From: an uncultured Saprospiraceae bacterium | GTDB taxonomy: Bacteria > Bacteroidota > Bacteroidia > Chitinophagales > Saprospiraceae | Assembly (NCBI GenBank): GCA_938039305.1 | Contig: CALHUZ010000537.1 | Coordinates: forward strand, 1 to 44,350 | DNA: 44,350 nt | Reading direction: 5' to 3' | Part shown: in pieces, positions 1 to 44,350 of the stretch | Numbering within the stretch: the first letter of the stretch is position 1 | Layout of the letters: the number at the start of each line of letters is the position of its first letter | The notes under the pieces: generated by a model | What the model saw: only the letters and a program-made list of their open reading frames with translations | Told to the model about the DNA's origin: nothing | Database searches by the model: none | Translations under genes and position numbers: made by a program

Positions 1-1293
1 GAGCTAAGTTTTTATGGTGCCCATCATATTCACTCACCCAATTTAAATCAGTTATCCAAGGAAAGTTTAGTTTTCAATCGTGCGTATTGCAATATACCTG
101 TTTGCGGGGCTTCACGTGCCAGCTTACTGACAAGTACTAGACCCACCCGTCACCGTTTTATAGACTACAAAACAAGAGCAGATATTGATGTGCCAGATGC
201 AATCTCTTTACCAATGTTACTAAAGAATAATGGATATGAGACTATTTCAAATGGGAAAATATATCATAACCTAAGTGATGATAGTTTAGCTTGGGACAGG
301 ATATGGTTTCCTAAAGGAAACATTCGTGATTATCAAGTTAAAAGCAACATTGAACAAAATGGAGGCTTGGGGCAGGCTCAAGGAGGTGCTGTTTCACATG
401 AGATGGCAGTAGTTCCTGATACAGCTTACTTTGATGGCAAAATAGCACAACGCGGTATACAGGACTTGCAGCTTCTTAAGGGAAAGGATCAGCCATTTTT
501 TCTAGCTTTAGGATTTATGAAACCTCATCTTCCTTTCAATGCGCCAAAAAAGTATTGGGATCTTTACGATAGAGATAAAATTACGTTACCTGAAAGTTAT
601 CAGCAACCCCAAACCACCCCTCAAAGAGCTTTTCATAATTATGGAGAGTTACGTCAATACCAGAACATACCTAAAAAAGGAGATATTCCAAAAGACTTAG
701 CCAAAGAACTATTGCATGGGTATTATGCATGTGTCAGTTATATGGATACACAAATTGGTTTAGTTCTACGGGAATTGGAACGACTTGAGTTAGCCAAAAA
801 TACAATCGTGGTATTATGGGGAGATCATGGATGGAATTTGGGAGAGCATAAGTTATGGTGTAAACATGTCACATTTGAAACAGCCCTTCGCGCACCACTG
901 ATGATTAAGGTTCCTGGAAAAACTTTAGGAAATAGTACTGACGCTATAACTGAATATATAGATGTTTATCCAAGTTTGGCCGAATTAGTGGGCGTTGCTA
1001 TTCCAGAAACAGTAGAAGGGAAGAGTTTTATTCCTTTGCTTAATGGCGAGCAAAGCGAAAAAGACTGGGCAGTCAGCAAGTTCAAGGATGCAGTAACACT
1101 TATCAAAGGCGACTTATTCTACACTGAATGGACTGATGACTCGGGTGAAGCTTATGAACGAATGTTATTTGATCATAAAACTGACCCTATGGAGCTGGAC
1201 AATATGGCGGATAAAATAGAACATGAGGAATTGGTCAAAGAGTTAGCAGTAGAGCTCAGAACTAGATGGGGTGATGATTTTTTAAGCAAATAG
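1..1293 (+). CDS. S1 sulfatase, iduronate-2-sulfatase-like, 5'-truncated by the window edge
   Basis: Frame 1 is open from nt 1, so the GTG at 190 in the ORF track is not the real start. The upstream translation reads ...[23 protein letters not shown], a sulfatase C-x-A-x-R signature at nt 103-117. Downstream are MKPHLPF and [16 protein letters not shown], typical of the IDS-like subfamily. Confidence 0.9.
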
Positions 1294-1318
1294 CTTTCAT
1301 AGGCGATGAACTGTTGTA

Positions 1319-2791
1319 ATGAAATATAAGAATATAGTAATTGTATGTCTTACGCTCATTATTTTTTTAATGCTGGGCTGTATCAGAAATCATGAAGATG
1401 TATCCAGATCTGAGATTCGGAAGAATAAGGGTGAGTTACCTAATATAATTTTCTTTCTTTCTGATGATCAGGACATTTATGATTTTGGATGTTATGGTAA
1501 TAAGAAAGTTAAAACATTTGCAGTAGATAGGTTAGCTCGAGAAGGTATTTTATTTGAAAATGCGTTTACGGGTCAGGCTATTTGTGCTCCAAGTAGATCA
1601 CAATTGCTTACTGGTTTATATCCACTCAAGAATGGATGTTTTGCCAACCACACTCGAACGAAGCCTGATGTGGTCAGCTTGACAAAGATGATGCGAGCAC
1701 GAGGCTATGAGGTAGTGTTAGCAGGCAAGAGTCATTTACAGCCTGCAAATGTATTTGATTGGGATAAAGCATGGAAGGGTGTCCCTAAGGAAGGCGTTCC
1801 ACGAGATTATGTTCCATTAGATAGCATAGAAAGTTATTTTAAAAGCGCGCAGCAGCCATTTTTTATGCTGGTTGCTTCATATCTACCTCATGCAGCGTAC
1901 TTTGAAGTTGAAGATACATCTGTAGATAGTATTCAACTTTATCCCTTTAATGATCACAAAAAAGGAGACATATCATTCGTAAATCGGAAAGCTGGTTACT
2001 ATCGCAGTATTGAGGAGGACAATATACAATTGGATAAAGTTCTCAATTTGGTAGATGAATATTTAGGAGAAAATACAGTATTCATGTATAGTGCGGATCA
2101 CGGTGTGTCAGGAAAATTTTCCGTAAAGGATGTTGGATTAAGAGTTCCATTTATAGTTCGCTGGCCTAAAGTAATAGAACCTGGATCTACATCAGATCAA
2201 TTGATCCACTATGTAGATGTACTTCCTACTTTAGTAGACATAACTGGGGGAAATACTAGTACTAATATCGATGGCCAGAGTTTTTTACCTCTCTTGAAGG
2301 GAGAGGAGGTTACTATCCATGAATATATTTATGGAGTAAGAACCAATCAAAACATACTACGATCTGAAATATTTCCCTCAAGGATGATCAGAGATAAGCA
2401 ATACAAGTACATAAGAAATTTTAATGCCCTAGAGGTTCTCGATAAGAATCTAACCGGAAACCCTCGTTCAGATGTATTCATCCGGAGGGGAGCAAATGCA
2501 TTTAAAAACGAACAGTTTGAAGAATTGTACGATCTACGCAATGACCCCTTTGAACAAACCAACTTGATAGATCAACCAGATCTTAATGATATAAAAGGTC
2601 GCTTAAAGGATCAACTTTTTATCTGGATGAAGGAGCAGGATGACTTCTTGAACGAAGATTTTGGAAATATCCCTATCCTCACAGCTCCTAATTTTAAACT
2701 TGACGAAAATACGAGACTAAGAACCATACCGGATTCTTTAAAGAATAAACTGAATGAAGAAGATTATTTAGTAGTGGATCATTGGAGATAA
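1319..2791 (+). CDS. S1 sulfatase (formylglycine-dependent), probable lipoprotein
   Basis: Motifs NIIFFLSDDQ and CAPSRSQLLTGLYP (C-x-P-x-R), GKSH, and SADHG. The N-terminus is hydrophobic with LGC. The gene starts 25 nt after the previous sulfatase. Confidence 0.9.
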   Translation: MKYKNIVIVCLTLIIFLMLGCIRNHEDVSRSEIRKNKGELPNIIFFLSDDQDIYDFGCYGNKKVKTFAVDRLAREGILFENAFTGQAICAPSRSQLLTGLYPLKNGCFANHTRTKPDVVSLTKMMRARGYEVVLAGKSHLQPANVFDWDKAWKGVPKEGVPRDYVPLDSIESYFKSAQQPFFMLVASYLPHAAYFEVEDTSVDSIQLYPFNDHKKGDISFVNRKAGYYRSIEEDNIQLDKVLNLVDEYLGENTVFMYSADHGVSGKFSVKDVGLRVPFIVRWPKVIEPGSTSDQLIHYVDVLPTLVDITGGNTSTNIDGQSFLPLLKGEEVTIHEYIYGVRTNQNILRSEIFPSRMIRDKQYKYIRNFNALEVLDKNLTGNPRSDVFIRRGANAFKNEQFEELYDLRNDPFEQTNLIDQPDLNDIKGRLKDQLFIWMKEQDDFLNEDFGNIPILTAPNFKLDENTRLRTIPDSLKNKLNEEDYLVVDHWR

Positions 2792-3007
2792 TTAATTAAA
2801 ATGATGAAGGGGTGTTTTTATGTTCTTGTAATCTTTGTGTTACTTGGTTACTAGGAAGACAAGCAGCTCAATAAAATGAGCTTTGAAATAGAGGCAGATA
2901 ATCCCTTAAGTCTTCAGCTACGTACTTATAAGATGTAGTAGTTGGTGATTTTATATCTTGATTTCAATTGCAGTTGAGCTTCCATGTCGCATCAATGAGA
3001 GATAAGG

Positions 3008-3033
3008 TCAGGATAGGGCAGGATAGTACTGGT
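3008..3033 (+). promoter_or_regulatory. Site A of the recurrent direct-repeat element (TCAGGA-tagg-GCAGGA-tagt-ACTGGT)
   Basis: Three 6-nt units at 10-bp phase, ending 70 nt before the ATG at 3103. A -7-like box TAAATTTA at 3046-3053 lies 22 nt after the second unit. The same element occurs at five other intergenic sites. Confidence 0.6.
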
Positions 3034-3102
3034 CATTCAAATGAATAAATTTAGCAATCTTGAAGATTGAAATAGATATTCAGTTGGAATAAACACTCTT
3101 TT

Positions 3103-6100
3103 ATGCGAAGTATCGCCTTTATCTTAGTACTATACCTTCTCAGTTCTTGCGTTCATTCTGTAGATGCTCAACAAGAAGCAGCGGTTGACAAGCCAAATAT
3201 TATTTTTATTCTTACCGATGATCAGCGATTTGATGCCATTGGCTATGTAGGTAATGAATTTGTCCAAACGCCTGAAATGGATCGGTTAGCCCAATCTGGG
3301 ACCTACTTTCATAATGCTGTCGTAAGCACTCCAATTTGTGCAGCCAGTCGGGCAAGCATTTTAACAGGTCTATATGAGCGTAGCCACAATTTTAATTTTC
3401 AGACAGGGAATGTACGCGAGGAGTACATGAAGAATTCTTATCCAAGATTACTTAAGGAGCATGGGTATTATACTGGTTTTTATGGAAAGTATGGTGTGCG
3501 CTATAACGAGTTGGAAAAACAGTTTGATGAATATGAGTCATATGATCGCGATAATAATTTCAAAGACAAAAGAGGTTATTTCTATAAAACAATTAATGGT
3601 GATAGTGTTCATTTAACGAGATATACTGGCCATAAGGCATTAGAATTTATAGATCAAGCTAAAAGGGGTCAACCTTTCTGTTTATCATTAAGTTTCAGCG
3701 CACCGCACGCACATGATCCAGCAGAAGACCAATATTATTGGCAAAAAGAAGTGGACCCATTATTATCTGAAACTATCATACCTGGCCCAGATTTGGGAGA
3801 GGACAAATATTTTGATGCTCAACCAAAAATTGTTAGGGATGGGTTCAACAGATTTCGATGGACGTGGAGATACGACAACCCTGAAAAATACCAACATAGT
3901 CTAAAGGGGTATTATCGGATGATATCTGGAATCGATCTGGAGATTGCAAAAATACGTAAGAAATTAGAAGAAAAAGGGCTCGACAAGAATACTGTTATTA
4001 TTCTGATGGGTGATAATGGCTACTTCTTGGGTGAGCGTCAACTTGCAGGGAAATGGCTGATGTATGACAATTCTATAAGGGTCCCTTTGATCGTATTTGA
4101 TCCGAGAATTGATCAGCATCAAGATATCACTGAGATGGCATTGAATGTTGATGTACCATCCACTATAGTCGATTTAGCAGGTATTGAAGCACCAAATACA
4201 TGGCATGGTCAAAGCTTAATGCCCATCGTTAGAAAAGAACTCAATACCCTTGGAAGAGATACGATTTTGATTGAACATATTTGGGATTTTAGCGAGATTC
4301 CACCGAGTGAAGGGGTTAGAACTAAGGATTGGAAATACTTTAGATATATAAATGACAAAACGATAGAAGAGCTTTATCATCTAAAAGATGATCCGAAAGA
4401 AATTAATAACCTTATTAAGGATTCAAAATATAAAAAGGTGGCTGCCGCCTTACGTAAAAAGTGCGATGAATTAATCAAAAAGAACAGTAATCAATATAGA
4501 ACGCCCCCTACAGAATTGACTGTTGAGTTAATTAGGGCTCCTGAGTCTGAGGTTGAAGTAGTGGATACTAAACCTGAGTTTGGGTGGACCGTACCATTGG
4601 CTTCAAAATTTCAATCTGCCTATCAAATTCTAGTAGCAACCTCTAATCCTGTCATTGACGCAAACAATGGTGATGTCTGGGATAGTGGGCAGGTACGATC
4701 CTCATCTTCCACAGACATAGAGTATGATGGTACCCCACTTGAAATCGGAAAAACATACTTTTGGAAAGTGAGGATATGGGATGAAGAGAATCGCTTAGTT
4801 GATTATTCTCAGTCGCAGCAATTCACTATAGGAGAAAGTGATGACTATATGGTCTCTACTACTAACAAGTTTATGGTCACTAGGGTCAAGCCTGTTAATT
4901 TCGAAAAGCGAGGTGATGTATATTTTATGGATTTTGGCAAGGCTGCCTTTGCTACTATAGGTTTTACTTATAAGGCTAAAAAGCGGCATACACTAACTTT
5001 CAGAATTGGGGAAATGCTGGATGTTAATGGTAATGTAAATAGAACACCCCCTGTGAAAAGTAATATCCGATATCAAGAAATAGAGGTGGAGGTGAAACCA
5101 ACGCAGACAAAGTACCAAATTCAGATTGAGCCAGTCCCTGATAAACGAATGAAAGGGCCAAGCAAGGCTATTCCTTTGCCAGAAGGATTTCCTGTGTTGC
5201 AGCCTTTTAGGTACGCGGAAGTTGAAGGTGCTACAACTGCTATAAAAGCGGAAGATTTTGAACAGCTCAGGCATACAGGTTACTGGGATGATGAAGCAAG
5301 TAGCTTTAACAGTGATAACGATACTTTGAATCAGATTTGGGAGATGTGCAGGTATTCTATCAAAGCAACCACATTTTGTGGGTTGTACATTGATGGTGAT
5401 CGAGAGCGTATACCTTATGAAGCGGACGCATATCTCAATCAGTTAAGTCACTACACTACGGATAGAGAGTATGCCATAGGGAGGCGTACGATTGAGTATT
5501 TTATGCAAAATCCAACATGGCCGACGGAGTGGCAGCAGCACGTTGCTTTACTCATTTATGCAGACTACATGTACACTAGTAATACAGAGCTGATCGAAAA
5601 GTATTATGAACCTTTAAAACATAAGACCTTATATGAATTGTCTAATGAGGATGGGTTAATCACATCTACGAAAGTCACAGAAGATTTTATGTACAAACTT
5701 GGTTTTGAACCTGGGTATAAGAAGCCTCTGACTGACATTGTAGACTGGCCAAGCCCTAATTTTATGGGAAGTGGAAATAAAGGTGCTCGTGATGGTTTTG
5801 TCTTTAAGCCTTATAGTACCGTGATAAATTCGTTTTTCTATGAGAATATGAAAATCATGGCAGAGTTTGCAAAAATCTTGGGCAAGACCCAAGAGGTGCT
5901 GGACTTTGAATTAAGAGCAGCCAAAGCTAAAAAAGCTGTAAACGAGAAGATGTTTGATAAAGAACGAGGGATCTATGTAGATGGTATCGGTACGGATCAC
6001 GCATCGCTACACGCCAATATGATGCCTTTAGCATTTGGCTTAGTACCAGAAGAGTATGTAGAGTCTGTCGTCAAGTATGTGAAGTCCCGAGGAATGGCCT

Positions 6101-6633
6101 GTAGTGTATATGGTGCTCAATTTTTGATGGATGGATTATACAATGCTGGGGAAGCTGATTATGCTTTACAATTATTAGCCAGTACATCAGAGAGAAGTTG
6201 GTATAACATGATAAGAGAGGGCTCTAGCATCAGTATGGAGGCATGGGGCTACAAGAATAAAATAAACTTGGATTGGAATCATGCCTGGGGTGCCGTACCT
6301 GCTAATATTATACCAAGAGGTTTATGGGGTATACAACCTAAGACTGCAGGCTTTGGTATTGCTAGAATTAAACCACAAATGAGCAGTTTAAAATCGAGTA
6401 CAATAGAGGTACCAACAGTCAAAGGCGTTATCAGAGGAAATTATAAATACAATGGCGCTCGCCTTCAAACTTATAAAATAGAAATACCTGCTAATATGGT
6501 GGCAGAGTTTTCACTCAATAATCTTGAAGGAAAAGATTTAATACATAATGGTGAAAAAGTACCCTCTGCTTATGAAGTTATTAGATTAGCACCAGGCAGT
6601 CATACTATTCAGCTCAAAATTAATTCGTTCTAA
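3103..6633 (+). CDS. Bimodular enzyme: N-terminal S1 sulfatase fused to a C-terminal GH78-like alpha-L-rhamnosidase module
   Basis: aa ~30-460 carry [27 protein letters not shown] (C-x-A-x-R at nt 3337-3351) and [10 protein letters not shown]. From aa ~470 come GH78 N-domain motifs: [24 protein letters not shown]. The six-hairpin region follows, with [13 protein letters not shown] (nt 5392-5430) where GH78 normally has DCPxRExxGWxGDA. Single uninterrupted 1176-aa ORF with a signal peptide. Confidence 0.85.
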
Positions 6634-6839
6634 AGTATTGATGACATACACTTTGGTCATTATAGATACCGATAACATCCGTTCAGTCAAGGATAATTAG
6701 TATTGAGGTCAGGGAGGCAAAAGAGATATGATATAGAGAAGAAACTATTAACTCCCTAAGTTGACGTTGGGTCAAATACGTAGGGCTAGAAATGCTTGAG
6801 AACTGGTCTCAAGGTAATCATAAGATGGGGGTTGTTGAA

Positions 6840-6875
6840 ACAGGATAGTACAGGACATATCCCAAATCATCCTGT
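6840..6875 (+). promoter_or_regulatory. Site B of the recurrent direct-repeat element (ACAGGA-tagt-ACAGGA, plus an inverted TCCTGT)
   Basis: Perfect ACAGGATAGTACAGGA at 6840-6855, ending 63 nt before the ATG at 6918. An inverted unit TCCTGT lies at 6870-6875. Confidence 0.6.
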
Positions 6876-6917
6876 GTTAACTTACCACAACAATAAAAAG
6901 TCTTAATAGAACTTCCT

Positions 6918-7757
6918 ATGTCAAAGTTGTATGTTGACAATGTACTTAAAACCCAAGGTCTAAGCCTGTTCTCTGTACGAGCTACATCTTGTAAAGAGGG
7001 CCATACTCTACTTTTTTCAACGCTTATCATCATTCTTTTTATCGCTTTCACAGGATTGATTAGTGGTTGTTCTGAGGTGTCAGATCACGAAGAGAAGGAA
7101 GAAGATATTGAGGAGGAGGAGATAGAAGAAGTGGATGATTGTATTTCTGGTCAACTATATCTTGAAAAAGATGGAGTACTCCGTGTAGATCTTAAAAATC
7201 CCAATCCAATAGATAATGATTGGAAGTTGGAAAAGACATTTCAAGGATATGAAGGAGAAGGGTATCTGATCTGGAAGGGTGATGATCACTTCAATACTCC
7301 TGGTGAAGGGGTATTGTCCTATTCAATACAAATAACCAATCCAGGGACATATCAATTTGTTTGGCGATCAAGAATTGGTGCTGGCACTAAGAACACAGAG
7401 CATAATGATTCATGGTTGAGGATATCAAATACATCAGATTTCTATGGTGAGAAGGAAAGCACAGGTGAAAGAGTGTATCCAGTAGGAAGTGGCAAATCCC
7501 CTAGTCCAGAAGGCTCAAGTAAAGATGGGTGGTTAAAGGTATATATGAATAGATTAAACGAATGGTTCTGGCGATCTACGACTAATGATAAAGATCCATT
7601 TAACGTTTTTGTCGAATTTGATGTTTCGGGAATCTATGTCATTGAGATTTCGGGGCGATCTGCATATCACGCGATTGACCAATTTGTTTTATTTGAAACA
7701 GGACAATTAATTGACCAAGCTACAACTGCGGCATACAGTGAGATAAGATGCAATTAA
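6918..7757 (+). CDS. Hypothetical surface lipoprotein; beta-rich, carbohydrate-binding-module-like (family not recognised)
   Basis: Lipobox LISGC (Cys codon 7068-7070) followed by the acidic tract SEVSDHEEKEEDIEEEEIEEVDD. The remainder is aromatic and Gly rich (GEGYLIWKGDDHF, GTYQFVWRSRIG, HNDSWLRI, WFWRSTTND), as in beta-sandwich binding modules. It is the first gene after site B. The unusually long N-region suggests the true start may lie downstream of 6918. Confidence 0.55.
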   Translation: MSKLYVDNVLKTQGLSLFSVRATSCKEGHTLLFSTLIIILFIAFTGLISGCSEVSDHEEKEEDIEEEEIEEVDDCISGQLYLEKDGVLRVDLKNPNPIDNDWKLEKTFQGYEGEGYLIWKGDDHFNTPGEGVLSYSIQITNPGTYQFVWRSRIGAGTKNTEHNDSWLRISNTSDFYGEKESTGERVYPVGSGKSPSPEGSSKDGWLKVYMNRLNEWFWRSTTNDKDPFNVFVEFDVSGIYVIEISGRSAYHAIDQFVLFETGQLIDQATTAAYSEIRCN

Positions 7758-7842
7758 AGATATTGACTGTATGATTTGGTTACAATGTAAAGAGTCATTC
7801 AGTCTTTCAAATTGAAGAAATAATAACAAATATTAAATCCAG

Positions 7843-10140
7843 ATGGCGTCAATCCAATGTGAAGCGATGATGAATAAAATACTCCTTGTCTCTTTCTACA
7901 GTATAGTGTTATATATGACATCGTGTGGAGATTCCAATTATAATTCCAACGACTACAAGGATTCTAACTTATCTATAGAAGAACGAGTAGAAGCACTACT
8001 TCCATTGATGTCGCTTGAGGAGAAGGTCGCACAAATGCGAATCTTTCATGCCAATATAGGTGTACGGACTGATGAAGATGGAAACTTACAACTATCTGAT
8101 AGAGTTGTTGAGAAGCTCAAATTAGGTATCGCTGGTATTAAAAATCCAGGGGAGCACCTTAGTCCAGTAGCGGCAGCAAAAATGAACAATGAATTACAGA
8201 AGTACATTATTGAAAATAATCGATGGGGGATACCAGCCTTATTTGTTACAGAATCATATAATGGGGTAGATGCTGAAGGCTGTACTAAATTTGGTAGGCC
8301 ACTTACTTCGGCGGCTTCATTTAATAGAGACTTGATCCATCGCATGTGGGATGTTGTAGGAAGAGAAGCCCGACTACGCGGAATGCATATGTGTCATTCT
8401 CCTGAAGCGGATATAGTTCGGGATCCACGGTTTGGGCGTATGAGTGAAGCGTGGGGAGAAGATACCTATCTTACTACAGAAATGGTTATCCAAGCCACTA
8501 AAGGAGTACAAGGTAATTATAAAGGATTGGGAGAGGGAACACATATCGGAGCAGTAGTAAAGCACTTTGCAGGATATGGACAGGTTTTAGGAGGATCTAA
8601 TTTTGCAGCAGTTGAAATATCAGAAAGAACCTTAATAGACGAAATATATCCACCTTTTGAAGCTGCAGTTAAAGAAGCCAGCACCTTGGGTGTAATGGCA
8701 TCTCATGGAGATCTGAATGGCATCGCAACTCATGGCAATAAAGCATTGTTAACTCACCTACTTCGGGATGAGTGGGGTTTTCTTGGGTACCTAATTTCCG
8801 ACTCCAATGATATTGCTAGATTATTCTATTTTATGAAAGTAGCAGAATCACCAGAAGCAGCAGCATTAATGGGATTAGAGGCTGGTATTGATATAGATTT
8901 GTATGCTGAAGATTCATATGCCTACCTACCAGAAATGGTCAAGTCTAATCCTGAAATTGAAGAATTAATTGACAGGTCTGTAAGAAGAGTGCTGAGGGTT
9001 AAATTTATTTTAGGGTTATTTGACAATCCGTATGTTGATGTTGCTGAAGTAGCAAAAGGCGTTCGATCTACTTCCTCTTTAGCACTTGCAAAAGAAGCTG
9101 ATTTAGAATCTATTATTTTATTAAAAAATGAAAACGAATTATTGCCTCTTAATAAAAATAGGCCAGCCAAGATCGCCCTTTTAGGCCCATTGTTACACGA
9201 ACGTACTCAATCCATGTTTGAATCCGTTGCTGGATCAAAATATACATTTACGGCGGATAGGGGATTTGCTCTAACTGATGAGCAAAAAGGAGCTCCAAAT
9301 TTGTTAGCTAGGGATCCGGAAGTCATAGCAAGATTGTTGTCCAAATCACGTCAGGCTGATGTGACAATATTGTTTTTAGGAGGTGATGAATATACCGCAA
9401 AGGAGGCATATTTTAATAATGCGGTTGGAGACCGTGCTACCATCGATCCTGTTGGGCCACAAGATGAGTTATTGGAAAAAATCAAGGCTTTGGGCAAACC
9501 TGTTATTGTAGTTTTAAAACATCGTAGAACCTTATCCATCAATACGATCTCCAAAGAGGCAGATGCGATTTTAGATACCTGGGATCTAAGTGAATACGGA
9601 GACGAGTCTACAGCAAGAATCATATTTGGGGAGACCGTTCCGTCAGGCAAACTACCTGTCACAGTACCTCGGTCGATTGGCCAGTTTCCATTTCACTATA
9701 GTATGAAGGAAATAAATTATAAAAAGGGCTACCTATTTTTGGAAGACGGTCCCATCTATCCATTTGGTTTTGGTCTCAGTTATACAACTTTTGAATATTC
9801 AGATATAGCTATATCTAGTGAAGTACTAACACCGGGAAGTGAAATAGAAGTTTCTGTCACTATTACCAATACTGGGGATGTCCGCGCAAAAGAGGTCGTT
9901 CAAATGTATATAAAAGATGAGATTGGTTCTGTTTCGAGGCCTGATAAAGAATTGAAAGGATTTGACAAAATAGAAATCGATCCGGGTGAAAGTAAAAATG
10001 TATCTTTCAAAATCACTCCCCAAATGCTGGCCTTTACTGGCCCCAGGATGGAACATATATTAGAAGCTGGAGACTATACTGTAATGGTTGGCACATCCTC
10101 CAATGAATATTTAGAAACGAAATTCAAATTAAAGAAATAA
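7843..10140 (+). CDS. GH3 beta-glycosidase (beta-glucosidase/beta-xylosidase type), lipoprotein
   Basis: GH3 motifs KHFAGYG and [10 protein letters not shown], plus the C-terminal [14 protein letters not shown] and a fibronectin-like tail. The likely true start is the Met at 7867/7870 (MNKILLV...TSCGDS). Confidence 0.9.
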
Positions 10141-10141
10141 G

Positions 10142-11269
10142 ATGAATAGAATTGTATTGATAAGTGTTACGATCTTTACTCTTTTCAGCTGTACTGTTAC
10201 CCAACAAACAGTGGCTCAAAATGCGATCAATAAGAATGAGATAAAAGCTTCAATGATCAAAGCTTTGGAATGGCAAGAAGCCCATCCTATCATGGCACTT
10301 GCGCCTACGGATTGGACTAATGGTGCATATTATACAGGTGTAGCCAGAGCTCATGAGACAACCAATGATATGATGTATATGGCGGCGTTGAAAAACCAGG
10401 GGTATCGGAATAATTGGAAAACCTTTAAAAGGTTGCATCATGCTGATGACGTGGCGATTTCATACAGTTACTTATATGTAGATAGGGCTGAGAATAGAAG
10501 AAATTTTGTTGATCTAACCTCTACAAAAGAATTTCTGGATGCACATTTGTATATGCCGGATCAATGGAAAGAAGGAAATGATAAAAGTGAAATGGGTAAA
10601 ACCATTTTATGGTGGTGGTGCGATGCACTATTCATGGCTCCTCCAGTAATTAATCTATATGCCAAACAAACTGGCCAACCAAAATATCTGGACGTAATGC
10701 ATAAGTATTATATAGAAACTTATGACCAGTTATACGATCAAGATGAACATCTATTTGCCAGGGATATGCGCTTTGTCTGGAAAGGTTCGGACAGAGATCA
10801 AAAAGAACCTAACGGGAAAAAAATATTTTGGTCTCGTGGTAATGGCTGGGTCATTGCTGGACTTGCTTTGTTATTAGATGACATGCCAATGGATTATAAG
10901 CACCGTCCCTTTTATGAGGAGTTATATCAGGAAATGGCTGCCAAAATATTAGCTATTCAACCAGATGATGGTCTGTGGAGAACGAGTCTTTTATGTCCAG
11001 AATCATATGATCATGGTGAGGTTAGTGGTAGTGGCTTTTACACTTTTGCACTTACATGGGGAATTAACAACGGCCTCTTAGATAGAAAATATATTTCAGC
11101 AGTGAAAAGAGCTTGGCAAGCATTAAAGGCATGTCAGCATAAGGATGGTAGAGTAGGTTGGGTTCAAAATATTGGCGCATTTCCCGAGCCTGCCTCTGCT
11201 GACAGCTGGCAAAATTTTGGAACAGGAGCTTATCTTTTGGCTGGTAGTGAAATACTAAAGTTGAAATGA
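10142..11269 (+). CDS. GH105/GH88-type unsaturated uronyl (rhamnogalacturonyl/glucuronyl) hydrolase
   Basis: YteR-like motifs [34 protein letters not shown] and [12 protein letters not shown]. The start is 1 nt after the GH3 stop, so the two are co-transcribed. Confidence 0.8.
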
Positions 11270-11337
11270 TTTTGCGAGTGCTATTTTGTTTTAATTATTG
11301 AACATCTTTTCGTATCCAATAGATAATTTAAGCAGCT

Positions 11338-13086
11338 GTGAGTAAACATCGATTGTTCTTTTTGGGAGCTATGACAATGGGCCTGGCCAGTTGCATGTAC
11401 TTTAATAGCTGCACGGTAAAAAATGAAGCTTTCGCAAAAAGTATCAATGCGGATCGTCCGAACATCTTATGGTTGGTAGCGGAAGACTTGGGTCCATATT
11501 TACCACCATTTGGAGATTCTACCATTACAACACCAAATCTTAGTCGATTAGCAGAAGAAGGAGTTGTCTATCCAAATTTGTTCTCTACTTCAGGAGTCTG
11601 CGCTCCGAGCAGAGCAGCTATAGCTACAGGAATGTATCCATCTAGTATCGGCGCTAATCATATGCGTACCAATAGCAATATGGATGAAACTGGTCTGCCG
11701 GCTTATGAAGCTGTTCCTGGCGCTGAGGTAAAGATGGTTAGTGAATTACTTAGGAGGCAAGGTTATTATTGCACAAATAATTATAAAGAGGATTATCAAT
11801 TTAAAGCGCCGGTAACGGCCTGGGATGAAAGTGGGCCATATGCTCATTGGAAAAACCGAAAATCAAATCAGCCATTTTTTTCAATTTTCAATTTTACAGA
11901 AACACACGAATCGGGATTGTTCGAGCCTTATGGACATAGGCATATTGAAACTCGACACCATCATCCAGGAGACACTAGCTACACTTGGGAGCCAGGTAGG
12001 ATGACTGAAGAAGAAACACCTGTACACCTTCCAAAAGGTACTAACTTTTCAATTCCTCCCTACCTACCGGACAATGAAGTTGTACAAAACGATATGTGGA
12101 AGCTTTATAATAATATAGCTGAAATGGACAAGCAACTGGGGGCAGTTTTGAAGCAGTTGGAAAATGATGGCTTATTGGAAAATACGATCATCTTTTTTTA
12201 CGGCGACCATGGAGGCCCCTTACCGCGACAAAAACGGCTGATTTACGATACAGGGTTGAATACACCGATGATTATTCGTTTTCCTGGCAAAGAAAAGTCA
12301 GGAACAATAGACGAACAGTTAGTGAGTTTTATAGATTTCGCTCCGACACTTTTATCATTGGTGGGTGTCATCCCTCCATCCTACATACAAGGTCAAGCTT
12401 TTTTAGGTTTCTATAAGAGCAAGAATGAAAGAAAATATATACATGCAGCGGCAGATCGATTTGACGAAGTCACAGATGTTATTCGCGCTGTAAGAGATAA
12501 TCAGTATAAGTATATTAGAAACTATCGGCCTGATGCGCCTTTTTACTTACCTCTTAATTATAGAGAACAAATTCCAACCATGCAAGAGTTATTGCGACTA
12601 AGGGATGAAGGTCAATTGGATGATATACAAATGCAGTGGTTCAGAGCAAGAAAACCTGTAGAAGAATTATTTGATTGTCGAAGGGACCCTCATGAACTTG
12701 AGAACATCGCTAACAGTCCAGCGTACAAAGAAAAGCTTCAAGCGCTCAGAAATGAGATGGATCAATGGTTAGAAGCGATTGGAGATCAGCCAAATTTTCC
12801 TGAGCAGGAATTAATCACCCAACTTTGGGGTGGCCGTACAACTCAGCCTGTTACTGCACAACCAGTTATCGAAATGGCAAACAAGAAGATTAAAATCACG
12901 TGTGCTTCACAGGGCGCTTCGATAGGGTATAGGGTAATCAAAAAGGATGGTGATCTACCCAAAGGTTGGACGATTTACACAGAGCCTATAGACATACCGA
13001 ACGATTCTAAGATTTTAGTTCAGGCACATCGCATCGGATACAAAGTGAGTAATATAGAAGAAGTAGAAACAGATATATTTTACTAA
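11338..13086 (+). CDS. S1 sulfatase (formylglycine-dependent)
   Basis: PNILWLVAEDLGP, SGVCAPSRAAIATGMYPSSIGANHMR and YGDHGGPLPRQKR. GTG start in the ORF track; Met codons 11 and 13 residues downstream (MTMG) are alternative starts. Confidence 0.9.
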   Translation: MSKHRLFFLGAMTMGLASCMYFNSCTVKNEAFAKSINADRPNILWLVAEDLGPYLPPFGDSTITTPNLSRLAEEGVVYPNLFSTSGVCAPSRAAIATGMYPSSIGANHMRTNSNMDETGLPAYEAVPGAEVKMVSELLRRQGYYCTNNYKEDYQFKAPVTAWDESGPYAHWKNRKSNQPFFSIFNFTETHESGLFEPYGHRHIETRHHHPGDTSYTWEPGRMTEEETPVHLPKGTNFSIPPYLPDNEVVQNDMWKLYNNIAEMDKQLGAVLKQLENDGLLENTIIFFYGDHGGPLPRQKRLIYDTGLNTPMIIRFPGKEKSGTIDEQLVSFIDFAPTLLSLVGVIPPSYIQGQAFLGFYKSKNERKYIHAAADRFDEVTDVIRAVRDNQYKYIRNYRPDAPFYLPLNYREQIPTMQELLRLRDEGQLDDIQMQWFRARKPVEELFDCRRDPHELENIANSPAYKEKLQALRNEMDQWLEAIGDQPNFPEQELITQLWGGRTTQPVTAQPVIEMANKKIKITCASQGASIGYRVIKKDGDLPKGWTIYTEPIDIPNDSKILVQAHRIGYKVSNIEEVETDIFY

Positions 13087-13140
13087 AAAAAGTCTAAGAC
13101 TATCATCGAGATCATCTGTACCTCATTAATTAGAATAACT

Positions 13141-13455
13141 ATGCAGCGACTTGCTTTTAAAATGAAATTAAACCCGGGACAAAAAAATACTTACACGAAG
13201 AGGCATAATGAACTATGGCCTGAGTTAAGACAGCTACTAAAAGGTAATGGCGTGAGTGAGTATTCGATTTTTTTAGATGAAGAGACCAATACACTATTTG
13301 CATTTCAAAAAATATCTGGAGAAGGAGGATCTCAGGATCTGGCTGATAATGAAATTGTACAGAAATGGTGGGATTTTATGGCAGACATTATGGAGGTAAA
13401 TCCGGATAATTCTCCAATTTCAATTCCATTGGAAGAGGTGTTTTATATGCCATAG
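13141..13455 (+). CDS. rhaM: L-rhamnose mutarotase
   Basis: 104 aa. The N-terminus (MQRLAFKMKLNPGQ...YTKRHNELWPEL...GVSEYSIF) matches the RhaM/YiiL family in pattern and size. Confidence 0.85.
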   Translation: MQRLAFKMKLNPGQKNTYTKRHNELWPELRQLLKGNGVSEYSIFLDEETNTLFAFQKISGEGGSQDLADNEIVQKWWDFMADIMEVNPDNSPISIPLEEVFYMP

Positions 13456-13474
13456 AATCCGATAGTCCTCAGTC

Positions 13475-13490
13475 AACGGACAGTACAGGA
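13475..13490 (+). promoter_or_regulatory. Site C of the recurrent direct-repeat element (AACGGA-cagt-ACAGGA)
   Basis: Ends 70 nt before the ATG at 13560. A -7-like box TATATTTT at 13511-13518 lies 20 nt downstream. An extra GATAGT lies at 13461-13466. Confidence 0.55.
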
Positions 13491-13559
13491 TAGAGTCAAT
13501 TCCTAAACTCTATATTTTTAAGGACACCATAAGATTTTCAAGAAATAGAGTTAAATCAC

Positions 13560-15470
13560 ATGAAAAGACGTTCATTCATGCACTTGTCGGCAACTGGAAG
13601 TATGGCTGTCATGCTTCCGCTAAATGCATGTCGGGGTGACCTACATGACCATGGCGATATGGAGAACTTGACGGCTTTTCAAGCTGATTCGTTAAACCTG
13701 TTGACAACATGGTGTGATGCTATGATAAGAGATCAGGTAGATAATCCAAGTGATCCTGAGCAGCATGGTGCATTGTATTGTCATGCCTGTGGACTCATAC
13801 ATGGAAGGTGTCCTGATTCTGTTTATCCATTTTTATATATGGCCGATCATACAGGAGATCAGAAATATTTGGATGCTGCTATCAAGGTGATGGAGTGGTC
13901 AGTAAATGTTGACAAACCCGATGGAAGCTGGACGGTTGTGCCTAATCCAAAATCCTGGAATGGGACAACAGTTTTTGGAGCTATCGCTTTGGGTGAAGCC
14001 TTACATCACCATGGACATGTGCTCCCTGAAGTATTGAAGAAAAAATGGGAAGAACGGCTAAAAAGAGCCATCGAATTTGTGTACAACCGGTTCGACATGA
14101 ACTTCAGCCACATCAATTATAGGTTCACGGCTATTTATGCTTTGAATTTTCTTGGTAGATATTTCAATGAAGAAAAATACATCAAGAGAAGTAGGGAATT
14201 TGCTGCTGACATACCTAAGTGGTTAACTGAGCCCAATAAACTAATTTTTGGCGAAGACAGTCCAGACGATGAAAAAAGTGCAAAGGGGCTTTACCCAGTG
14301 GACCTTGGATATAACGTTGAAGAATCATTGAATGGAGTAGTACAGTTTGCTGTATTAGAAAAAGATGAATCCCTATTAGCTCTTTTAACGAGTGCACTGA
14401 ATGGTCATCTTGAATTTATGTTGCCAGACGGCGCATGGGACAATAGTTGGGGCACACGACAAAACAAATGGACTTATTGGGGCAGTAGAACTACAGATGG
14501 TTGTCAACCAGCATTTACATTAATGGCAGATAGAAATCCTGCTTTTGGTACTGCAGCTGTTCTAAATACAGAGTTGCTACAACGATGTACAGTTAATGGC
14601 CTATTGGCGGGTGGACTTCATTATGAAAGCTATGGTGAAGTCCCTTGTATACATCATACTTTTGCACATGCAAAGAGCTTAGCCTTTGTATTAGACCACA
14701 AGGATGTTCTAAAAAAAATCAATAAAGAGATACCGATACCACGAAGCACCGATGATGGAATAAAGTATTTTCCTGAGTTGGATGTTTGGCTTGGAGCAAG
14801 AGGCCCATGGAGATGTACTGTGTCTTCCTATGACCAGGTCTGGAAAAAGAAATACTCTGTACCTGGAATTGGAGGTTCTCTCTCTGTCCTTTGGCATGAA
14901 AAAGTAGGACCTCTTTTCACTGCAAGTATGGCAGAATATATAGAAGTAGAACCTTATAATCAACAACCACAACCTGGTGAAGACTTTTGTTTGACTCCAC
15001 GTGTGGAAAGGTATGTGGGCGATACATGGTACACAAGTGCTCACGATCTTACGGCTGAGGTAAAATATATCGATACAGAGAATGCGGTTTTATTTGATGT
15101 GGATGTGGTATTGACTGATAGGGAAAAGAAATCAGCCAAAGACAATAGTGAATTTAAAATGCAATATGCCATCGGCACAGATATTACAATTATAAAAGCG
15201 ACAAGGAATAAGCCATCAACTAATGGAGATACATTGGTCTTGCCTCTGATATCGCCATCCCATGACGAAGTCAAGATGATATCCAATACTCAACTTTCAA
15301 TAAAAAAGGACAATTGTACGGTAGTCGTAGAGTCGTCGGTTCCCATGTCGATAAAGCCTACCAAAAAAAGTCGAGTTTTCAATCAAGTGCCGGGAGTAGA
15401 AGTGGTGCCAATCATGGTGGTATTTCCAAAAGATACAGTTGAAGTGTCCTGCTCGATTAGGGTAGTCTAA
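13560..15470 (+). CDS. Hypothetical Tat-signal protein; helical-repeat N-domain plus beta-rich C-domain (family not recognised)
   Basis: The N-terminus MKRRSFMHLSATGSMAVMLPLNAC has a twin-arginine motif. aa ~40-400 show paired-helix repeats with DGSW / DGAWDNSWG loops, as in (alpha/alpha)6 toroids. aa ~420-636 are beta-strand-like. A Cys/His cluster CHACGLIHGRC lies at nt 13779-13811. It lies immediately upstream (61-nt gap) of a GH78 gene, consistent with co-transcription from site C. Confidence 0.6.
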   Translation: MKRRSFMHLSATGSMAVMLPLNACRGDLHDHGDMENLTAFQADSLNLLTTWCDAMIRDQVDNPSDPEQHGALYCHACGLIHGRCPDSVYPFLYMADHTGDQKYLDAAIKVMEWSVNVDKPDGSWTVVPNPKSWNGTTVFGAIALGEALHHHGHVLPEVLKKKWEERLKRAIEFVYNRFDMNFSHINYRFTAIYALNFLGRYFNEEKYIKRSREFAADIPKWLTEPNKLIFGEDSPDDEKSAKGLYPVDLGYNVEESLNGVVQFAVLEKDESLLALLTSALNGHLEFMLPDGAWDNSWGTRQNKWTYWGSRTTDGCQPAFTLMADRNPAFGTAAVLNTELLQRCTVNGLLAGGLHYESYGEVPCIHHTFAHAKSLAFVLDHKDVLKKINKEIPIPRSTDDGIKYFPELDVWLGARGPWRCTVSSYDQVWKKKYSVPGIGGSLSVLWHEKVGPLFTASMAEYIEVEPYNQQPQPGEDFCLTPRVERYVGDTWYTSAHDLTAEVKYIDTENAVLFDVDVVLTDREKKSAKDNSEFKMQYAIGTDITIIKATRNKPSTNGDTLVLPLISPSHDEVKMISNTQLSIKKDNCTVVVESSVPMSIKPTKKSRVFNQVPGVEVVPIMVVFPKDTVEVSCSIRVV

Positions 15471-15531
15471 TTGAGGGGCTTTTGCTGTATAAAAGACATT
15501 ATGTGGTAATTAAATTTTAAAGTAAAATTCT

Positions 15532-18399
15532 ATGAAACATATAATAAAGTCTTTTCTCCTATTGACGACTTTTCTATTGATAGGTTCTTGTGCTCATACT
15601 AACAGAGATGGTGACAACTCAGTACTTGTCTTTGAAACATTGAACTGTGAGTCACAGCAGAATCCAATGGCAATAGAGAATACTCAGCCTCGATTTTCAT
15701 GGAAAGTGAACTCGTCGGGCTACAATAAAATGCAATCAGCATATCAGATCCTCGTAGCTTCAGATCCATCCCTGCTAAATGAAGACCATGCAAATCTATG
15801 GGATTCTAAAAAAGTATCCAGCGATAAATCGATCTATAATTCATATAAAGGGGCTGCCTTAGAACCCAAGGGAATATACTGGTGGAAAGTGCGCATCTGG
15901 GATGAAAATGAAAAGGTGTCTTCATGGTCTGAGGTGCAGTCTTTTGAGATGGGCTTGATGGATGAGTCTCAGTGGAAAGACGCTAAATGGATCAGTTTAA
16001 AAAAGGATAATCGCACATCAGAGCATAGATTCAGAGAATATAAAACAGGCAAGATGGATGAACCAACTTTGGTAACCAGCCAGCCGACAGGGTATTTTAG
16101 AAATACCATTCATTCTAATAAAAAGATCGAAAAAGCGCGTGCCTATATCTGTGGATTAGGCTACTATGAACTCTATATAAATGGAGAAAAGACAGGAGAT
16201 CAGGTGCTGGACCCTGCACCGTCTAACTATGATAAACAGGCTTACTACGTCAGCTATGACGTAAGTGATCAAATCCTAAAAGGAGAGAATGCGGTTGGAA
16301 TAATAATGGGTAATGGGTTTTATGGACAAGATATTTCATGGAAAAGAAATCCTGAATCTGAGCGCGATCTTTCTTTTGGCGCCCCTTCGGTCCGACTGTT
16401 AATAGAACTTCAATATTATGACGGGACTTCTGAGTCGTATACCACTGACGATACCTGGAAAGAATCAACTGGACCTATCGTATTTGATAATATCTACGGA
16501 GGTGACACCTACGATGCTCGATACGAGATGATAGGATGGGATGAGATCGGATATGATGATAGTGAATGGGGTACTGTGAAAACCGTCATCCCGAAGCTTA
16601 CTAAGATCAGTAGCCAACAGATGCCTCCCATCCGAAAGCTAAAAGAACTATCTCCCCAAAAAGTATTCAAGTCATCGAGGGGTAATTGGGTTGTTGATTT
16701 TGGGCAAAACATCGCAGGCTGGGTACGTATCAATGTGCAAGAAGAAGAAGGTCAAGTAATACAAATGATACCGACAGAAGCGCTTACACAGAGTGGCGAT
16801 GACATCTATCCGGGATCAACAGGAGGAGGGGCTAATGGAATGAAACAACTCCTCAAATATGTATGTAAAGGATCAGAATTAGAAACTTGGGAACCCAAGT
16901 TTAGTTATCATGGATTTCGGTATGTAGAAATCACCGGTATATCATCGGCGCCAGATGCTACAACCATCAAGGCCATATTGGTAGCTAACGATGTTGAGCA
17001 TAAGGGAGACTTCGATTGTTCTGATCCACTACTAAATAAAATGCATGATATCAGTATTTGGACAATTGTAGATAATCTGCACGGCATCCCAGAGGATTGT
17101 CCTCATCGTGAAAAATGTGGTTGGTTGGGCGATGCTCATGCTTTCTGTGAGTACGCCCTGTACAATTTTGAAATGAAGACCTTCTATGAAAAATATATGG
17201 AAGATATCCGTACGCAAATGCTAATAGTGCAGGGTAATGATGGTTCGAACGTCGACTATAAAGTCCCTACGATGATAGCCCCGGGGAAGCGTACATCGTC
17301 GATAGCTAAACTGGACTGGGGCATCGCTACAATCTACTTACCCTGGTATAATTATCTCTATTATGGTGATTCTACAGTCGTCATGGAATACTACGAGGAA
17401 ATGAAAGGGCTAACCGACTATTACCTCACTTTCAAGGATGAGCGAGGTATCATTGATAATGGGATGGGGGACTGGTGCCCACCAAGGTGGGATAGAAGAA
17501 AAAACCCAAGTGCAATGGAGTGTCATCCCGTAGTCTCGGCAAATGCATACTTCAATGACATCCTCGGCATCATGCAAAAGTTTGCGATTATGAATAAAGA
17601 TGTGGACTATGCTGCTAAGATGGCGTCGGAGCAACAAGATCTCTTTGAGGCATTTAATAAAGAATACCTCTCAATTATTGACGAAACAAACTACAAGTGG
17701 TATGGTAGTCAGACGGCTACCGTAATGGCGCTACAGTTTGACATGGTTCCAGAGGAGGATAATCAAGCCGTCATAGAAGGTTTAGCTCATGATATCCAGA
17801 GCATCAAGAAAGGCCATCACTCCACAGGCATTCATGGTAATCGATATATCTATACCGTGCTGACCGCCCATGACAAGGGTGATATCGCTCATGATATCTT
17901 GACTACACCAGACTTTCCAAGTCAGACATATGTGATGAACTATGGATTTACTACATGGCCGGAGCGACAGTTTGAATGGGCAGAGGTAGACGAGCTCACT
18001 AATTCACTCAATCATCCTATGCACAGTGGTTTTGCTGCATACTTCTATGAATCATTAGTAGGGATCAAACCTCAGTATGATTCACCAGGATATAAAAGGT
18101 TCAGTGTTCACCCTCAGTTTCCTAATCAGATCCGTCACGTCACGGCTTTGATCCCTACGCCTTATGGTGACATTGACTGTAAGTGGGAAAAAGAGAAGGA
18201 TGAATTCGCTATGGACTTAAAAGTTCCATTCAATACTGTGGCTGAGGTGCGTATGTCATCACAAGAAAAGGAGACCCTTGTGATTAATGACTTGCCTTGG
18301 GCCGAATTTATAGCTGCTGAAGGTATGTCGAATACTAATGCCTCAACGATAAGTCTCGGATCAGGTAGTTACGACATTCGCTATAAGGTGTTAGACTGA
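15532..18399 (+). CDS. GH78 alpha-L-rhamnosidase
   Basis: [25 protein letters not shown], the catalytic-domain signature EDCPHREKCGWLGDAHAF, and a typical C-terminal beta domain. Signal peptide with GSC. Confidence 0.92.
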   Translation: MKHIIKSFLLLTTFLLIGSCAHTNRDGDNSVLVFETLNCESQQNPMAIENTQPRFSWKVNSSGYNKMQSAYQILVASDPSLLNEDHANLWDSKKVSSDKSIYNSYKGAALEPKGIYWWKVRIWDENEKVSSWSEVQSFEMGLMDESQWKDAKWISLKKDNRTSEHRFREYKTGKMDEPTLVTSQPTGYFRNTIHSNKKIEKARAYICGLGYYELYINGEKTGDQVLDPAPSNYDKQAYYVSYDVSDQILKGENAVGIIMGNGFYGQDISWKRNPESERDLSFGAPSVRLLIELQYYDGTSESYTTDDTWKESTGPIVFDNIYGGDTYDARYEMIGWDEIGYDDSEWGTVKTVIPKLTKISSQQMPPIRKLKELSPQKVFKSSRGNWVVDFGQNIAGWVRINVQEEEGQVIQMIPTEALTQSGDDIYPGSTGGGANGMKQLLKYVCKGSELETWEPKFSYHGFRYVEITGISSAPDATTIKAILVANDVEHKGDFDCSDPLLNKMHDISIWTIVDNLHGIPEDCPHREKCGWLGDAHAFCEYALYNFEMKTFYEKYMEDIRTQMLIVQGNDGSNVDYKVPTMIAPGKRTSSIAKLDWGIATIYLPWYNYLYYGDSTVVMEYYEEMKGLTDYYLTFKDERGIIDNGMGDWCPPRWDRRKNPSAMECHPVVSANAYFNDILGIMQKFAIMNKDVDYAAKMASEQQDLFEAFNKEYLSIIDETNYKWYGSQTATVMALQFDMVPEEDNQAVIEGLAHDIQSIKKGHHSTGIHGNRYIYTVLTAHDKGDIAHDILTTPDFPSQTYVMNYGFTTWPERQFEWAEVDELTNSLNHPMHSGFAAYFYESLVGIKPQYDSPGYKRFSVHPQFPNQIRHVTALIPTPYGDIDCKWEKEKDEFAMDLKVPFNTVAEVRMSSQEKETLVINDLPWAEFIAAEGMSNTNASTISLGSGSYDIRYKVLD

Positions 18400-18465
18400 T
18401 CAGATCTTTCCTATTTGTTGTGGTATGAAGCAGCGATTATGGAGTATCGCTATATATCAAATAGT

Positions 18466-19425
18466 CTATTTTTCTACTTTCTCATAGGTAGTATTGGCCC
18501 ACCGTATCTGTGCTCGCCCTCCTTTGACACGATATGCACCGTATCTGATGCCAGATTGTATGCCCTTTTCGGGTTCAGGGATATCCCATCTATACTCCTC
18601 ACCTCCGATGATTGCATCGGCATAGTGTATCTTTTTAGATGTATCCGTAGAGTCTACTCTGAAGCCTACCTTGAGCTCTACATCCACGCAGAGTCCTTTT
18701 TTGATATTGGTGAGAAAGACTACCTCGCGGCCATCCTTTCCTTCTCCACCTCGATAGTTTATTTGCTCTCGATATAGATCAAATGATACTTGTTCATCTT
18801 TAGTCTCTTCGGTGTCACCATAGACAGGTTTAGCCAGATAGAGACAGATCGCAGGATCTGGAGATCCACCTCCCCCTGTATGTTTTCCTTTAGCCTGCAT
18901 GATATAGGAGCCATCGTTGTTCGTGTTATTAGTTTTACCAGTCTCGAGTATGCGTACTGTACCTGTGAAATGTGCATAGCTTCCTATCTCTGCAGATTGA
19001 GATCGGGACAGTGATCTTTCTATCCGAGGCTGCAGGCTATTGTTATCTTGATTATTAGATCCATCTGTGATGTTGTAGACGCCCCAGATGGTTTCTCCTA
19101 TTGATATTTCACTGTAGTTAGCATAGCAGCTTCTGTCATCTATGGTGCCCACATTGCTGGGGGCAGAGATGTCTGTAGCTCTCACTGCATTAGCGCCCTC
19201 GGGAGTGCAGGTCTCATATGTGCCGATGAGCTCATCTGCTACGTATACACCATTCTCTTTTGTGCTTGGAGGGGTTTGATCTTCCTGTTCCATTTCGTCA
19301 TCTTGGTCTGATGAGGGGGCGTTATCCATCATAATATCATCGTCATCGGTACATGATATGAAGCTAGAGATTAGTAGCGCTGCGAGTAGGCAGAGAGTGA
19401 TGCTATGGGCTTGTGATATTTTCAT
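18466..19425 (-). CDS. Hypothetical surface lipoprotein; beta-jelly-roll-like, candidate polysaccharide lyase or binding protein (family not recognised)
   Basis: Lipobox FISC (Cys codon 19351-19353) followed by the acidic tract [25 protein letters not shown]. The body has spaced motifs loosely like PL7/alginate_lyase2-type jelly rolls: [28 protein letters not shown]. The three + strand ORFs overlapping it are shorter and have no recognisable features. Confidence 0.6.
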
Positions 19426-19805
19426 GTTTTGTTATTTGGTTATGGCTTCTCTATATATTGTGATGGTAGACCATCGCCTTTAGTCAAATCGGACCGATAA
19501 TGCCAGATACAGTAACAGTAACAAAGATTGATAAATGTTTAAAACGATACTTTTATTGATACATGAGCACTTTTTTGAAACCAGATTATAAGGTATAAGG
19601 AAAGAATCGTCAGTCTTTGTTGATTTCAATCGGTAGCCTAATTGTGATCACCTATTCAAATTTGATGACTTCATATGATGCTTCATTTGGAAAAGTATCT
19701 ATAAATTTTAAAACGTTGTTAATGACATACTTTTAAGTTAATGCCACAACCTCCATTTGGTAAATTTGCATTTAGATAATTATTTGTAGAGTAATAAAAC
19801 AGCTT

Positions 19806-19832
19806 AAAAAGGCATGCAGACTTGTGTCTGCA
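19806..19832 (-). terminator. Candidate rho-independent terminator downstream of susD
   Basis: On the minus strand, stem TGCAGAC/GTCTGCA (19815-19821 with 19826-19832), 4-nt loop, then TGCC and TTTTT (19806-19810). It lies about 110 nt after the susD stop. Confidence 0.4.
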
Positions 19833-19943
19833 CACCTTTCGTATGAAAAAACTATCTACTTTCTTGTGGAACCTATTATTTCTTGGGTCACGTAAATTAG
19901 TCAAATCACTCTTTTATACAATGTTCATTGCACGTAACAAATC

Positions 19944-21497
19944 TTAATAGCCTGGATTTTGTGTCAAATTTGGATTTAATTGCAACTCATTTAAAGGAAT
20001 TGGCAGCAAAACGTGATAGTCTTTTATATTCTCGTTTGGAGCATAGGTTTTAAATTTAGCGTTGCGAACAACGTCCAAATAAATACCCCATCTGATTAAA
20101 TCGTATCTTCTTGTTGCCTCAGCTGCTAACTCCCATTTTCGCTCGTCGTAAATAGCTTCCCTGAAGCCTTGTTGGTCAAGTCCTGTCAAATCCCATTCAT
20201 CTTGAGTTTCATAGGCACGTTGCCTGATCGGATGAATATATTGGTAAGCCCCATCAGGTCCATTCAATTCGTTTTCGCACTCTGCTGCCATTAAATAGAC
20301 ATCACCAAGTCTAAATACCAATCTATTATCTCCGTGATTGAAACGAGGCGAAGTCTCAAAATTAAGGGACATAAATTTAGGCATGTAGGTATGATTCAAT
20401 TCGAAACCCGCATACGAATCCATAATGTTTAATGGTCTTCGTAGATCATTAGTGGGGAATTTCTCATAAAAATCTACTGATGCTATCTGCAGTCCAGTGC
20501 CATTAAACTCCTGTCCATTGTCTCTTAGGGCAGTTCTTAAAGGGCCCCTATCTGCTGCATTTGCCGGTTCGTCTCTAATACGTGGGTTGAAGAGACTTGG
20601 TCTCCAATAATTATTTCCTGCAAATGAACGACCTGGGAAAGCCGGCTCGAATTGACCTGTAATATCCTTAGCAAAATCTAAAGACCATATAATTTCTGCA
20701 TTGTATTCATTGGCCGGATCAAAAACTTCAGCATAAGTTGGAAGTAACTCGTGCGGTGACCCATTAATGATTTCTAAACATTTGCTTAGACCAGCTTGCC
20801 AATTTTGATCTGCCATATGAATTTTTGCTTCAATTATCGCTGCTGCCCATTTAGTGGCCCTACCTCTATTCTCAGTCGTATTAACAGATGGCAGGTTGTT
20901 TTGCGCAAACGTCAAGTCGTCCAATACACTGTCTATAATTACATCCTTACTGGTTCTTCCCAGTTCTGCAATTTCATTTAAGGTCAATAGTTCATTGTAA
21001 AATGGTGCGTCACCCCAAAGATTTGTTATATGCCAATAGGACAATGCACGCAAAAATCTAGCCTGAGCTATAACATCGGCCTGAACATCTTGTGAGATGT
21101 CCTGATTGCCGTCCACTCTATCAATAATAACATTGGCATTTAGGATAACTCTATATAAATTTTGCCATGTATCCGAAACACTCATTAATTGGTTCGAGGC
21201 ATCGGCAGTAACTGCACTTAAAGTATAATTCCCCATCACCTCAAATATTGGATGAGTTCGATTTGGTTCTATAATATCGACTCCGTTATCATACCAATTG
21301 TCTAACCCCGCTTGCCCATAGATAGAGTTGTTTTTAATTACAGAATATACACCCGTTATGGCTTGATTTGCATCCGCATCGCTAGTGAAAAAGTTTTCTG
21401 GAGCAATAATGTTTCGTGGTTCTTCCTCTAAAAAATCTTCACAACCAATCAATGTGATTATTAGGAAGACGTACAGAAATATGTTGTGTGTTTTCAT
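19944..21497 (-). CDS. susD: SusD/RagB-family outer-membrane glycan-binding lipoprotein
   Basis: Lipobox LIGC followed by the acidic EDFLEEE. SusD-like TPR-rich N-half (RFLRALSYWHITNLWGDAPF) and C-terminal YDERKWELAAEATRRYDLIRWG. Immediately downstream of susC. Confidence 0.9.
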   Translation of the reverse strand: MKTHNIFLYVFLIITLIGCEDFLEEEPRNIIAPENFFTSDADANQAITGVYSVIKNNSIYGQAGLDNWYDNGVDIIEPNRTHPIFEVMGNYTLSAVTADASNQLMSVSDTWQNLYRVILNANVIIDRVDGNQDISQDVQADVIAQARFLRALSYWHITNLWGDAPFYNELLTLNEIAELGRTSKDVIIDSVLDDLTFAQNNLPSVNTTENRGRATKWAAAIIEAKIHMADQNWQAGLSKCLEIINGSPHELLPTYAEVFDPANEYNAEIIWSLDFAKDITGQFEPAFPGRSFAGNNYWRPSLFNPRIRDEPANAADRGPLRTALRDNGQEFNGTGLQIASVDFYEKFPTNDLRRPLNIMDSYAGFELNHTYMPKFMSLNFETSPRFNHGDNRLVFRLGDVYLMAAECENELNGPDGAYQYIHPIRQRAYETQDEWDLTGLDQQGFREAIYDERKWELAAEATRRYDLIRWGIYLDVVRNAKFKTYAPNENIKDYHVLLPIPLNELQLNPNLTQNPGY

Positions 21498-21509
21498 AAT
21501 AATTTTTTT

Positions 21510-24500
21510 TTAAAATGTTACGTTAAGTCCCAAACTTAAAATTCTAGCATTTGGATACTCACCATTTGAAAAACCTTGAGCAATATTACCCAAACCACCT
21601 CTGCCAAATCTACTGGACTCTGGATCAATTAATCTGAAATCAGATAATAGTAACAAATTAGTTCCTGAGGCATAAAGCGACATTTTTTCTATACCCTTCC
21701 AGCCCATTTTGTTAACTGGAAAATTATATGTCAAGCGGACATTCTTTAGACGTAAATGTGTACCATCTTCAATCTCAAAAGAATTGGGTTGATAGGCACC
21801 TTCAACAAACCCTGGTCTAGGAATATCCGATGTTGGGTTGTTAGCCGACCAGTAATCAGCAACTTCTGCATACTTTGGAAGCTCACCACGAATAAAAAAG
21901 CTATTACGTGATCTTAAATTATAGACTTCATTACCAACGGTACCTTGTATATAAATACTTAAATCAAGATTTTTGTAAGAGATATTGTTTCCAAATCCGA
22001 AAATTAGATCTGGCCATGGATTACCTAATACTTCAAAATCCTCGTTAGATATGGTGCCATCTCCATTTGTGTCTTGATATCTGGGGCCTCCAACAGCATT
22101 TGTTGCTGGATCTTGACCTGAAGCAGCAATTTCTTCTTGACTTTTCCAAGTTCCTAAATACTGTGCTCCCGTAAATACTGGTGATGGTTCACCAACGATT
22201 AATCTTAAGTTCCCCGCACCAAGAATCTGGTCTACGACTACATCTATAAATTCTTCTCCACCAAGATCCAATATCTTATTCTTATTCGACGATAAGGTGA
22301 TAGTAGAATTCCATTTAAAATCAGGCTTTGAAACATTATATGAAGTAAGCAAAAACTCCCATCCTTTGTTCTCTAAAGAACCAATATTTCGCAATTGATT
22401 AGTATACCCTGTTTGTCTTGGTATAGTGACATTCAATAACAGGTCATTAGTCTCTTTTTGGTAATAGTTGAATTCTGTAAAGAGTCTACCATCGAATAGC
22501 GAGGCTTCTAAAGCAATATCAAATGCTGTAGTTGTTTCCCATTTCAAATCTGGATTTGCTGGCCTTCCCAGTAGTGCGCCTGGAACTTCAATGCCATTAA
22601 ACGAGGTATTTGCTTCTACTAAAACACCTAAGGTATTATATGGAGAGATGGCCTGATTTCCTGATTTACCATAACTGACTCTTAATTTTAAATCCTCAAA
22701 GGTGGATTGATTTTGCATAAAAGGTTCTTGCGAAATTTTCCAAGCAGCTGCTACAGATGGATAAAACTCATATTTATTACCTGGAGCAAACACCGAACTT
22801 CCGTCACTTCTACCTACTAATGTTAATAAGTACTTGTCGTTAAACGAATAGTTAAGCCTTCCGAAGAAGGATACAATTGAATTTTGGGTAAAAGAAGAAC
22901 CCAGTAAGTTCCTTAATGGATCGCTCCCTGTACCTAAATTGTTAAATGTAGTTGCATCTGTTGTAAAACCGAAAGCTTGTGAAAAAGCAGTCTCTCTGGT
23001 TGTTTTCTGAAAAGATGCTCCACCTAAAAGAGTGTAGCTATGATTGTCATTAAAGTCCCCTGAATATTGAATGGTATTTTCGTTATTCCATCCAAAAGAG
23101 GACACTGATCCGATTTTAGCATTACTATCTGTAGTAGGAAGATCAGGTCTTTGGCTAGACGTAAACTCATTTCTTTTAGAAGTAGTAATATCGGGATTAA
23201 ATGTTGAGCGGAGTATTAGATTTTCAATAGGACTATACTCTAAAAATACTGTCCCTAACAAATTGTTTATAGAAGACTCATCTATATCCAATTGTGATGT
23301 TGCAACAGGATTGTTAAAGGGATTTCCAACTACTTCATTTCTTCCATTAAAAGAACCATCATCATTAAATACGGGCTGGGTTGGTAAAATGCCAAGTAGA
23401 CCGCTATAGCCAACAACACCATTTTCCTGATTAATTCTGGAATAATTTAAACGGAAACCTGCATTCAATTTATCACTTAACTTAAAATCCAAGTTTGATC
23501 TAAAAATAAATTTTTGGATTCCAGAATTATCAATGAGACCATCTTGGTCGTAATAATTTAGCGAGTTATAATAATTAACATCACCATTTTCTGAAGAACC
23601 AGCTATAGAAACATCGGCATTATATATTGGTGATGGGTTTAACAAAAGGTCGAAAAAGTTATTATCTGGATAGTCTGATGGATTTCCTGGAAATGGCTCA
23701 GCTACACCTCTAAGTATTGCATCTTGATTAGTGTAATCTATTTGTTGTGCTTGATTTAAATATGCGGGTCGCTCAGGTACCATCTGCGTACTAGTATATA
23801 GTCCCACACTAACTTGAGGTTTACCATTTCCACCTCGGGCTCCGCTTTTAGTGGTAACTAATACAACACCATTTGCACCTCTAGACCCATAGATAGCAAT
23901 TGAGGATGCATCTTTTAGTATCTCAATGGATTCCACATCATTGGCATTAAGATTATTTAGGTTGAAATTCGTGCCGACAATAATTCCATCAATAACCCAA
24001 AGTGGTTCATTACTACCTGTAATGGAGTTGCCACCTCTAACTCTTATGGATGTACCTGCACCAGGTGCACCACTAGTTTGTGTAACCTGCACACCTGCGG
24101 CCCTTCCTTGTAAAGCTTGATCAATTCTCGAAACAGGTACGGCTGCAACATCTTCGGCGCCTATAGAAGATACTGAACCTGTTAGATCTGACTTCTTTTG
24201 TTTACCGTATCCTACGATAACTACATCACTTAAGATTGAACCTTCTTCGAGGGTCACATCAACAGTTGATTGATTAGTTACATCAACTTCTTGATCTTGA
24301 TGTCCAGCATAGGTAAAGACTAAGACCTTATCTCCGTCCTGAAGACTTAAAGAGTAGGTTCCGTCAAAATCAGTAATGGTACCATTTAAAGTACCTCGTT
24401 GTAATATATTTACACCTATCAGTGTTTCTCCATTAGAGGAGTAAACTGTTCCAGTTATGTCCTGACCAAAGCCGTAAAAGCTTGTCAGCGTAAGAAACAG

Positions 24501-24581
24501 AATGTACAAAAGAGATGAATTTTTTGGTGGAGAGTATTCGACCCTCAGATAATGATTAGCAATTTTTTGAAATCTTATCAT
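21510..24581 (-). CDS. susC: SusC-like TonB-dependent outer-membrane transporter
   Basis: Carboxypeptidase-regulatory-like N-domain (ITGTVYSSNGETLIGVNI), TonB-box/plug region (DVVIVGYGKQKKSDLTGSV, IEILKDASSIAIYGSRGANGVVLVTTK), a 22-strand-size barrel, and a C-terminal LGLNVTF. Confidence 0.92.
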   Translation of the reverse strand: MIRFQKIANHYLRVEYSPPKNSSLLYILFLTLTSFYGFGQDITGTVYSSNGETLIGVNILQRGTLNGTITDFDGTYSLSLQDGDKVLVFTYAGHQDQEVDVTNQSTVDVTLEEGSILSDVVIVGYGKQKKSDLTGSVSSIGAEDVAAVPVSRIDQALQGRAAGVQVTQTSGAPGAGTSIRVRGGNSITGSNEPLWVIDGIIVGTNFNLNNLNANDVESIEILKDASSIAIYGSRGANGVVLVTTKSGARGGNGKPQVSVGLYTSTQMVPERPAYLNQAQQIDYTNQDAILRGVAEPFPGNPSDYPDNNFFDLLLNPSPIYNADVSIAGSSENGDVNYYNSLNYYDQDGLIDNSGIQKFIFRSNLDFKLSDKLNAGFRLNYSRINQENGVVGYSGLLGILPTQPVFNDDGSFNGRNEVVGNPFNNPVATSQLDIDESSINNLLGTVFLEYSPIENLILRSTFNPDITTSKRNEFTSSQRPDLPTTDSNAKIGSVSSFGWNNENTIQYSGDFNDNHSYTLLGGASFQKTTRETAFSQAFGFTTDATTFNNLGTGSDPLRNLLGSSFTQNSIVSFFGRLNYSFNDKYLLTLVGRSDGSSVFAPGNKYEFYPSVAAAWKISQEPFMQNQSTFEDLKLRVSYGKSGNQAISPYNTLGVLVEANTSFNGIEVPGALLGRPANPDLKWETTTAFDIALEASLFDGRLFTEFNYYQKETNDLLLNVTIPRQTGYTNQLRNIGSLENKGWEFLLTSYNVSKPDFKWNSTITLSSNKNKILDLGGEEFIDVVVDQILGAGNLRLIVGEPSPVFTGAQYLGTWKSQEEIAASGQDPATNAVGGPRYQDTNGDGTISNEDFEVLGNPWPDLIFGFGNNISYKNLDLSIYIQGTVGNEVYNLRSRNSFFIRGELPKYAEVADYWSANNPTSDIPRPGFVEGAYQPNSFEIEDGTHLRLKNVRLTYNFPVNKMGWKGIEKMSLYASGTNLLLLSDFRLIDPESSRFGRGGLGNIAQGFSNGEYPNARILSLGLNVTF

Positions 24582-24617
24582 TGTCTACTTATTTAGCTTA
24601 ATTAATTATACGACAAT

Positions 24618-24663
24618 CAAATATATATTTCGGCAAGTAACAAGACATCCTGTGCTGTACTGT
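24618..24663 (-). promoter_or_regulatory. Site D of the recurrent element (ACAGTA-cagc-ACAGGA on the minus strand) plus a consensus -7 box
   Basis: On the minus strand, ACAGTACAGCACAGGA occupies 24663-24648. Then 22 nt, then a perfect Bacteroidota -7 box TATATTTG (24625-24618). The ATG of susC at 24581 is 67 nt from the repeat. Confidence 0.6.
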
Positions 24664-24697
24664 GCCGTATCTATAAGCTATAACACGTAAGACATAA

Positions 24698-25747
24698 TTA
24701 GGCAGATTGCCTATCGATAAAGTTGAATTCGTTTTGTTGAGAAGAGAGCTTTCTGGTAAGAATCATTTGTGCTGCAGAGACACCTAGTTTTTTAAAGTTT
24801 GTACTGATAACGCTTATGCCTAGTAGTTCTTTTAATGGAGTGTCATTGTATGAAATAATTCCGATATCCTCTCCCATTTTGTACGAGCTTTTACGAAGTT
24901 GAGTGATTAAGTTTATTAAGTCTTCTTCTTGGAGCGTGATATACAAATCTTTGGACTTGAATTCTATACCATCAAATATTTTAGGCAATACTTCGTAGTC
25001 AACATTGATGGACTTACAAAACTTTCTAAATCCCTTAACGATCTCTTTGGGATAAGGATAAACAACTTTCTTAGGATAAATAAGAAGTACTTTTTTATAA
25101 GTATTTAGTTGGTCTGCAATACGTGTTAAGGCGTTATAAATATCTGCTTCAAAGTCTTGATAAATTCTTCCGAAAATTTTGGAAGTATTTTTTATATCAC
25201 GGTCTAAGAGTATCAGTTTATTAGCCGGTATCTGCTCAATTACATTCAATAGATCCCGTGGGCAATCGATGTACTGAAACCGGTCGTTTTTAAAATGAGG
25301 GACTATAATGTAATAGTCATATTTTGATTGATTCGCTGTAAGTATTTTCTTCAAAATCAAAGGATCACAATAGTATATTTCAAGATCAACTTTAATATTT
25401 GTTTTGTTAAGTGCTTCCACAAATGAGTTGAAGACTTGAGTTTTATAACTACTCAACTTGTTGATCACAAAAAGCACACGTACTTCAATTGATAAATCAG
25501 TCTCAGCGATATAATATCCTTTACCTCTAACAGAGATTATTATTTTCTGATCTAAAAGAGTATTGTAAGCTTTTTTTACTGTATCTCTAGATAGGCGATG
25601 TGTTTTACTTAAGTGATTAATGGACATGATTTTATCACCTACGAACAGTTGTTCATCTCTTATACCTCTTTTTATCGCGTTAATGATCTGCTTATACTTG
25701 GGAACAGTAGAAGCTTCATCAATAGATATATAGCCGTCTTCGATCAT
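24698..25747 (-). CDS. Transcriptional regulator: GntR-type winged HTH fused to a LacI/periplasmic-binding-protein-like sugar sensor
   Basis: N-terminus VPKYKQIINAIKRGI...INHLSKTHRLSRDTVKKAYNTLLDQKIIISVRGKGYYI (GntR HTH). The C-terminal ~250 aa have an alternating beta/alpha PBP-like pattern. Clear paralog of 35506-36594. Confidence 0.8.
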   Translation of the reverse strand: MIEDGYISIDEASTVPKYKQIINAIKRGIRDEQLFVGDKIMSINHLSKTHRLSRDTVKKAYNTLLDQKIIISVRGKGYYIAETDLSIEVRVLFVINKLSSYKTQVFNSFVEALNKTNIKVDLEIYYCDPLILKKILTANQSKYDYYIIVPHFKNDRFQYIDCPRDLLNVIEQIPANKLILLDRDIKNTSKIFGRIYQDFEADIYNALTRIADQLNTYKKVLLIYPKKVVYPYPKEIVKGFRKFCKSINVDYEVLPKIFDGIEFKSKDLYITLQEEDLINLITQLRKSSYKMGEDIGIISYNDTPLKELLGISVISTNFKKLGVSAAQMILTRKLSSQQNEFNFIDRQSA

Positions 25748-25938
25748 AAATTATATTGAAGAAATTATCATAAGGTCCATGGCTCTATAAACTTTAGTTT
25801 ACTCTAAGTTGTGGCATAAGTACCGCTTGTTAGGATTAGGCATTAAATATAGTTTTGTGTCATGATATCATCGTCTTTTCTAATAAATTAACCTATTTAA
25901 ATATTTTTTACCTAAAAGAACTGTTTTAGCAAGCATTG

Positions 25939-27465
25939 TTATTTGGATATTTTTGTGGCAATAATTCTCGTCTTTTGTTCTACAAAATAAGGTTGAAAAG
26001 AGTAAGATGAATGAGCGTCCCAAGGCGCATTGAAAACAGGCAAGTACTGTTTTAATGTATCTATAGTGCCTTTGTAGCTCAGATTATTTGCTTGATTAGT
26101 AAATTCGTCAGGATCATAAAGATGATCATACAGTTCTTCTTCACCATCTTCATATTGGATGTATCTAAATCGCTGTGATTTTATCGAATGATTATTCATT
26201 CCAAATGTGCTAATGGCGACATGATCCTCAGAATTTATTGAATCTTGCATGAATGGAAGCAGGCTAATTCCTTCATTTTTATCATATGAAGGAAGGCCGC
26301 ATAGTTCTAATAGTGTAGGGTAGATGGAAAGTAGTTCTACTGGCTTATCAATCTTGATTCCTTGAGGAAGGTTTGGGCCAGCAAAAAAGAGGGGAGTATT
26401 GGTGGCGACATTCCAAAGTGCATGCTTGGCGAACGTACCTTTTTCTCCTAGTCGGTAACCATGATCCGACCATAATACAATGACGGTATTATCAGCATAG
26501 TTACTGTTTTCTAAAGCATCTAACAACCTTCCTAATTCATAATCCACATAACTTATACATGCCAAGTAAGCCTGAATAATTTTAGGCCATTCACCACTTT
26601 TTATTGCCCATTCTGTGGAGGGCATCATAGGTAAGTCGTTTATAAGATGTGCGACTTGCGGCACATCATCTAAATCGTCGCTTTGATAAGGAGGCGTAAC
26701 AATACTATCCAATGGATGAAGATCGAACCACTTTTGTGGTACATGTAAGGGGACATGTACTCTGAGGAATCCTACGCCTAAGAAGAAAGGTGTTTCATAA
26801 ATTTTGGATAGCCGTTCGATCGCCCAATCAACAGATTGATGATCTGGCATTAATGAATCAGCATCAGGGAAAGCTCCCCAGTCTGTATTTGTTCTACCAT
26901 ATTTTGTCCGATCAGCGGTTCCAAATCCATCCCATACAAACCTCTTTTCAGGATAAGGTCCAAATCCTTTTACTCTTCCTCCCGATTCATTAAAAAGACC
27001 TTGAGGAGCATGACTATGAAATAACTTTCCGATACCCATAGTATGATAACCATGGTTTCTAAAATACTCTGGCAAGAAGATAATGTCCCGAGTTGCAGGA
27101 TTCTCAGATCGTATGTTGTCATCTGATATTGCACCATAAATGCCCGTTGTAGAAGGGCGCAATCCTGTCATGATAGATGCTCGTGAAGGGGCGCAAAGTG
27201 GCGACTGGCAATGGGCGTCTGAAAATAATACGCCTTGTGCCGCCAACCTTTCAAGATTGGGCGTTTTTGCATTAGAAAAACCTTTTAGACCTTCAATCCA
27301 CGTATTTAAATCGTCAACAGCAATGAAGAGAACATTAGGTGTTTGATTTTGACTGTTGCTTAAATATTTTTGGGGATCATCATTATTACAAGCACTCCAA
27401 ATAAATAAAGTCAAGATCAAGAGTAGGAATACCTTTCTTGGCATAGCGCTTAATGACCTTCCCAT
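25939..27465 (-). CDS. S1 sulfatase (formylglycine-dependent), lipoprotein
   Basis: PNVLFIAVDDLN, CQSPLCAPSRASIMTGLRPSTTG, GKLFHSH and WSDHGYRLGEK. The alternative start at MPRKVF (27444) would remove the 16-nt overlap with the upstream gene. Confidence 0.9.
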   Translation of the reverse strand: MGRSLSAMPRKVFLLLILTLFIWSACNNDDPQKYLSNSQNQTPNVLFIAVDDLNTWIEGLKGFSNAKTPNLERLAAQGVLFSDAHCQSPLCAPSRASIMTGLRPSTTGIYGAISDDNIRSENPATRDIIFLPEYFRNHGYHTMGIGKLFHSHAPQGLFNESGGRVKGFGPYPEKRFVWDGFGTADRTKYGRTNTDWGAFPDADSLMPDHQSVDWAIERLSKIYETPFFLGVGFLRVHVPLHVPQKWFDLHPLDSIVTPPYQSDDLDDVPQVAHLINDLPMMPSTEWAIKSGEWPKIIQAYLACISYVDYELGRLLDALENSNYADNTVIVLWSDHGYRLGEKGTFAKHALWNVATNTPLFFAGPNLPQGIKIDKPVELLSIYPTLLELCGLPSYDKNEGISLLPFMQDSINSEDHVAISTFGMNNHSIKSQRFRYIQYEDGEEELYDHLYDPDEFTNQANNLSYKGTIDTLKQYLPVFNAPWDAHSSYSFQPYFVEQKTRIIATKISK

Positions 27466-28811
27466 GAGTGGTCAATTATTTCTTTCAATTCTTGAACAAT
27501 CTCGGGATTCGAATTTGCTAAATTCTCTGTTTCAAATGGATCATTGAAAATATCAAACAATTGCACCTCTTCATTAGGTTTGTTTTTCTCATCTGGAAGA
27601 ATAAGTTTATATGGATTGGTGATTGCCATTTTATAGTACATGCTCTCTTCTATAGTATTAAAATCATGAGCATAGATTTCTCCTAAAACGGCTTTTCTAT
27701 TCTGTAGTTTCGATTCATCCAAGACATTTATACCTTCTAAATTATTAGGTTGATCAATATTCAGCATATTTAAAATAGTAGGTATAATATCAATGCTACT
27801 TGATATTAGATCTGATTCTATTTTCGGAATAATCTTTCCTTTCCACTTGTACATTATGGGAGTGCGTAATCCATAGTCGTAAGGGGAACGTTTGGAGATT
27901 TTATTATACTGGGCATTGTTTTCATTTTGAACCCATCCGTTATCACATACATAAACAAACAGGGTATTTTCTGTTTGACCTCTGTCATCTAAGTAATTCA
28001 TTAGTTGTCCACATGTAGTATCGAACCATTCACACATAGCCCAATATTTAGCAATATATGGGGTAGGCGCATTGGGGAGATATTTCTTTAAGAGTGAATC
28101 AGGGGGGTTGTGTGGAGTATGCGGTAGAAATGGTGCGTACCACATAAAAAAGGGTTGTTCTTTTTCTAATGCTATGTCTATATAGTTATAGAGAGTATCC
28201 ATTCCCTTACGGCCTATCTCCAACCCATAATCTCCATGTCTTCCGCCTCTCTCTCGATCACCATGTGTCATCCCATAGTCAAAACCTCCATTAGCATAAT
28301 CACCAATCCACCATTTTCCAGTTTGAAAGGACAAGTACCCTTTCTCTTTCAAAAGTTTAGGCAACGTGTTCAATGTTCTGAAATTTTGAATTACGGATTT
28401 GTAATTATCACCTCTCCATGCTTCATAAACTGAAGTTCCTGGTGTTCTTTTGTTTTTTAACTTGTCTTGGGGTAGTACTCTATCATTTCCTAGTACCAGA
28501 TGATGTCTTGGGTATAGGCCAGTTATCATAGAAGCTAGAGATGGAGCACAGAGCGATGTGGGTACATATCCATGCGTAAAGGTTAGGCTCTCTTTTGCTA
28601 ACTTATCAATATGCGGTGTCTGAATATGGGGATGTCCCATAAAACTATAATCCGTCCATGCTTGATCATCGGAAATAATCAACACAATATTTGGTAACCG
28701 CGTTAGACTACTCGTCTTGGAATCGATAGACTTAGTATTACATGAGTGGATCACAAATATGGTAAGGACAACGCCAACAATTGACTTAATATTTATAAAT
28801 TCTCGTGTCAT
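27450..28811 (-). CDS. S1 sulfatase-family protein with a non-canonical maturation motif (C-A-P-S-L)
   Basis: PNIVLIISDDQAW, CDNGW and the overall sulfatase layout are present. The signature reads TSLCAPSLASMITGLYP (nt 28550-28536, minus strand), with Leu (CTA) where the invariant Arg should be. Confidence 0.85.
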   Translation of the reverse strand: MTREFINIKSIVGVVLTIFVIHSCNTKSIDSKTSSLTRLPNIVLIISDDQAWTDYSFMGHPHIQTPHIDKLAKESLTFTHGYVPTSLCAPSLASMITGLYPRHHLVLGNDRVLPQDKLKNKRTPGTSVYEAWRGDNYKSVIQNFRTLNTLPKLLKEKGYLSFQTGKWWIGDYANGGFDYGMTHGDRERGGRHGDYGLEIGRKGMDTLYNYIDIALEKEQPFFMWYAPFLPHTPHNPPDSLLKKYLPNAPTPYIAKYWAMCEWFDTTCGQLMNYLDDRGQTENTLFVYVCDNGWVQNENNAQYNKISKRSPYDYGLRTPIMYKWKGKIIPKIESDLISSSIDIIPTILNMLNIDQPNNLEGINVLDESKLQNRKAVLGEIYAHDFNTIEESMYYKMAITNPYKLILPDEKNKPNEEVQLFDIFNDPFETENLANSNPEIVQELKEIIDHSWEGH

Positions 28812-28881
28812 ATGCCATTTAATATTTGTGTATATATCATATATCGGGAGGGTTCATTATAGATACTACATTTACTTTAGT

Positions 28882-30258
28882 CTATTTAAATTCCAACAAT
28901 AACAATGGGCTTAATGGCCCCTTCGGAATAATTTTGGGAGCATGTTTTCGAAATCCGCCATGCTCTGCTTCCCACTTAAGAACGTATCTTGAGTTGGCTT
29001 TTTCATGTGTTCTTTTGTCATAAGCAAGACGAACCCTCATATCAGGATCACTAGAAATCTTATCATATAAATCTTCTGGATATAGCTTCTGAATATTTGG
29101 CACTTCATCGGAATGTTCAAATGTGTTAAGGTCAATAATGTATTGTCCAGCATCTCCTTTTTCTGTAGTCCAATCGATAGCTAATATGCCATCATCTGAT
29201 AATCCTACAAAATTGAATTGTCCTCCTATGCTCATAAAGGCTCCTCCGTCAATAAATTTCCATCTAAAGTCCCAATCGGATATTTTTTTAGAAACCCAAA
29301 CGTCTCCAATATGCCTAGCAAGATATAATTGAGTGAGTCCTTGTTCATCATATTTAGTGTATCCGATGATGGGTTCGTCATTATTATCAAGCATCAATTT
29401 GTAACGGCTATTGTGCAAGCCTCCTTTAGATGGCGTGTTGTCGACCAGAACTTTGCTATCATCAGGTGTAAAAGGCAATGAGACGGGTTCGTTATTGATA
29501 TTTTTCCAATTTTTTAAATCAGATGTCTTAGCATAGCAAATATGATGGCTGGTTTCAACCATAGGTGTCCATCTCCACATCCAGGCAAAATGAAAGTCTC
29601 CTTTAGAGTCTTTAACCCAATGATGGTAGGCTGCTCTTGTATCGGTTTTCTCTATTCCCTCAAACAACGGTTGCTTGAGATATCTTTCCCATTTTCCTTT
29701 ATGCGGATCAAATCGATTGATCAGAATGTTTCCATTTCCACAAGACCCAGACCGGTAAGAAAAGAGTAGTTTGCCAGATTTATCATTGAAGAAACTTGGA
29801 TAAGTCACGCTCTCTTCATCGTTTCCCACCATTACGTTTAATTCTTGCATGCTGGTTACGTCGTAAGGTTTCGAGCTTCTGTAATAGGCCAGTGGGTCTA
29901 CATGTTGGTTACCGCTTACATGGATATAGCCTAATTCGTCTATTCCAAGTTTTACAGAATTGTGTGAATCCCAAATAAGCTGATTTGGCAAGCTTTTTTT
30001 TATCCATTGGTTACTATTGACATTTCTGGATGCAACAGTCATCATTCGATTCCGATCGTAGTAGACTATAAACTGAAGTTCTCCAACAGTTTTCATATCA
30101 AACCTTACTCCATTTGCTGCCCAAACAGAATCAACTTCGAGTATTTCGAGAGTAACCGGTTCATTAGTTGGATTCAACTGAGCCATCAAAACAGTTGTAG
30201 CTGAGCTGAGATAAAATATTACAATCAGTATGAATATTTCTCTATGTAAGTACTTCAT
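28882..30258 (-). CDS. BNR_4-like beta-propeller protein (GH145 / PL24-PL25-PL42-like clan candidate)
   Basis: Signal peptide, then repeated blade-like segments with His-rich motifs: FIVYYD, WDSHNSVKLGIDELGYIHVSGNQHVDPLAYYRS, AYHHW, FHFAWMWRW, SHHICYAKTSD. This matches my recollection of BNR-4 repeat proteins. No search was run. Confidence 0.55.
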   Translation of the reverse strand: MKYLHREIFILIVIFYLSSATTVLMAQLNPTNEPVTLEILEVDSVWAANGVRFDMKTVGELQFIVYYDRNRMMTVASRNVNSNQWIKKSLPNQLIWDSHNSVKLGIDELGYIHVSGNQHVDPLAYYRSSKPYDVTSMQELNVMVGNDEESVTYPSFFNDKSGKLLFSYRSGSCGNGNILINRFDPHKGKWERYLKQPLFEGIEKTDTRAAYHHWVKDSKGDFHFAWMWRWTPMVETSHHICYAKTSDLKNWKNINNEPVSLPFTPDDSKVLVDNTPSKGGLHNSRYKLMLDNNDEPIIGYTKYDEQGLTQLYLARHIGDVWVSKKISDWDFRWKFIDGGAFMSIGGQFNFVGLSDDGILAIDWTTEKGDAGQYIIDLNTFEHSDEVPNIQKLYPEDLYDKISSDPDMRVRLAYDKRTHEKANSRYVLKWEAEHGGFRKHAPKIIPKGPLSPLLLLEFK

Positions 30259-30278
30259 AATATTGAATAAGACTAAAA

Positions 30279-33038
30279 TTATTTGATAGTTGACATGAAT
30301 TCATATTGCCCAGGGTCGAGCTCTAATTTAAATGCGTTTTCGAGCTTATTAATCAGTTTTACACCTGGGTGTTCAGATAATTTACTACCTGTCATTAACA
30401 ACTCTTTGCTTGTATCCCCTGGAACAATAAGTTCAGCAGTTGTATTAGGTGGAATTGTCGTGTTGATCTTAAAGGAGTCGTCTTCTAACTTCCACTCTGA
30501 CATTATCCAGCCATAAGGGCTGTCATATTCTGCTGTTACAGAATCGATAGGCCCTCCAAGTAGTGGAGCGATCCGTATGGACTTGTAGCCAGGTTCTAGA
30601 GCCTGAATGCCAGCAATTCTTTCATACATCCATTGACCTATTGCTCCATAGGCATAATGATTAAATGAATTCATTCCTTCTTTATGAAACCCTTCTTCAT
30701 GCGAATAACTGTCCCACCTTTCCCACATGGTGGTTGCCCCTTGATTAATGGAGTAAAACCATGAAGGATAAGTCTCCTTAAAAAGAATGGTGAACATTAA
30801 ATCGGGACGATTGATTTTTTCAAGGACAGGTGCGAGGAGGGGAGTACCTAAAAAACCTGTGCGCAAATGATTGTCAGCATTTCTAATTTCTGTTAATAAG
30901 TGAGGGACAACTTTCTCTTCCAATTCTGGCGTCAACAAGTTAAATCCAAGAGCCATGAGATAACCAGTTTGAGTAGGAGTACCGACGCTCACTCTTCCAT
31001 CATCATCGAAAAATGTATTTTGAAAAGATTGTCTTACCTCGTCTCGAAGGGTCTTCAAGCGGTTGGCATCCTCTTGCAATCCTAATACTTCGGCGGTTTG
31101 TCTTGTTAATTCAATGGATCTTGCATAATAGGCAGTAGATACCAAAGAGTCATCTGTTTCTCCTTTTTTGGTGTTTTCTGGGTTTTTGGAATAAGGCTGT
31201 AACCAATCTCCAAATGTGAACATTGTTACGATATGATTTGTGGCTTTTGATTCATAATAGTTCAGCCACTTGTGCATTGCTTGGTAATTATCATTCAGGA
31301 TATTTTGATCACCTGTCCGCTGATAGATTTCCCAAGGTATTATTGTGATTGCATCTCCCCATCCAGACGAAGAACGACCTTTATTAACTTTAGGAACGTA
31401 CCACGGAATGCCACCATCTTCATTTTGGTCTTCTCTTACGCTTTTCAACCAACTCGACCAAAAGGAATGTACATCTGCATTGAATAATGAAGTAGGGACA
31501 AAGACCTGTGCATCACCCGTCCACCCTAGACGCTCATTACGCTGCGGGCAATCAGTAGGAATGTCTAAAAAGTTACCTCGTAGTCCCCATTCAATATTAC
31601 TTTGTAATTGATTCAACTTTTCATGAGAAGAAATAAAGCTCGCTGACATGTCAAAATCAGAATATTGTACGAGTCCAGTTACCCATTCCTTCTTGGGAAT
31701 ATGATCTTCATCAAAACCGCTTAATTCTATATATCTAAATCCGTGGAAAGTAAATTTTGGATGCCAGGAAATGTTTCCATCCTCTGCGGGCGTATAGTAA
31801 TCAGTTGAAAGTGCTCCTCGATAGTTGTCGATATAAATAGAACCATCATTTTGTAGCATTTCAGACACTCTTATCTTTACTCTTTGTCCTTTTTTAACAG
31901 GGATATTAATGTGCGGCACTCCGGCCATATTTTGGCCCAAATCAAAAACGAATTGACCTGTGATAGGTTCGGATATACTTATTGGTTTTAATTCGGATTT
32001 ATTAGAAATCGGAGTATGGCTTTTAGGTCTGAGTAATACTTCTGGGTTCAGTGGTGCTTGGGTTGCATTTGTCCAGTCCTCAACATTAAAGTTAGCAGTA
32101 CTCCATAAAGGCATCTCTTTGTTGGCGTCATAAATCTCACCATCGTATAAACTCGAATACTGTATGGGGCCGTCAATGGAGACTTTCCATGAATCATCAG
32201 TTACAAAGGTTTCTCTTGTACCATTTTCATAAGTGATTTCGAGTTGAGCAATGATCTCAGGTAGCTTGTCAGTATAATTTCTAAAGAGTAATCTACCTGA
32301 ATGCCAACCTTCAGCTAGCATGAGACCCATGGCGTTGGATCCATCCTGAAGTAAGTGAGCAACATCATAAGACAATGATTCTATTCTTTTTTCGTAGGGC
32401 GTCCATCCTGGAGTGAGTACACCTTCTCCTACTTTTTTACCATTAATTTCAGCTTCGTATAGTCCTTTGGCAGAAATGTATAACCGAGCGTGCTTTATGG
32501 CAGGTTCTAATTGGATTTCTTTGCGCAGATATTGGATTTTATGAATTTTTCTATCTATCTCTGGTAGGCTATCAAGCTTTATATCTGGATGTCTTATCCA
32601 CTTTGCCGTCCAGTCTAGATTGCTGAGCAATCCTAGCTCAAAGTAGGCCATCTCGCTCCAGTTAGATTCATTACCACTTTCGTCCCAATATTTTATGCTC
32701 CAGAATACTTTTTGTCTAGAGTTTAATGGCGTTCCTTCATATTTAACATATAAGGACTGATCTGATTCAACTTTTCCACTTTGCCAAAGATCAGCATTTT
32801 GATGCAGCAAATCAGGTGAAGATGCCACGACGATAGAATAGGCTTTTTGTTTTTTAATTTCCTTTGGGAGTTTCCATGAAAATGTAGGTTGATTATCATA
32901 AAAACCTATCGGGTTGGATATTCCTTCGTTCAAGGTCAAATCAAAGGGCTCCGCTATTTTATTTTCTAATTGGCAGGATAAGAATAACAAAAATAGAATC
33001 CCAATACCATACCTTTTAAAATGTGCTCTTTTTATCAT
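30279..33038 (-). CDS. GH78 alpha-L-rhamnosidase
   Basis: PTFSWKL, KAYSIVVASS, FWSIKYWDE, PTDCPQRNERLGWTGDAQVF and HYAYGAIGQWMY. Signal peptide with LSC. Confidence 0.92.
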   Translation of the reverse strand: MIKRAHFKRYGIGILFLLFLSCQLENKIAEPFDLTLNEGISNPIGFYDNQPTFSWKLPKEIKKQKAYSIVVASSPDLLHQNADLWQSGKVESDQSLYVKYEGTPLNSRQKVFWSIKYWDESGNESNWSEMAYFELGLLSNLDWTAKWIRHPDIKLDSLPEIDRKIHKIQYLRKEIQLEPAIKHARLYISAKGLYEAEINGKKVGEGVLTPGWTPYEKRIESLSYDVAHLLQDGSNAMGLMLAEGWHSGRLLFRNYTDKLPEIIAQLEITYENGTRETFVTDDSWKVSIDGPIQYSSLYDGEIYDANKEMPLWSTANFNVEDWTNATQAPLNPEVLLRPKSHTPISNKSELKPISISEPITGQFVFDLGQNMAGVPHINIPVKKGQRVKIRVSEMLQNDGSIYIDNYRGALSTDYYTPAEDGNISWHPKFTFHGFRYIELSGFDEDHIPKKEWVTGLVQYSDFDMSASFISSHEKLNQLQSNIEWGLRGNFLDIPTDCPQRNERLGWTGDAQVFVPTSLFNADVHSFWSSWLKSVREDQNEDGGIPWYVPKVNKGRSSSGWGDAITIIPWEIYQRTGDQNILNDNYQAMHKWLNYYESKATNHIVTMFTFGDWLQPYSKNPENTKKGETDDSLVSTAYYARSIELTRQTAEVLGLQEDANRLKTLRDEVRQSFQNTFFDDDGRVSVGTPTQTGYLMALGFNLLTPELEEKVVPHLLTEIRNADNHLRTGFLGTPLLAPVLEKINRPDLMFTILFKETYPSWFYSINQGATTMWERWDSYSHEEGFHKEGMNSFNHYAYGAIGQWMYERIAGIQALEPGYKSIRIAPLLGGPIDSVTAEYDSPYGWIMSEWKLEDDSFKINTTIPPNTTAELIVPGDTSKELLMTGSKLSEHPGVKLINKLENAFKLELDPGQYEFMSTIK

Positions 33039-33121
33039 TGACTATTTATAGTTTCTGTTAATATTTCTGCTGCTTTATATACACTTTTAGGTAGTACTAT
33101 ATCGACAAAGTGATCTTATCT

Positions 33122-35272
33122 CTACAATACTTTTAGTTTAATATTTTTGAGATCTTCATTGACAGAAGACCCACCAATAAAAATTGTAAAGTCACCAGGC
33201 TCCACAACTTTGTTCATTTCTTGATTGAACAAGCAGAGCTCGTCAAAACCTAAATTAAATGATACAGTTTTACTTTCTCCAGGTAACAGGGTAATTCGAT
33301 TGAAGCCTTTGAGCATTTTTAAATATCTGCCTACAGAGGCATAGTCATCTTTAACATACATTTGCACAACTTCATCGCCTTTTCTATCACCGGTGTTCGT
33401 CACTTCGATAGAAAGAGTAGTGCTCCCATCAACAGGAATATTGTTCTTTTGAAGCACTGGTTCCCCATATTCAAATGTTGTATAACTCAAACCAAATCCA
33501 AATGGAAATAATGGAGATTTATCAGTAAATTTATAAAGTCCCTTTCCAGATCCAATAAAATCTGGCCGTTCCAGATAGGTAACGGGAATCTGACCTACCG
33601 AACGTGGAAAAGAAATAGGAAGTTTTCCTCCGGGATTAACATCTCCAAAAATCGCATCTGCTATAGCATCCCCAGAGTGCATACCTAGATACCAAGTTTC
33701 GAGAATAGAAGGGATATTATCAGCGATATAGTTAATTGTAAGAGGCCGTCCATTTATCATCACTACTATAACTGGCTTGCCGGTTTTATGTATGGCTTCC
33801 ACGAGATCATTTTGGACTCCGTAGAGATTCAGATCTGAGCGGTCAACTCCTTCACCACCAGTTCTACGAGAACCACCCACTACTAAGACAACTGCATCTG
33901 AATTATTTGCAGCAGCAATAGCCTCTGGGAATCCAGACTTATTATTGCTTAATAGATCACATCCTTTGGCATAATTTATTTTGACTTTGCCATCTAACTT
34001 ATTAGTTAATCCTTGTAGGACAGATATATAATATGGGGGTAGGCCAGAGTAACCGCCTAATAAAGAGTAGGTACCCTTATTGGGTTTTTCTTCGGTTGCA
34101 TTTGGGCCAATAACTGCTAAAGACTTAATTTTTGAAATATTGAGTGGCAATAAGTCATTTTCATTTTTTAGTAAGACAATTGCTTTTTTTGCCATGTCAT
34201 ATGCAAACTCCTGATGCTCTGGACGACTGACGATGGTGTCTGACTTGGCCTCCTTTAGCTTTGACCCAAATAATCCTAGTTTGTATTTAGCAGTAAGAAT
34301 ACGAGATACGGACTGATCAATGTATTCTAAGAGTTTAGGATTTTGCTCTAAGGTATCTTTTAAAATGGTGGTGTGATATGTATAGAAATCTATATTCTTA
34401 CCTAATACTAGATCCATATCTACACCAGCTTTCAGTCCCAGGATAGCTGCTTCTGTTCTTGTCTTTGCAATTGCATGCATGGTCTCTAATCTTCCGACAT
34501 CATTATTATCAGAAATTATAAAACCATTAAATCCCAATTCATCACGCAAAACCTCATTCAACAACCACGCATTCATGTGGCATGGTATGCCATTATAATC
34601 TTGATGTCCAGGCATCACACAACCAACTTCAGCTTCTTTGATTGCCGCTATAAAAGGAGGCAGAAATACTTCTCTTAATCGACGTTCCGAAAGGTCACTA
34701 AATCCGCTATTTATGCCGCGACGATTTTCAGGGTATGCCACAAAGTGTTTTGCTGTGGTCAAAATATGATTTTGATCAAATTGTTCTTCTCCCATGCCTT
34801 GCATACCTTGTATGAAGGCGACACCCATTCTTGAAACTAAGTACGGATCTTCACCATAGGATTCTTCTACTCTTCCATATCTAGCATCTCCGGAAATAAC
34901 ATCTAAATTGGGAGAATAGCAGTGAGTTATATTAAGTGCACGCGCTTCAATGGCTGTCTGTGCAGCCATTTTTTTAATGAGTTCAGGCTCCCAGGTAGAA
35001 CCACATGCGATCGCTTGTGGATACACAGTAACCCCATCATACCATAATCCATGAAGGCCCTCACCAAACTTCATAAATGGGATGCCTAATCTATCATTGG
35101 CAGGGGCATCTTGAGTCATTTCTGCTATTTTTTCTTCTATAGTCATTTTATCAAGAAGAGCAGATACTTTGTCATCTATACTTGACTCTGTATTAGGATC
35201 ATTTTGCTTGTTATTAGATAGACAAGCAGAAAAGATTAGGACTATGCAATATGAAAGGAGAATTTTATACAT
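33122..35272 (-). CDS. GH3 beta-glycosidase (beta-glucosidase/beta-xylosidase type)
   Basis: [32 protein letters not shown] and a fibronectin-like C-terminus. Paralog of 7843-10140. Confidence 0.9.
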   Translation of the reverse strand: MYKILLSYCIVLIFSACLSNNKQNDPNTESSIDDKVSALLDKMTIEEKIAEMTQDAPANDRLGIPFMKFGEGLHGLWYDGVTVYPQAIACGSTWEPELIKKMAAQTAIEARALNITHCYSPNLDVISGDARYGRVEESYGEDPYLVSRMGVAFIQGMQGMGEEQFDQNHILTTAKHFVAYPENRRGINSGFSDLSERRLREVFLPPFIAAIKEAEVGCVMPGHQDYNGIPCHMNAWLLNEVLRDELGFNGFIISDNNDVGRLETMHAIAKTRTEAAILGLKAGVDMDLVLGKNIDFYTYHTTILKDTLEQNPKLLEYIDQSVSRILTAKYKLGLFGSKLKEAKSDTIVSRPEHQEFAYDMAKKAIVLLKNENDLLPLNISKIKSLAVIGPNATEEKPNKGTYSLLGGYSGLPPYYISVLQGLTNKLDGKVKINYAKGCDLLSNNKSGFPEAIAAANNSDAVVLVVGGSRRTGGEGVDRSDLNLYGVQNDLVEAIHKTGKPVIVVMINGRPLTINYIADNIPSILETWYLGMHSGDAIADAIFGDVNPGGKLPISFPRSVGQIPVTYLERPDFIGSGKGLYKFTDKSPLFPFGFGLSYTTFEYGEPVLQKNNIPVDGSTTLSIEVTNTGDRKGDEVVQMYVKDDYASVGRYLKMLKGFNRITLLPGESKTVSFNLGFDELCLFNQEMNKVVEPGDFTIFIGGSSVNEDLKNIKLKVL

Positions 35273-35415
35273 AGAAAAAATGAGCTCATATTTTTTAGGT
35301 ACTACGCAACATGTATTTACATATCTGTATTACTTGCCAGGGTAGTTGGAGGTAATAGTTAAGGAAGTACTGGTTTAAAATATTACTAGTATAACGGGAA
35401 TTAGATGAAGTAGCA

Positions 35416-35431
35416 TCCTGTACTATCCTGT
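35416..35431 (-). promoter_or_regulatory. Site E of the recurrent direct-repeat element (ACAGGA-tagt-ACAGGA on the minus strand)
   Basis: The plus strand reads TCCTGTACTATCCTGT, a perfect copy in the direction of the GH3/GH78/propeller/sulfatase operon. It lies 144 nt before the ATG at 35272, the only site that departs from the ~63-70 nt spacing. Confidence 0.55.
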
Positions 35432-35505
35432 GGATTTAATTATAAATCTTAGTCCCAAGAATGCATCTCGATGTTGGATGATGATAGCCGTTACAAAGGT
35501 AAAGT

Positions 35506-36594
35506 TTAAATAGAATCGCGATCTATGAACCGGAATGGGTTCTTAACCATTTTATTTTCTTTATTAAGGATCATATCTGCGGCAGTTTCACCCATTTGCT
35601 TGAAATCGGTAGAAATCACGGTTATGCCTAACAGTTCTTTAAGAGGAGTTTCGTTATATGAAATGACACCGATATCCTGGCCAATTTCATATTCATTTTC
35701 TCTTATTAAATTAATTAAATTAACGAGGTCAGACTCTGTGATTGTTATAAAAAGGTCTCCCTTTTTTAATATCATATCCTCGAATATTTCTTCCAATACC
35801 TCAAACTTAAGTTGGTGTTGGTTACAAAATTTACGGAAGCCTTGAGATATTCTTCTGGGATAAGGATAGACTGATGAGGTAGGGTAGGCGATGATTAAGC
35901 GTTTGTATTTTTTAATTTTCTCCAACCCTTCGTTAAGGGCATTATAAATATCGTTTTCAAAATCCTGATAAACACCTTTAAAGCTTTTGTCACCTGATAA
36001 CTTGTTGTCAATAATCAACAGCTTTTCTTTTGGTATCTTTTCTAACTCTTCATCAATGGCACTGGAAGTACTTTTATGAGCCAAGGTTTCCGACTTAAAA
36101 TGGGGCATTATGATATAGTAGTCATAGGCATTTTGATATTTTTTCAAGAACTCAAGAAACAGACGCTCATCACAATGATAGATATTCAAATCAGTATGAG
36201 CCACCCCTCCAATTCTATTAATGAATGAATTATAGATCTGCATTTTGTAAGAACTGGGCTTATTGATCAGAATGAGTATATTGATTTTGGATATGAGCTG
36301 AGTGCGAGCCACATAAAATCCCTTTCCTCGAATCGAGGTGATAATTTTACGTTCTTTTAAAATGTTATAAGCTTTTTCAACGGTGTCCCTTGATAGATCG
36401 AAAGTCTCGCTAAGCATATTTATAGAAGGAATCTTTTGCTCCATACTTAGCCGGCCATTGGAAATATTAAAAATAGTGGAATCAACTATTTGTTGATATT
36501 TAGGTTTTCTTGAGTCTTTATCAATGCTAATGAACTTAGATACCTCCATCGGATTAAATCTTTTGCTATTGGAACTTACAATCGAAATGTACAA
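35506..36594 (-). CDS. Transcriptional regulator: GntR-type HTH fused to a LacI/PBP-like sugar sensor (paralog of 24698-25747)
   Basis: KPKYQQIVDSTIFNI...INMLSETFDLSRDTVEKAYNILKERKIITSIRGKGFYV. The C-terminus aligns by eye with the other regulator (YDYYIIMPHFK, YQDFENDIYNAL, VYPYPRRISQGFRKFC, ISYNETPLKELLGITVISTDF). The likely true start is the Met at 36549. Confidence 0.8.
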   Translation of the reverse strand: MYISIVSSNSKRFNPMEVSKFISIDKDSRKPKYQQIVDSTIFNISNGRLSMEQKIPSINMLSETFDLSRDTVEKAYNILKERKIITSIRGKGFYVARTQLISKINILILINKPSSYKMQIYNSFINRIGGVAHTDLNIYHCDERLFLEFLKKYQNAYDYYIIMPHFKSETLAHKSTSSAIDEELEKIPKEKLLIIDNKLSGDKSFKGVYQDFENDIYNALNEGLEKIKKYKRLIIAYPTSSVYPYPRRISQGFRKFCNQHQLKFEVLEEIFEDMILKKGDLFITITESDLVNLINLIRENEYEIGQDIGVISYNETPLKELLGITVISTDFKQMGETAADMILNKENKMVKNPFRFIDRDSI

Positions 36595-36638
36595 GGAATT
36601 AAGACCAAATGGATAGTTTGGCAGTGGATTTTTATATG

Positions 36639-36654
36639 TCGGGATAGTACAGGA
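36639..36654 (+). promoter_or_regulatory. Site F of the recurrent direct-repeat element (TCGGGA-tagt-ACAGGA)
   Basis: Ends 70 nt before the ATG at 36724. A -7-like TTATTTTG at 36676-36683 lies 21 nt downstream. An additional GGATAGT lies at 36611-36617. The site is in the divergent region shared with regulator 35506-36594. Confidence 0.6.
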
Positions 36655-36723
36655 CAGACTAAGAGGTACTTCTATTTATTTTGGCAATCTATATATGAAA
36701 AAGGTGATTATTAAAAATTAGAT

Positions 36724-38820
36724 ATGAAAAATAAATTTAATTATGTGAACTACCTCTGGGACGATAAGAAAGCTGCGGATCTCCAAGGCGACGAGGTAGG
36801 ACTATTTCTATACAGATCTAATATATTGGGATCCGACTTAAGAATAACTAATTATGGCGGAGGGAATACCAGTTGTAAAACCATAGAAAAGGATCCGTTG
36901 ACCGCTGAAGATGTCGAAGTCATGTGGATTAAAGGGTCAGGAGGGGATATTGGTACTCTTACAAAGACAGGGATAGCTGGTTTATATACAGAAAGGTTAA
37001 GGAATCTTAAAAACACTTATCAAGGATTAGCAGATGAAGATCGCATGGTTGGTCTGTTTTACCATTGCATCTATGACTTAGACAGTAGAGCCCCTTCAAT
37101 AGATACGGCACTGCATGGATTGTTACCTTTCAAACATATTGATCATTTGCACCCAGATGCGCTCATTGCAGTGGCTGCTGCAAAGGATAGTAAAAAAGTG
37201 ACCCAGGAGATATGGGGAGATACGATGGGATGGGTCCCATGGCAGCGGCCAGGGTTTGATTTAGGGCTACAATTAGAGAAATGCCTGAATGAGCATCCTG
37301 GTATTCGTGGTATCGTTTTAGGCAGTCATGGATTATTTACTTGGGGAGACACTTCATATGAATGCTATATAAATAGCTTAGAAGTCATTGAGAGAGCTTC
37401 TGAGTATATCCAGAAGAAAATAAGCAAGAAAGAGAAAGTTTTTGGTGGGCAAAAAATACAAAGTCTACCCAAAGAAGCGCGCTTAGAAACAGCTGCGCAA
37501 CTCATGCCATTGTTGCGAGGATTGTGTTCTTCAGAAAACCGAATGATTGGTCATTTTAATGATGACGATGTGGTTCTTGAATATATCAACAGTAATGATT
37601 TGGCTCGTTTAGCTCCAATGGGTACATCATGCCCTGATCATTTCTTGAGAACGAAGATTCAACCGCTGGTTTTAGAATTAGGTACGGATGAAAACCTGAG
37701 TGATACAGTAGCCATTCTTGACAAACTTAAACCTGCTTTTGAGCAGTATAGAAAGGAATATCAAGAATACTATACCCAACATAAGCGAGCTAACAGTCCT
37801 GCGGTAAGAGATGCCAATCCGGTCATTATCATCTATCCAGGCGTCGGTATGTTTAGTTTTGCAAAAAACAAACAAACCGCTCGTGTGGCGAATGAGTTTT
37901 ATGTCAATGCAATCAATGTAATGCGTGGAGCAGAGGCTATCACTGAGTACACATCTTTGCCAAGACAAGAAGCATTTGATATCGAATATTGGTTACTGGA
38001 GGAGGCTAAACTACAGCGTATGCCTAAAGAAAAGCCCTTATCCAGGAAGGTGGCGTTGGTTACCGGAGCCGGTGGAGGTATCGGTAAGGCAATAGCTGAG
38101 AAATTGGCAGAAGAAGGAGCCAATGTTATACTAACCGACATTGATGAAGATCGATTGATTGAATCAATGAAATCATTTGGCAAAGATGTCGCAAGTTATG
38201 CAGTTTGTGATGTTACTCAATGTGAGTCAATAGCCCAAGCATTTAAAAAAGCCTGCTTAGAATATGGTGGTGTAGATATAGTTGTTCATAGCGCAGGATT
38301 AGCCATTTCAAAACCACTTGAAGATACAAGTATAGCAGATTGGGACATACTTCAGAATGTGTTGGTGAAGGGGCAATTTGTACTTGCACAACAAGCTGTT
38401 GCTATTATGCGGAAACAAGGCTTAGGAGGTGACTTCATAAGTATTGCAAGTAAGAATGGCTTAGTATCAGGGCCTAATAATGTAGGTTATGGAACTTCTA
38501 AGGCGGCGCAACAACACATGACTCGATTATTGGCTGCAGAACTCGGACAAGATAAGATAAGGGTCAATACAGTAAATCCTGATGGTGTCATAGTTGGGAG
38601 CAAAATATGGGAAGGAGCATGGGCTGAAGGACGTGCTAAGGCACATGGGATAACAGTAGAAGAGCTTCCTGCACATTACGCAAAAAGAAACTTACTTAAT
38701 GACATCATTTATCCTGAGGATATTGCTAATGGGGTGTTTTCACTTGTTGGTATATTAGATAAATCTACTGGAAACATTATAAATGTAGATGGAGGAATGG
38801 CTAATGCATTCGTACGATGA
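36724..38820 (+). CDS. rhaEW: Bifunctional L-rhamnulose-1-phosphate aldolase / short-chain dehydrogenase (lactaldehyde dehydrogenase type)
   Basis: The N-terminal class II aldolase-like part has NYGGGNTSCKT and HLHPD. The C-terminal SDR has TGAGGGIGKA and YGTSKAA. The ~700 aa size is typical of YuxG/RhaEW-type proteins. Confidence 0.85.
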   Translation: MKNKFNYVNYLWDDKKAADLQGDEVGLFLYRSNILGSDLRITNYGGGNTSCKTIEKDPLTAEDVEVMWIKGSGGDIGTLTKTGIAGLYTERLRNLKNTYQGLADEDRMVGLFYHCIYDLDSRAPSIDTALHGLLPFKHIDHLHPDALIAVAAAKDSKKVTQEIWGDTMGWVPWQRPGFDLGLQLEKCLNEHPGIRGIVLGSHGLFTWGDTSYECYINSLEVIERASEYIQKKISKKEKVFGGQKIQSLPKEARLETAAQLMPLLRGLCSSENRMIGHFNDDDVVLEYINSNDLARLAPMGTSCPDHFLRTKIQPLVLELGTDENLSDTVAILDKLKPAFEQYRKEYQEYYTQHKRANSPAVRDANPVIIIYPGVGMFSFAKNKQTARVANEFYVNAINVMRGAEAITEYTSLPRQEAFDIEYWLLEEAKLQRMPKEKPLSRKVALVTGAGGGIGKAIAEKLAEEGANVILTDIDEDRLIESMKSFGKDVASYAVCDVTQCESIAQAFKKACLEYGGVDIVVHSAGLAISKPLEDTSIADWDILQNVLVKGQFVLAQQAVAIMRKQGLGGDFISIASKNGLVSGPNNVGYGTSKAAQQHMTRLLAAELGQDKIRVNTVNPDGVIVGSKIWEGAWAEGRAKAHGITVEELPAHYAKRNLLNDIIYPEDIANGVFSLVGILDKSTGNIINVDGGMANAFVR

Positions 38821-38869
38821 TGTTTTGTCTTTACATCGCATATCTACAGAATAACATTAAAATATAGGA

Positions 38870-40150
38870 ATGAGAATAGATAACAATCATGTTGAGGAAA
38901 TAAATCGAAGTGGTATAAAAGAACATGCGAGTAGATTTGATTTTTTAGCTGGAATACTCCAAAAGGGAGGGCATGATGTAAATTCTATTTTAAAGAAAGT
39001 ATCAGATTTTCAAGTGGCTATTCCCAGTTGGGCTCTGGGAGCTGGGGGGACGAGATTTGGTCGATTTGGTTATAAAGGAGAGCCAGCAACACTGTCTCAA
39101 AAGATTGATGATGTTGGACTCTTGCATAAGTTAACTCAATCAGCAGGAGCCATATCCATACATATTCCATGGGACATTCCTACAGACTATAGTTCAATCA
39201 AAGAATTAGCCAACTCTCACGGCCTTGTATTTGACGCAGTCAACTCGAATACATTTCAAGATCAGGTGAATGCTACTGAGACATATAAGTATGGATCTTT
39301 GAGTAATGTAGAAAAGGCTGTCAGGGATCAAGCCATAGAACACAACAAAGAGGTGATTCAAATCGGAGAGAAGTTGGGGTCTAAAAGCTTGACGGTTTGG
39401 TTAGCCGATGGGTCAAATTTTCCAGGGCAGACTAACTTTCAAAAGGCACTGCAACATACTCAAGATAGTTTGATTAGCATATATAAGTCGCTTCCAGATG
39501 ATTGGAAACTATTTATCGAGTACAAACCATATGAACCTAACTTTTATAGTACGGTGATCCAAGATTGGGGTACTTCACTCATGTTAGCAAATGAATGTGG
39601 GGAGAAAGCATACACGTTAGTAGATTTAGGACATCACTTGCCAAATACGAATATTGAGCAAATCGTAGCTACTTTAATGCTAAAAGGCAAGCTTGGTGGA
39701 TTTCATTTTAATGATAGCAAGTATGGTGATGATGACTTAACAGTAGGAAGCATAAAACCCTATTCACTATTTTTAATATTTAATGCTTTGGTATATGGTA
39801 TAGAAAATAATCCACAGAATCCATATCCGGCCTGGATGATAGACGCAAGTCACAATATCAAAGATCCTTTGGAGGACTTAATTCAGTCTTTGGAAGCAAT
39901 ACAAGAAGCTCATGCTAAGGCCTTACTAGTAGATCAGAATCTTTTAGAAGAGGCTCAATTAAGTCATGATGTAGTAAAAAGTCAAGAAATACTTCAAGAC
40001 GCCTTTCGTACAGATGTGCGACCATTACTTAAAGAAGCTAGGCTTATGGCCGGAGGAGCACTAAACCCTTTGCATGGATATAGGCAATTGAAAGTGCGCA
40101 ATGAATTAATAAAAGAGCGGGGTATTGATTCAGTAGCATCAGGTTTATAA
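38870..40150 (+). CDS. rhaI: L-rhamnose isomerase, xylose-isomerase-like TIM-barrel type
   Basis: IPSWALGAGGTRFGRF near the N-terminus, ~426 aa, and a position between the aldolase and kinase genes. This resembles the Pseudomonas stutzeri-type L-RhI rather than E. coli RhaA. Confidence 0.75.
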   Translation: MRIDNNHVEEINRSGIKEHASRFDFLAGILQKGGHDVNSILKKVSDFQVAIPSWALGAGGTRFGRFGYKGEPATLSQKIDDVGLLHKLTQSAGAISIHIPWDIPTDYSSIKELANSHGLVFDAVNSNTFQDQVNATETYKYGSLSNVEKAVRDQAIEHNKEVIQIGEKLGSKSLTVWLADGSNFPGQTNFQKALQHTQDSLISIYKSLPDDWKLFIEYKPYEPNFYSTVIQDWGTSLMLANECGEKAYTLVDLGHHLPNTNIEQIVATLMLKGKLGGFHFNDSKYGDDDLTVGSIKPYSLFLIFNALVYGIENNPQNPYPAWMIDASHNIKDPLEDLIQSLEAIQEAHAKALLVDQNLLEEAQLSHDVVKSQEILQDAFRTDVRPLLKEARLMAGGALNPLHGYRQLKVRNELIKERGIDSVASGL

Positions 40151-40158
40151 TTTTCACA

Positions 40159-41532
40159 ATGAAAAGTGAAATTACGGCTGTTTTCGACATAGGGAAGACC
40201 AATAAAAAGTTCTTTCTTTTTGATGCCAATTATAAAGAAGTCTACCGCGCATATAATCGTTTTAAATTAATAGAAGACGAAGATGGATATCCCTCTGAAG
40301 ATCTCGATGCATTGCAGACTTGGCTAAAGGACTTGTTTGGCAAAATACTGGAGGAGCGGAAATACAATATTACTGCTATTAATTTTTCCACCTATGGTGC
40401 GAGTTTTGTGCATTTAGATGAAAATGGAGAAGTTCTAACCCCTTTATATGATTACACAAAACCTTTAGATGATTCGATAACCCAATCTTTCTTTGAGAAA
40501 TATGGGCCTCAGAACGAGTTTACTCTTGCCACTGGCTCCCATTACTTAGAAATGTTGAATTCTGGTCTGCAATTATATTGGTTAAAATATGCAAAACCAG
40601 AATTATTTAAAAAAATCAAATATTCTCTTCATCTCCCACAGTATATAAGTTATATTTTCACAGGTATTCCAATAAGTGAGTATACAAGTATTGGTTGTCA
40701 TACTGGTTTATGGGATTATCAGAAAAAAGACTATCACGACTGGGTATACGCCGAAGGCATCCACAAAATATTAGCTCCAATAGTTTCCACTGGAACTAGC
40801 ATTAACATGAATTATAGTGGGAAGCAAATAAAAATCGGTGTCGGCATCCATGATAGCTCATCGGCCTTACTACCATATGTACGTAGCGTCAAAAAGAAAT
40901 TTATACTTGTTTCTACTGGGACTTGGAGTATTGCTTTAAATCCTTTTATCAAGCAAAATCTGACAGAGGAAGATGTCCAGAAAAAATGTATCAACTTTAT
41001 GCGTGTTGATGGAAAGTCGGTTAGGTCTTCGCGTTTGTTTCTTGGTAACGAGCATAATTTACAAACAAAATATCTTTCTAAACATTTTAACGTATCAGCT
41101 GACTACTATAAATCAGTCAAATTTGATCCAACGATATATTCTAAGATCATCATGGGGTTCAATCACTGTTTTAAATGGAATGGTATCGAAGCTAAGAAAA
41201 TGCCTGAGCAAACGATTATTCCGTATGATTCTTTTGAATATGCCTATCATCAATTGATGATCGAACTTGTATTACTTCAAGTTGACAGTATTAAAATTGC
41301 AATAGGAGATGATGAGGTCAATAGAATATATATTGATGGAGGATTTAGTGATAATGAACTATTCGTTAAACTATTATCACACTATCTCGAAGATATGCAA
41401 CTTAGAACGACTGACTCTTCATTAGGTTCTGCATTAGGTGCGGCGATTGTTATTTCTCAATCAAAGTTGAATTCCAAATTTTTAAAGAAAAATTATTCGT
41501 TGAAAAAACATATTCCATTTATTCTTAAATAA
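40159..41532 (+). CDS. rhaB: FGGY-family carbohydrate kinase, probable rhamnulokinase
   Basis: N-terminal AVFDIGKTNKKFFLFD (actin-like ATPase phosphate-1), GIHDSSSALLPY and IYIDGGFSDN. The kinase family is confident; substrate specificity is inferred from operon context. Confidence 0.7.
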   Translation: MKSEITAVFDIGKTNKKFFLFDANYKEVYRAYNRFKLIEDEDGYPSEDLDALQTWLKDLFGKILEERKYNITAINFSTYGASFVHLDENGEVLTPLYDYTKPLDDSITQSFFEKYGPQNEFTLATGSHYLEMLNSGLQLYWLKYAKPELFKKIKYSLHLPQYISYIFTGIPISEYTSIGCHTGLWDYQKKDYHDWVYAEGIHKILAPIVSTGTSINMNYSGKQIKIGVGIHDSSSALLPYVRSVKKKFILVSTGTWSIALNPFIKQNLTEEDVQKKCINFMRVDGKSVRSSRLFLGNEHNLQTKYLSKHFNVSADYYKSVKFDPTIYSKIIMGFNHCFKWNGIEAKKMPEQTIIPYDSFEYAYHQLMIELVLLQVDSIKIAIGDDEVNRIYIDGGFSDNELFVKLLSHYLEDMQLRTTDSSLGSALGAAIVISQSKLNSKFLKKNYSLKKHIPFILK

Positions 41533-41540
41533 TTATTGAT

Positions 41541-42692
41541 ATGGCGATAGGGTTCCATACAGCATATCCTTCGATGGACGATTTGAGAAATAAGGCTAAA
41601 CGTCGTATACCTAAATTCGCATTTGAATATTTAGATGGTGGTTGTAATGAAGATGTAAGTATTTCTCGCAATACAGCTGATATTAGACAAATTCAACTAC
41701 AACCGAGGTATTTGAGAAACAGTGGAATTTGTTCGACAAAAACCAAGGTGCTTGGAATGGAGTTTGATGCACCCTTTGGCATTGCCCCTGTGGGTCTTCA
41801 AGGATTGATGTGGCCAAACTCTCCTGAGATATTGGCGAGAGCTGCGTTTGCGCATAATATTCCATTTATCCTTAGTACGGTTACGACAATGAACATAGAA
41901 AGGGCCAGCGAATTGACTGAAGGAAACGCATGGTTTCAGTTGTACAATCCCGTAGAAGATCGTCTACGAGACGATATTATCAATCGCGCTGAAGCATCAG
42001 GATGTCCTGTCTTAGTCTTGCTTTGCGATGTACCTACTTTTGGATATCGTCCAAGAGACATACGTAATGGTCTGGCTTTACCACCCAAAATGTCTCTAAC
42101 AAACATAATGCAGATCTTAGGTAAGCCGACTTGGGCGCTACAAACCTTAAGGTATGGCCAGCCTACATTTGAAACACTAAGACCATATACTCCAGAGGGT
42201 CTAAATCTAAGACAGTTGGGTCATTTTATGGACAAGACTTTTTCTGGTCGTCTGAATGAAGAACGCATAAAACCTATCCGTGACAAATGGAAAGGTAAAT
42301 TGGTACTTAAAGGTGTAGCATCCGAGCAGGATACCCAAGACGCGATCCGCATGGGTTTTGATGGTATCATTATTTCTAATCATGGTGGGAGGCAACTCGA
42401 TGCGGCACAATCCACTATAAATTCACTGTTGGAAATCAATGGGAAGTATGGTGAACAAATTGAAATAATGATGGACAGTGGGTTAAGATCGGGTCCAGAT
42501 ATAGCGAGAACTATGGCAAGTGGGGCCAAGTTTACTTTTATGGGAAGGTCTTTTTTATACGGATGTGGCGCCTTAGGAAAAAGGGGAGGTGATCATACCA
42601 TATCAATGTTAAAAACGCAGTTTAAACAAGTTATGGATCAATTGTGCTGTGAGAGGGTGGAGGACCTATCTAGTCACCTTATTAATAATTAA
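41541..42692 (+). CDS. lldD: FMN-dependent alpha-hydroxy-acid dehydrogenase (L-lactate dehydrogenase-like)
   Basis: FEYLDGG, QLY, LKGV, ISNHGGRQLD and DSGLRSGPDIARTMASGA are classic glycolate oxidase/LldD family motifs. Confidence 0.8.
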   Translation: MAIGFHTAYPSMDDLRNKAKRRIPKFAFEYLDGGCNEDVSISRNTADIRQIQLQPRYLRNSGICSTKTKVLGMEFDAPFGIAPVGLQGLMWPNSPEILARAAFAHNIPFILSTVTTMNIERASELTEGNAWFQLYNPVEDRLRDDIINRAEASGCPVLVLLCDVPTFGYRPRDIRNGLALPPKMSLTNIMQILGKPTWALQTLRYGQPTFETLRPYTPEGLNLRQLGHFMDKTFSGRLNEERIKPIRDKWKGKLVLKGVASEQDTQDAIRMGFDGIIISNHGGRQLDAAQSTINSLLEINGKYGEQIEIMMDSGLRSGPDIARTMASGAKFTFMGRSFLYGCGALGKRGGDHTISMLKTQFKQVMDQLCCERVEDLSSHLINN

Positions 42693-42706
42693 GAAACGAA
42701 TCAAAA

Positions 42707-44122
42707 ATGAGTCAAGTTAAAGTTGATACGGAAAATAAAAAGGTACAAAGCGGAGAGTTTGAAAGAACTCCAGTTCCTGAATCAAATTTAAAAAGTTGGA
42801 AAAGTTTTCTTGGCATGTATGCTGGCGAGCATGCTGCGGGTACGGAGTTTATGATAGGTCCATTGTTTCTTACAGCTGGTGTCAGCGCTTTTGATTTAAT
42901 TGTAGGGTTGTTGTTAGGTAACTTATTAGCTGTACTTAGTTGGAGGTTTTTAACTGCTGAAATTGCAGTAAAAAACCGGTTGACACTTTACTATCAGCTT
43001 GAAAAGATATGTGGAAAAAATCTGGTTATTGGTTACAATCTGGCAAATGGGATTCTCTTTTGTTTTTTGGCTGGGGCCATGATCACAGTCTCGGCGACAG
43101 CGGTAGGCATACCTTTCAATATGGAAATGCCAAAATTGACAGATACGATGCCCAATGGTATGACATGGATACTCATTGTAATCATGGTTGGGGCAGTGAT
43201 ATCTTTAATAGCTGCAAGAGGATATGATACAGTCTCTAAAGCTGCCAACTTGATGTCGCCGATTATAGTACTTGCATTTATTGCTTGTGGAATAGTTGCA
43301 CTTGGACAATTAGGGGTAAAGAATTTTACGGATTTCTGGAATATTTGGGGAGAAGGATCTGAGCCATTTCCAGGGCAATTGAAATATACTTTTTGGCACG
43401 TTCTTATATGGTCTTGGTTTTGCAACGCGGCAATGCACATAGGGATGTCTGATCTTTCGGTATTTCGTTTTGCAAAAAAATCCAGTTCAGGATGGACAAC
43501 AGCCGCAGGGATGTATGTTGGGCATTACTTAGCATGGATTTCCGCCGCGTTATTATATGCTGTATATCTAAAGTCTCCAGAAGCCATGACATTTCTCTCT
43601 AATGGAGAAGCCCCTCCCGTTGCACCAGGCCCATTGGCATACAATGCGATCGGGATTTTTGGCATCATAGCCGTAGTATTAGCTGGATGGACGACGGCCA
43701 ATCCAACAATTTATCGTGCTGGGTTAGCCTTTCAAGCTTTAATGCCTAAGCTATCTACTTTTTGGGTAACAATATTGGCAGGAACAGTGGCAACAATAGC
43801 AGGACTTTTCCCTGCATTCGCAATGAAATTATTGGATTTTGTTGCTTTATATGGATTTATCCTGGCACCATTTGGTGCTGTGATTGTCTTTGAACATTTC
43901 TTTCATAAAAAAGCGGGAATTACTAAAAACTACGCAGAGGTTTTCAAGATCAATTTTAACAAGTCAGTTATTTTAGCATGGGCTATCAGTTTCGGCTTAT
44001 TCTATTTTATATCTATTCAATTTGATATATTTCTCTCATTCGTAACATTACCTGCGTGGTTACTTTGCGGAGTTTTGTTTTTACTATTTAGTAAATCATT
44101 TCAAAGGAAGGAAGGAAATTAA
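42707..44122 (+). CDS. Polytopic membrane permease, NCS1/cytosine-permease-like; candidate rhamnose (or related) importer
   Basis: About 12 hydrophobic segments. The N-terminus ERTPVPESNLKSWKSFLGMYAGEH resembles the CodB/NCS1-type leader. It is the last gene of the rhamnose operon. The family call is tentative. Confidence 0.5.
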   Translation: MSQVKVDTENKKVQSGEFERTPVPESNLKSWKSFLGMYAGEHAAGTEFMIGPLFLTAGVSAFDLIVGLLLGNLLAVLSWRFLTAEIAVKNRLTLYYQLEKICGKNLVIGYNLANGILFCFLAGAMITVSATAVGIPFNMEMPKLTDTMPNGMTWILIVIMVGAVISLIAARGYDTVSKAANLMSPIIVLAFIACGIVALGQLGVKNFTDFWNIWGEGSEPFPGQLKYTFWHVLIWSWFCNAAMHIGMSDLSVFRFAKKSSSGWTTAAGMYVGHYLAWISAALLYAVYLKSPEAMTFLSNGEAPPVAPGPLAYNAIGIFGIIAVVLAGWTTANPTIYRAGLAFQALMPKLSTFWVTILAGTVATIAGLFPAFAMKLLDFVALYGFILAPFGAVIVFEHFFHKKAGITKNYAEVFKINFNKSVILAWAISFGLFYFISIQFDIFLSFVTLPAWLLCGVLFLLFSKSFQRKEGN

Positions 44123-44350
44123 GATTGGCTTGTTGAGGCGGCCGATAAATTATAGATTACAAGTTCTCCTGTTTCTATAACAAAAACGAAAGAGGAACCG
44201 TCAGCCATCTCTAAAGATGGCCAACAGTTACCTCTAACGCACCTTTCTTATGTATCCAATTAGAAGATTGAATTTGACTAGCTGATACGGCACCACAAAC
44301 TCCTGTTGTTGTAGATGGAACGTGCGAGAACAATGGGAATGATGGGGGCA

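Follow-up and report, generated by a model that had tools for sequence, protein, structure and literature searches.

In a 44,350-nt stretch of DNA from an uncultured Saprospiraceae bacterium ("the window"), a 19-bp tandem direct repeat, ACAGKAYAGT-ACAGGAYAS, made up of two 10-bp units, occurs at six sites upstream of rhamnose and ulvan genes. Comparative sequence evidence identifies this repeat as a genuine and deeply conserved regulatory site in the DNA, and indicates that it marks a rhamnose/rhamnose-glycan regulon. Given a conserved site in a fixed place, the rhamnose and ulvan genes behind it and an adjoining AraR-like regulator, it very probably acts as a common switch for the entire seaweed-sugar pathway. 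We regard an operator with an attached regulon as highly probable, and binding of the repeat by two candidate regulators, R1 and R2, as likely; the complete reading, in which it is the R1/R2 operator of one rhamnose/ulvan regulon with activation-type geometry, is favored with more reserve.

The six copies (A to F, Table 1) were first listed in a sequence-only reading of the window; all are located and read exactly as reported there, and all are intergenic. They are far above chance expectation: exact GGAYAGYACAGGA occurs four times (sites B, C, E, and F), against about 0.005 expected arithmetically for uniform composition, and ten times with up to two mismatches, against 2.2 expected, a count reached by 0 of 100 shuffles. 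A PWM trained on other genomes only returned seven matches above 13 bits in the window, namely A to F with D counted in two registers, and no site beyond these; shuffled windows gave 0-3 matches above 8 bits.

Some details of the original description change. A third unit at site A, ACTGGT, falls outside the functional register, which is TCAGGA (3008-3013) plus GCAGGA (3018-3023) and was chosen because of the position of the -7 box. At site D, where two registers overlap 5 bp apart, the one originally read is the only one that fits the -7 box, and an orthologue of this site is kept in a syntenic MAG locus (L201). An inverted TCCTGT noted at site B is unmatched in the rest of the window and in the 80 loci described below, and is probably incidental.

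Table 1. Repeat sites, associated -7 boxes (matches to TAnnTTTG), target genes and candidate regulators in the window.
Feature	Position	Strand	Sequence	Context	PWM (bits)
Site A operator	3008..3026	+	TCAGGATAGG-GCAGGATAG	upstream of sulfatase-GH78 fusion gene (3103-6633)	13.1
Site A -7 box	3046..3053	+	TAAATTTA, 5/6	22 nt past second unit	
Site B operator	6840..6858	+	ACAGGATAGT-ACAGGACAT	upstream of hyp279-GH3-GH88/105-sulfatase-rhaM (6918-13455)	25.4
Site B -7-like box	6878..6885	+	TAACTTAC, 4/6	22-nt spacer	
Site C operator	13475..13493	+	AACGGACAGT-ACAGGATAG	upstream of hyp636-GH78 (13560-18399)	26.1
Site C -7 box	13513..13520	+	TATTTTTA, 5/6	22-nt spacer	
Target susC-susD pair	19944..24581	-		ulvan PUL	
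Site D -7 box	24618..24625	-	TATATTTG, 6/6	22-nt spacer	
Site D operator	24645..24663	-	ACAGTACAGC-ACAGGATGT	between R1 stop codon and susC start	13.5 and 20.9
R1	24698..25747	-		paralogue of R2 (47% identity)	
Site E -7-like box	35386..35393	-	TATACTAG, 4/6	22-nt spacer	
Site E operator	35413..35431	-	ACAGGATAGT-ACAGGATGC	between R2 stop codon and GH3-GH78-BNR_4-sulfatase-sulfatase operon (35272 down to 25939)	28.6
R2, candidate binding protein	35506..36549	-		347 aa, GntR winged helix + LacI-type periplasmic-binding-protein fold	
Site F operator	36639..36657	+	TCGGGATAGT-ACAGGACAG	divergent R2/rhaEW region, directed at rhaEW	24.7
Site F -7 box	36677..36684	+	TATTTTGG, 5/6	22-nt spacer	
Target operon	36724..44122	+		rhaEW, rhaI, rhaB, lldD, NCS1-like permease	

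Conservation was evaluated in 80 genomes/loci, chosen solely for encoding an orthologue of R2. The motif lies beside the orthologous regulators in 73 of the 80, a co-occurrence that is partly by design because the loci were selected through R2, and ranges over four classes of Bacteroidota (Flavobacteriia, Saprospiria, Cytophagia, and Chitinophagia). These loci contain 48 exact copies of GGAYAGYACAGGA, against about 0.2 expected by chance. Comparison of coding and intergenic frequencies gave an approximately 26-fold intergenic enrichment of the core GTACAGGA: 120 copies in the 12% of the DNA that is intergenic vs. 34 in the 88% that is coding. The impression that the repeat points toward the downstream gene also holds generally, with 114 of 117 intergenic copies of GTACAGGA co-oriented with the next gene. 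In an unbiased 8-mer count of the regions upstream of R2, AGTACAGG and GTACAGGA rank first, being found in 61/77 regions, vs. only 2 on the reverse strand. These regions are the regulator-rha divergent ones, where the motif keeps the position of site F.

The 10-bp phasing is equally distinct. Same-strand distances between CAGGA units in the intergenic DNA of the window and the 80 loci are 10 nt in 32 cases, 20 nt in five and 30 nt in four, with at most two cases at any other distance, and no preferred inverted partner is found in the same DNA; the architecture is tandem rather than dyad, as had been proposed, and differs from palindromic GntR or LacI operators. Some susC promoters have arrays of 3-4 phased units. 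Conservation extends outside the core used for selection: it takes in ACAGKAYA 5' of the core, YAS 3' of it and, at +30 to +37, T-A-n-T-T-T-n-G.

This last element corresponds to the -7 box seen downstream of the repeat at sites A, C, D, and F in the sequence-only reading. A TA is present at the expected -7 position at all six window sites, each with a 22-nt spacer; elsewhere, among 112 unique contexts, 68 have exactly 22 nt between motif and TAnnTTTG, with 0-2 cases at each other length except 20 nt (n = 10). It is this spacer that is conserved, and not, as previously suggested, the distance from repeat to start codon, which is 62-143 nt in the window (median elsewhere, 73 nt). If TAnnTTTG is indeed the -7 box, and with a transcription start site placed accordingly, the operator would extend roughly from -50 to -32, centered near -41; the strict orientation and -7 spacing support its proposed placement, covering the -33 region or slightly upstream of it. 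A -33 TTG is absent at the motif promoters, which is uninformative since control promoters of the same loci likewise lack it and, in Flavobacterium johnsoniae, a -33 motif reportedly could not be detected on a global scale (PMC7366714).

The genes behind the repeat agree with a single regulon joining PUL and rhamnose operon, as first supposed: in the 80 loci the motif precedes rhaEW (n = 39), susC (n = 16), RhaT operons, an NCS1-like permease, rhaM, GH28, DUF4450/GH78-like genes, and a GDSL esterase. Loci anchored on the motif rather than on the regulator have PL11 rhamnogalacturonan lyase (n = 2), GH106 rhamnosidase, susC, GH78, and rhaEW downstream. An R-like gene is present in 5 of 120 such metagenome loci, whose contigs are mostly too short to show the regulator (L090, L116, and L199 at 62-65% identity; L138 and L156 at 39%).

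R1 and R2 are paralogues with AraR-like architecture (GntR + Peripla_BP_3 in Pfam) and nearly identical recognition helices, SRDTVKKAY in R1 and SRDTVEKAY in R2. The start codon of R2 is the ATG at 36549 and not, as initially read, a TTG at 36594. AlphaFold models searched with Foldseek matched the LacI, RbsR, and CcpA cores (E about 1e-12), with a low-confidence linker at residues 83-87. Orthologues of R2 are 62-84% identical; R2 is found in 80/80 loci, with rhaEW and rhaI in 64/80, and in R1-clade loci the same motif lies just downstream of the regulator. A database role name linking the family to rhamnose utilization already exists. A published description of the operator was not found in a full-text literature search, in line with the earlier remark that the motif was not recognized as a described operator.

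The model that we favor makes the repeat the operator of two adjacent paralogues, R2 and R1, in which a flexible linker joins the GntR-type winged helix to the LacI/GalR-type sugar-binding domain. A regulator dimer could place its two winged helices head-to-tail on the two 10-bp units (ACAGGAYAGT x2), and therefore both on one face of the DNA; a tandem repeat under a symmetric LacI-type dimer would require flexible DNA-binding domains. Lying 22 nt upstream of a putative sigma-A -7 box, TAnnTTTG, and always directed at the gene, the operator would allow the regulator to touch RNA polymerase as class II activators do. The resulting regulon would combine L-rhamnose catabolism (rhaEW-rhaI-rhaB-lldD-permease) with the ulvan PUL units (susCD, GH78, GH3, GH88/105, sulfatases), and the signal sensed would most likely be L-rhamnose or a close derivative. 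We lean toward activation over repression because spacing and orientation are invariant at non-homologous promoters.

Another possibility, tenable if rather unlikely, is that the same R1/R2 operator serves a classical sugar-released repressor: without rhamnose, occupancy of -50 to -32 would block RNA polymerase, and rhamnose or a derivative bound to the LacI-type domain would free the operator. Most sugar-responsive GntR- and LacI-type regulators, AraR included, are repressors (PMC1950556), and repression by AusR has been demonstrated experimentally (PMC7641319). The operator overlaps the expected seat of sigma region 4 or the alpha subunit, and a regulator bound over the -33 region might just as well obstruct the polymerase; the -7 boxes are near consensus, so that the promoters may be intrinsically active, and the phased arrays at susC promoters resemble cooperative repressor binding. 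A steric block, however, needs neither the single orientation nor the single spacer seen at these non-homologous promoters, and almost no operators lie over the -7 box, start site or leader, unlike those of AusR.

It is improbable that the operator is genuine but bound by a factor encoded elsewhere, of AraC or hybrid two-component type, with R1/R2 recognizing something else. Direct repeats are typical of Bacteroides AraC/HTCS regulators, AraC-type RhaR included, but their reported periodicity is about 21 bp, not 10 bp (PMC3870299, PMC3878776), and direct-repeat operators are documented within the GntR family (NanR, FarR, NagQ, MocR types; PMC4494728). The regulator-motif linkage does owe something to the design of the locus set; against this, no second regulator-like cluster is conserved across the 80 neighborhoods, and the motif, besides its place in the regulator's own divergent region, recurs right after the regulator stop codon in many loci of both paralogue clades. 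Still less credible is a core promoter element with no regulator site, either a -35-like box of an alternative/ECF sigma factor or a duplicated promoter cassette. The fixed position relative to the -7 box would fit, and ECF sigma/anti-sigma pairs often control PULs, but the downstream box is the housekeeping sigma-A TAnnTTTG, the 19-bp two-unit motif far exceeds a -35 element in length, and the annotated genes of the window include none for a sigma or anti-sigma factor. The motif is also restricted to rhamnose-linked genes, accompanying 41 of 148 perfect -7 boxes in the R2 loci, and recent cassette duplication is excluded because the 19 nt separating motif from box are not conserved.

The R1/R2 operator of the preferred reading has partial parallels in the RhaR regulons of other phyla (Rodionova et al., 2013; PMC3870299), where the regulator adjoins rha genes of the same RhaEW pathway and controls rhamnose catabolism together with rhamnosidase and rhamnogalacturonan genes; the motif of DeoR-type RhaR is likewise an imperfect direct repeat of two units, with a periodicity of 10-11 bp. 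DeoR-type and Bacteroides AraC-type RhaR nevertheless belong to other protein families with other motif sequences, and the Bacteroides repeat has 21-bp periodicity; a GntR-type regulator is named only in that paper's subsystem role list, outside the main text. AusR of Zobellia galactanivorans (PMC7641319) is also a GntR-family regulator inside a marine flavobacterial PUL, with one, two or three operator copies near a TAnnTTTG -7 box and a regulon across several loci. However, AusR is GntR/FadR-type with an all-helical effector domain, and its operators are palindromic (TKGTN2-3ACMA) and lie over the -7 box (often) or at variable distances. GntR winged helices bind tandem repeats in NanR (TGGTATAW), FarR, NagQ, and the MocR types GabR and PdxR (PMC4494728), with effector domains, repeat sequences and spacings different from those here. 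None of these is reported as an AraR-like chimera.

Bacillus subtilis AraR shares with R1/R2 the N-terminal GntR winged helix and C-terminal GalR/LacI-type sugar-binding domain, joint control of a monosaccharide pathway and the glycoside hydrolases freeing that sugar, a GTAC core in the operators, and several in-phase operators per promoter. Its operator, in contrast, is a 16-bp palindrome, ATTTGTACGTACAAAT, at varied promoter positions, acting by repression and looping, where the candidate R1/R2 operator is head-to-tail (2 x 10 bp) and fixed in position and orientation. The likeness is one of architecture and may reflect either common descent or an independent domain fusion, since in sequence the R1/R2 winged helix resembles AraR no more closely than it does YtrA or HutC proteins, and the AraR C-terminal domain had no match in the R1/R2 sequence comparison; AraR is known from Firmicutes, the R1/R2 family from Bacteroidota.

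For E. coli XylR, AraC, and RhaS the likeness is in working mode rather than membership: a sugar-binding domain (of LacI/GalR fold in XylR) is tethered to DNA-binding domains positioned on direct repeats. Sites of this type adjoin the -35 region or extend into it, and they activate transcription. Unlike R1/R2 with their GntR winged helix, these proteins have an AraC-type DNA-binding domain, and they act on sigma-70 promoters with -35/-10 elements, whereas for R1/R2 we infer activation at promoters with the TAnnTTTG box.

The six intergenic repeats of the sequence-only reading (sites A to F) were confirmed exactly when their sequences were re-read, and it is very probable that they represent one operator and its regulon. 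Applied to the 44-kb window, a position weight matrix (PWM) trained exclusively on other genomes gives seven matches that score above 13 bits, all intergenic: these are sites A to F, with D counted in two registers, and no further site reaches that score; shuffled windows contain zero to three matches above 8 bits. The 13-mer GGAYAGYACAGGA matches exactly at four of the sites (B, C, E and F) and, with up to two mismatches, ten times in the window, where 2.2 matches are expected and as many as ten are never seen in 100 dinucleotide-preserving shuffles. A third "unit" proposed at site A and an inverted TCCTGT at site B are treated here as incidental.

Positions of the sites, regulators and neighboring features in the window
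Feature	Position	Strand	Remark
Site A	3008-3026	+	
Site B	6840-6858	+	
279-aa protein gene	6918-7757	+	operator-led first gene
Site C	13475-13493	+	
636-aa protein gene	13560-15470	+	operator-led first gene
PL28 ulvan lyase gene	18466-19425	-	
Gap upstream of PL28	19426-19943		519 nt
Tandem GTTACTGTTACTGT	near 19505-19520		6-7 bp, differs from the motif
Hairpin	near 19815-19850		after susD
Site D	24645-24663	-	between R1 stop and susC, directly 3' of R1 stop
Site D, both registers	24645-24670	-	overlapping, 5 bp offset
R1	24698-25747	-	regulator
Gap upstream of R1	25748-25938		191 nt
Site E	35413-35431	-	directly 3' of R2 stop
R2	35506-36549	-	regulator
Site F	36639-36657	+	divergent R2/rhaEW region
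471-aa membrane protein gene	42707-44122	+	last gene of rha operon

The motif recurs in a comparison set of 80 genomic loci encoding an orthologue of R2 (62-71% identity), drawn from Flavobacteriaceae, Lewinella, Neolewinella, Marivirga and one Chitinophagales MAG. In these 1.5 Mb there are 48 exact copies of the 13-mer, against about 0.2 expected by chance, most of them 100-310 nt upstream of the regulator and on the strand directed away from it. In an unbiased count of 8-mers over 77 regulator-upstream regions, AGTACAGG and GTACAGGA rank first, and they are found in 61 of the regions on that strand versus 2 on the opposite one. Across the 80 loci the core GTACAGGA is present 120 times in the intergenic 12% of the DNA and 34 times in the coding 88%, with 114 of 117 intergenic copies oriented like the next gene. 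Positions outside those used for selection are also kept, giving the consensus ACAGKAYAGT-ACAGGAYAS: two copies of one 10-bp unit. Many genomes carry the motif in the form ACAGTACAGTACAGGA. Each unit is itself made of two 5-bp sub-repeats AYAGK (ACAGG + ATAGT), which accounts for the two registers at site D, both kept in the syntenic MAG locus.

Same-strand pairs of CAGGA in intergenic DNA are mostly 10 nt apart (n = 32), followed by 20 nt (n = 5) and 30 nt (n = 4), with no other distance represented more than twice, and the same analysis finds no preferred inverted partner; the description of the site as a direct repeat was therefore correct, and a dyad is rejected. A palindrome around GTAC was considered and discarded, since its halves are unlike and an inverted partner is lacking: self-complementarity is confined to the central GTAC. 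The number of units varies between promoters, with just two at rha promoters and often arrays of three or four, phased at 10, 20 or 30 bp, at PUL susC promoters (L008, L014, L034, L045, L005 and L080 among the comparison loci), which suggests cooperative or graded occupancy at the latter.

Downstream of the motif, the sole other conserved positions are T-A-n-T-T-T-n-G, the -7 box TAnnTTTG of the Bacteroidota sigma-A promoter (PMC2483708, PMC7366714, PMC7641319). Counted from the last A of the second ACAGGA to the T of the box, the spacer measures exactly 22 nt in 68 of the 112 unique contexts; apart from 20 nt (n = 10), other lengths account for zero to two cases each. All six window sites have TA at this position, and each matches the box at four to six of its six positions. 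This fixed spacing sets the register of site A at 3008-3026 and agrees with the register first given for site D. It also explains, together with short leaders, the nearly constant distance to the start codon noted from the sequence, although that distance is looser than it had seemed, varying from 62 to 143 nt in the window with a median of 73 nt elsewhere. If the -7 box occupies approximately -11 to -4, the operator would span about -50 to -32, with its center near -41, positions that derive from the box only. The -33 TTG is absent at motif promoters and at control promoters in the same loci, so its lack was rejected as an argument for activation. The presence of a housekeeping -7 box is not what an ECF-sigma promoter would show, and none of the window genes scanned proved to have a sigma or anti-sigma domain.

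The candidate binders are R1 and R2, paralogues with 47% identity and an almost identical recognition helix, each combining a GntR winged helix (Pfam GntR, E = 5e-13 for R2 and 2e-7 for R1) with a Peripla_BP_3 domain. The N-terminal helix is of the PF00392 type, with PDB sequence matches to GntR DNA-binding domains including that of AraR (4egy). The start of R2 is placed at 36549 because its homologues are 347 aa long. In the AlphaFold model (pLDDT 80.7) the winged helix is followed by a low-confidence linker at residues 83-87 and then a sugar-binding-type domain, for which Foldseek returns the cores of LacI, RbsR and CcpA (E ~1e-12). R2 is encoded in all 80 loci, with rhaEW and rhaI beside it in 64. 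R1-clade loci have the same order of regulator, site and target, and in one of them, a syntenic Saprospiraceae MAG, the sequence of site D is conserved. Duplication of the regulator is recurrent rather than peculiar to this window, since some genomes (loci L009, L021 and L070, at about 8800-9880) carry, immediately upstream of the R2 orthologue, a tandem paralogue resembling R2 (58-59% identity).

In the genomic loci the motif is followed by rhaEW (39 sites), susC (16 sites), RhaT-led rha operons in Flavobacterium, and also by the 471-aa permease, rhaM, GH28, a DUF4450/GH78-like protein, a GDSL esterase, GH43 and GH5. The regulator is beside rha genes, with the motif upstream, in many genomes, as expected for an operator of a rhamnose-utilization ("RhaR") regulon. 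Metagenomes were also scanned with AGGAYAGTACAGGAYAG, using the motif alone as bait (loci L081-L200; the contigs are short and served for downstream genes). Only about 20 low-GC matches have a -7 box, and downstream of the motif and canonical box on such contigs are PL11 rhamnogalacturonan lyase (two), GH106 rhamnosidase, susC-type receptors, GH78 and rhaEW. Most matches are on higher-GC or eukaryote-like contigs, in simple ACAGG/ACAGT repeats or by chance; outside Bacteroidota the 17-mer is mainly in such tandem repeats, on higher-GC contigs of eukaryotic or host-derived look. Because of these repeats, exact-pattern scans of large collections are dominated by unrelated sequence. The downstream genes support the earlier proposal that the PUL and the rhamnose pathway form one regulon, comprising rhamnose catabolism plus the use of the organism's own rhamnose-rich polymer: ulvan here and rhamnogalacturonan in Flavobacterium. 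The signal would then be L-rhamnose or a close derivative. PUL proteins of Formosa agariphila were reportedly raised on rhamnose as well, which is not used as evidence here.

In the window, an ulvan-type PUL is joined to a rhamnose operon. The PUL encodes a PL28 ulvan lyase, three GH78 rhamnosidase domains (one sulfatase-fused), two GH3, one GH88/105, seven sulfatase-domain genes, a BNR_4 protein, rhaM and susCD; the operon comprises rhaEW, rhaI, rhaB, lldD and a 471-aa multi-pass membrane protein. The last has no Pfam or NCBIfam match even at E = 5, and its homologues (84-89% identity) are named "purine-cytosine permease family" or NCS1 by their sources. Among 67 rhaEW-containing loci this permease is present in 28, RhaT in 29 and both together in none, and in four genomes it has its own operator copy; it is a candidate L-rhamnose permease taking the place of RhaT in marine taxa. 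Two operator-led first genes are without a Pfam or NCBIfam family, a weak GH76 match of the 636-aa protein (E = 0.012) being the sole trace for either, and are candidate conserved unknowns for ulvan processing. No operator precedes PL28 (PWM below 8 bits across the 519-nt gap), and this "pioneer" lyase may lie outside the rhamnose regulon, in which case it would resemble the basal alginate lyases of the AusR model. The same gap, between susD and PL28, contains a hairpin (tgcagac-acaa-gtctgca) with a T-run behind it, yet neither it nor anything else in this gap was called as a terminator under the rules of the scan. Nor did the PWM find an operator in the gap upstream of R1, whose transcription may continue from the operon behind site E (GH3 through sulfatase); if so, one regulator paralogue would be under control of the shared operator.

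How might the site act? Its single orientation and single spacer at non-homologous promoters make activation somewhat more likely than repression, with R1 and R2 as candidate activators. Repression has precedent in the family and would fit the overlap of the site with the -33 region, but it would not require that uniform placement, and almost no sites lie over the -7 box or leader. That some other regulator binds the motif is unlikely, R2 being the only regulator-like cluster conserved across the 80 neighborhoods. It is likewise unlikely that the motif is itself a core promoter element, given the conserved housekeeping -7 box that follows it. An RNA element is rejected: the window has no Rfam match, and the motif is upstream of the -7 box.

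Searches of the full-text literature turned up no paper giving the operator itself, the tandem arrangement of its units or the geometry of the promoter, nor any description of the regulator, and one for the literal GTACAGGA returned only unrelated primer or sequence matches. The database role name of the regulator can also be read in a role list supplementing Rodionova et al. 2013 (PMC3870299), whose main text has LacI-, DeoR- and AraC-type regulators only; the general role of the protein was thus anticipated, while the operator site, how it is built, its conservation across the phylum and the link to ulvan PULs appear undescribed. Little is known of how marine PULs are regulated (in 2020 the AusR study presented itself as the first model for one; PMC7641319), and to this are added a 19-bp site, a named candidate regulator pair and a predicted inducer, L-rhamnose. 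A small number of EMSA, reporter and knockout assays would suffice to check the promoter geometry, with Zobellia or Flavobacterium johnsoniae as tractable hosts, and the site may offer a rhamnose-responsive promoter module for Flavobacteriia genetics. For hundreds of genomes and MAGs, the sequence by itself should predict which genes belong to the regulon: those of ulvan PULs in marine taxa and, in soil and freshwater Flavobacterium, those for rhamnogalacturonan.

The AraR subfamily is defined by a winged helix of GntR type joined to a LacI-type domain (PMC4494728), and R2 has the corresponding C-terminal GalR/LacI periplasmic-binding-protein type domain by Pfam, AlphaFold and Foldseek. Sequence searches, however, place R2 no closer to AraR than to YtrA or HutC proteins: the AraR N-terminal domain ranks second with a single sequence and ninth with a profile, among such proteins, and the AraR C-terminal domain is not retrieved. 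The operators differ as well: that of AraR is a palindrome, ATTTGTACGTACAAAT (PMC1950556), whereas the motif here is a head-to-tail tandem repeat. R2 is therefore AraR-like in design, not a proven member of the subfamily. One tentative model, possible but rather less than probable, is that this AraR-like GntR/LacI chimera is a class II-type activator, its winged helices lying head-to-tail on the 2 x 10-bp repeat, at -41 in promoters of the sigma-A type, and that it is the master switch for L-rhamnose throughout the phylum Bacteroidota except in Bacteroides; where ulvan is degraded, the duplicates R1 and R2 would be two sensors, possibly with different ligands, that read one shared site and together control both the PUL and the monosaccharide pathway. 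Such tandem-repeat binding would be a predicted mode for the AraR-like architecture; among other GntR proteins, NanR, FarR, NagQ and the MocR types are known to have operators built as tandem repeats (PMC4494728). The operators of AusR, the characterized flavobacterial GntR repressor, are palindromes that vary in position and often cover the -7 box (PMC7641319), unlike the sites described here, which have a single orientation and a single spacer and almost never cover the box or leader.

Follow-up and report, generated by a model that had tools for sequence, protein, structure and literature searches.

A PL37-family gene in a Saprospiraceae ulvan locus probably encodes a Tat-exported lipoprotein with a predicted Cys3His site

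To place the gene at positions 13,560 to 15,470 of the window, a stretch of 44,350 nucleotides from an uncultured Saprospiraceae bacterium, we analyzed its product, its homologs and its neighbourhood. Judged by residue numbering, genomic context and literature, the product is an ortholog of P29_PDnc, the founder of the CAZy family PL37. We read it as a periplasmic PL37 lipoprotein that is exported by the Tat system, acts as an ulvan-disaccharide dehydratase and carries a structural Cys3His site, with a probability of about 0.72 for this reading as a whole. Homology, fold, residue conservation and genomic context were established for the window protein itself; its enzyme activity would correspond to that of the founder.

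The founder P29_PDnc (CDF79930; BN863_22180, WP_038530528.1) comes from Formosa agariphila KMM 3901. A first characterisation appeared in 2018 (PMC6168547) and a second one in 2021 (PMC8511951). The first study reported a broad ulvan/GAG lyase with endolytic action. The second described a dehydratase without lyase activity and found the protein conserved in bacteroidetal ulvan PULs. The original prediction of a candidate new CAZyme, not assignable to any family, is therefore superseded. As an enzyme, the window protein adds one further ortholog to a family with a characterised founder and changes little. The gene and the features of its product were as follows:

13560..15470, + strand: PL37-family gene (P29_PDnc ortholog), ATG at 13560, stop codon at 15468-15470, 636 aa
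13560..13631, + strand: predicted twin-arginine leader with lipobox Cys24 (MKRRSF...MLPLNAC), from homolog conservation and the model
13674..14696, + strand: (alpha/alpha)6 toroid domain, residues ~39-379, from AlphaFold2 secondary structure and Foldseek matches to toroid lyases
13779..13811, + strand: C74-x2-C77-x3-H81-x2-C84 (CHACGLIHGRC, residues 74-84) in the beta-hairpin that joins helices 1 and 2
14004..14018, + strand: HHHGH, residues 149-153, where helix 4 ends
14301..14477, + strand: catalytic-loop region with D248, E254, E255, D269, D290, D294, R300, K303 and Y306, from founder mutagenesis and conservation
14646..14669, + strand: C363, followed by the near-invariant H365, H366 and H370, where the last toroid helix has its N-terminus
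14757..15467, + strand: C-terminal beta-sandwich domain, residues ~400-636, from the AlphaFold2 model

The predicted 636-aa ORF is genuine. All eight residues mutated in the founder (D248, E254, E255, D269, D290, R300, K303 and Y306; PMC8511951) were found at identical numbers in the window protein. This numbering was common to only 6 of 32 homologs, and the window protein was the only one among the 32 that combined it with a methionine at position 7. Public records of the gene start at this Met7 and give 630 aa, by which the twin-arginine motif is hidden. With 636 aa, or 630 aa when counted from Met7, the protein falls into the length classes of P29_PDnc, and the Met7 start accounts for the alternative numbering shifted by -6 (Asp242, Arg294, Lys297) in PMC8511951.

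A precomputed two-domain label, PF25840+PF25841, was carried by 120 of 120 homologs among the matches listed, and a literature search on both Pfam entries gave no result. Neither the protein alone nor a profile of 32 sequences returned anything useful from Pfam, NCBIfam and PDB sequences; two short sub-threshold matches, to GH76 (E = 0.012) and to LANCL1 (E = 1.7), were taken as toroid-repeat noise. Firmicutes homologs with ~33% identity sit in non-glycan contexts, with no CAZyme context at the four loci inspected, so that the chemistry of the family may exceed its ulvan role.

Like the gene of P29_PDnc, the window gene lies inside an ulvan PUL with GH105, GH3, S1_25|GH78, GH78 and PL28. The genes next to it or connected to its proposed pathway were:

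3103..6633, + strand: sulfatase-GH78 fusion, P36_S1_25|GH78-like, predicted source of the dehydratase substrate
7843..10140, + strand: GH3, P34-like, putative alternative route for GlcA/IdoA-Rha3S (PMC8511951)
10142..11269, + strand: GH88/GH105-type unsaturated uronyl hydrolase, P33_GH105-like, predicted consumer of the dehydratase product (PMC8511951)
13141..13455, + strand: L-rhamnose mutarotase, conserved upstream neighbour
15532..18399, + strand: GH78 alpha-L-rhamnosidase, 61 nt downstream of the PL37 gene

Additionally, SusC/D, sulfatases, PL28, a BNR_4/GH145-like protein and two GntR-type regulators (24698-25747 and 35506-36594) are encoded in the window. The sulfatase domain of the fusion was similar but not identical to the translated published P36_S1_25 construct (roughly 75% by eye). 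The arrangement differed from the F. agariphila locus in several respects. The gene order was PL37-GH78-PL28 instead of GH78-PL37-PL28, the PL28 of the window had 319 aa compared to 54.7 kDa for P30_PL28, and no GH39 or GH43 was found near the PL37 gene. From the sulfatase domain, the PL28 size and the gene order we rejected F. agariphila as the host organism, so the specificity of the window protein could differ as well.

That the gene precedes a GH78 rhamnosidase was borne out. No terminator-like site was found on the + strand of the 61-nt gap, and both genes plausibly belong to the same transcription unit. An arrangement of rhamnose mutarotase, PL37 and GH78 together with sulfatases recurred in about 12 genomes of Flavobacteriia, where the co-occurrence with GH78 and sulfatase genes expected by the original prediction was observed. 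In a Saprospiraceae MAG a GH105 gene directly adjoins the PL37 gene.

By analogy with the founder pathway, the sulfatase-GH78 fusion would yield the disaccharide GlcA/IdoA-(1,4)-Rha3S, and the PL37 enzyme would act on its non-reducing-end uronate. The proton H5 beside the carboxylate would be abstracted and the C4 hydroxyl would leave as water in a lyase-type E1cB elimination. The resulting delta-Rha3S would then be hydrolysed by the GH105 enzyme encoded two genes upstream. For the founder, D248 was proposed as the base, R300 as the neutraliser of the carboxylate or enolate and K303 as the acid; the variants D248N, R300E and K303I were inactive and Y306F was still active; the coupled thiobarbituric acid assay gave a weak dehydratase signal (PMC8511951). 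Among PL37 family representatives these three residues were almost invariant (D248 in 134/134, R300 in 133/134 and K303 in 132/134). The same logic, in which a saturated non-reducing-end uronate is dehydrated and then removed by GH88/GH105, is known from the beta-D-glucuronate dehydratases GH154 / BcGDH of Bacteroides. These are sequence-unrelated according to their authors and work in the chondroitin pathway on different substrates.

The AlphaFold2 model (mean pLDDT 85.9, pTM 0.86) was helical as far as residue 379 and made of strands between 400 and 635. The proposed toroid N-terminus with DGSW and DGAWDNSWG loops and a beta-rich C-terminus was confirmed by this model and by the homologs, since both loops (residues 121-124 and 290-298) were invariant or nearly so in the 32 sequences. 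This toroid-plus-sandwich architecture is shared with P29_PDnc and agrees with the description of PL37 in PMC6168547. The best Foldseek matches were lyases of PL35, PL33, PL17, PL15, PL12 and PL8 and a dermatan sulfate epimerase (E = 1e-14 to 1e-8), and the top 50 contained lyases or an epimerase only, in support of the layout of heparinase II/III-like CAZymes that had been suggested. No PL37 structure was present in the PDB copy searched, and literature searches gave no structure paper. The confident model and the list of invariant residues (H365, H366, H370, D294, E255) may serve as a guide for mutagenesis of PL37.

The toroid lyases (PL35 GAGases 8KHV/8KHW, PL33 BT4410, PL17 Alg17c, PL15 Atu3025, PL12 heparinase III and PL8) and dermatan sulfate epimerase 1 share the two-domain fold at a TM of about 0.5, and like the proposed PL37 reaction their chemistry begins with the abstraction of the uronate C5 proton. 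At the sequence level there was no match, with identities of 8-13%, and searches of Pfam, NCBIfam and PDB sequences gave no membership in PL8/12/15/17/21/33/35. Furthermore, catalysis in the toroid lyases relies on a Tyr/His/Asn triad, and their beta-domain holds a His/Asp metal site (Mn, Zn or Ca), whereas the putative metal site of PL37 is of the Cys3His type and lies in the toroid domain.

An alternative reading is a true endolytic lyase, as PL37 was first described. By beta-elimination it would cleave Rha3S-(1,4)-GlcA/IdoA bonds of ulvan oligomers in the periplasm, and possibly also heparan and chondroitin sulfate. The protein shares its fold with the toroid-plus-sandwich lyases and the elimination chemistry would be identical, with water as the leaving group in PL37 as the sole difference. 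In addition, the 2018 study reported a Km of 0.77 mg/ml, depolymerisation and unsaturated products by NMR and MS (PMC6168547). However, with an N- or C-terminal His-tag P29_PDnc did not act as a lyase on ulvans of seven different origins, whereas the PL28 control was active (PMC8511951). The probed tyrosine is dispensable in the founder, as the active Y306F variant demonstrates (PMC8511951), while related toroid lyases employ a catalytic Tyr. Depolymerisation in the window is also already served by PL28 and the BNR_4/GH145-like protein. We thus regard an endolytic lyase as unlikely and retain the dehydration of ulvan disaccharides as the preferred function.

The Cys/His cluster of the original prediction was only in part retained. 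Its positions were exact and C74, C77 and H81 were conserved family-wide; together with C363 each of these residues was present in 90-95% of the family representatives, and the four as a unit were about 94% conserved. In contrast, C84 was conserved in 46%, H151 in 72/134 (54%) and H153 in 39/134 (29%), and we rejected C84 and the HHHGH stretch as family-wide metal ligands. HHHGH is conserved among close relatives only and probably does not represent a functional site of the whole family.

In seven representatives C74, C77, H81 and C363 were replaced together, which is an all-or-none loss. These seven were mutually divergent (32-46% identity) and their nearest neighbours mostly keep the site. 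Because the four residues are kept or lost as one unit, we propose them as a metal site of the Cys3His type. The pattern suggests a metal ion that is probably zinc. Such a site, probably a structural Zn, would tie the hairpin between helix 1 and helix 2 to the last toroid helix at the catalytic face. Neither characterisation paper mentions it (PMC6168547, PMC8511951), and the prediction bears on the dispute whether PL37 enzymes are lyases or dehydratases. It is distinctly unlikely, in our view, that PL37 proteins are metalloenzymes in which the Cys3His metal contributes to catalysis or to the binding of the substrate, with differences in metal loading or in the N-terminal construct as the cause of the conflict between both studies.

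The twin-arginine leader (MKRRSFMHL...LNAC) was present as described. As in Tat-type signals, its twin-arginine motif (S/T-R-R-x-F-L-K-like) precedes a hydrophobic stretch and a cleavage site, and the motif was conserved among the 32 homologs (53-100% identity to the window protein). RR-x-F was kept in 31 of these 32 sequences; R3 and F6 of the leader were invariant, and R4 and C24 were conserved in at least 90%. In the model, residues 4-26 formed a helix of low confidence. The protein is probably a periplasmic lipoprotein exported by the Tat pathway, and we infer the Tat dependence of its export from these sequence features. Both studies of P29_PDnc relied on a gene model or a signal-peptide prediction without the RR leader. 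A conserved twin-arginine leader that is masked by Met7 gene models may be useful to researchers who work on ulvan degradation.

The leader had also been understood as the sign of a cofactor-loaded protein. This argument failed in the family comparison, where five members without the site carried an RR leader, a Sec-type leader was present in at least eight members that keep the site and others that keep it had no leader whatever. Leader type and Cys3His site are thus uncoupled, and the twin-arginine leader is no evidence of a cofactor.

The same counts bear on a dehydratase with a catalytic Zn or Fe-S centre at the Cys3His site, which would act as a Lewis acid on the C4 hydroxyl as in IlvD/EDD-like enzymes and would be exported preloaded by the Tat system. 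In the reaction in question a sugar acid undergoes alpha,beta-dehydration, the long-loop (catalytic) face carries the four co-conserved ligands beside the invariant H365/H366, and the RR leader is kept in close relatives. On the other hand, the seven representatives without the four ligands retain D248, R300, K303, H365 and H366, the RR leader persists on the five site-less members, and a Sec-type leader on intact-site members is incompatible with the export of a preassembled Fe-S cluster. The founder was active without added cofactors after aerobic purification (PMC8511951), and colour is mentioned neither there nor in PMC6168547. Searches of Pfam and NCBIfam gave no homology to Fe-S sugar-acid dehydratases of the IlvD/EDD type. 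A catalytic metal centre of this kind is accordingly very improbable, and a structural role of the Cys3His site is preferred.

The original prediction had furthermore drawn an analogy to Cys/Zn-dependent toroid glycosidases. The toroid fold, the conserved cysteines and the Pfam, NCBIfam and PDB sequence searches without a match would agree with a new CAZyme family of hydrolases, founded by this protein, with a Cys/Zn centre similar to GH127/GH146. This idea is hardly credible, as it is contradicted by the literature: PL37 is already in CAZy with a characterised founder, in whose product the glycosidic bond is retained (PMC8511951), and the reaction reported is an elimination rather than a hydrolysis. 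Homologs have precomputed Pfam families, no DUF1680/GH127 Pfam match was obtained, and GH127/GH146 were missing from the Foldseek top 50, so that the analogy found neither a sequence nor a fold match.

LanC/LANCL1 and GH127-type toroids resemble the PL37 protein in the alpha/alpha toroid and in Cys/His ligands at loops or helix N-termini. In LANCL1 a Zn-binding His is part of the motif GLCHG. In a weak phmmer alignment H81 of the window protein (GLIHG) was placed opposite this His, at an E-value of 1.7 that is not significant. Both groups were absent from the Foldseek top 50 of the PL37 model and their chemistry is different.

Finally, the PL37 gene was confirmed as part of the ulvan regulon, with its own copy of the regulatory motif that is found throughout the locus:

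13480..13493, + strand: motif copy of the PL37 gene, ACAGTACAGGATAG, 67-80 nt before the start codon

The repeated motif (ACAGGATAGTACAGGA; AGTACAGSA core) lies 78 nt before the PL37 start codon, at 13482. Four other copies of it were present in the window, all of them intergenic. The five copies observed compare to 0.52 expected, and five were reached in 0/100 shuffles. Similar motif sequences were also found upstream of PL37 orthologs in other genera.

The ORF at 13560-15470 (+) was confirmed, with its ATG at 13560, its stop codon at 15468-15470 and a product of 636 aa. Its translation contained all motifs named in the original prediction: the leader MKRRSFMHL...MLPLNAC, the cluster CHACGLIHGRC (residues 74-84, nt 13779-13811), HHHGH (residues 149-153) and the loops DGSW (residues 121-124) and DGAWDNSWG (residues 290-298). 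Local Pfam, NCBIfam and PDB sequence searches gave nothing significant for this protein, which explains why it could not be placed initially. A search of a large protein database yielded 2850 relatives. Among the matches listed, all 120 of 120 carried the precomputed Pfam pair PF25840 and PF25841, which our local Pfam-A copy did not report for the window protein. A near-identical 630-aa homolog with a single difference (K602E) is labelled PF25840.1 and PF25841.1.

CAZy family PL37 was founded on CDF79930 (BN863_22180) of Formosa agariphila, described by Konasani et al. in 2018 as a periplasmic, endolytic, broad-spectrum lyase of ulvan, heparan sulfate and chondroitin sulfate and modeled as toroid-plus-sandwich (PMC6168547). 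The same protein was studied as P29_PDnc within the F. agariphila ulvan locus by Baumgen et al. in 2021. Here, the reaction was reversible with deuterium incorporation, the substrate was made by the sulfatase-GH78 fusion P36, the product fed P33_GH105, and P34_GH3 provided a parallel route (PMC8511951). The eight residues mutated in that study (D248, E254, E255, D269, D290, R300, K303 and Y306; PMC8511951) have the same numbers in the window protein. This numbering is common to 6 of 32 homologs, and its combination with a methionine at position 7 is found only in the window protein. Just upstream of the PL37 gene lie the partner genes, a sulfatase-GH78 fusion, a GH3 and a GH105-type hydrolase. 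Based on residue numbering, partner genes and literature, the window ORF is most probably an ortholog of P29_PDnc.

The gene adds a member to a family that already has a name and has been studied biochemically. The proposal of an unassigned candidate new CAZyme fails because PL37 already exists, even though nothing that the original prediction had itself named as speaking against it was found. The window does not represent F. agariphila, since its sulfatase domain resembles the translated published P36_S1_25 construct without being identical to it, its PL28 has 319 aa compared with a reported 54.7 kDa, and the gene order differs.

Domain searches and literature identified the window as an ulvan utilisation locus around the PL37 gene. 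It comprises the PL28 ulvan lyase, three GH78 domains (one fused to a sulfatase), two GH3, seven sulfatase-domain ORFs including the fusion, SusC/SusD, a rhamnose mutarotase, rhamnose catabolic genes and two GntR-type regulators. Features referred to in the text are:

3103-6633, sulfatase-GH78 fusion
6918-7757 (+), 279-aa ORF without Pfam or NCBIfam match
7843-10140, GH3
10142-11269, GH88/GH105-type hydrolase
28882-30258 (-), BNR_4 (PF15892) protein
36724-44122 (+), rhamnose catabolic operon
42707-44122 (+), 471-aa ORF without Pfam or NCBIfam match

The arrangement RhaM-PL37-GH78 with flanking sulfatases was also present in Mariniflexile, Lutibacter, Hyunsoonleella, Maribacter, Flavobacterium and Flavicella, and in a Saprospiraceae MAG a GH105 gene is located directly 5' of the PL37 gene. 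No terminator-like site was found on the + strand in the 61-nt gap between PL37 and GH78, and both genes are plausibly co-transcribed.

In an alignment with 31 homologs (53-73% identity), R3 and F6 were invariant and R4 and C24 at least 90% conserved; selection thus acts on both the twin-arginine motif and the lipobox cysteine. In the public record of the contig, the gene begins at Met7 (630 aa, P0122) and its product equals the window protein from there on. Since this start lies 18 nt 3' of the conserved MKRRSF start (13560-13577), the RR motif is hidden in the public NCBI/ENA gene models. The founder's ENA model CDF79930 also appears to start at the Met7 equivalent, as the mechanism figure of the 2021 paper numbers six lower (Asp242, Arg294, Lys297), which is what counting from Met7 gives (PMC8511951). 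The 15-aa signal peptide of the 2018 report was predicted on CDF79930 (PMC6168547). An antisense 111-aa ORF within the gene, 14709-15044 (-), is without supporting evidence and presumably spurious.

The AlphaFold2 model built on the 31-homolog alignment was confident (mean pLDDT 85.9, pTM 0.86). It has twelve main helices, which extend to residue 379, followed by a beta-rich domain (400-635). Foldseek against the PDB matched PL35 GAGases (8KHV, 8KHW), PL33 BT4410, PL17, PL15, dermatan sulfate epimerase 1, PL12 heparinase III, PL8 and PL21 (E 7e-14 to 1e-7, TM about 0.5, identity 8-13%). The predicted toroid plus beta-rich layout of heparinase II/III-type lyases was thus right. A new Cys/Zn-dependent hydrolase family, suggested initially by the Cys/His cluster, is contradicted by this fold search and the literature and has a negligible chance of being correct. 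Such toroid-plus-sandwich families use a catalytic Tyr/His pair with an Asn neutraliser and bind Mn, Zn or Ca in a His/Asp site of the beta-domain. PL37 differs from them, since the founder variant Y306F was still active (PMC8511951). Neither a sequence search of our PDB copy nor a literature search turned up a PL37 structure.

We consider it likely (probability roughly 0.7) that the window protein is a periplasmic, exo-acting uronate 4,5-dehydratase. It would dehydrate the uronate of GlcA/IdoA-Rha3S and so prime it for GH105, with D248, R300 and K303 in the roles proposed for the founder. That the endolytic lyase activity described in 2018 is genuine seems improbable. The leads left by our analysis, i.e. 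an unreported Cys3His unit, a mis-set public start codon hiding a Tat leader and a family without solved structure, together make the dispute between lyase and dehydratase cheaply testable.

The Cys3His unit emerged from 134 aligned full-length family members, mostly 50%-clustering representatives with identities down to about 32%. Conserved were C74 (126/134), C77 (120/134), H81 (125/134), C363 (127/134), H365 (125/134), H366 (131/134) and H370 (121/134). Of the residues originally suggested to bind metal, C74, C77 and H81 are thus conserved across the family, but C84 (62/134) and the HHHGH residues H151 (72/134) and H153 (39/134) are not. In seven representatives C77, H81 and C363 were replaced together, in six of them along with C74, while D248, R300, K303, H365 and H366 were retained. 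These seven share only 32-46% identity and their nearest neighbours mostly still carry the site, which indicates several separate losses; from a shared metal site one would expect just such a joint replacement of its ligands on independent occasions. In the model, C74-x2-C77 is placed on a beta-hairpin between helices 1 and 2, and C363 at the N-terminal end of the final toroid helix. By topology, the long loops with D248, D290, R300 and K303 would lie on the same toroid face.

Most likely, C74, C77, H81 and C363 form a putative Zn site of structural function, given that some lineages do without it. A catalytic metal at this conserved site is very unlikely. P29_PDnc was called cofactor-independent (PMC8511951), and neither characterisation paper mentions the site (PMC6168547, PMC8511951). 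A weak, not significant phmmer match to human LANCL1 (E = 1.7; window 13779-13905, residues 74-116) aligned H81, within GLIHG, with the His of the LANCL1 motif GLCHG. This His is a Zn ligand in LANCL1, and the match serves only as a lead for the metal-site idea.

Homologs from Clostridia, Ruminococcaceae and Acutalibacteraceae MAGs (loci L018-L043, about 31-36% identity) lacked a signal peptide and retained D248, R300, K303 and the Cys3His set. The cysteines in these cytoplasmic members argue against disulfides. In the four Firmicutes loci examined, the neighbours were housekeeping genes (PNPase, DNA polymerase III alpha, GntR/aminotransferase, pyridoxal-kinase-like, PFL, AsnA); neither GH88/GH105 nor lyase genes lay near the homolog.

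Among the 134 members, 77 were leaderless, as were the Firmicutes homologs examined, 33 carried an RR motif and about 10 of the remaining 24 had Sec-type signal peptides. RR leaders were present on five of the seven site-less members, and Sec-type leaders on at least eight with an intact site, which argues against a preassembled Fe-S cluster. As judged from these sequences, Tat use therefore follows lineage, as a trait of the marine branch of Bacteroidota, and is uncoupled from the proposed metal site, which weakens the leader as a sign of a cofactor-loaded protein.

The regulon motif predicted 5' of the gene proved real. Its full form is roughly ACAGGATAGTACAGGA, and the core AGTACAGSA occurred in five exact copies compared with 0.52 expected, all intergenic:

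6840-6858 (+), motif copy
13480-13493 (+), motif copy
24645-24663 (-), motif copy
35413-35426 (-), motif copy
36644-36657 (+), motif copy

Four of the five are located 60-82 nt 5' of start codons, namely those of the P35-like ORF, PL37, SusC and the rhamnose catabolic operon. Sequences related to the motif (ACAGTACAGGATAG, TAGTACAGGATAC, GAGCAGGATAG and ACACAGGACA) were found at the same distance 5' of PL37 orthologs in other genera. One of the two GntR-type regulators probably uses the motif as its operator.

Joined to the PUL, 3' of a motif copy, is the rhamnose catabolic operon. It encodes an aldolase/short-chain dehydrogenase fusion, a rhizobial-type L-rhamnose isomerase, an FGGY kinase, an FMN-dependent dehydrogenase and the 471-aa protein. 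Counterparts of the 279-aa and 471-aa ORFs adjoin the PL37 gene in a Saprospiraceae MAG (L015) with 48% and 78% identity, and the former is the positional counterpart of F. agariphila P35. The BNR_4 protein matched the BT3686-type (GH145) alpha-L-rhamnosidase model below the cutoff; it could correspond to the F. agariphila ulvan lyase P10_PLnc/PL40.

Follow-up and report, generated by a model that had tools for sequence, protein, structure and literature searches.

The window analysed here is a stretch of 44,350 nucleotides (contig CALHUZ010000537.1) from an uncultured Saprospiraceae bacterium. The gene under study lies on its minus strand, downstream of susC and susD and facing a convergent GH78 gene. 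The features of the region are as follows:

13560-15470: PL37-like gene, assigned by its size and its co-occurrence with PL28 in 8 loci
15532..18399 (+): convergent GH78 alpha-L-rhamnosidase gene, with five GH78-associated Pfam domains
18466..19425 (-): predicted PL28 ulvan lyase gene (P0001), ORF of 319 aa with an ATG start, PF22826 and PDB matches
18472..19236 (-): predicted PL28 catalytic beta-jelly-roll domain of that gene (aa 64-318, the Pfam envelope)
19426..19943 (-): susD-PL28 intergenic region, 518 bp, 31.7% GC
19807..19840 (-): terminator-like hairpin (inverted repeat I1), starting 103 nt after the susD stop
19944..24581 (-): susC and susD block, upstream of PL28 on the same strand
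19944-21497 (-): susD (PF07980 and PF14322; SusD_RagB, SusD-like_3)
21510-24581 (-): susC (Pfam Plug, TonB_dep_Rec_b-barrel, CarbopepD_reg_2)
24648..24663 (-): operator-like direct repeat upstream of susC, the nearest copy of ACAGGATAGTACAGGA

The ORF at 18466-19425 is real, and all the sequence features that an earlier, sequence-only reading had listed for it are present. The convergence with GH78 claimed there was confirmed, the two stops being 66 bp apart, and the gap to susD is exactly as long as had been stated. The same gene order, SusC-SusD-PL28-(convergent GH78), is found in L002, a locus of a Saprospiraceae MAG.

The genes co-located with PL28 are those of an ulvan PUL: susC/susD, sulfatases, a sulfatase-GH78 fusion, two GH78 and two GH3 genes, GH88/105, a BNR_4 protein and the PL37/P29-like gene, which had no match in Pfam, NCBIfam or the PDB. 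This set matches the enzyme list of the ulvan PUL H of Formosa agariphila (PMC8511951), whose PL28 gene also has a PL37/P29-like gene, GH78, GH105, GH3 and a sulfatase-GH78 fusion as neighbours. Additionally, two GntR regulators and genes for rhamnose isomerase, kinase and aldolase are located in the same locus. Nowhere in the window are GC and GC3 higher than in the PL28 gene and the convergent GH78 (z about 2.9), a hint that the two may have been acquired separately as a module.

The 319-aa protein matched the Pfam family PF22826 (PL28 ulvan lyases) with an E-value of 5.5e-115 and 383.5 bits (cut-off 27), and the match is end to end (profile positions 4-257 of 257). A genome-level profile search gave the same domain coordinates with 384.4 bits, and the gene is the only PL28 gene in the host genome (85%-complete). 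Besides PL28, the Pfam search returned nothing even at E up to 10, with no alginate-lyase match, and no NCBIfam model matched the protein. In a phmmer search of the PDB, the matches were the "Ulvan lyase" entries 6D2C and 6D3U (E 3.9e-109). According to a review (PMC11395424, citing Ulaganathan et al. 2018, J Biol Chem), these are structures of NLR48, a short PL28 ulvan lyase of Nonlabens ulvanivorans. The identity to NLR48 is about 62-64% (61.9% over 278 residues in BLASTP). By its sequence, the ORF is an ordinary, new and so far uncharacterised member of the PL28 ulvan lyase family, with a predicted lyase function that rests on homology at about 62-64% identity. Enzymes of this family carry out the initial cleavage of ulvan, a polysaccharide of green seaweeds. 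The full-length PF22826 match supports the earlier proposal of an endo-lyase, which had named ulvan among the substrates to test and PL28 among the families for comparison; enzymatic activity, ulvan as substrate and the endo mode are predicted by homology to NLR48 and FaPL28.

The AF2 model of the protein has a mean pLDDT of 86.3 and a pTM of 0.78, and the block means in the catalytic domain are mostly 92-98, with a few blocks at 81-85. The top Foldseek matches of this model were 6D3U and 6D2C; for 6D3U_A the E-value was 7e-36, with a TM of 0.95 (target-normalised), an rmsd of 1.4 Å over 261 columns and 63% identity. The next matches were PL7, PL18 and PL36 alginate lyases (E 1e-6 to 1e-7, TM 0.45-0.64, 10-14% identity). 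The protein is predicted to adopt the beta-jelly-roll fold of NLR48, and the jelly-roll body suggested by the sequence-only reading is thus reproduced by the model, PL7/PL18 lyases being next best. NLR48 reportedly has a structural Ca2+ site that stabilises the N-terminus of the domain. Membership in PL7 itself was rejected, given the low identity to PL7 structures and the lack of a PL7 Pfam match. Moreover, where PL7 lyases have the canonical motifs R(T/S)E(L/V)R, Q(I/V)H and YFKAGxYxQ, the protein reads RIERS, QAK and YGAYRVKGG. The PL7 lyases (also PL18 and PL36), such as AlyA1 (3ZPY), A1-II' (2CWS) and PA1167 (1VAV), belong to the same fold class and share with the PL28 protein an active site in the inner-sheet cleft and analogous Arg, Gln-x-(His or Lys) and Tyr motifs; the PL28 protein differs in a Lys in place of the catalytic His and in a predicted substrate that is ulvan, not alginate. 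It has the PL7 fold and active-site layout, yet is outside the PL7 family.

Alignment to the 6D2C chain, whose residue numbering was confirmed by the K162M change visible in 6D3U, placed the catalytic residues as follows:

19024..19026 (-): Arg134, in the RIERS motif (134-138), equivalent to NLR48 Arg117
18889..18897 (-): Gln177-Ala178-Lys179, in the MQAKGKH motif (176-182), equivalent to NLR48 Gln160 and Lys162
18532..18534 (-): Tyr298, in the YGAYRVKGG motif (295-303), equivalent to NLR48 Tyr281

According to the review (PMC11395424), Arg117 of NLR48 neutralises the +1 uronate carboxylate, Gln160 is a charge neutraliser, Lys162 is the proposed base for IdoA, a role assigned via structural alignment with PL7 and PL13, and Tyr281 is the proposed base/acid. 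All four residues (R134, Q177, K179 and Y298) are invariant in 118/118 homologues, as are H182 and C73/C100/C194, and 73 invariant columns are common to the whole PL28 family alignment. Of the three spaced motifs noted earlier, the presence and the PL7-like layout were upheld; the remark that none is canonical was not, since they are the canonical PL28 catalytic motifs of NLR48 (Arg117, Gln160/Lys162, Tyr281). The catalytic domain has a dN/dS of 0.09 against the 88%-identical L002 orthologue (purifying selection). The PL28 protein is probably catalytically competent.

The gap between susD and PL28 contains the terminator-like hairpin that had been pointed out before, with a 15-bp stem and a 4-nt loop followed by a U-rich tail (UUUAAGCUGUUUUAUU). 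Its folding energy is -22.4 kcal/mol (z = -4.99), which was equalled in 0/200 shuffles, and it is largely kept in L002. A stricter, consensus-based terminator scan had no minus-strand match in the gap and did not list the hairpin, in our reading because extension of the stem consumes part of the T-run. A conserved non-coding element in the gap was rejected, because the gap and its 413-bp counterpart in L002 are 59% identical overall with two large indels, whereas the flanking genes are 85-88% identical. The sigma-70-type promoter scan yielded 5 matches against a shuffled expectation of 5.1, and the gap has no minus-strand copy of the Bacteroidota -7 motif TAnnTTTG, which is not enriched in the window either (38 vs 48 expected). 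Rfam gave no family in the gap, its only match being at chance level and inside the PL28 ORF. The operator-like motif ACAGGATAGTACAGGA, at up to 3 mismatches, has 7 matches vs 0.41 expected, all in operon-leading intergenic regions; it marks the other six operon leaders of the locus and is absent from the PL28 gap. In the 66-bp spacer between the convergent PL28 and GH78 genes, folding is no stronger than in shuffled sequence (z = -1.06), which gives no evidence of a bidirectional terminator.

Of the suggestion that the gene stands alone and is independently transcribed, the part that held is the hairpin; the gap offered neither a gene-specific promoter-like element nor an operator-like motif. 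Alone among the blocks of the PUL that are of transcription-unit size, PL28 lacks the ACAGGATAGTACAGGA repeat; a strong hairpin and 518 bp of AT-rich spacer set it apart from susCD, and it shares the highest GC/GC3 with the convergent GH78. On this basis it might be a regulatory outlier, a "sentinel" enzyme on the surface that is expressed constitutively or separately and whose low-level activity would release the first ulvan oligosaccharides, which in turn would induce the remaining regulon. We regard this as a tentative idea and as rather unlikely.

The N-terminus of the protein comprises the following elements:

19354..19425 (-): putative SPII-type signal peptide, aa 1-24 (sequence pattern; AF2 helix at 6-20)
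19351..19353 (-): Cys25, predicted lipidated +1 Cys of the lipobox F-I-S-C (ACA on the plus strand, TGT on the minus strand; family conservation)
19336..19350 (-): T26-D27-D28-D29-D30, LES-like motif at +2 to +6 (compared with the published LES)
19240..19335 (-): acidic disordered linker, about aa 31-62 (pLDDT, charge)

An SPII signal with a lipobox Cys is thus found at the pattern level. In the published LES, a polar residue precedes at least two D/E; its variants are K-(D/E)2, Q-A-(D/E)2 and SDDDD, the last being the B. fragilis consensus, with C-X-K-(D/E)2 as the C. canimorsus optimum (Lauber et al. 2016, mBio, PMC5080379). The work that defined it used Capnocytophaga, Bacteroides and Flavobacterium and no Saprospiraceae (PMC5080379). 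The TDDDD at +2 to +6 satisfies this pattern, taken from other lineages than that of the host, and fits the published Bacteroidota export signal, as the sequence-only reading had proposed. Since its Asp run starts at +3, after a Thr at +2, it is of the B. fragilis SDDDD type and not of the C. canimorsus optimum; unlike the Lys/Gln variants, it has no Lys or Gln at +2/+3. The protein shares with the LES surface lipoproteins of Sus-like systems the SPII signal, the +1 Cys, the polar residue before an acidic run, and a gene next to susC/susD. Among 96 short homologues, 88 have a lipobox Cys after a hydrophobic stretch ending in ...[FS]SC, then D/E at +4/+5; of these 88 lipoprotein-type sequences, 69% have D/E at +4 and 80% have it at +5, and the L002 orthologue reads C-TDDDG. 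The 47 residues after Cys25 include 16 D/E and 1 K/R, and the pLDDT is <50 at residues 30-43 and still low to about residue 60. The linker is the least conserved part of the gene in comparison with L002 (58-60% nucleotide identity; dN/dS 0.34 vs 0.09 in the catalytic part).

The closest relatives of the protein are from Saprospiraceae MAGs. The long homologues (about 515 aa) have an SPI signal and a PF18962 T9SS sorting domain in place of the lipoprotein signal, and they also carry C-terminal PF24208/PF14200 lectin-like modules. FaPL28 of PUL H (P30_PL28, BN863_22190, CDF79931), to which initial ulvan depolymerisation is attributed (PMC8511951), and NLR42 of N. ulvanivorans belong to the same PL28 family and, judged solely by the sizes reported for them (54.7 and 46 kDa), would be of this long type. 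Compared with the long lyases, the PL28 protein lacks the lectin-like and T9SS modules and has a predicted lipid anchor and LES instead. It resembles NLR48, which is also a single domain of about 300 aa with the same catalytic R/Q/K/Y and an acidic N-terminal linker ahead of the jelly roll, and whose nearest tree neighbour (P0068) is likewise an LES-type lipoprotein. It differs from NLR48 in its host lineage, its relatives being those MAGs, and in an extra Cys246 found in no homologue. Its linker is longer and more acidic than is usual in the family (47 residues after the Cys vs a median of 37).

From these patterns, the PL28 protein is most likely lipid-anchored on the cell surface, both lipidation and surface exposure being predictions. 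The same lyase could face the periplasm from the outer membrane, or be soluble in the periplasm, and act on imported ulvan oligosaccharides, since ulvan lyases can degrade tetramers to dimers (PMC8511951), the LES rule was defined outside the lineage of the host, and the GH78, GH88/105, GH3 and sulfatases of the locus are also lipobox-like and presumably periplasm-facing. However, most of these other lipobox proteins have no acidic residues at that position: of the N-termini of the locus with a lipobox visible in their first 55 residues, the only ones with acidic residues directly behind the Cys are those of PL28, SusD (C-EDFLEEE) and one sulfatase (C-NNDDPQ). TDDDD comes very close to the SDDDD consensus for surface lipoproteins in B. 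fragilis, and the acidic start is conserved across the 88 homologues. Moreover, the alternative architecture uses T9SS, which also delivers outside, the gene comes right after susD, the usual site of surface components, and the PL28 lyase of F. agariphila is reported to be located outside the cell (PMC6168547). We therefore consider a periplasmic location improbable.

A PL28-fold lyase with a shifted substrate, such as glucuronan or another GlcA/IdoA-containing sulfated rhamnan, was considered as well. The PL28 protein is on a fairly long terminal branch (0.31 vs a median of 0.094), which, together with the unshared Cys246, may indicate some shift in fine specificity. Moreover, PL28 enzymes were characterised in Flavobacteriaceae, to which its Saprospiraceae-like host does not belong, and PULs for macroalgal glycans may target mixed sulfated ones that contain rhamnose (PMC10233909). 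Against a different substrate stand the high similarity of the catalytic domain to NLR48, with the 73 family-wide invariant columns, and the neighbouring genes, which are the ulvan set (sulfatase-GH78 fusion, GH78, GH3, GH88/105 and the PL37-like gene), so that we judge it very unlikely. Among the homologous loci of at least 9 kb, ulvan-PUL-type neighbours were found in 27 of 42. The remaining 15/42 had no detectable ulvan-PUL neighbours, and the one Neolewinella agarilytica copy inspected is flanked by unrelated genes; the PUL linkage of PL28 is therefore common but not universal. A literature search on PL28, ulvan and Saprospiraceae in combination found nothing.

Least likely of all is a surface glycan-binding protein that arose from the lyase fold and has no catalytic function. 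It would suit the position downstream of susD, which is typical of SGBPs, and the jelly-roll and lectin folds among the distant structural neighbours. We reject it because the four catalytic residues and His182 are intact and family-invariant, the catalytic domain is conserved at the dN/dS given above, and the protein shares 62-64% of its residues with an enzyme whose lyase activity has been demonstrated. The glycan binder offered as an alternative by the sequence-only reading is unneeded, because the protein is a member of a curated family and not an unrecognised one.

We thus favour the reading, at a probability of about 0.88, that the ORF encodes a catalytically competent, surface-anchored PL28 endo-ulvan lyase feeding the adjacent PUL. 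It draws on family membership, predicted fold, active-site conservation, the lipobox/LES pattern, PUL context and purifying selection. According to this proposal, the protein would be exported and cleaved by signal peptidase II, Cys25 would be lipidated, and the T-D-D-D-D motif would send the lipoprotein to the outward-facing side of the outer membrane, where a roughly 35-residue acidic disordered linker would space the 28-kDa beta-jelly roll off the membrane. Ulvan at the surface would be cut by beta-elimination at Rha3S-(1,4)-GlcA/IdoA linkages. The carboxylate of the uronate would be neutralised by Gln177 and Arg134; H5 would be abstracted by Tyr298 where the uronate is GlcA and by Lys179 where it is IdoA, and Tyr298 would protonate the leaving oxygen. 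The unsaturated oligosaccharides produced would be imported by the neighbouring SusC/SusD and converted to rhamnose and uronates by the periplasmic GH88/105, PL37-like dehydratase, GH78, GH3 and sulfatases, and the rhamnose would then be used by the adjacent rhamnose-catabolism operon.

Ulvan PULs are already established, as are the PL28 ulvan lyases with their structure and mechanism, and little is at stake here for basic knowledge. A modest value lies in the confident annotation of a gene whose relatives are still named "hypothetical protein" in most databases. As a compact (28 kDa) single-domain lyase of a different lineage, the protein is also a candidate for ulvan saccharification work. 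With regard to the family, the PL28 domain occurs in two export formats, as an LES lipoprotein and as a T9SS-secreted multimodular protein; among the closest homologues the lipoprotein format prevails, and it reaches Saprospiraceae-like seaweed-associated bacteria.

The 319-aa protein (P0001) matched the Pfam profile PF22826, "PL28 ulvan lyases", at residues 64-318, with the whole profile covered (E 5.5e-115; 383.5 bits against a cut-off of 27), and is 61.9% identical over 278 residues to NLR48, the short PL28 ulvan lyase of Nonlabens ulvanivorans. The AlphaFold2 model, which was built on 68 homologues, has a mean pLDDT of 86, with mostly 92-98 in the catalytic domain and disorder at residues 30-43. 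When this model was searched with Foldseek, the NLR48 structures 6D3U and 6D2C ranked first (TM 0.95 relative to the target, rmsd 1.4 A), followed by jelly-roll alginate lyases of PL7, PL18 and PL36 (E 1e-6 to 1e-7, identity 10-14%). We assign the protein to the curated family PL28 with a probability of 0.97 or higher. The PL7-like jelly roll suggested by the sequence-only reading agrees with the modelled structure, and its three motifs, RIERS, MQAKGKH and YGAYRVKGG, were all found in the protein; described there as non-canonical, they are so for PL7 but canonical for PL28.

The active-site residues were transferred from NLR48 with an offset of +17, constant across the three motif regions. The chain numbering of 6D2C agrees with the published NLR48 numbering, because the K to M change of the 6D3U chain falls exactly at position 162. 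The equivalent residues are:

Arg134 (RIERS), equivalent to NLR48 Arg117
Gln177 (MQAKGKH), equivalent to NLR48 Gln160
Lys179 (MQAKGKH), equivalent to NLR48 Lys162
Tyr298 (YGAYRVKGG), equivalent to NLR48 Tyr281

In NLR48, Gln160 and Arg117 are the proposed neutralisers of the +1 uronate carboxylate and Tyr281 is the proposed base and acid for GlcA; for IdoA the base is proposed to be Lys162, on the strength of a structural alignment to PL7 and PL13 (PMC11395424). None of these four residues, nor His182, Cys73, Cys100 or Cys194, varies in any of the 118 homologues compared. The fourth cysteine of the mature domain, Cys246 (18688-18690), is replaced by P, E, A or Q in the other 117. Since dN/dS is low against the 88%-identical orthologue of locus L002 (0.09 in the catalytic domain, 0.34 in the signal peptide and linker), the comparison indicates purifying selection on the gene, in keeping with a working enzyme. 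We consider it very probable that the protein is catalytically competent on ulvan.

The N-terminus resembles an SPII lipoprotein signal, its lipobox being F-I-S-C25, and the predicted mature protein begins with C-TDDDD. The lipoprotein export signal (LES) was worked out by experiment in Capnocytophaga canimorsus, with extension to B. fragilis and F. johnsoniae. Near the +1 Cys, it places two or more acidic residues after one that is polar or positively charged; in B. fragilis its consensus reads SDDDD (PMC5080379). The 120 best homologues comprise 96 short (~300 aa) and 24 long (~515 aa) forms. The lipobox Cys is present in 88 of the short forms, with D/E after it at +4 (69%) and +5 (80%) and the consensus C-Q-S-(D/E)-(D/E)-E; most of the other eight look like N-terminally truncated gene calls. 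The long forms (for example P0035, P0038, P0057, P0105 and P0114) carry an ordinary SPI signal, C-terminal lectin-like modules (PF24208/PF14200) and a T9SS sorting domain (PF18962). Either architecture would place the shared catalytic domain on the outside of the cell. On the tree, the long forms fall mainly into two clusters, with one isolated, and the protein studied here groups among the lipoprotein forms, with Saprospiraceae and Neolewinella sequences.

Several enzymes of the locus have lipobox-like N-termini. Within the first 55 residues, acidic residues directly after the Cys were seen only in PL28, SusD (C-EDFLEEE) and one sulfatase (C-NNDDPQ), a pattern that fits a surface location of PL28 and a periplasmic one of the others. 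We infer that PL28 is lipidated, and its surface exposure is likely; the localisation logic of the sequence-only reading was sound, as were the fold class and candidate substrate that it deduced from the raw sequence. The sulfatase at 25939-27465 (-) has the N-terminus ...LFIWSA-C-NNDDPQ, with an LES-like acidic pair at +4/+5 that no other sulfatase or GH of the locus has, and may also be surface-exposed.

PL28 and its immediate neighbours are located as follows:

15532-18399 (+), GH78 alpha-L-rhamnosidase, five GH78-associated Pfam domains, convergent with PL28
18466-19425 (-), PL28, ATG start, 319 aa
19944-21497 (-), susD, PL28 downstream on the same strand
21510-24581 (-), susC, PL28 downstream on the same strand

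The stop codons of PL28 and GH78 are 66 bp apart, and the gap between susD and PL28 is exactly 518 bp; the previously described ORF, convergence and gap were thus all recovered. The convergent pair (15532-19425) has the highest GC and GC3 among the 24 ORFs of the window (GH78, 0.423 and 0.415; PL28, 0.454 and 0.416; ORF means, 0.388 and 0.326), PL28 lying ~2.9 sd above the rest. Possible causes are amino-acid composition, codon bias linked to expression, and separate acquisition.

The gene content of the window is that of a standard ulvan PUL:

Six sulfatase-domain ORFs, including a sulfatase-GH78 fusion (3103-6633)
Besides the fusion, two GH78, two GH3 and one GH88/105 genes
Two GntR-type regulators and SusC/SusD
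L-rhamnose catabolism operon: aldolase/dehydrogenase, isomerase, kinase and lactaldehyde-type dehydrogenase genes
13560-15470 (+), 636-aa protein, PL37-like by size and PL28 adjacency
28882-30258 (-), BNR_4 protein (PF15892)

The same enzyme set has been described for PUL H of Formosa agariphila, where initial depolymerisation is performed by P30_PL28 and P10_PL40 (PMC8511951); the PL28 enzyme of this species is extracellular (PMC6168547). For the 636-aa protein no Pfam, NCBIfam or PDB sequence match was found. Its size and adjacency to PL28 match F. agariphila BN863_22180/P29_PDnc (PL37), first called a lyase and later an oligosaccharide dehydratase (PMC6168547, PMC8511951), and its homologues accompany PL28 in 8 of 42 related loci, directly adjoining it in L030, L038, L043 and L045. 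The best NCBIfam match of the BNR_4 protein, a BT3686-type alpha-L-rhamnosidase model, is far below the cut-off (195 against 700 bits); its homologues occur together with PL28 in 10/42 loci.

The terminator-like hairpin reported in the susD-PL28 gap is real: it lies at 19807-19840 (15-bp stem, 4-nt loop, -22.4 kcal/mol), with z = -4.99, none of 200 shuffles folding as well and a U-rich tail after it. It may act as a terminator, in full or in part, or stabilise the RNA. For the independent transcription that was also proposed, the gap yielded no evidence of a promoter: sigma-70-type matches equal random expectation, and the motif TAnnTTTG was not found on the minus strand. An operator-like direct repeat, ACAGGATAGTACAGGA, in which two ACAGGA half-sites stand 10 bp apart, was matched seven times at up to 3 mismatches (0.41 expected), at six operon leaders:

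3008-3033
6840-6855
13475-13490
24648-24663 (-), upstream of susC
35416-35431 (-)
36639-36654

All matches are intergenic, at the head of operons of the PUL or of the rhamnose operon, and one of the two GntR/PBP regulators is likely to bind the repeat. No copy was found in the susD-PL28 gap, which is less conserved against L002 (59% identity) than the flanking genes (85-88%). Two models can be proposed: either transcription starting at the susC promoter continues into PL28, with the hairpin attenuating it, or PL28 has an unrecognised promoter of its own, outside the operator control of the regulon.

The closest named relative belongs to an uncultured Saprospiraceae MAG (L002, 88% aa identity), with the same gene order, SusC-SusD-PL28-(convergent GH78)...sulfatase-GH88-GH3, and a start that likewise reads C-TDDD; an identical protein is present on a contig of ENA assembly ERZ6863811, whose contigs are named much like those of seaweed-surface MAGs found among the related loci. 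Of the homologous loci, 42 have 9 kb or more of sequence, and ulvan-PUL-type neighbours were found at 27 of these, so the PUL association of homologues, on which the sequence-only reading depended, is borne out but not universal. Two of the remaining 15 loci were inspected. In Tamlana, PL28 lies near GH43 and GH2 genes. In Neolewinella agarilytica (L004, 9962-10915), a lipoprotein-type PL28 is an orphan outside any recognisable PUL, with a GntP permease, a phage-tail-sheath-like protein, an S15 X-Pro dipeptidyl peptidase and an amidase as neighbours. Some Polaribacter/Algibacter-type genomes have two or three PL28 copies within ~10 kb:

L040: 2621-3412, 10001-10765
L044: 390-1133, 2563-3342, 10166-10936
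L045: 4983-5597, 10001-10765

In the proposed mechanism, the lyase would be exported via Sec, cut by SPII and lipidated at Cys25; the LES would drive its flipping to the outer leaflet, with the acidic linker as a spacer. Ulvan would be bound in the jelly-roll cleft, the uronate carboxylate neutralised by Gln177 and Arg134, H5 abstracted by Tyr298 or Lys179 and O4 protonated by Tyr298. The unsaturated oligosaccharides released by beta-elimination would be imported by SusC/D, and periplasmic GH88/105, the PL37-like protein, GH78, GH3 and sulfatases would complete the degradation.

Saprospiraceae are reported to be core members of the surface communities of Ulva and other macroalgae (PMC10233909), and no characterised PL28 enzyme from a Saprospiraceae-like lineage was found in the literature searched. 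The protein is an orthologue, itself uncharacterised, within a family whose structure and biochemistry have been characterised; its genomic surroundings are textbook, and it would not surprise a specialist.

Follow-up and report, generated by a model that had tools for sequence, protein, structure and literature searches.

A putative PL42 (formerly GH145)-lineage propeller lyase from a clade linked to ulvan loci

Rhamnose-uronate propellers and the family of the Saprospiraceae protein

The closest described systems are the Bacteroides GH145 proteins, now in PL42 (BT3686, 5MUK/5MUL; BACCELL_00856, 5MVH; BACINT_00347, 5MUM; BACOVA_03493, 4IRT), which are encoded in arabinogalactan-protein PULs. 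BT3686 is a retaining α-L-rhamnosidase with a posterior-face site that acts on gum arabic, while natural GH145 proteins lacking its His48 display no rhamnosidase activity (PMC8377490, PMC8406133). The physiological substrates of the conserved anterior site of the lineage have been described as yet to be identified (PMC8406133). In FoRham1 (7ESK/7ESN), the L-rhamnose-α-1,4-D-glucuronate lyase from Fusarium oxysporum on which PL42 was founded, the enzyme acts in exo mode on the unsulfated gum-arabic cap, releasing Rha and generating unsaturated GlcA. The roles of the His/His/Tyr/Arg residues at this site are fixed by structures and mutants (PMC8377490, PMC8406133). The ulvan lyases of PL24 (LOR_107) and PL25 (PLSV_3936 and SH2L_Ulv3) are also seven-bladed propellers with analogous His/Tyr/Arg residues; they are endo-acting enzymes with deep clefts that cut Rha3S-(1→4)-GlcA/IdoA in ulvan. 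The uronate-containing fragments of this polysaccharide are processed in Formosa agariphila by proteins with unrelated folds, which act through hydrolysis and dehydration: an S1_25-GH78 fusion, then a GH3 glucuronidase or a PL37 dehydratase together with GH105.

The window, by which we mean the whole 44,350-nucleotide stretch of Saprospiraceae DNA that was analysed, contains a 458-aa ORF that was confirmed as real (Table 1). A preliminary description of the sequence had placed a secreted propeller gene between sulfatases and a GH78, and this arrangement is borne out: all four genes lie on the minus strand, and the propeller gene is separated by 20 nt from the GH78 gene on its upstream side and by 70 nt from two overlapping sulfatase genes on its downstream side. 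The GH78 and propeller genes are probably co-transcribed; a promoter and terminator scan of positions 24500-36800 returned counts near the shuffled-sequence level. The sequence motifs quoted at the time are all found in the protein (WDSHNSVKLG at residue 96, HVSGNQHVDPLAYYRS at 113, AYHHW at 210 and SHHICYAKTSD at 237). Secretion is likewise consistent with a Sec-type signal, read from the sequence, that lacks a lipobox Cys and is probably cut after Ala26; AF2 models residues 2-27 as a helix running into a low-confidence stretch. Many homologs, unlike the query, have a Cys at the signal-peptide site (consensus). As the signal of the 458-aa protein has no such Cys, a soluble periplasmic location is likely.

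The protein matches Pfam BNR_4 (PF15892) with an E of 4.1e-71 and 239.9 bits against a cut-off of 27.3 bits. The AF2 model (pLDDT 91, pTM 0.87) displays the seven-bladed propeller that had been proposed: from a reading of the secondary-structure listing, its 27 strands can be distributed over seven blades of four strands each, blade 7 being closed by the N-terminal strand 36-46. Searches of the PDB by sequence retrieved the GH145/PL42 structures 5MUM, 5MUK, 5MVH and 4IRT at E ~1e-41, over ~290 residues, and FoRham1 at E 3e-17; identity to the Bacteroides proteins is 24% over the structural alignment, and to FoRham1 ~20%. The best eight Foldseek matches are all GH145/PL42 (E 1e-24 to 1e-18; best TM 0.67/0.77), followed by PL24 and PL25 (E 1e-15 to 1e-17), ahead of any sialidase. 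In order of proximity, Bacteroides GH145/PL42 thus comes first and FoRham1 second, with the ulvan lyases of PL24 and PL25 in third place. The preliminary grouping with PL24, PL25, PL42 and GH145 is therefore supported by both Pfam and fold, and the similarity to characterized members (E ~1e-41) makes assignment to PL42 likely. The earlier concern that the protein might be too divergent to place is answered in part; it can be placed in the GH145/PL42 lineage, yet it sits on a deep branch. Proteins at least 47% identical to the query form a monophyletic clade (SH-aLRT 99), and the query branches outside the Bacteroides GH145 group, with long internal branches between.

Membership of PL25 was rejected, as neither a single sequence nor a profile retrieved 5UAM or 5UAS from the PDB at E <= 0.01, and the match is at fold level only (E 1.5e-15 at 14% identity); characterized PL25 members are mutually 45-51% identical. 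SH2L_Ulv3, a BNR_4 lyase reported in 2026 as a ‘distinct PL25', was also considered as a relative and discarded, being a true PL25 with no sequence-level relation to the query. In the case of PL24 only residues ~144-270, rather than the full length, align to LOR_107, at E 2e-7 to 1e-2; PL24-type lyases are detected at E 6e-6 to 1e-2 with a single sequence and down to 4e-12 with a profile, and their fold match is at 13-14% identity, which led us to reject PL24 membership as well. No Pfam or PDB sequence match to sialidases (GH33 and other BNR families) was obtained, and the sole sialidase within the first 50 fold matches is 2BZD (rank 44, E 5e-7, TM 0.33). BNR propellers include lectins, which do appear among the distant fold matches (E ~1e-8), and a non-catalytic glycan-binding propeller, or a sialidase-like BNR enzyme, was thus considered. 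This is highly improbable given that the full set of lyase residues is strictly retained down to 46% identity to the query, and that no sialidase precedes the lyases by Pfam, PDB sequence or fold search.

Table 1. Positions in the window of the candidate lyase gene, its residues of interest and genes of the surrounding locus.
Feature	Position	Strand	Description
GH88/GH105-type unsaturated uronyl hydrolase	10142..11269	+	PF07470, E 6e-67
PL28 endo ulvan lyase	18466..19425	-	PF22826, E 5.5e-115
Two S1 sulfatase genes, overlapping	25939..28811	-	Downstream of propeller gene
First of these sulfatases	25939..27465	-	Nearest structure F. agariphila S1_7 ulvan sulfatase 6HHM
Second of these sulfatases	27450..28811	-	Nearest structure S1_16
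Candidate lyase gene	28882..30258	-	Secreted BNR_4 seven-bladed β-propeller, PL42 (ex-GH145)-like
Pfam BNR_4 (PF15892)	29272..30075	-	Residues 62-329, blades 1-5; Pfam match
His282-Asn283-Ser284-Arg285	29404..29415	-	Asn283 = FoRham1 Asn275, Rha O2/O3 ligand, subsite −1
Arg229-Trp230	29569..29574	-	Arg229 = FoRham1 Arg220, GlcA O3 ligand, subsite +1
Arg169 codon	29752..29754	-	= FoRham1 Arg166, BT3686 Arg159, carboxylate neutralizer; 108/108
Tyr153 codon	29800..29802	-	= FoRham1 Tyr150, BT3686 Tyr143; 108/108
His119 codon	29902..29904	-	= FoRham1 His105, BT3686 His110, supporting His; 107/108
His99 codon	29962..29964	-	= FoRham1 His85, BT3686 His90, anterior base/acid; 108/108
Val58 codon	30085..30087	-	At BT3686 His48, GH145 posterior-face hydrolase residue
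Signal peptide	30181..30258	-	Residues 1-26, MKYLHREIFILIVIFYLSSATTVLMA, with Q after the cut; read from sequence
GH78 α-L-rhamnosidase	30279..33038	-	Directly upstream of propeller gene

Catalytic residues and subsites

Residues were mapped through alignments to FoRham1 and BT3686, and conservation was counted over 108 homologs. The anterior His/His/Tyr/Arg of the Bacteroides proteins is identical in the query, which contains equivalents of FoRham1 His85, His105, Tyr150, Arg166, Tyr202, Arg220 and Asn275. In addition to the residues listed in Table 1, Tyr211, corresponding to the carboxylate-binding Tyr202 of FoRham1, and Arg229 are each present in 108/108 homologs. A reading of the AF2 secondary structure locates the mapped lyase residues at D-to-A or B-to-C blade junctions, and thus on the anterior face, while Val58 is at an A-to-B turn on the posterior face. 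The position of Val58 is occupied by V/I/A/L/T/S across the homologs, and in 0/108 by His; BACCELL_00856 and BACINT_00347 similarly lack the posterior His. The loss of His48, in combination with retention of the entire anterior set, suggests that the enzyme is of the lyase type rather than a hydrolase, narrowing a choice that the preliminary description had left undecided. On these alignments the protein resolves towards a putative lyase-type member of the GH145/PL42 lineage.

A GH145-type rhamnosidase resembling BT3686 would be consistent with the shared lineage and with the best NCBIfam match, which is the BT3686 rhamnosidase model (NF052497). The score against this model, however, is 195.3 bits compared with an equivalog cut-off of 700 bits, the catalytic His48 is replaced, and natural GH145 proteins with the same loss are inactive as rhamnosidases, making this the least probable of the functions considered.

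The residues about subsites −1 and +1 are, as judged from the alignments, remodelled in a clade-specific manner. Trp230 replaces the Glu that follows Arg220 in FoRham1 and is confined to the clade, all other groups having Asp or Glu at this position. On either side of Asn283, His282 and Arg/Lys285 are likewise clade-specific; Gln276 of FoRham1 is replaced by Ser or Gly in the clade (Ser284 in the query) and Ser170 by Cys173. Asn49, which stands where His occurs, is a further candidate for a clade-specific component of the −1 pocket. BT3686 depends on its Arg333 for lyase activity; at the aligned position the query has Gln347 and the clade is variable (S/N/Q/K/T), and the same D-to-A loop contains the invariant Arg332. 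The last ~115 residues, comprising blades 6-7, gave no sequence alignment to any solved PL42/GH145 protein. Alignment was attempted with a profile of 108 sequences, with a broader profile of 60 sequences in which the sister group was also represented, and with hhalign against a 25-sequence alignment of Bacteroides GH145 proteins; all three end at ~residue 350 and give no firm counterpart to BT3686 Arg333 or FoRham1 Arg331/Glu381, which, with FoRham1 Asn275 and Gln276, are the rhamnose ligands of subsite −1. FoRham1 Tyr26 was likewise matched to no residue of the query.

Linkage of the clade to ulvan loci

In addition to PL28 and GH105/88 enzymes, the window encodes three GH78s, an S1-GH78 fusion, sulfatases, SusC/D and rhamnose catabolism. 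It is the PL28 lyase that identifies this locus as a PUL for ulvan. A search of the MAG from which the window derives found no PL40 lyase, although at 85.5% completeness this is weak evidence. Uronate-containing ulvan oligosaccharides resist endo-lyases (review PMC8360166), a need that an enzyme of the kind proposed here could fill.

Members of the clade occur in marine Bacteroidota, Verrucomicrobiota and others. Ulvan markers, defined as PL28, PL40, PL37, GH105 or GH78 within 10 kb in loci of at least 10 kb, are present in 16/20 clade loci compared with 4/41 loci of the sister group, which comprises proteins of at most 40% identity (Fisher p 8e-8, with locus kinship ignored). Annotated clade loci containing ulvan genes are found in Algibacter, Draconibacterium, Puniceicoccaceae and Saprospiraceae. 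Algibacter and a Saprospiraceae MAG both retain GH78 next to BNR_4; in the latter, as in the window, a GH3-GH78-BNR_4-S1-S1 block is located inside a SusC/D ulvan PUL. Formosa agariphila is not among the best 80 of 317 related loci, for which one genome per species was used. We found no paper linking PL42/GH145 to ulvan loci, or characterizing the clade. As the clade forms its own branch and occurs almost only in ulvan clusters, it probably contributes a lyase reaction not yet described for the degradation of ulvan.

The genomic data also bear on the mode of action. Some clade loci, exemplified by that of Draconibacterium, encode GH88/105 but no other recognizable lyase, neither PL28 nor PL40, within 10 kb. 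Metagenomic gene calls fuse BNR_4 either to an S1_7-like sulfatase or, in one call, to the C-terminal region of an ulvan lyase from PL40. The loci with no other lyase and the PL40 fusion could point to an additional type of endo-acting ulvan lyase, similar to PL24 and PL25, that cuts internal Rha3S-GlcA/IdoA bonds of the polymer or of long oligosaccharides. Such an activity would be in keeping with the fold and His/His/Tyr/Arg constellation common to LOR_107 and PLSV_3936, with the partial sequence similarity to PL24-type lyases, and with Trp230, which, in place of Asp/Glu at +1, could provide a platform for a longer chain. Against this, the exo-acting PL42/GH145 enzymes are by far the closest relatives, PL25 is undetected at the sequence level, and the window already contains a PL28 endo-lyase. 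The plain Sec signal, with neither lipobox nor T9SS tail, also fits a periplasmic enzyme acting on oligosaccharides. An endo-acting lyase is thus unlikely, albeit the strongest competitor to exolytic cleavage.

The natural substrate may alternatively be another sulfated rhamnose-uronate glycan that is degraded together with ulvan, such as sulfated arabinogalactan-protein caps or other green-algal glycans, and is cleaved by the same mechanism. The anterior-site lyase of Bacteroides GH145 acts on sulfated wine AGP (PMC8406133), members of the sister group occur in other lyase-rich loci (Mariniphaga, for example, with PL8, Hepar_II_III and GH88), and 4/20 clade loci have no ulvan marker within 10 kb. 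This is nevertheless improbable, as the clade is linked to the ulvan-specific PL28, PL40 and PL37 across at least three phyla, and the conserved five-gene block lies within ulvan PULs both here and in the Saprospiraceae MAG.

Proposed role in ulvan breakdown

The reading we favour, to which we assign a probability of roughly 55%, is that the protein is a periplasmic propeller lyase of the PL42 (formerly GH145) lineage, belonging to an ulvan-specialized clade and most likely exolytic. The enzyme would catalyse β-elimination on its anterior face. Arg169 would neutralize the uronate carboxylate, to which Tyr211 would also bind, while His99, aided by His119 and Tyr153, would abstract H-5 and protonate the leaving O-4. 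The bond broken would be α-L-rhamnosyl-(1→4)-glucuronate (or iduronate). As in FoRham1, cleavage is predicted to be exolytic, removing rhamnose or rhamnose-3-sulfate from the non-reducing end. Likely substrates are ulvan oligosaccharides that contain uronate and resist the lyases, for instance Rha(3S)-GlcA/IdoA-Rha3S, and the resulting 4,5-unsaturated uronate end would be removed by the GH105/GH88 enzyme of the locus. That Bacteroides GH145 anterior sites do not cleave plain gum-arabic Rha-GlcA caps (PMC8406133) indicates that the substrate rules within the lineage are subtle.

A more specific and tentative proposal, which we consider doubtful at present, is that the clade constitutes an ulvan-specific subfamily of exo-lyases in which the −1 pocket, remodelled by His282 and Arg/Lys285 on either side of Asn283 and by Asn49, accommodates the sulfated sugar, freeing rhamnose-3-sulfate directly from Rha3S-GlcA/IdoA ends. 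The two sulfatases encoded next to the propeller gene gave no conclusion on the order of desulfation and lysis; neither has the S1_25 Rha3S exo-sulfatase 6HR5 as its nearest structure. If the proposal is correct, direct release of Rha3S would bypass the sulfatase, GH78 and glucuronidase/dehydratase route of F. agariphila, and the clade would define a new subfamily within PL42 and supply a branch that the ulvan pathway has so far lacked.

The proposed lyase would have its Rha3S-GlcA/IdoA-Rha3S substrates in common with the F. agariphila route and would lead to the same final GH105 step, a single elimination taking the place of two or three steps. Counterparts of that route, the S1-GH78 fusion and GH105, are encoded in the window, and as these handle the same fragments in F. 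agariphila the proposed lyase step may be redundant.

Among the major polysaccharides of the green seaweeds that form blooms is ulvan, and its enzymatic breakdown to rhamnose, uronates and defined oligosaccharides is of ecological and biotechnological interest. Should the favoured reading hold, one-step removal of terminal rhamnose from fragments that contain uronate would add a route to the accepted cascade worked out in F. agariphila, and the enzyme would be of practical use in the preparation or sequencing of ulvan oligosaccharides. It would also provide a second natural substrate for the PL42/GH145 lineage.

The ulvan locus and its BNR_4 gene

The window as a whole constitutes a locus for the use of ulvan. 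In addition to the features tabulated below, it encodes SusC/SusD, two GntR-type regulators, two GH3 enzymes, three GH78 domains (one of which is fused to a sulfatase) and at least six sulfatase domains. The preliminary description had placed a BNR_4 gene between GH78 and sulfatase genes; this order was found, with all the genes on one strand, and the four motifs quoted in that description all occur in the encoded protein, at residues 96, 113, 210 and 237. The N-terminus of the BNR_4 protein is a Sec-type signal peptide without a lipobox cysteine. The two S1 sulfatases encoded downstream are of different types: the first resembles an S1_16 enzyme and the second the S1_7 ulvan sulfatase, and neither is nearest to the Rha3S-specific S1_25. 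Orthologs of the sulfatase adjacent to the BNR_4 gene were found together with BNR_4 in several loci.

Features of the ulvan locus with their coordinates in the window
Feature	Coordinates	Strand	Remarks
Sulfatase-GH78 fusion	3103-6633		
Lipoprotein-like ORF	6918-7757	+	279 aa
GH88/GH105 unsaturated uronyl hydrolase	10142-11269		
PL28 ulvan lyase	18466-19425		
S1 sulfatase, second downstream	25939-27465	-	Overlaps first S1 gene; nearest F. agariphila S1_7 ulvan sulfatase 6HHM (E 1.4e-54)
S1 sulfatase, first downstream	27450-28811	-	70 nt from BNR_4 gene; nearest S1_16 kappa-carrageenan sulfatase 9FO1 (E 8e-32)
BNR_4 protein	28882-30258	-	458 aa; starts 20 nt past GH78 stop
GH78 rhamnosidase	30279-33038	-	
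Rhamnose catabolic operon	36724-42692		

The lipoprotein-like ORF matched nothing in Pfam, NCBIfam or PDB sequences, and those of its 101 homolog clusters that bear a name are all ‘hypothetical', ‘uncharacterized' or ‘lipoprotein'. Homologs occur in loci of BNR_4 relatives (L002, at 11540-12493, and the corresponding stretches of L006, L007 and L008, with further examples in L004, L025 and L029); in the Algibacter and Seonamhaeicola loci they follow the BNR_4 gene at a distance of ∼250 nt, and the Algibacter homolog has a T9SS tail. The AlphaFold2 model (pLDDT 86) is a β-sandwich, whose best fold matches, all weak, are CBM35/CBM6 modules, including a uronate-binding CBM35. The product may serve ulvan PULs by binding glycans at the cell surface.

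Family, fold and active site

The BNR_4 protein matches Pfam PF15892 with an E value of 4.1e-71. Its sole NCBIfam match was the equivalog model of the α-L-rhamnosidase BT3686, a Bacteroides GH145 protein, and the score of 195 bits against a 700-bit cut-off indicates a relative rather than an equivalog. Among PDB sequences the top matches were the Bacteroides GH145 structures 5MUM, 5MUK, 5MVH and 4IRT (E ∼1e-41), followed by FoRham1, the PL42 lyase of Fusarium oxysporum (3e-17), and then by weak and partial matches to PL24-type ulvan lyases; PL25 was not detected in this search. The AlphaFold2 model, built with 108 homologs (pLDDT 91, pTM 0.87), can by our reading be divided into seven four-stranded blades with an N-terminal closing strand. 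Foldseek comparison of the model with the PDB again ranked GH145 first (E 1e-24; TM 0.67/0.77), ahead of FoRham1 (4e-20) and PL24 (6e-17), the same order as in the sequence search, with PL25 next (1.5e-15) and lectins and GH43 enzymes far behind the lyases. The Foldseek match covers the entire propeller; the C-terminal ∼115 residues gave no sequence alignment to any solved relative.

The Pfam match and the seven-bladed model bear out the BNR_4 β-propeller, and no sialidase or other unrelated BNR family outranked the lyases by sequence or fold. The earlier proposal that the protein may belong to the propellers that cleave Rha-GlcA linkages was essentially right, GH145/PL42 being nearest by both sequence and fold. 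Assignment to PL24 or PL25 was rejected, as the PL24 matches are weak and partial and PL25 was undetected by sequence. SH2L_Ulv3, a BNR_4 ulvan lyase described not long ago, shares 45% identity with the PL25 enzyme PLSV_3936 and thus belongs to another family.

FoRham1 is an exo-acting L-Rha-α-1,4-GlcA lyase with an anterior active site comprising His85 (base/acid), His105, Tyr150, Arg166 (neutraliser), Tyr202 and Arg220, and with Asn275, Gln276 and Arg331 as rhamnose ligands; CAZy is to rename GH145 as PL42 (Kondo et al., PMC8377490). In Bacteroides GH145 proteins the lyase activity resides in an anterior-face site, where His90, Tyr143 and Arg333 of BT3686 are essential, and only those with a posterior-face His48, which is rare outside gut organisms, also display retaining rhamnosidase activity (Munoz-Munoz et al., PMC8406133). 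In HMMER alignments of the BNR_4 protein to both enzymes, His99, His119, Tyr153 and Arg169 align with His90, His110, Tyr143 and Arg159 of BT3686 and with His85, His105, Tyr150 and Arg166 of FoRham1, while Tyr211, Arg229 and Asn283 correspond to FoRham1 Tyr202, Arg220 and Asn275. The anterior residues are invariant in 108 homologs (46-96% identity), except for His119, which is present in 107 of the 108. The position of BT3686 His48 is occupied by Val58, and in the homologs by V/I/A/L/T/S, never His. In the model the conserved residues lie at D-to-A or B-to-C blade junctions, which we take to be the anterior face, and Val58 lies at an A-to-B turn, presumably on the posterior face. The aligned residues thus predict an intact lyase apparatus and no hydrolase apparatus; a GH145 rhamnosidase was rejected because the defining His48 is missing. 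The protein is likely to work like a PL42 lyase. It has all the family features that could be checked apart from the rhamnose ligands in blades 5-7, which are either altered or without a sequence alignment.

A clade associated with ulvan loci

With each prokaryotic species represented by one genome, a scan identified 317 relatives. Among the best 80 there was a sharp break: 27 loci were 47-70% identical to the query and all others ≤40%. The 27 loci derive from marine Flavobacteriaceae, Saprospiraceae, Prolixibacteraceae, Opitutales/Puniceicoccaceae, Victivallales, Sedimentisphaerales and Balneolaceae. In a maximum-likelihood tree this clade and the query are monophyletic (SH-aLRT 99, stem length 0.9) and sister to 52 other bacterial sequences, with the characterised Bacteroides GH145 proteins and FoRham1 outside both groups. 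In databases the clade members all carry the names ‘hypothetical' or ‘BNR repeat-containing protein', save one JGI ‘L-rhamnose mutarotase'. Histidine aligns with BT3686 His48 in 22 of 53 sister-group sequences (L032-L084, from environmental bacteria) compared with 0 of 27 in the clade, and the posterior hydrolase site may therefore be more widespread than thought.

Comparison of 17 clade with 43 sister-group sequences, mapped onto FoRham1, revealed that clade-specific changes adjoin known ligand-binding residues. His282 (Ile/Leu elsewhere) directly precedes Asn283, Ser/Gly284 replaces FoRham1 Gln276, and Arg/Lys285 is located two residues after Asn283; Cys173 takes the place of a Ser that matches FoRham1 Ser170 (a GlcA O1 ligand), Trp230, after Arg229, replaces Asp/Glu, and Asn49 replaces His. 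The residue aligned to BT3686 Arg333, which is Gln347 in the query, varies among clade members, and the invariant Arg332 lies in the same loop. Taken together, these features point to conserved chemistry with remodelled −1 and +1 subsites, as a change of substrate predicts. The extra basic residues at −1 and the lost acidic residue at +1 would, we infer, suit a sulfated substrate.

For each locus of 10 kb or more, the flanks were searched by tblastn, using as queries the PUL proteins of the window itself and a PL40 enzyme of locus L004. Any of PL28, PL40, PL37, GH105/88 or GH78 was found within 10 kb in 16 of 20 clade loci and 4 of 41 sister-group loci (Fisher p 8e-8, kinship among loci ignored), and a sulfatase in 18/20 and 9/41, respectively (p 7e-7, again ignoring kinship). 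The clade is distinct and tied to ulvan loci, and annotated examples confirm the pattern. GH78 and BNR_4 genes are adjacent in Algibacter agarivorans, in a locus with PL28, GH39, GH43, GH106 and sulfatases; the Draconibacterium locus encodes an S1-GH78 fusion, GH88, GH43, BNR_4, a sulfatase, GH2 and GH106; PL40 ulvan lyase and GH78 genes adjoin BNR_4 in a Puniceicoccaceae MAG; and a Saprospiraceae MAG locus is syntenic with the window over regulator-GH3-GH78-BNR_4-S1-S1-regulator-SusC-SusD.

Some clade homologs are longer gene calls that join BNR_4 to other sequences. P0066, P0084 and P0101 (∼800 aa) have an N-terminal ∼370-aa domain with only a faint GH5/Cellulase match. Among P0056, P0022 and P0062, BNR_4 is preceded in one by the last 177 aa of a PL40 ulvan lyase and in two by sulfatase fragments, that of P0022 being 68% identical to the window's S1_7-like sulfatase. 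The calls with PL40 or S1_7-like sulfatase sequence are cut off at contig ends and could be artefacts; contig ends or frameshifts may account for some of the longer calls in general. A Mariniphaga MAG locus (L085) carries two sister-group BNR_4 genes (10001-11404 and 17033-18427) with PL8, three Hepar_II_III-type lyases, an alginate-lyase-like gene, two GH88, a sulfatase and an S1-GH78 fusion, and looks like a PUL for a different sulfated uronate/rhamnose glycan.

The BNR_4 gene is single-copy in its own MAG. Of 40 related genomes searched, the 10 congeneric ones gave no match and the other 30 a single one, at 30% identity too distant for the clade, so the gene travels with the PUL. Its absence from congeners, together with synteny of the GH3-GH78-BNR_4-S1-S1-GntR-SusC-SusD block with the Saprospiraceae MAG SS_bin_77 (62-82% protein identity), suggests that the PUL is patchily inherited or horizontally transferred.

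Predicted role in ulvan degradation

Ulvan endo-lyases leave uronate-containing oligosaccharides that resist lyases; in Formosa agariphila these are processed by an S1_25-GH78 fusion, and then by a GH3 glucuronidase/iduronidase or by a dehydratase and GH105 (PMC8360166). The BNR_4 protein could provide a one-step alternative to this route. In the periplasm, the protein would take oligosaccharides with a non-reducing-end Rha or Rha3S α-1,4-linked to GlcA or IdoA and eliminate across C4-C5 of the uronate, which would free the rhamnose unit and give the GH105 enzyme an unsaturated end to act on. This proposal draws on the conserved GH78 adjacency, on loci such as that of Draconibacterium with GH88/105 but no other recognisable lyase within 10 kb, and on the metagenomic gene calls joining BNR_4 to part of PL40 or to an S1_7-like sulfatase. 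We found no paper tying PL42/GH145 to ulvan loci or characterising the clade. The fold and chemistry are already known; the clade and its context appear to be new, and the substrate is probably new. The mechanism would be unsurprising, and the clade marks a clearly delimited gap in the ulvan pathway that can be tested.
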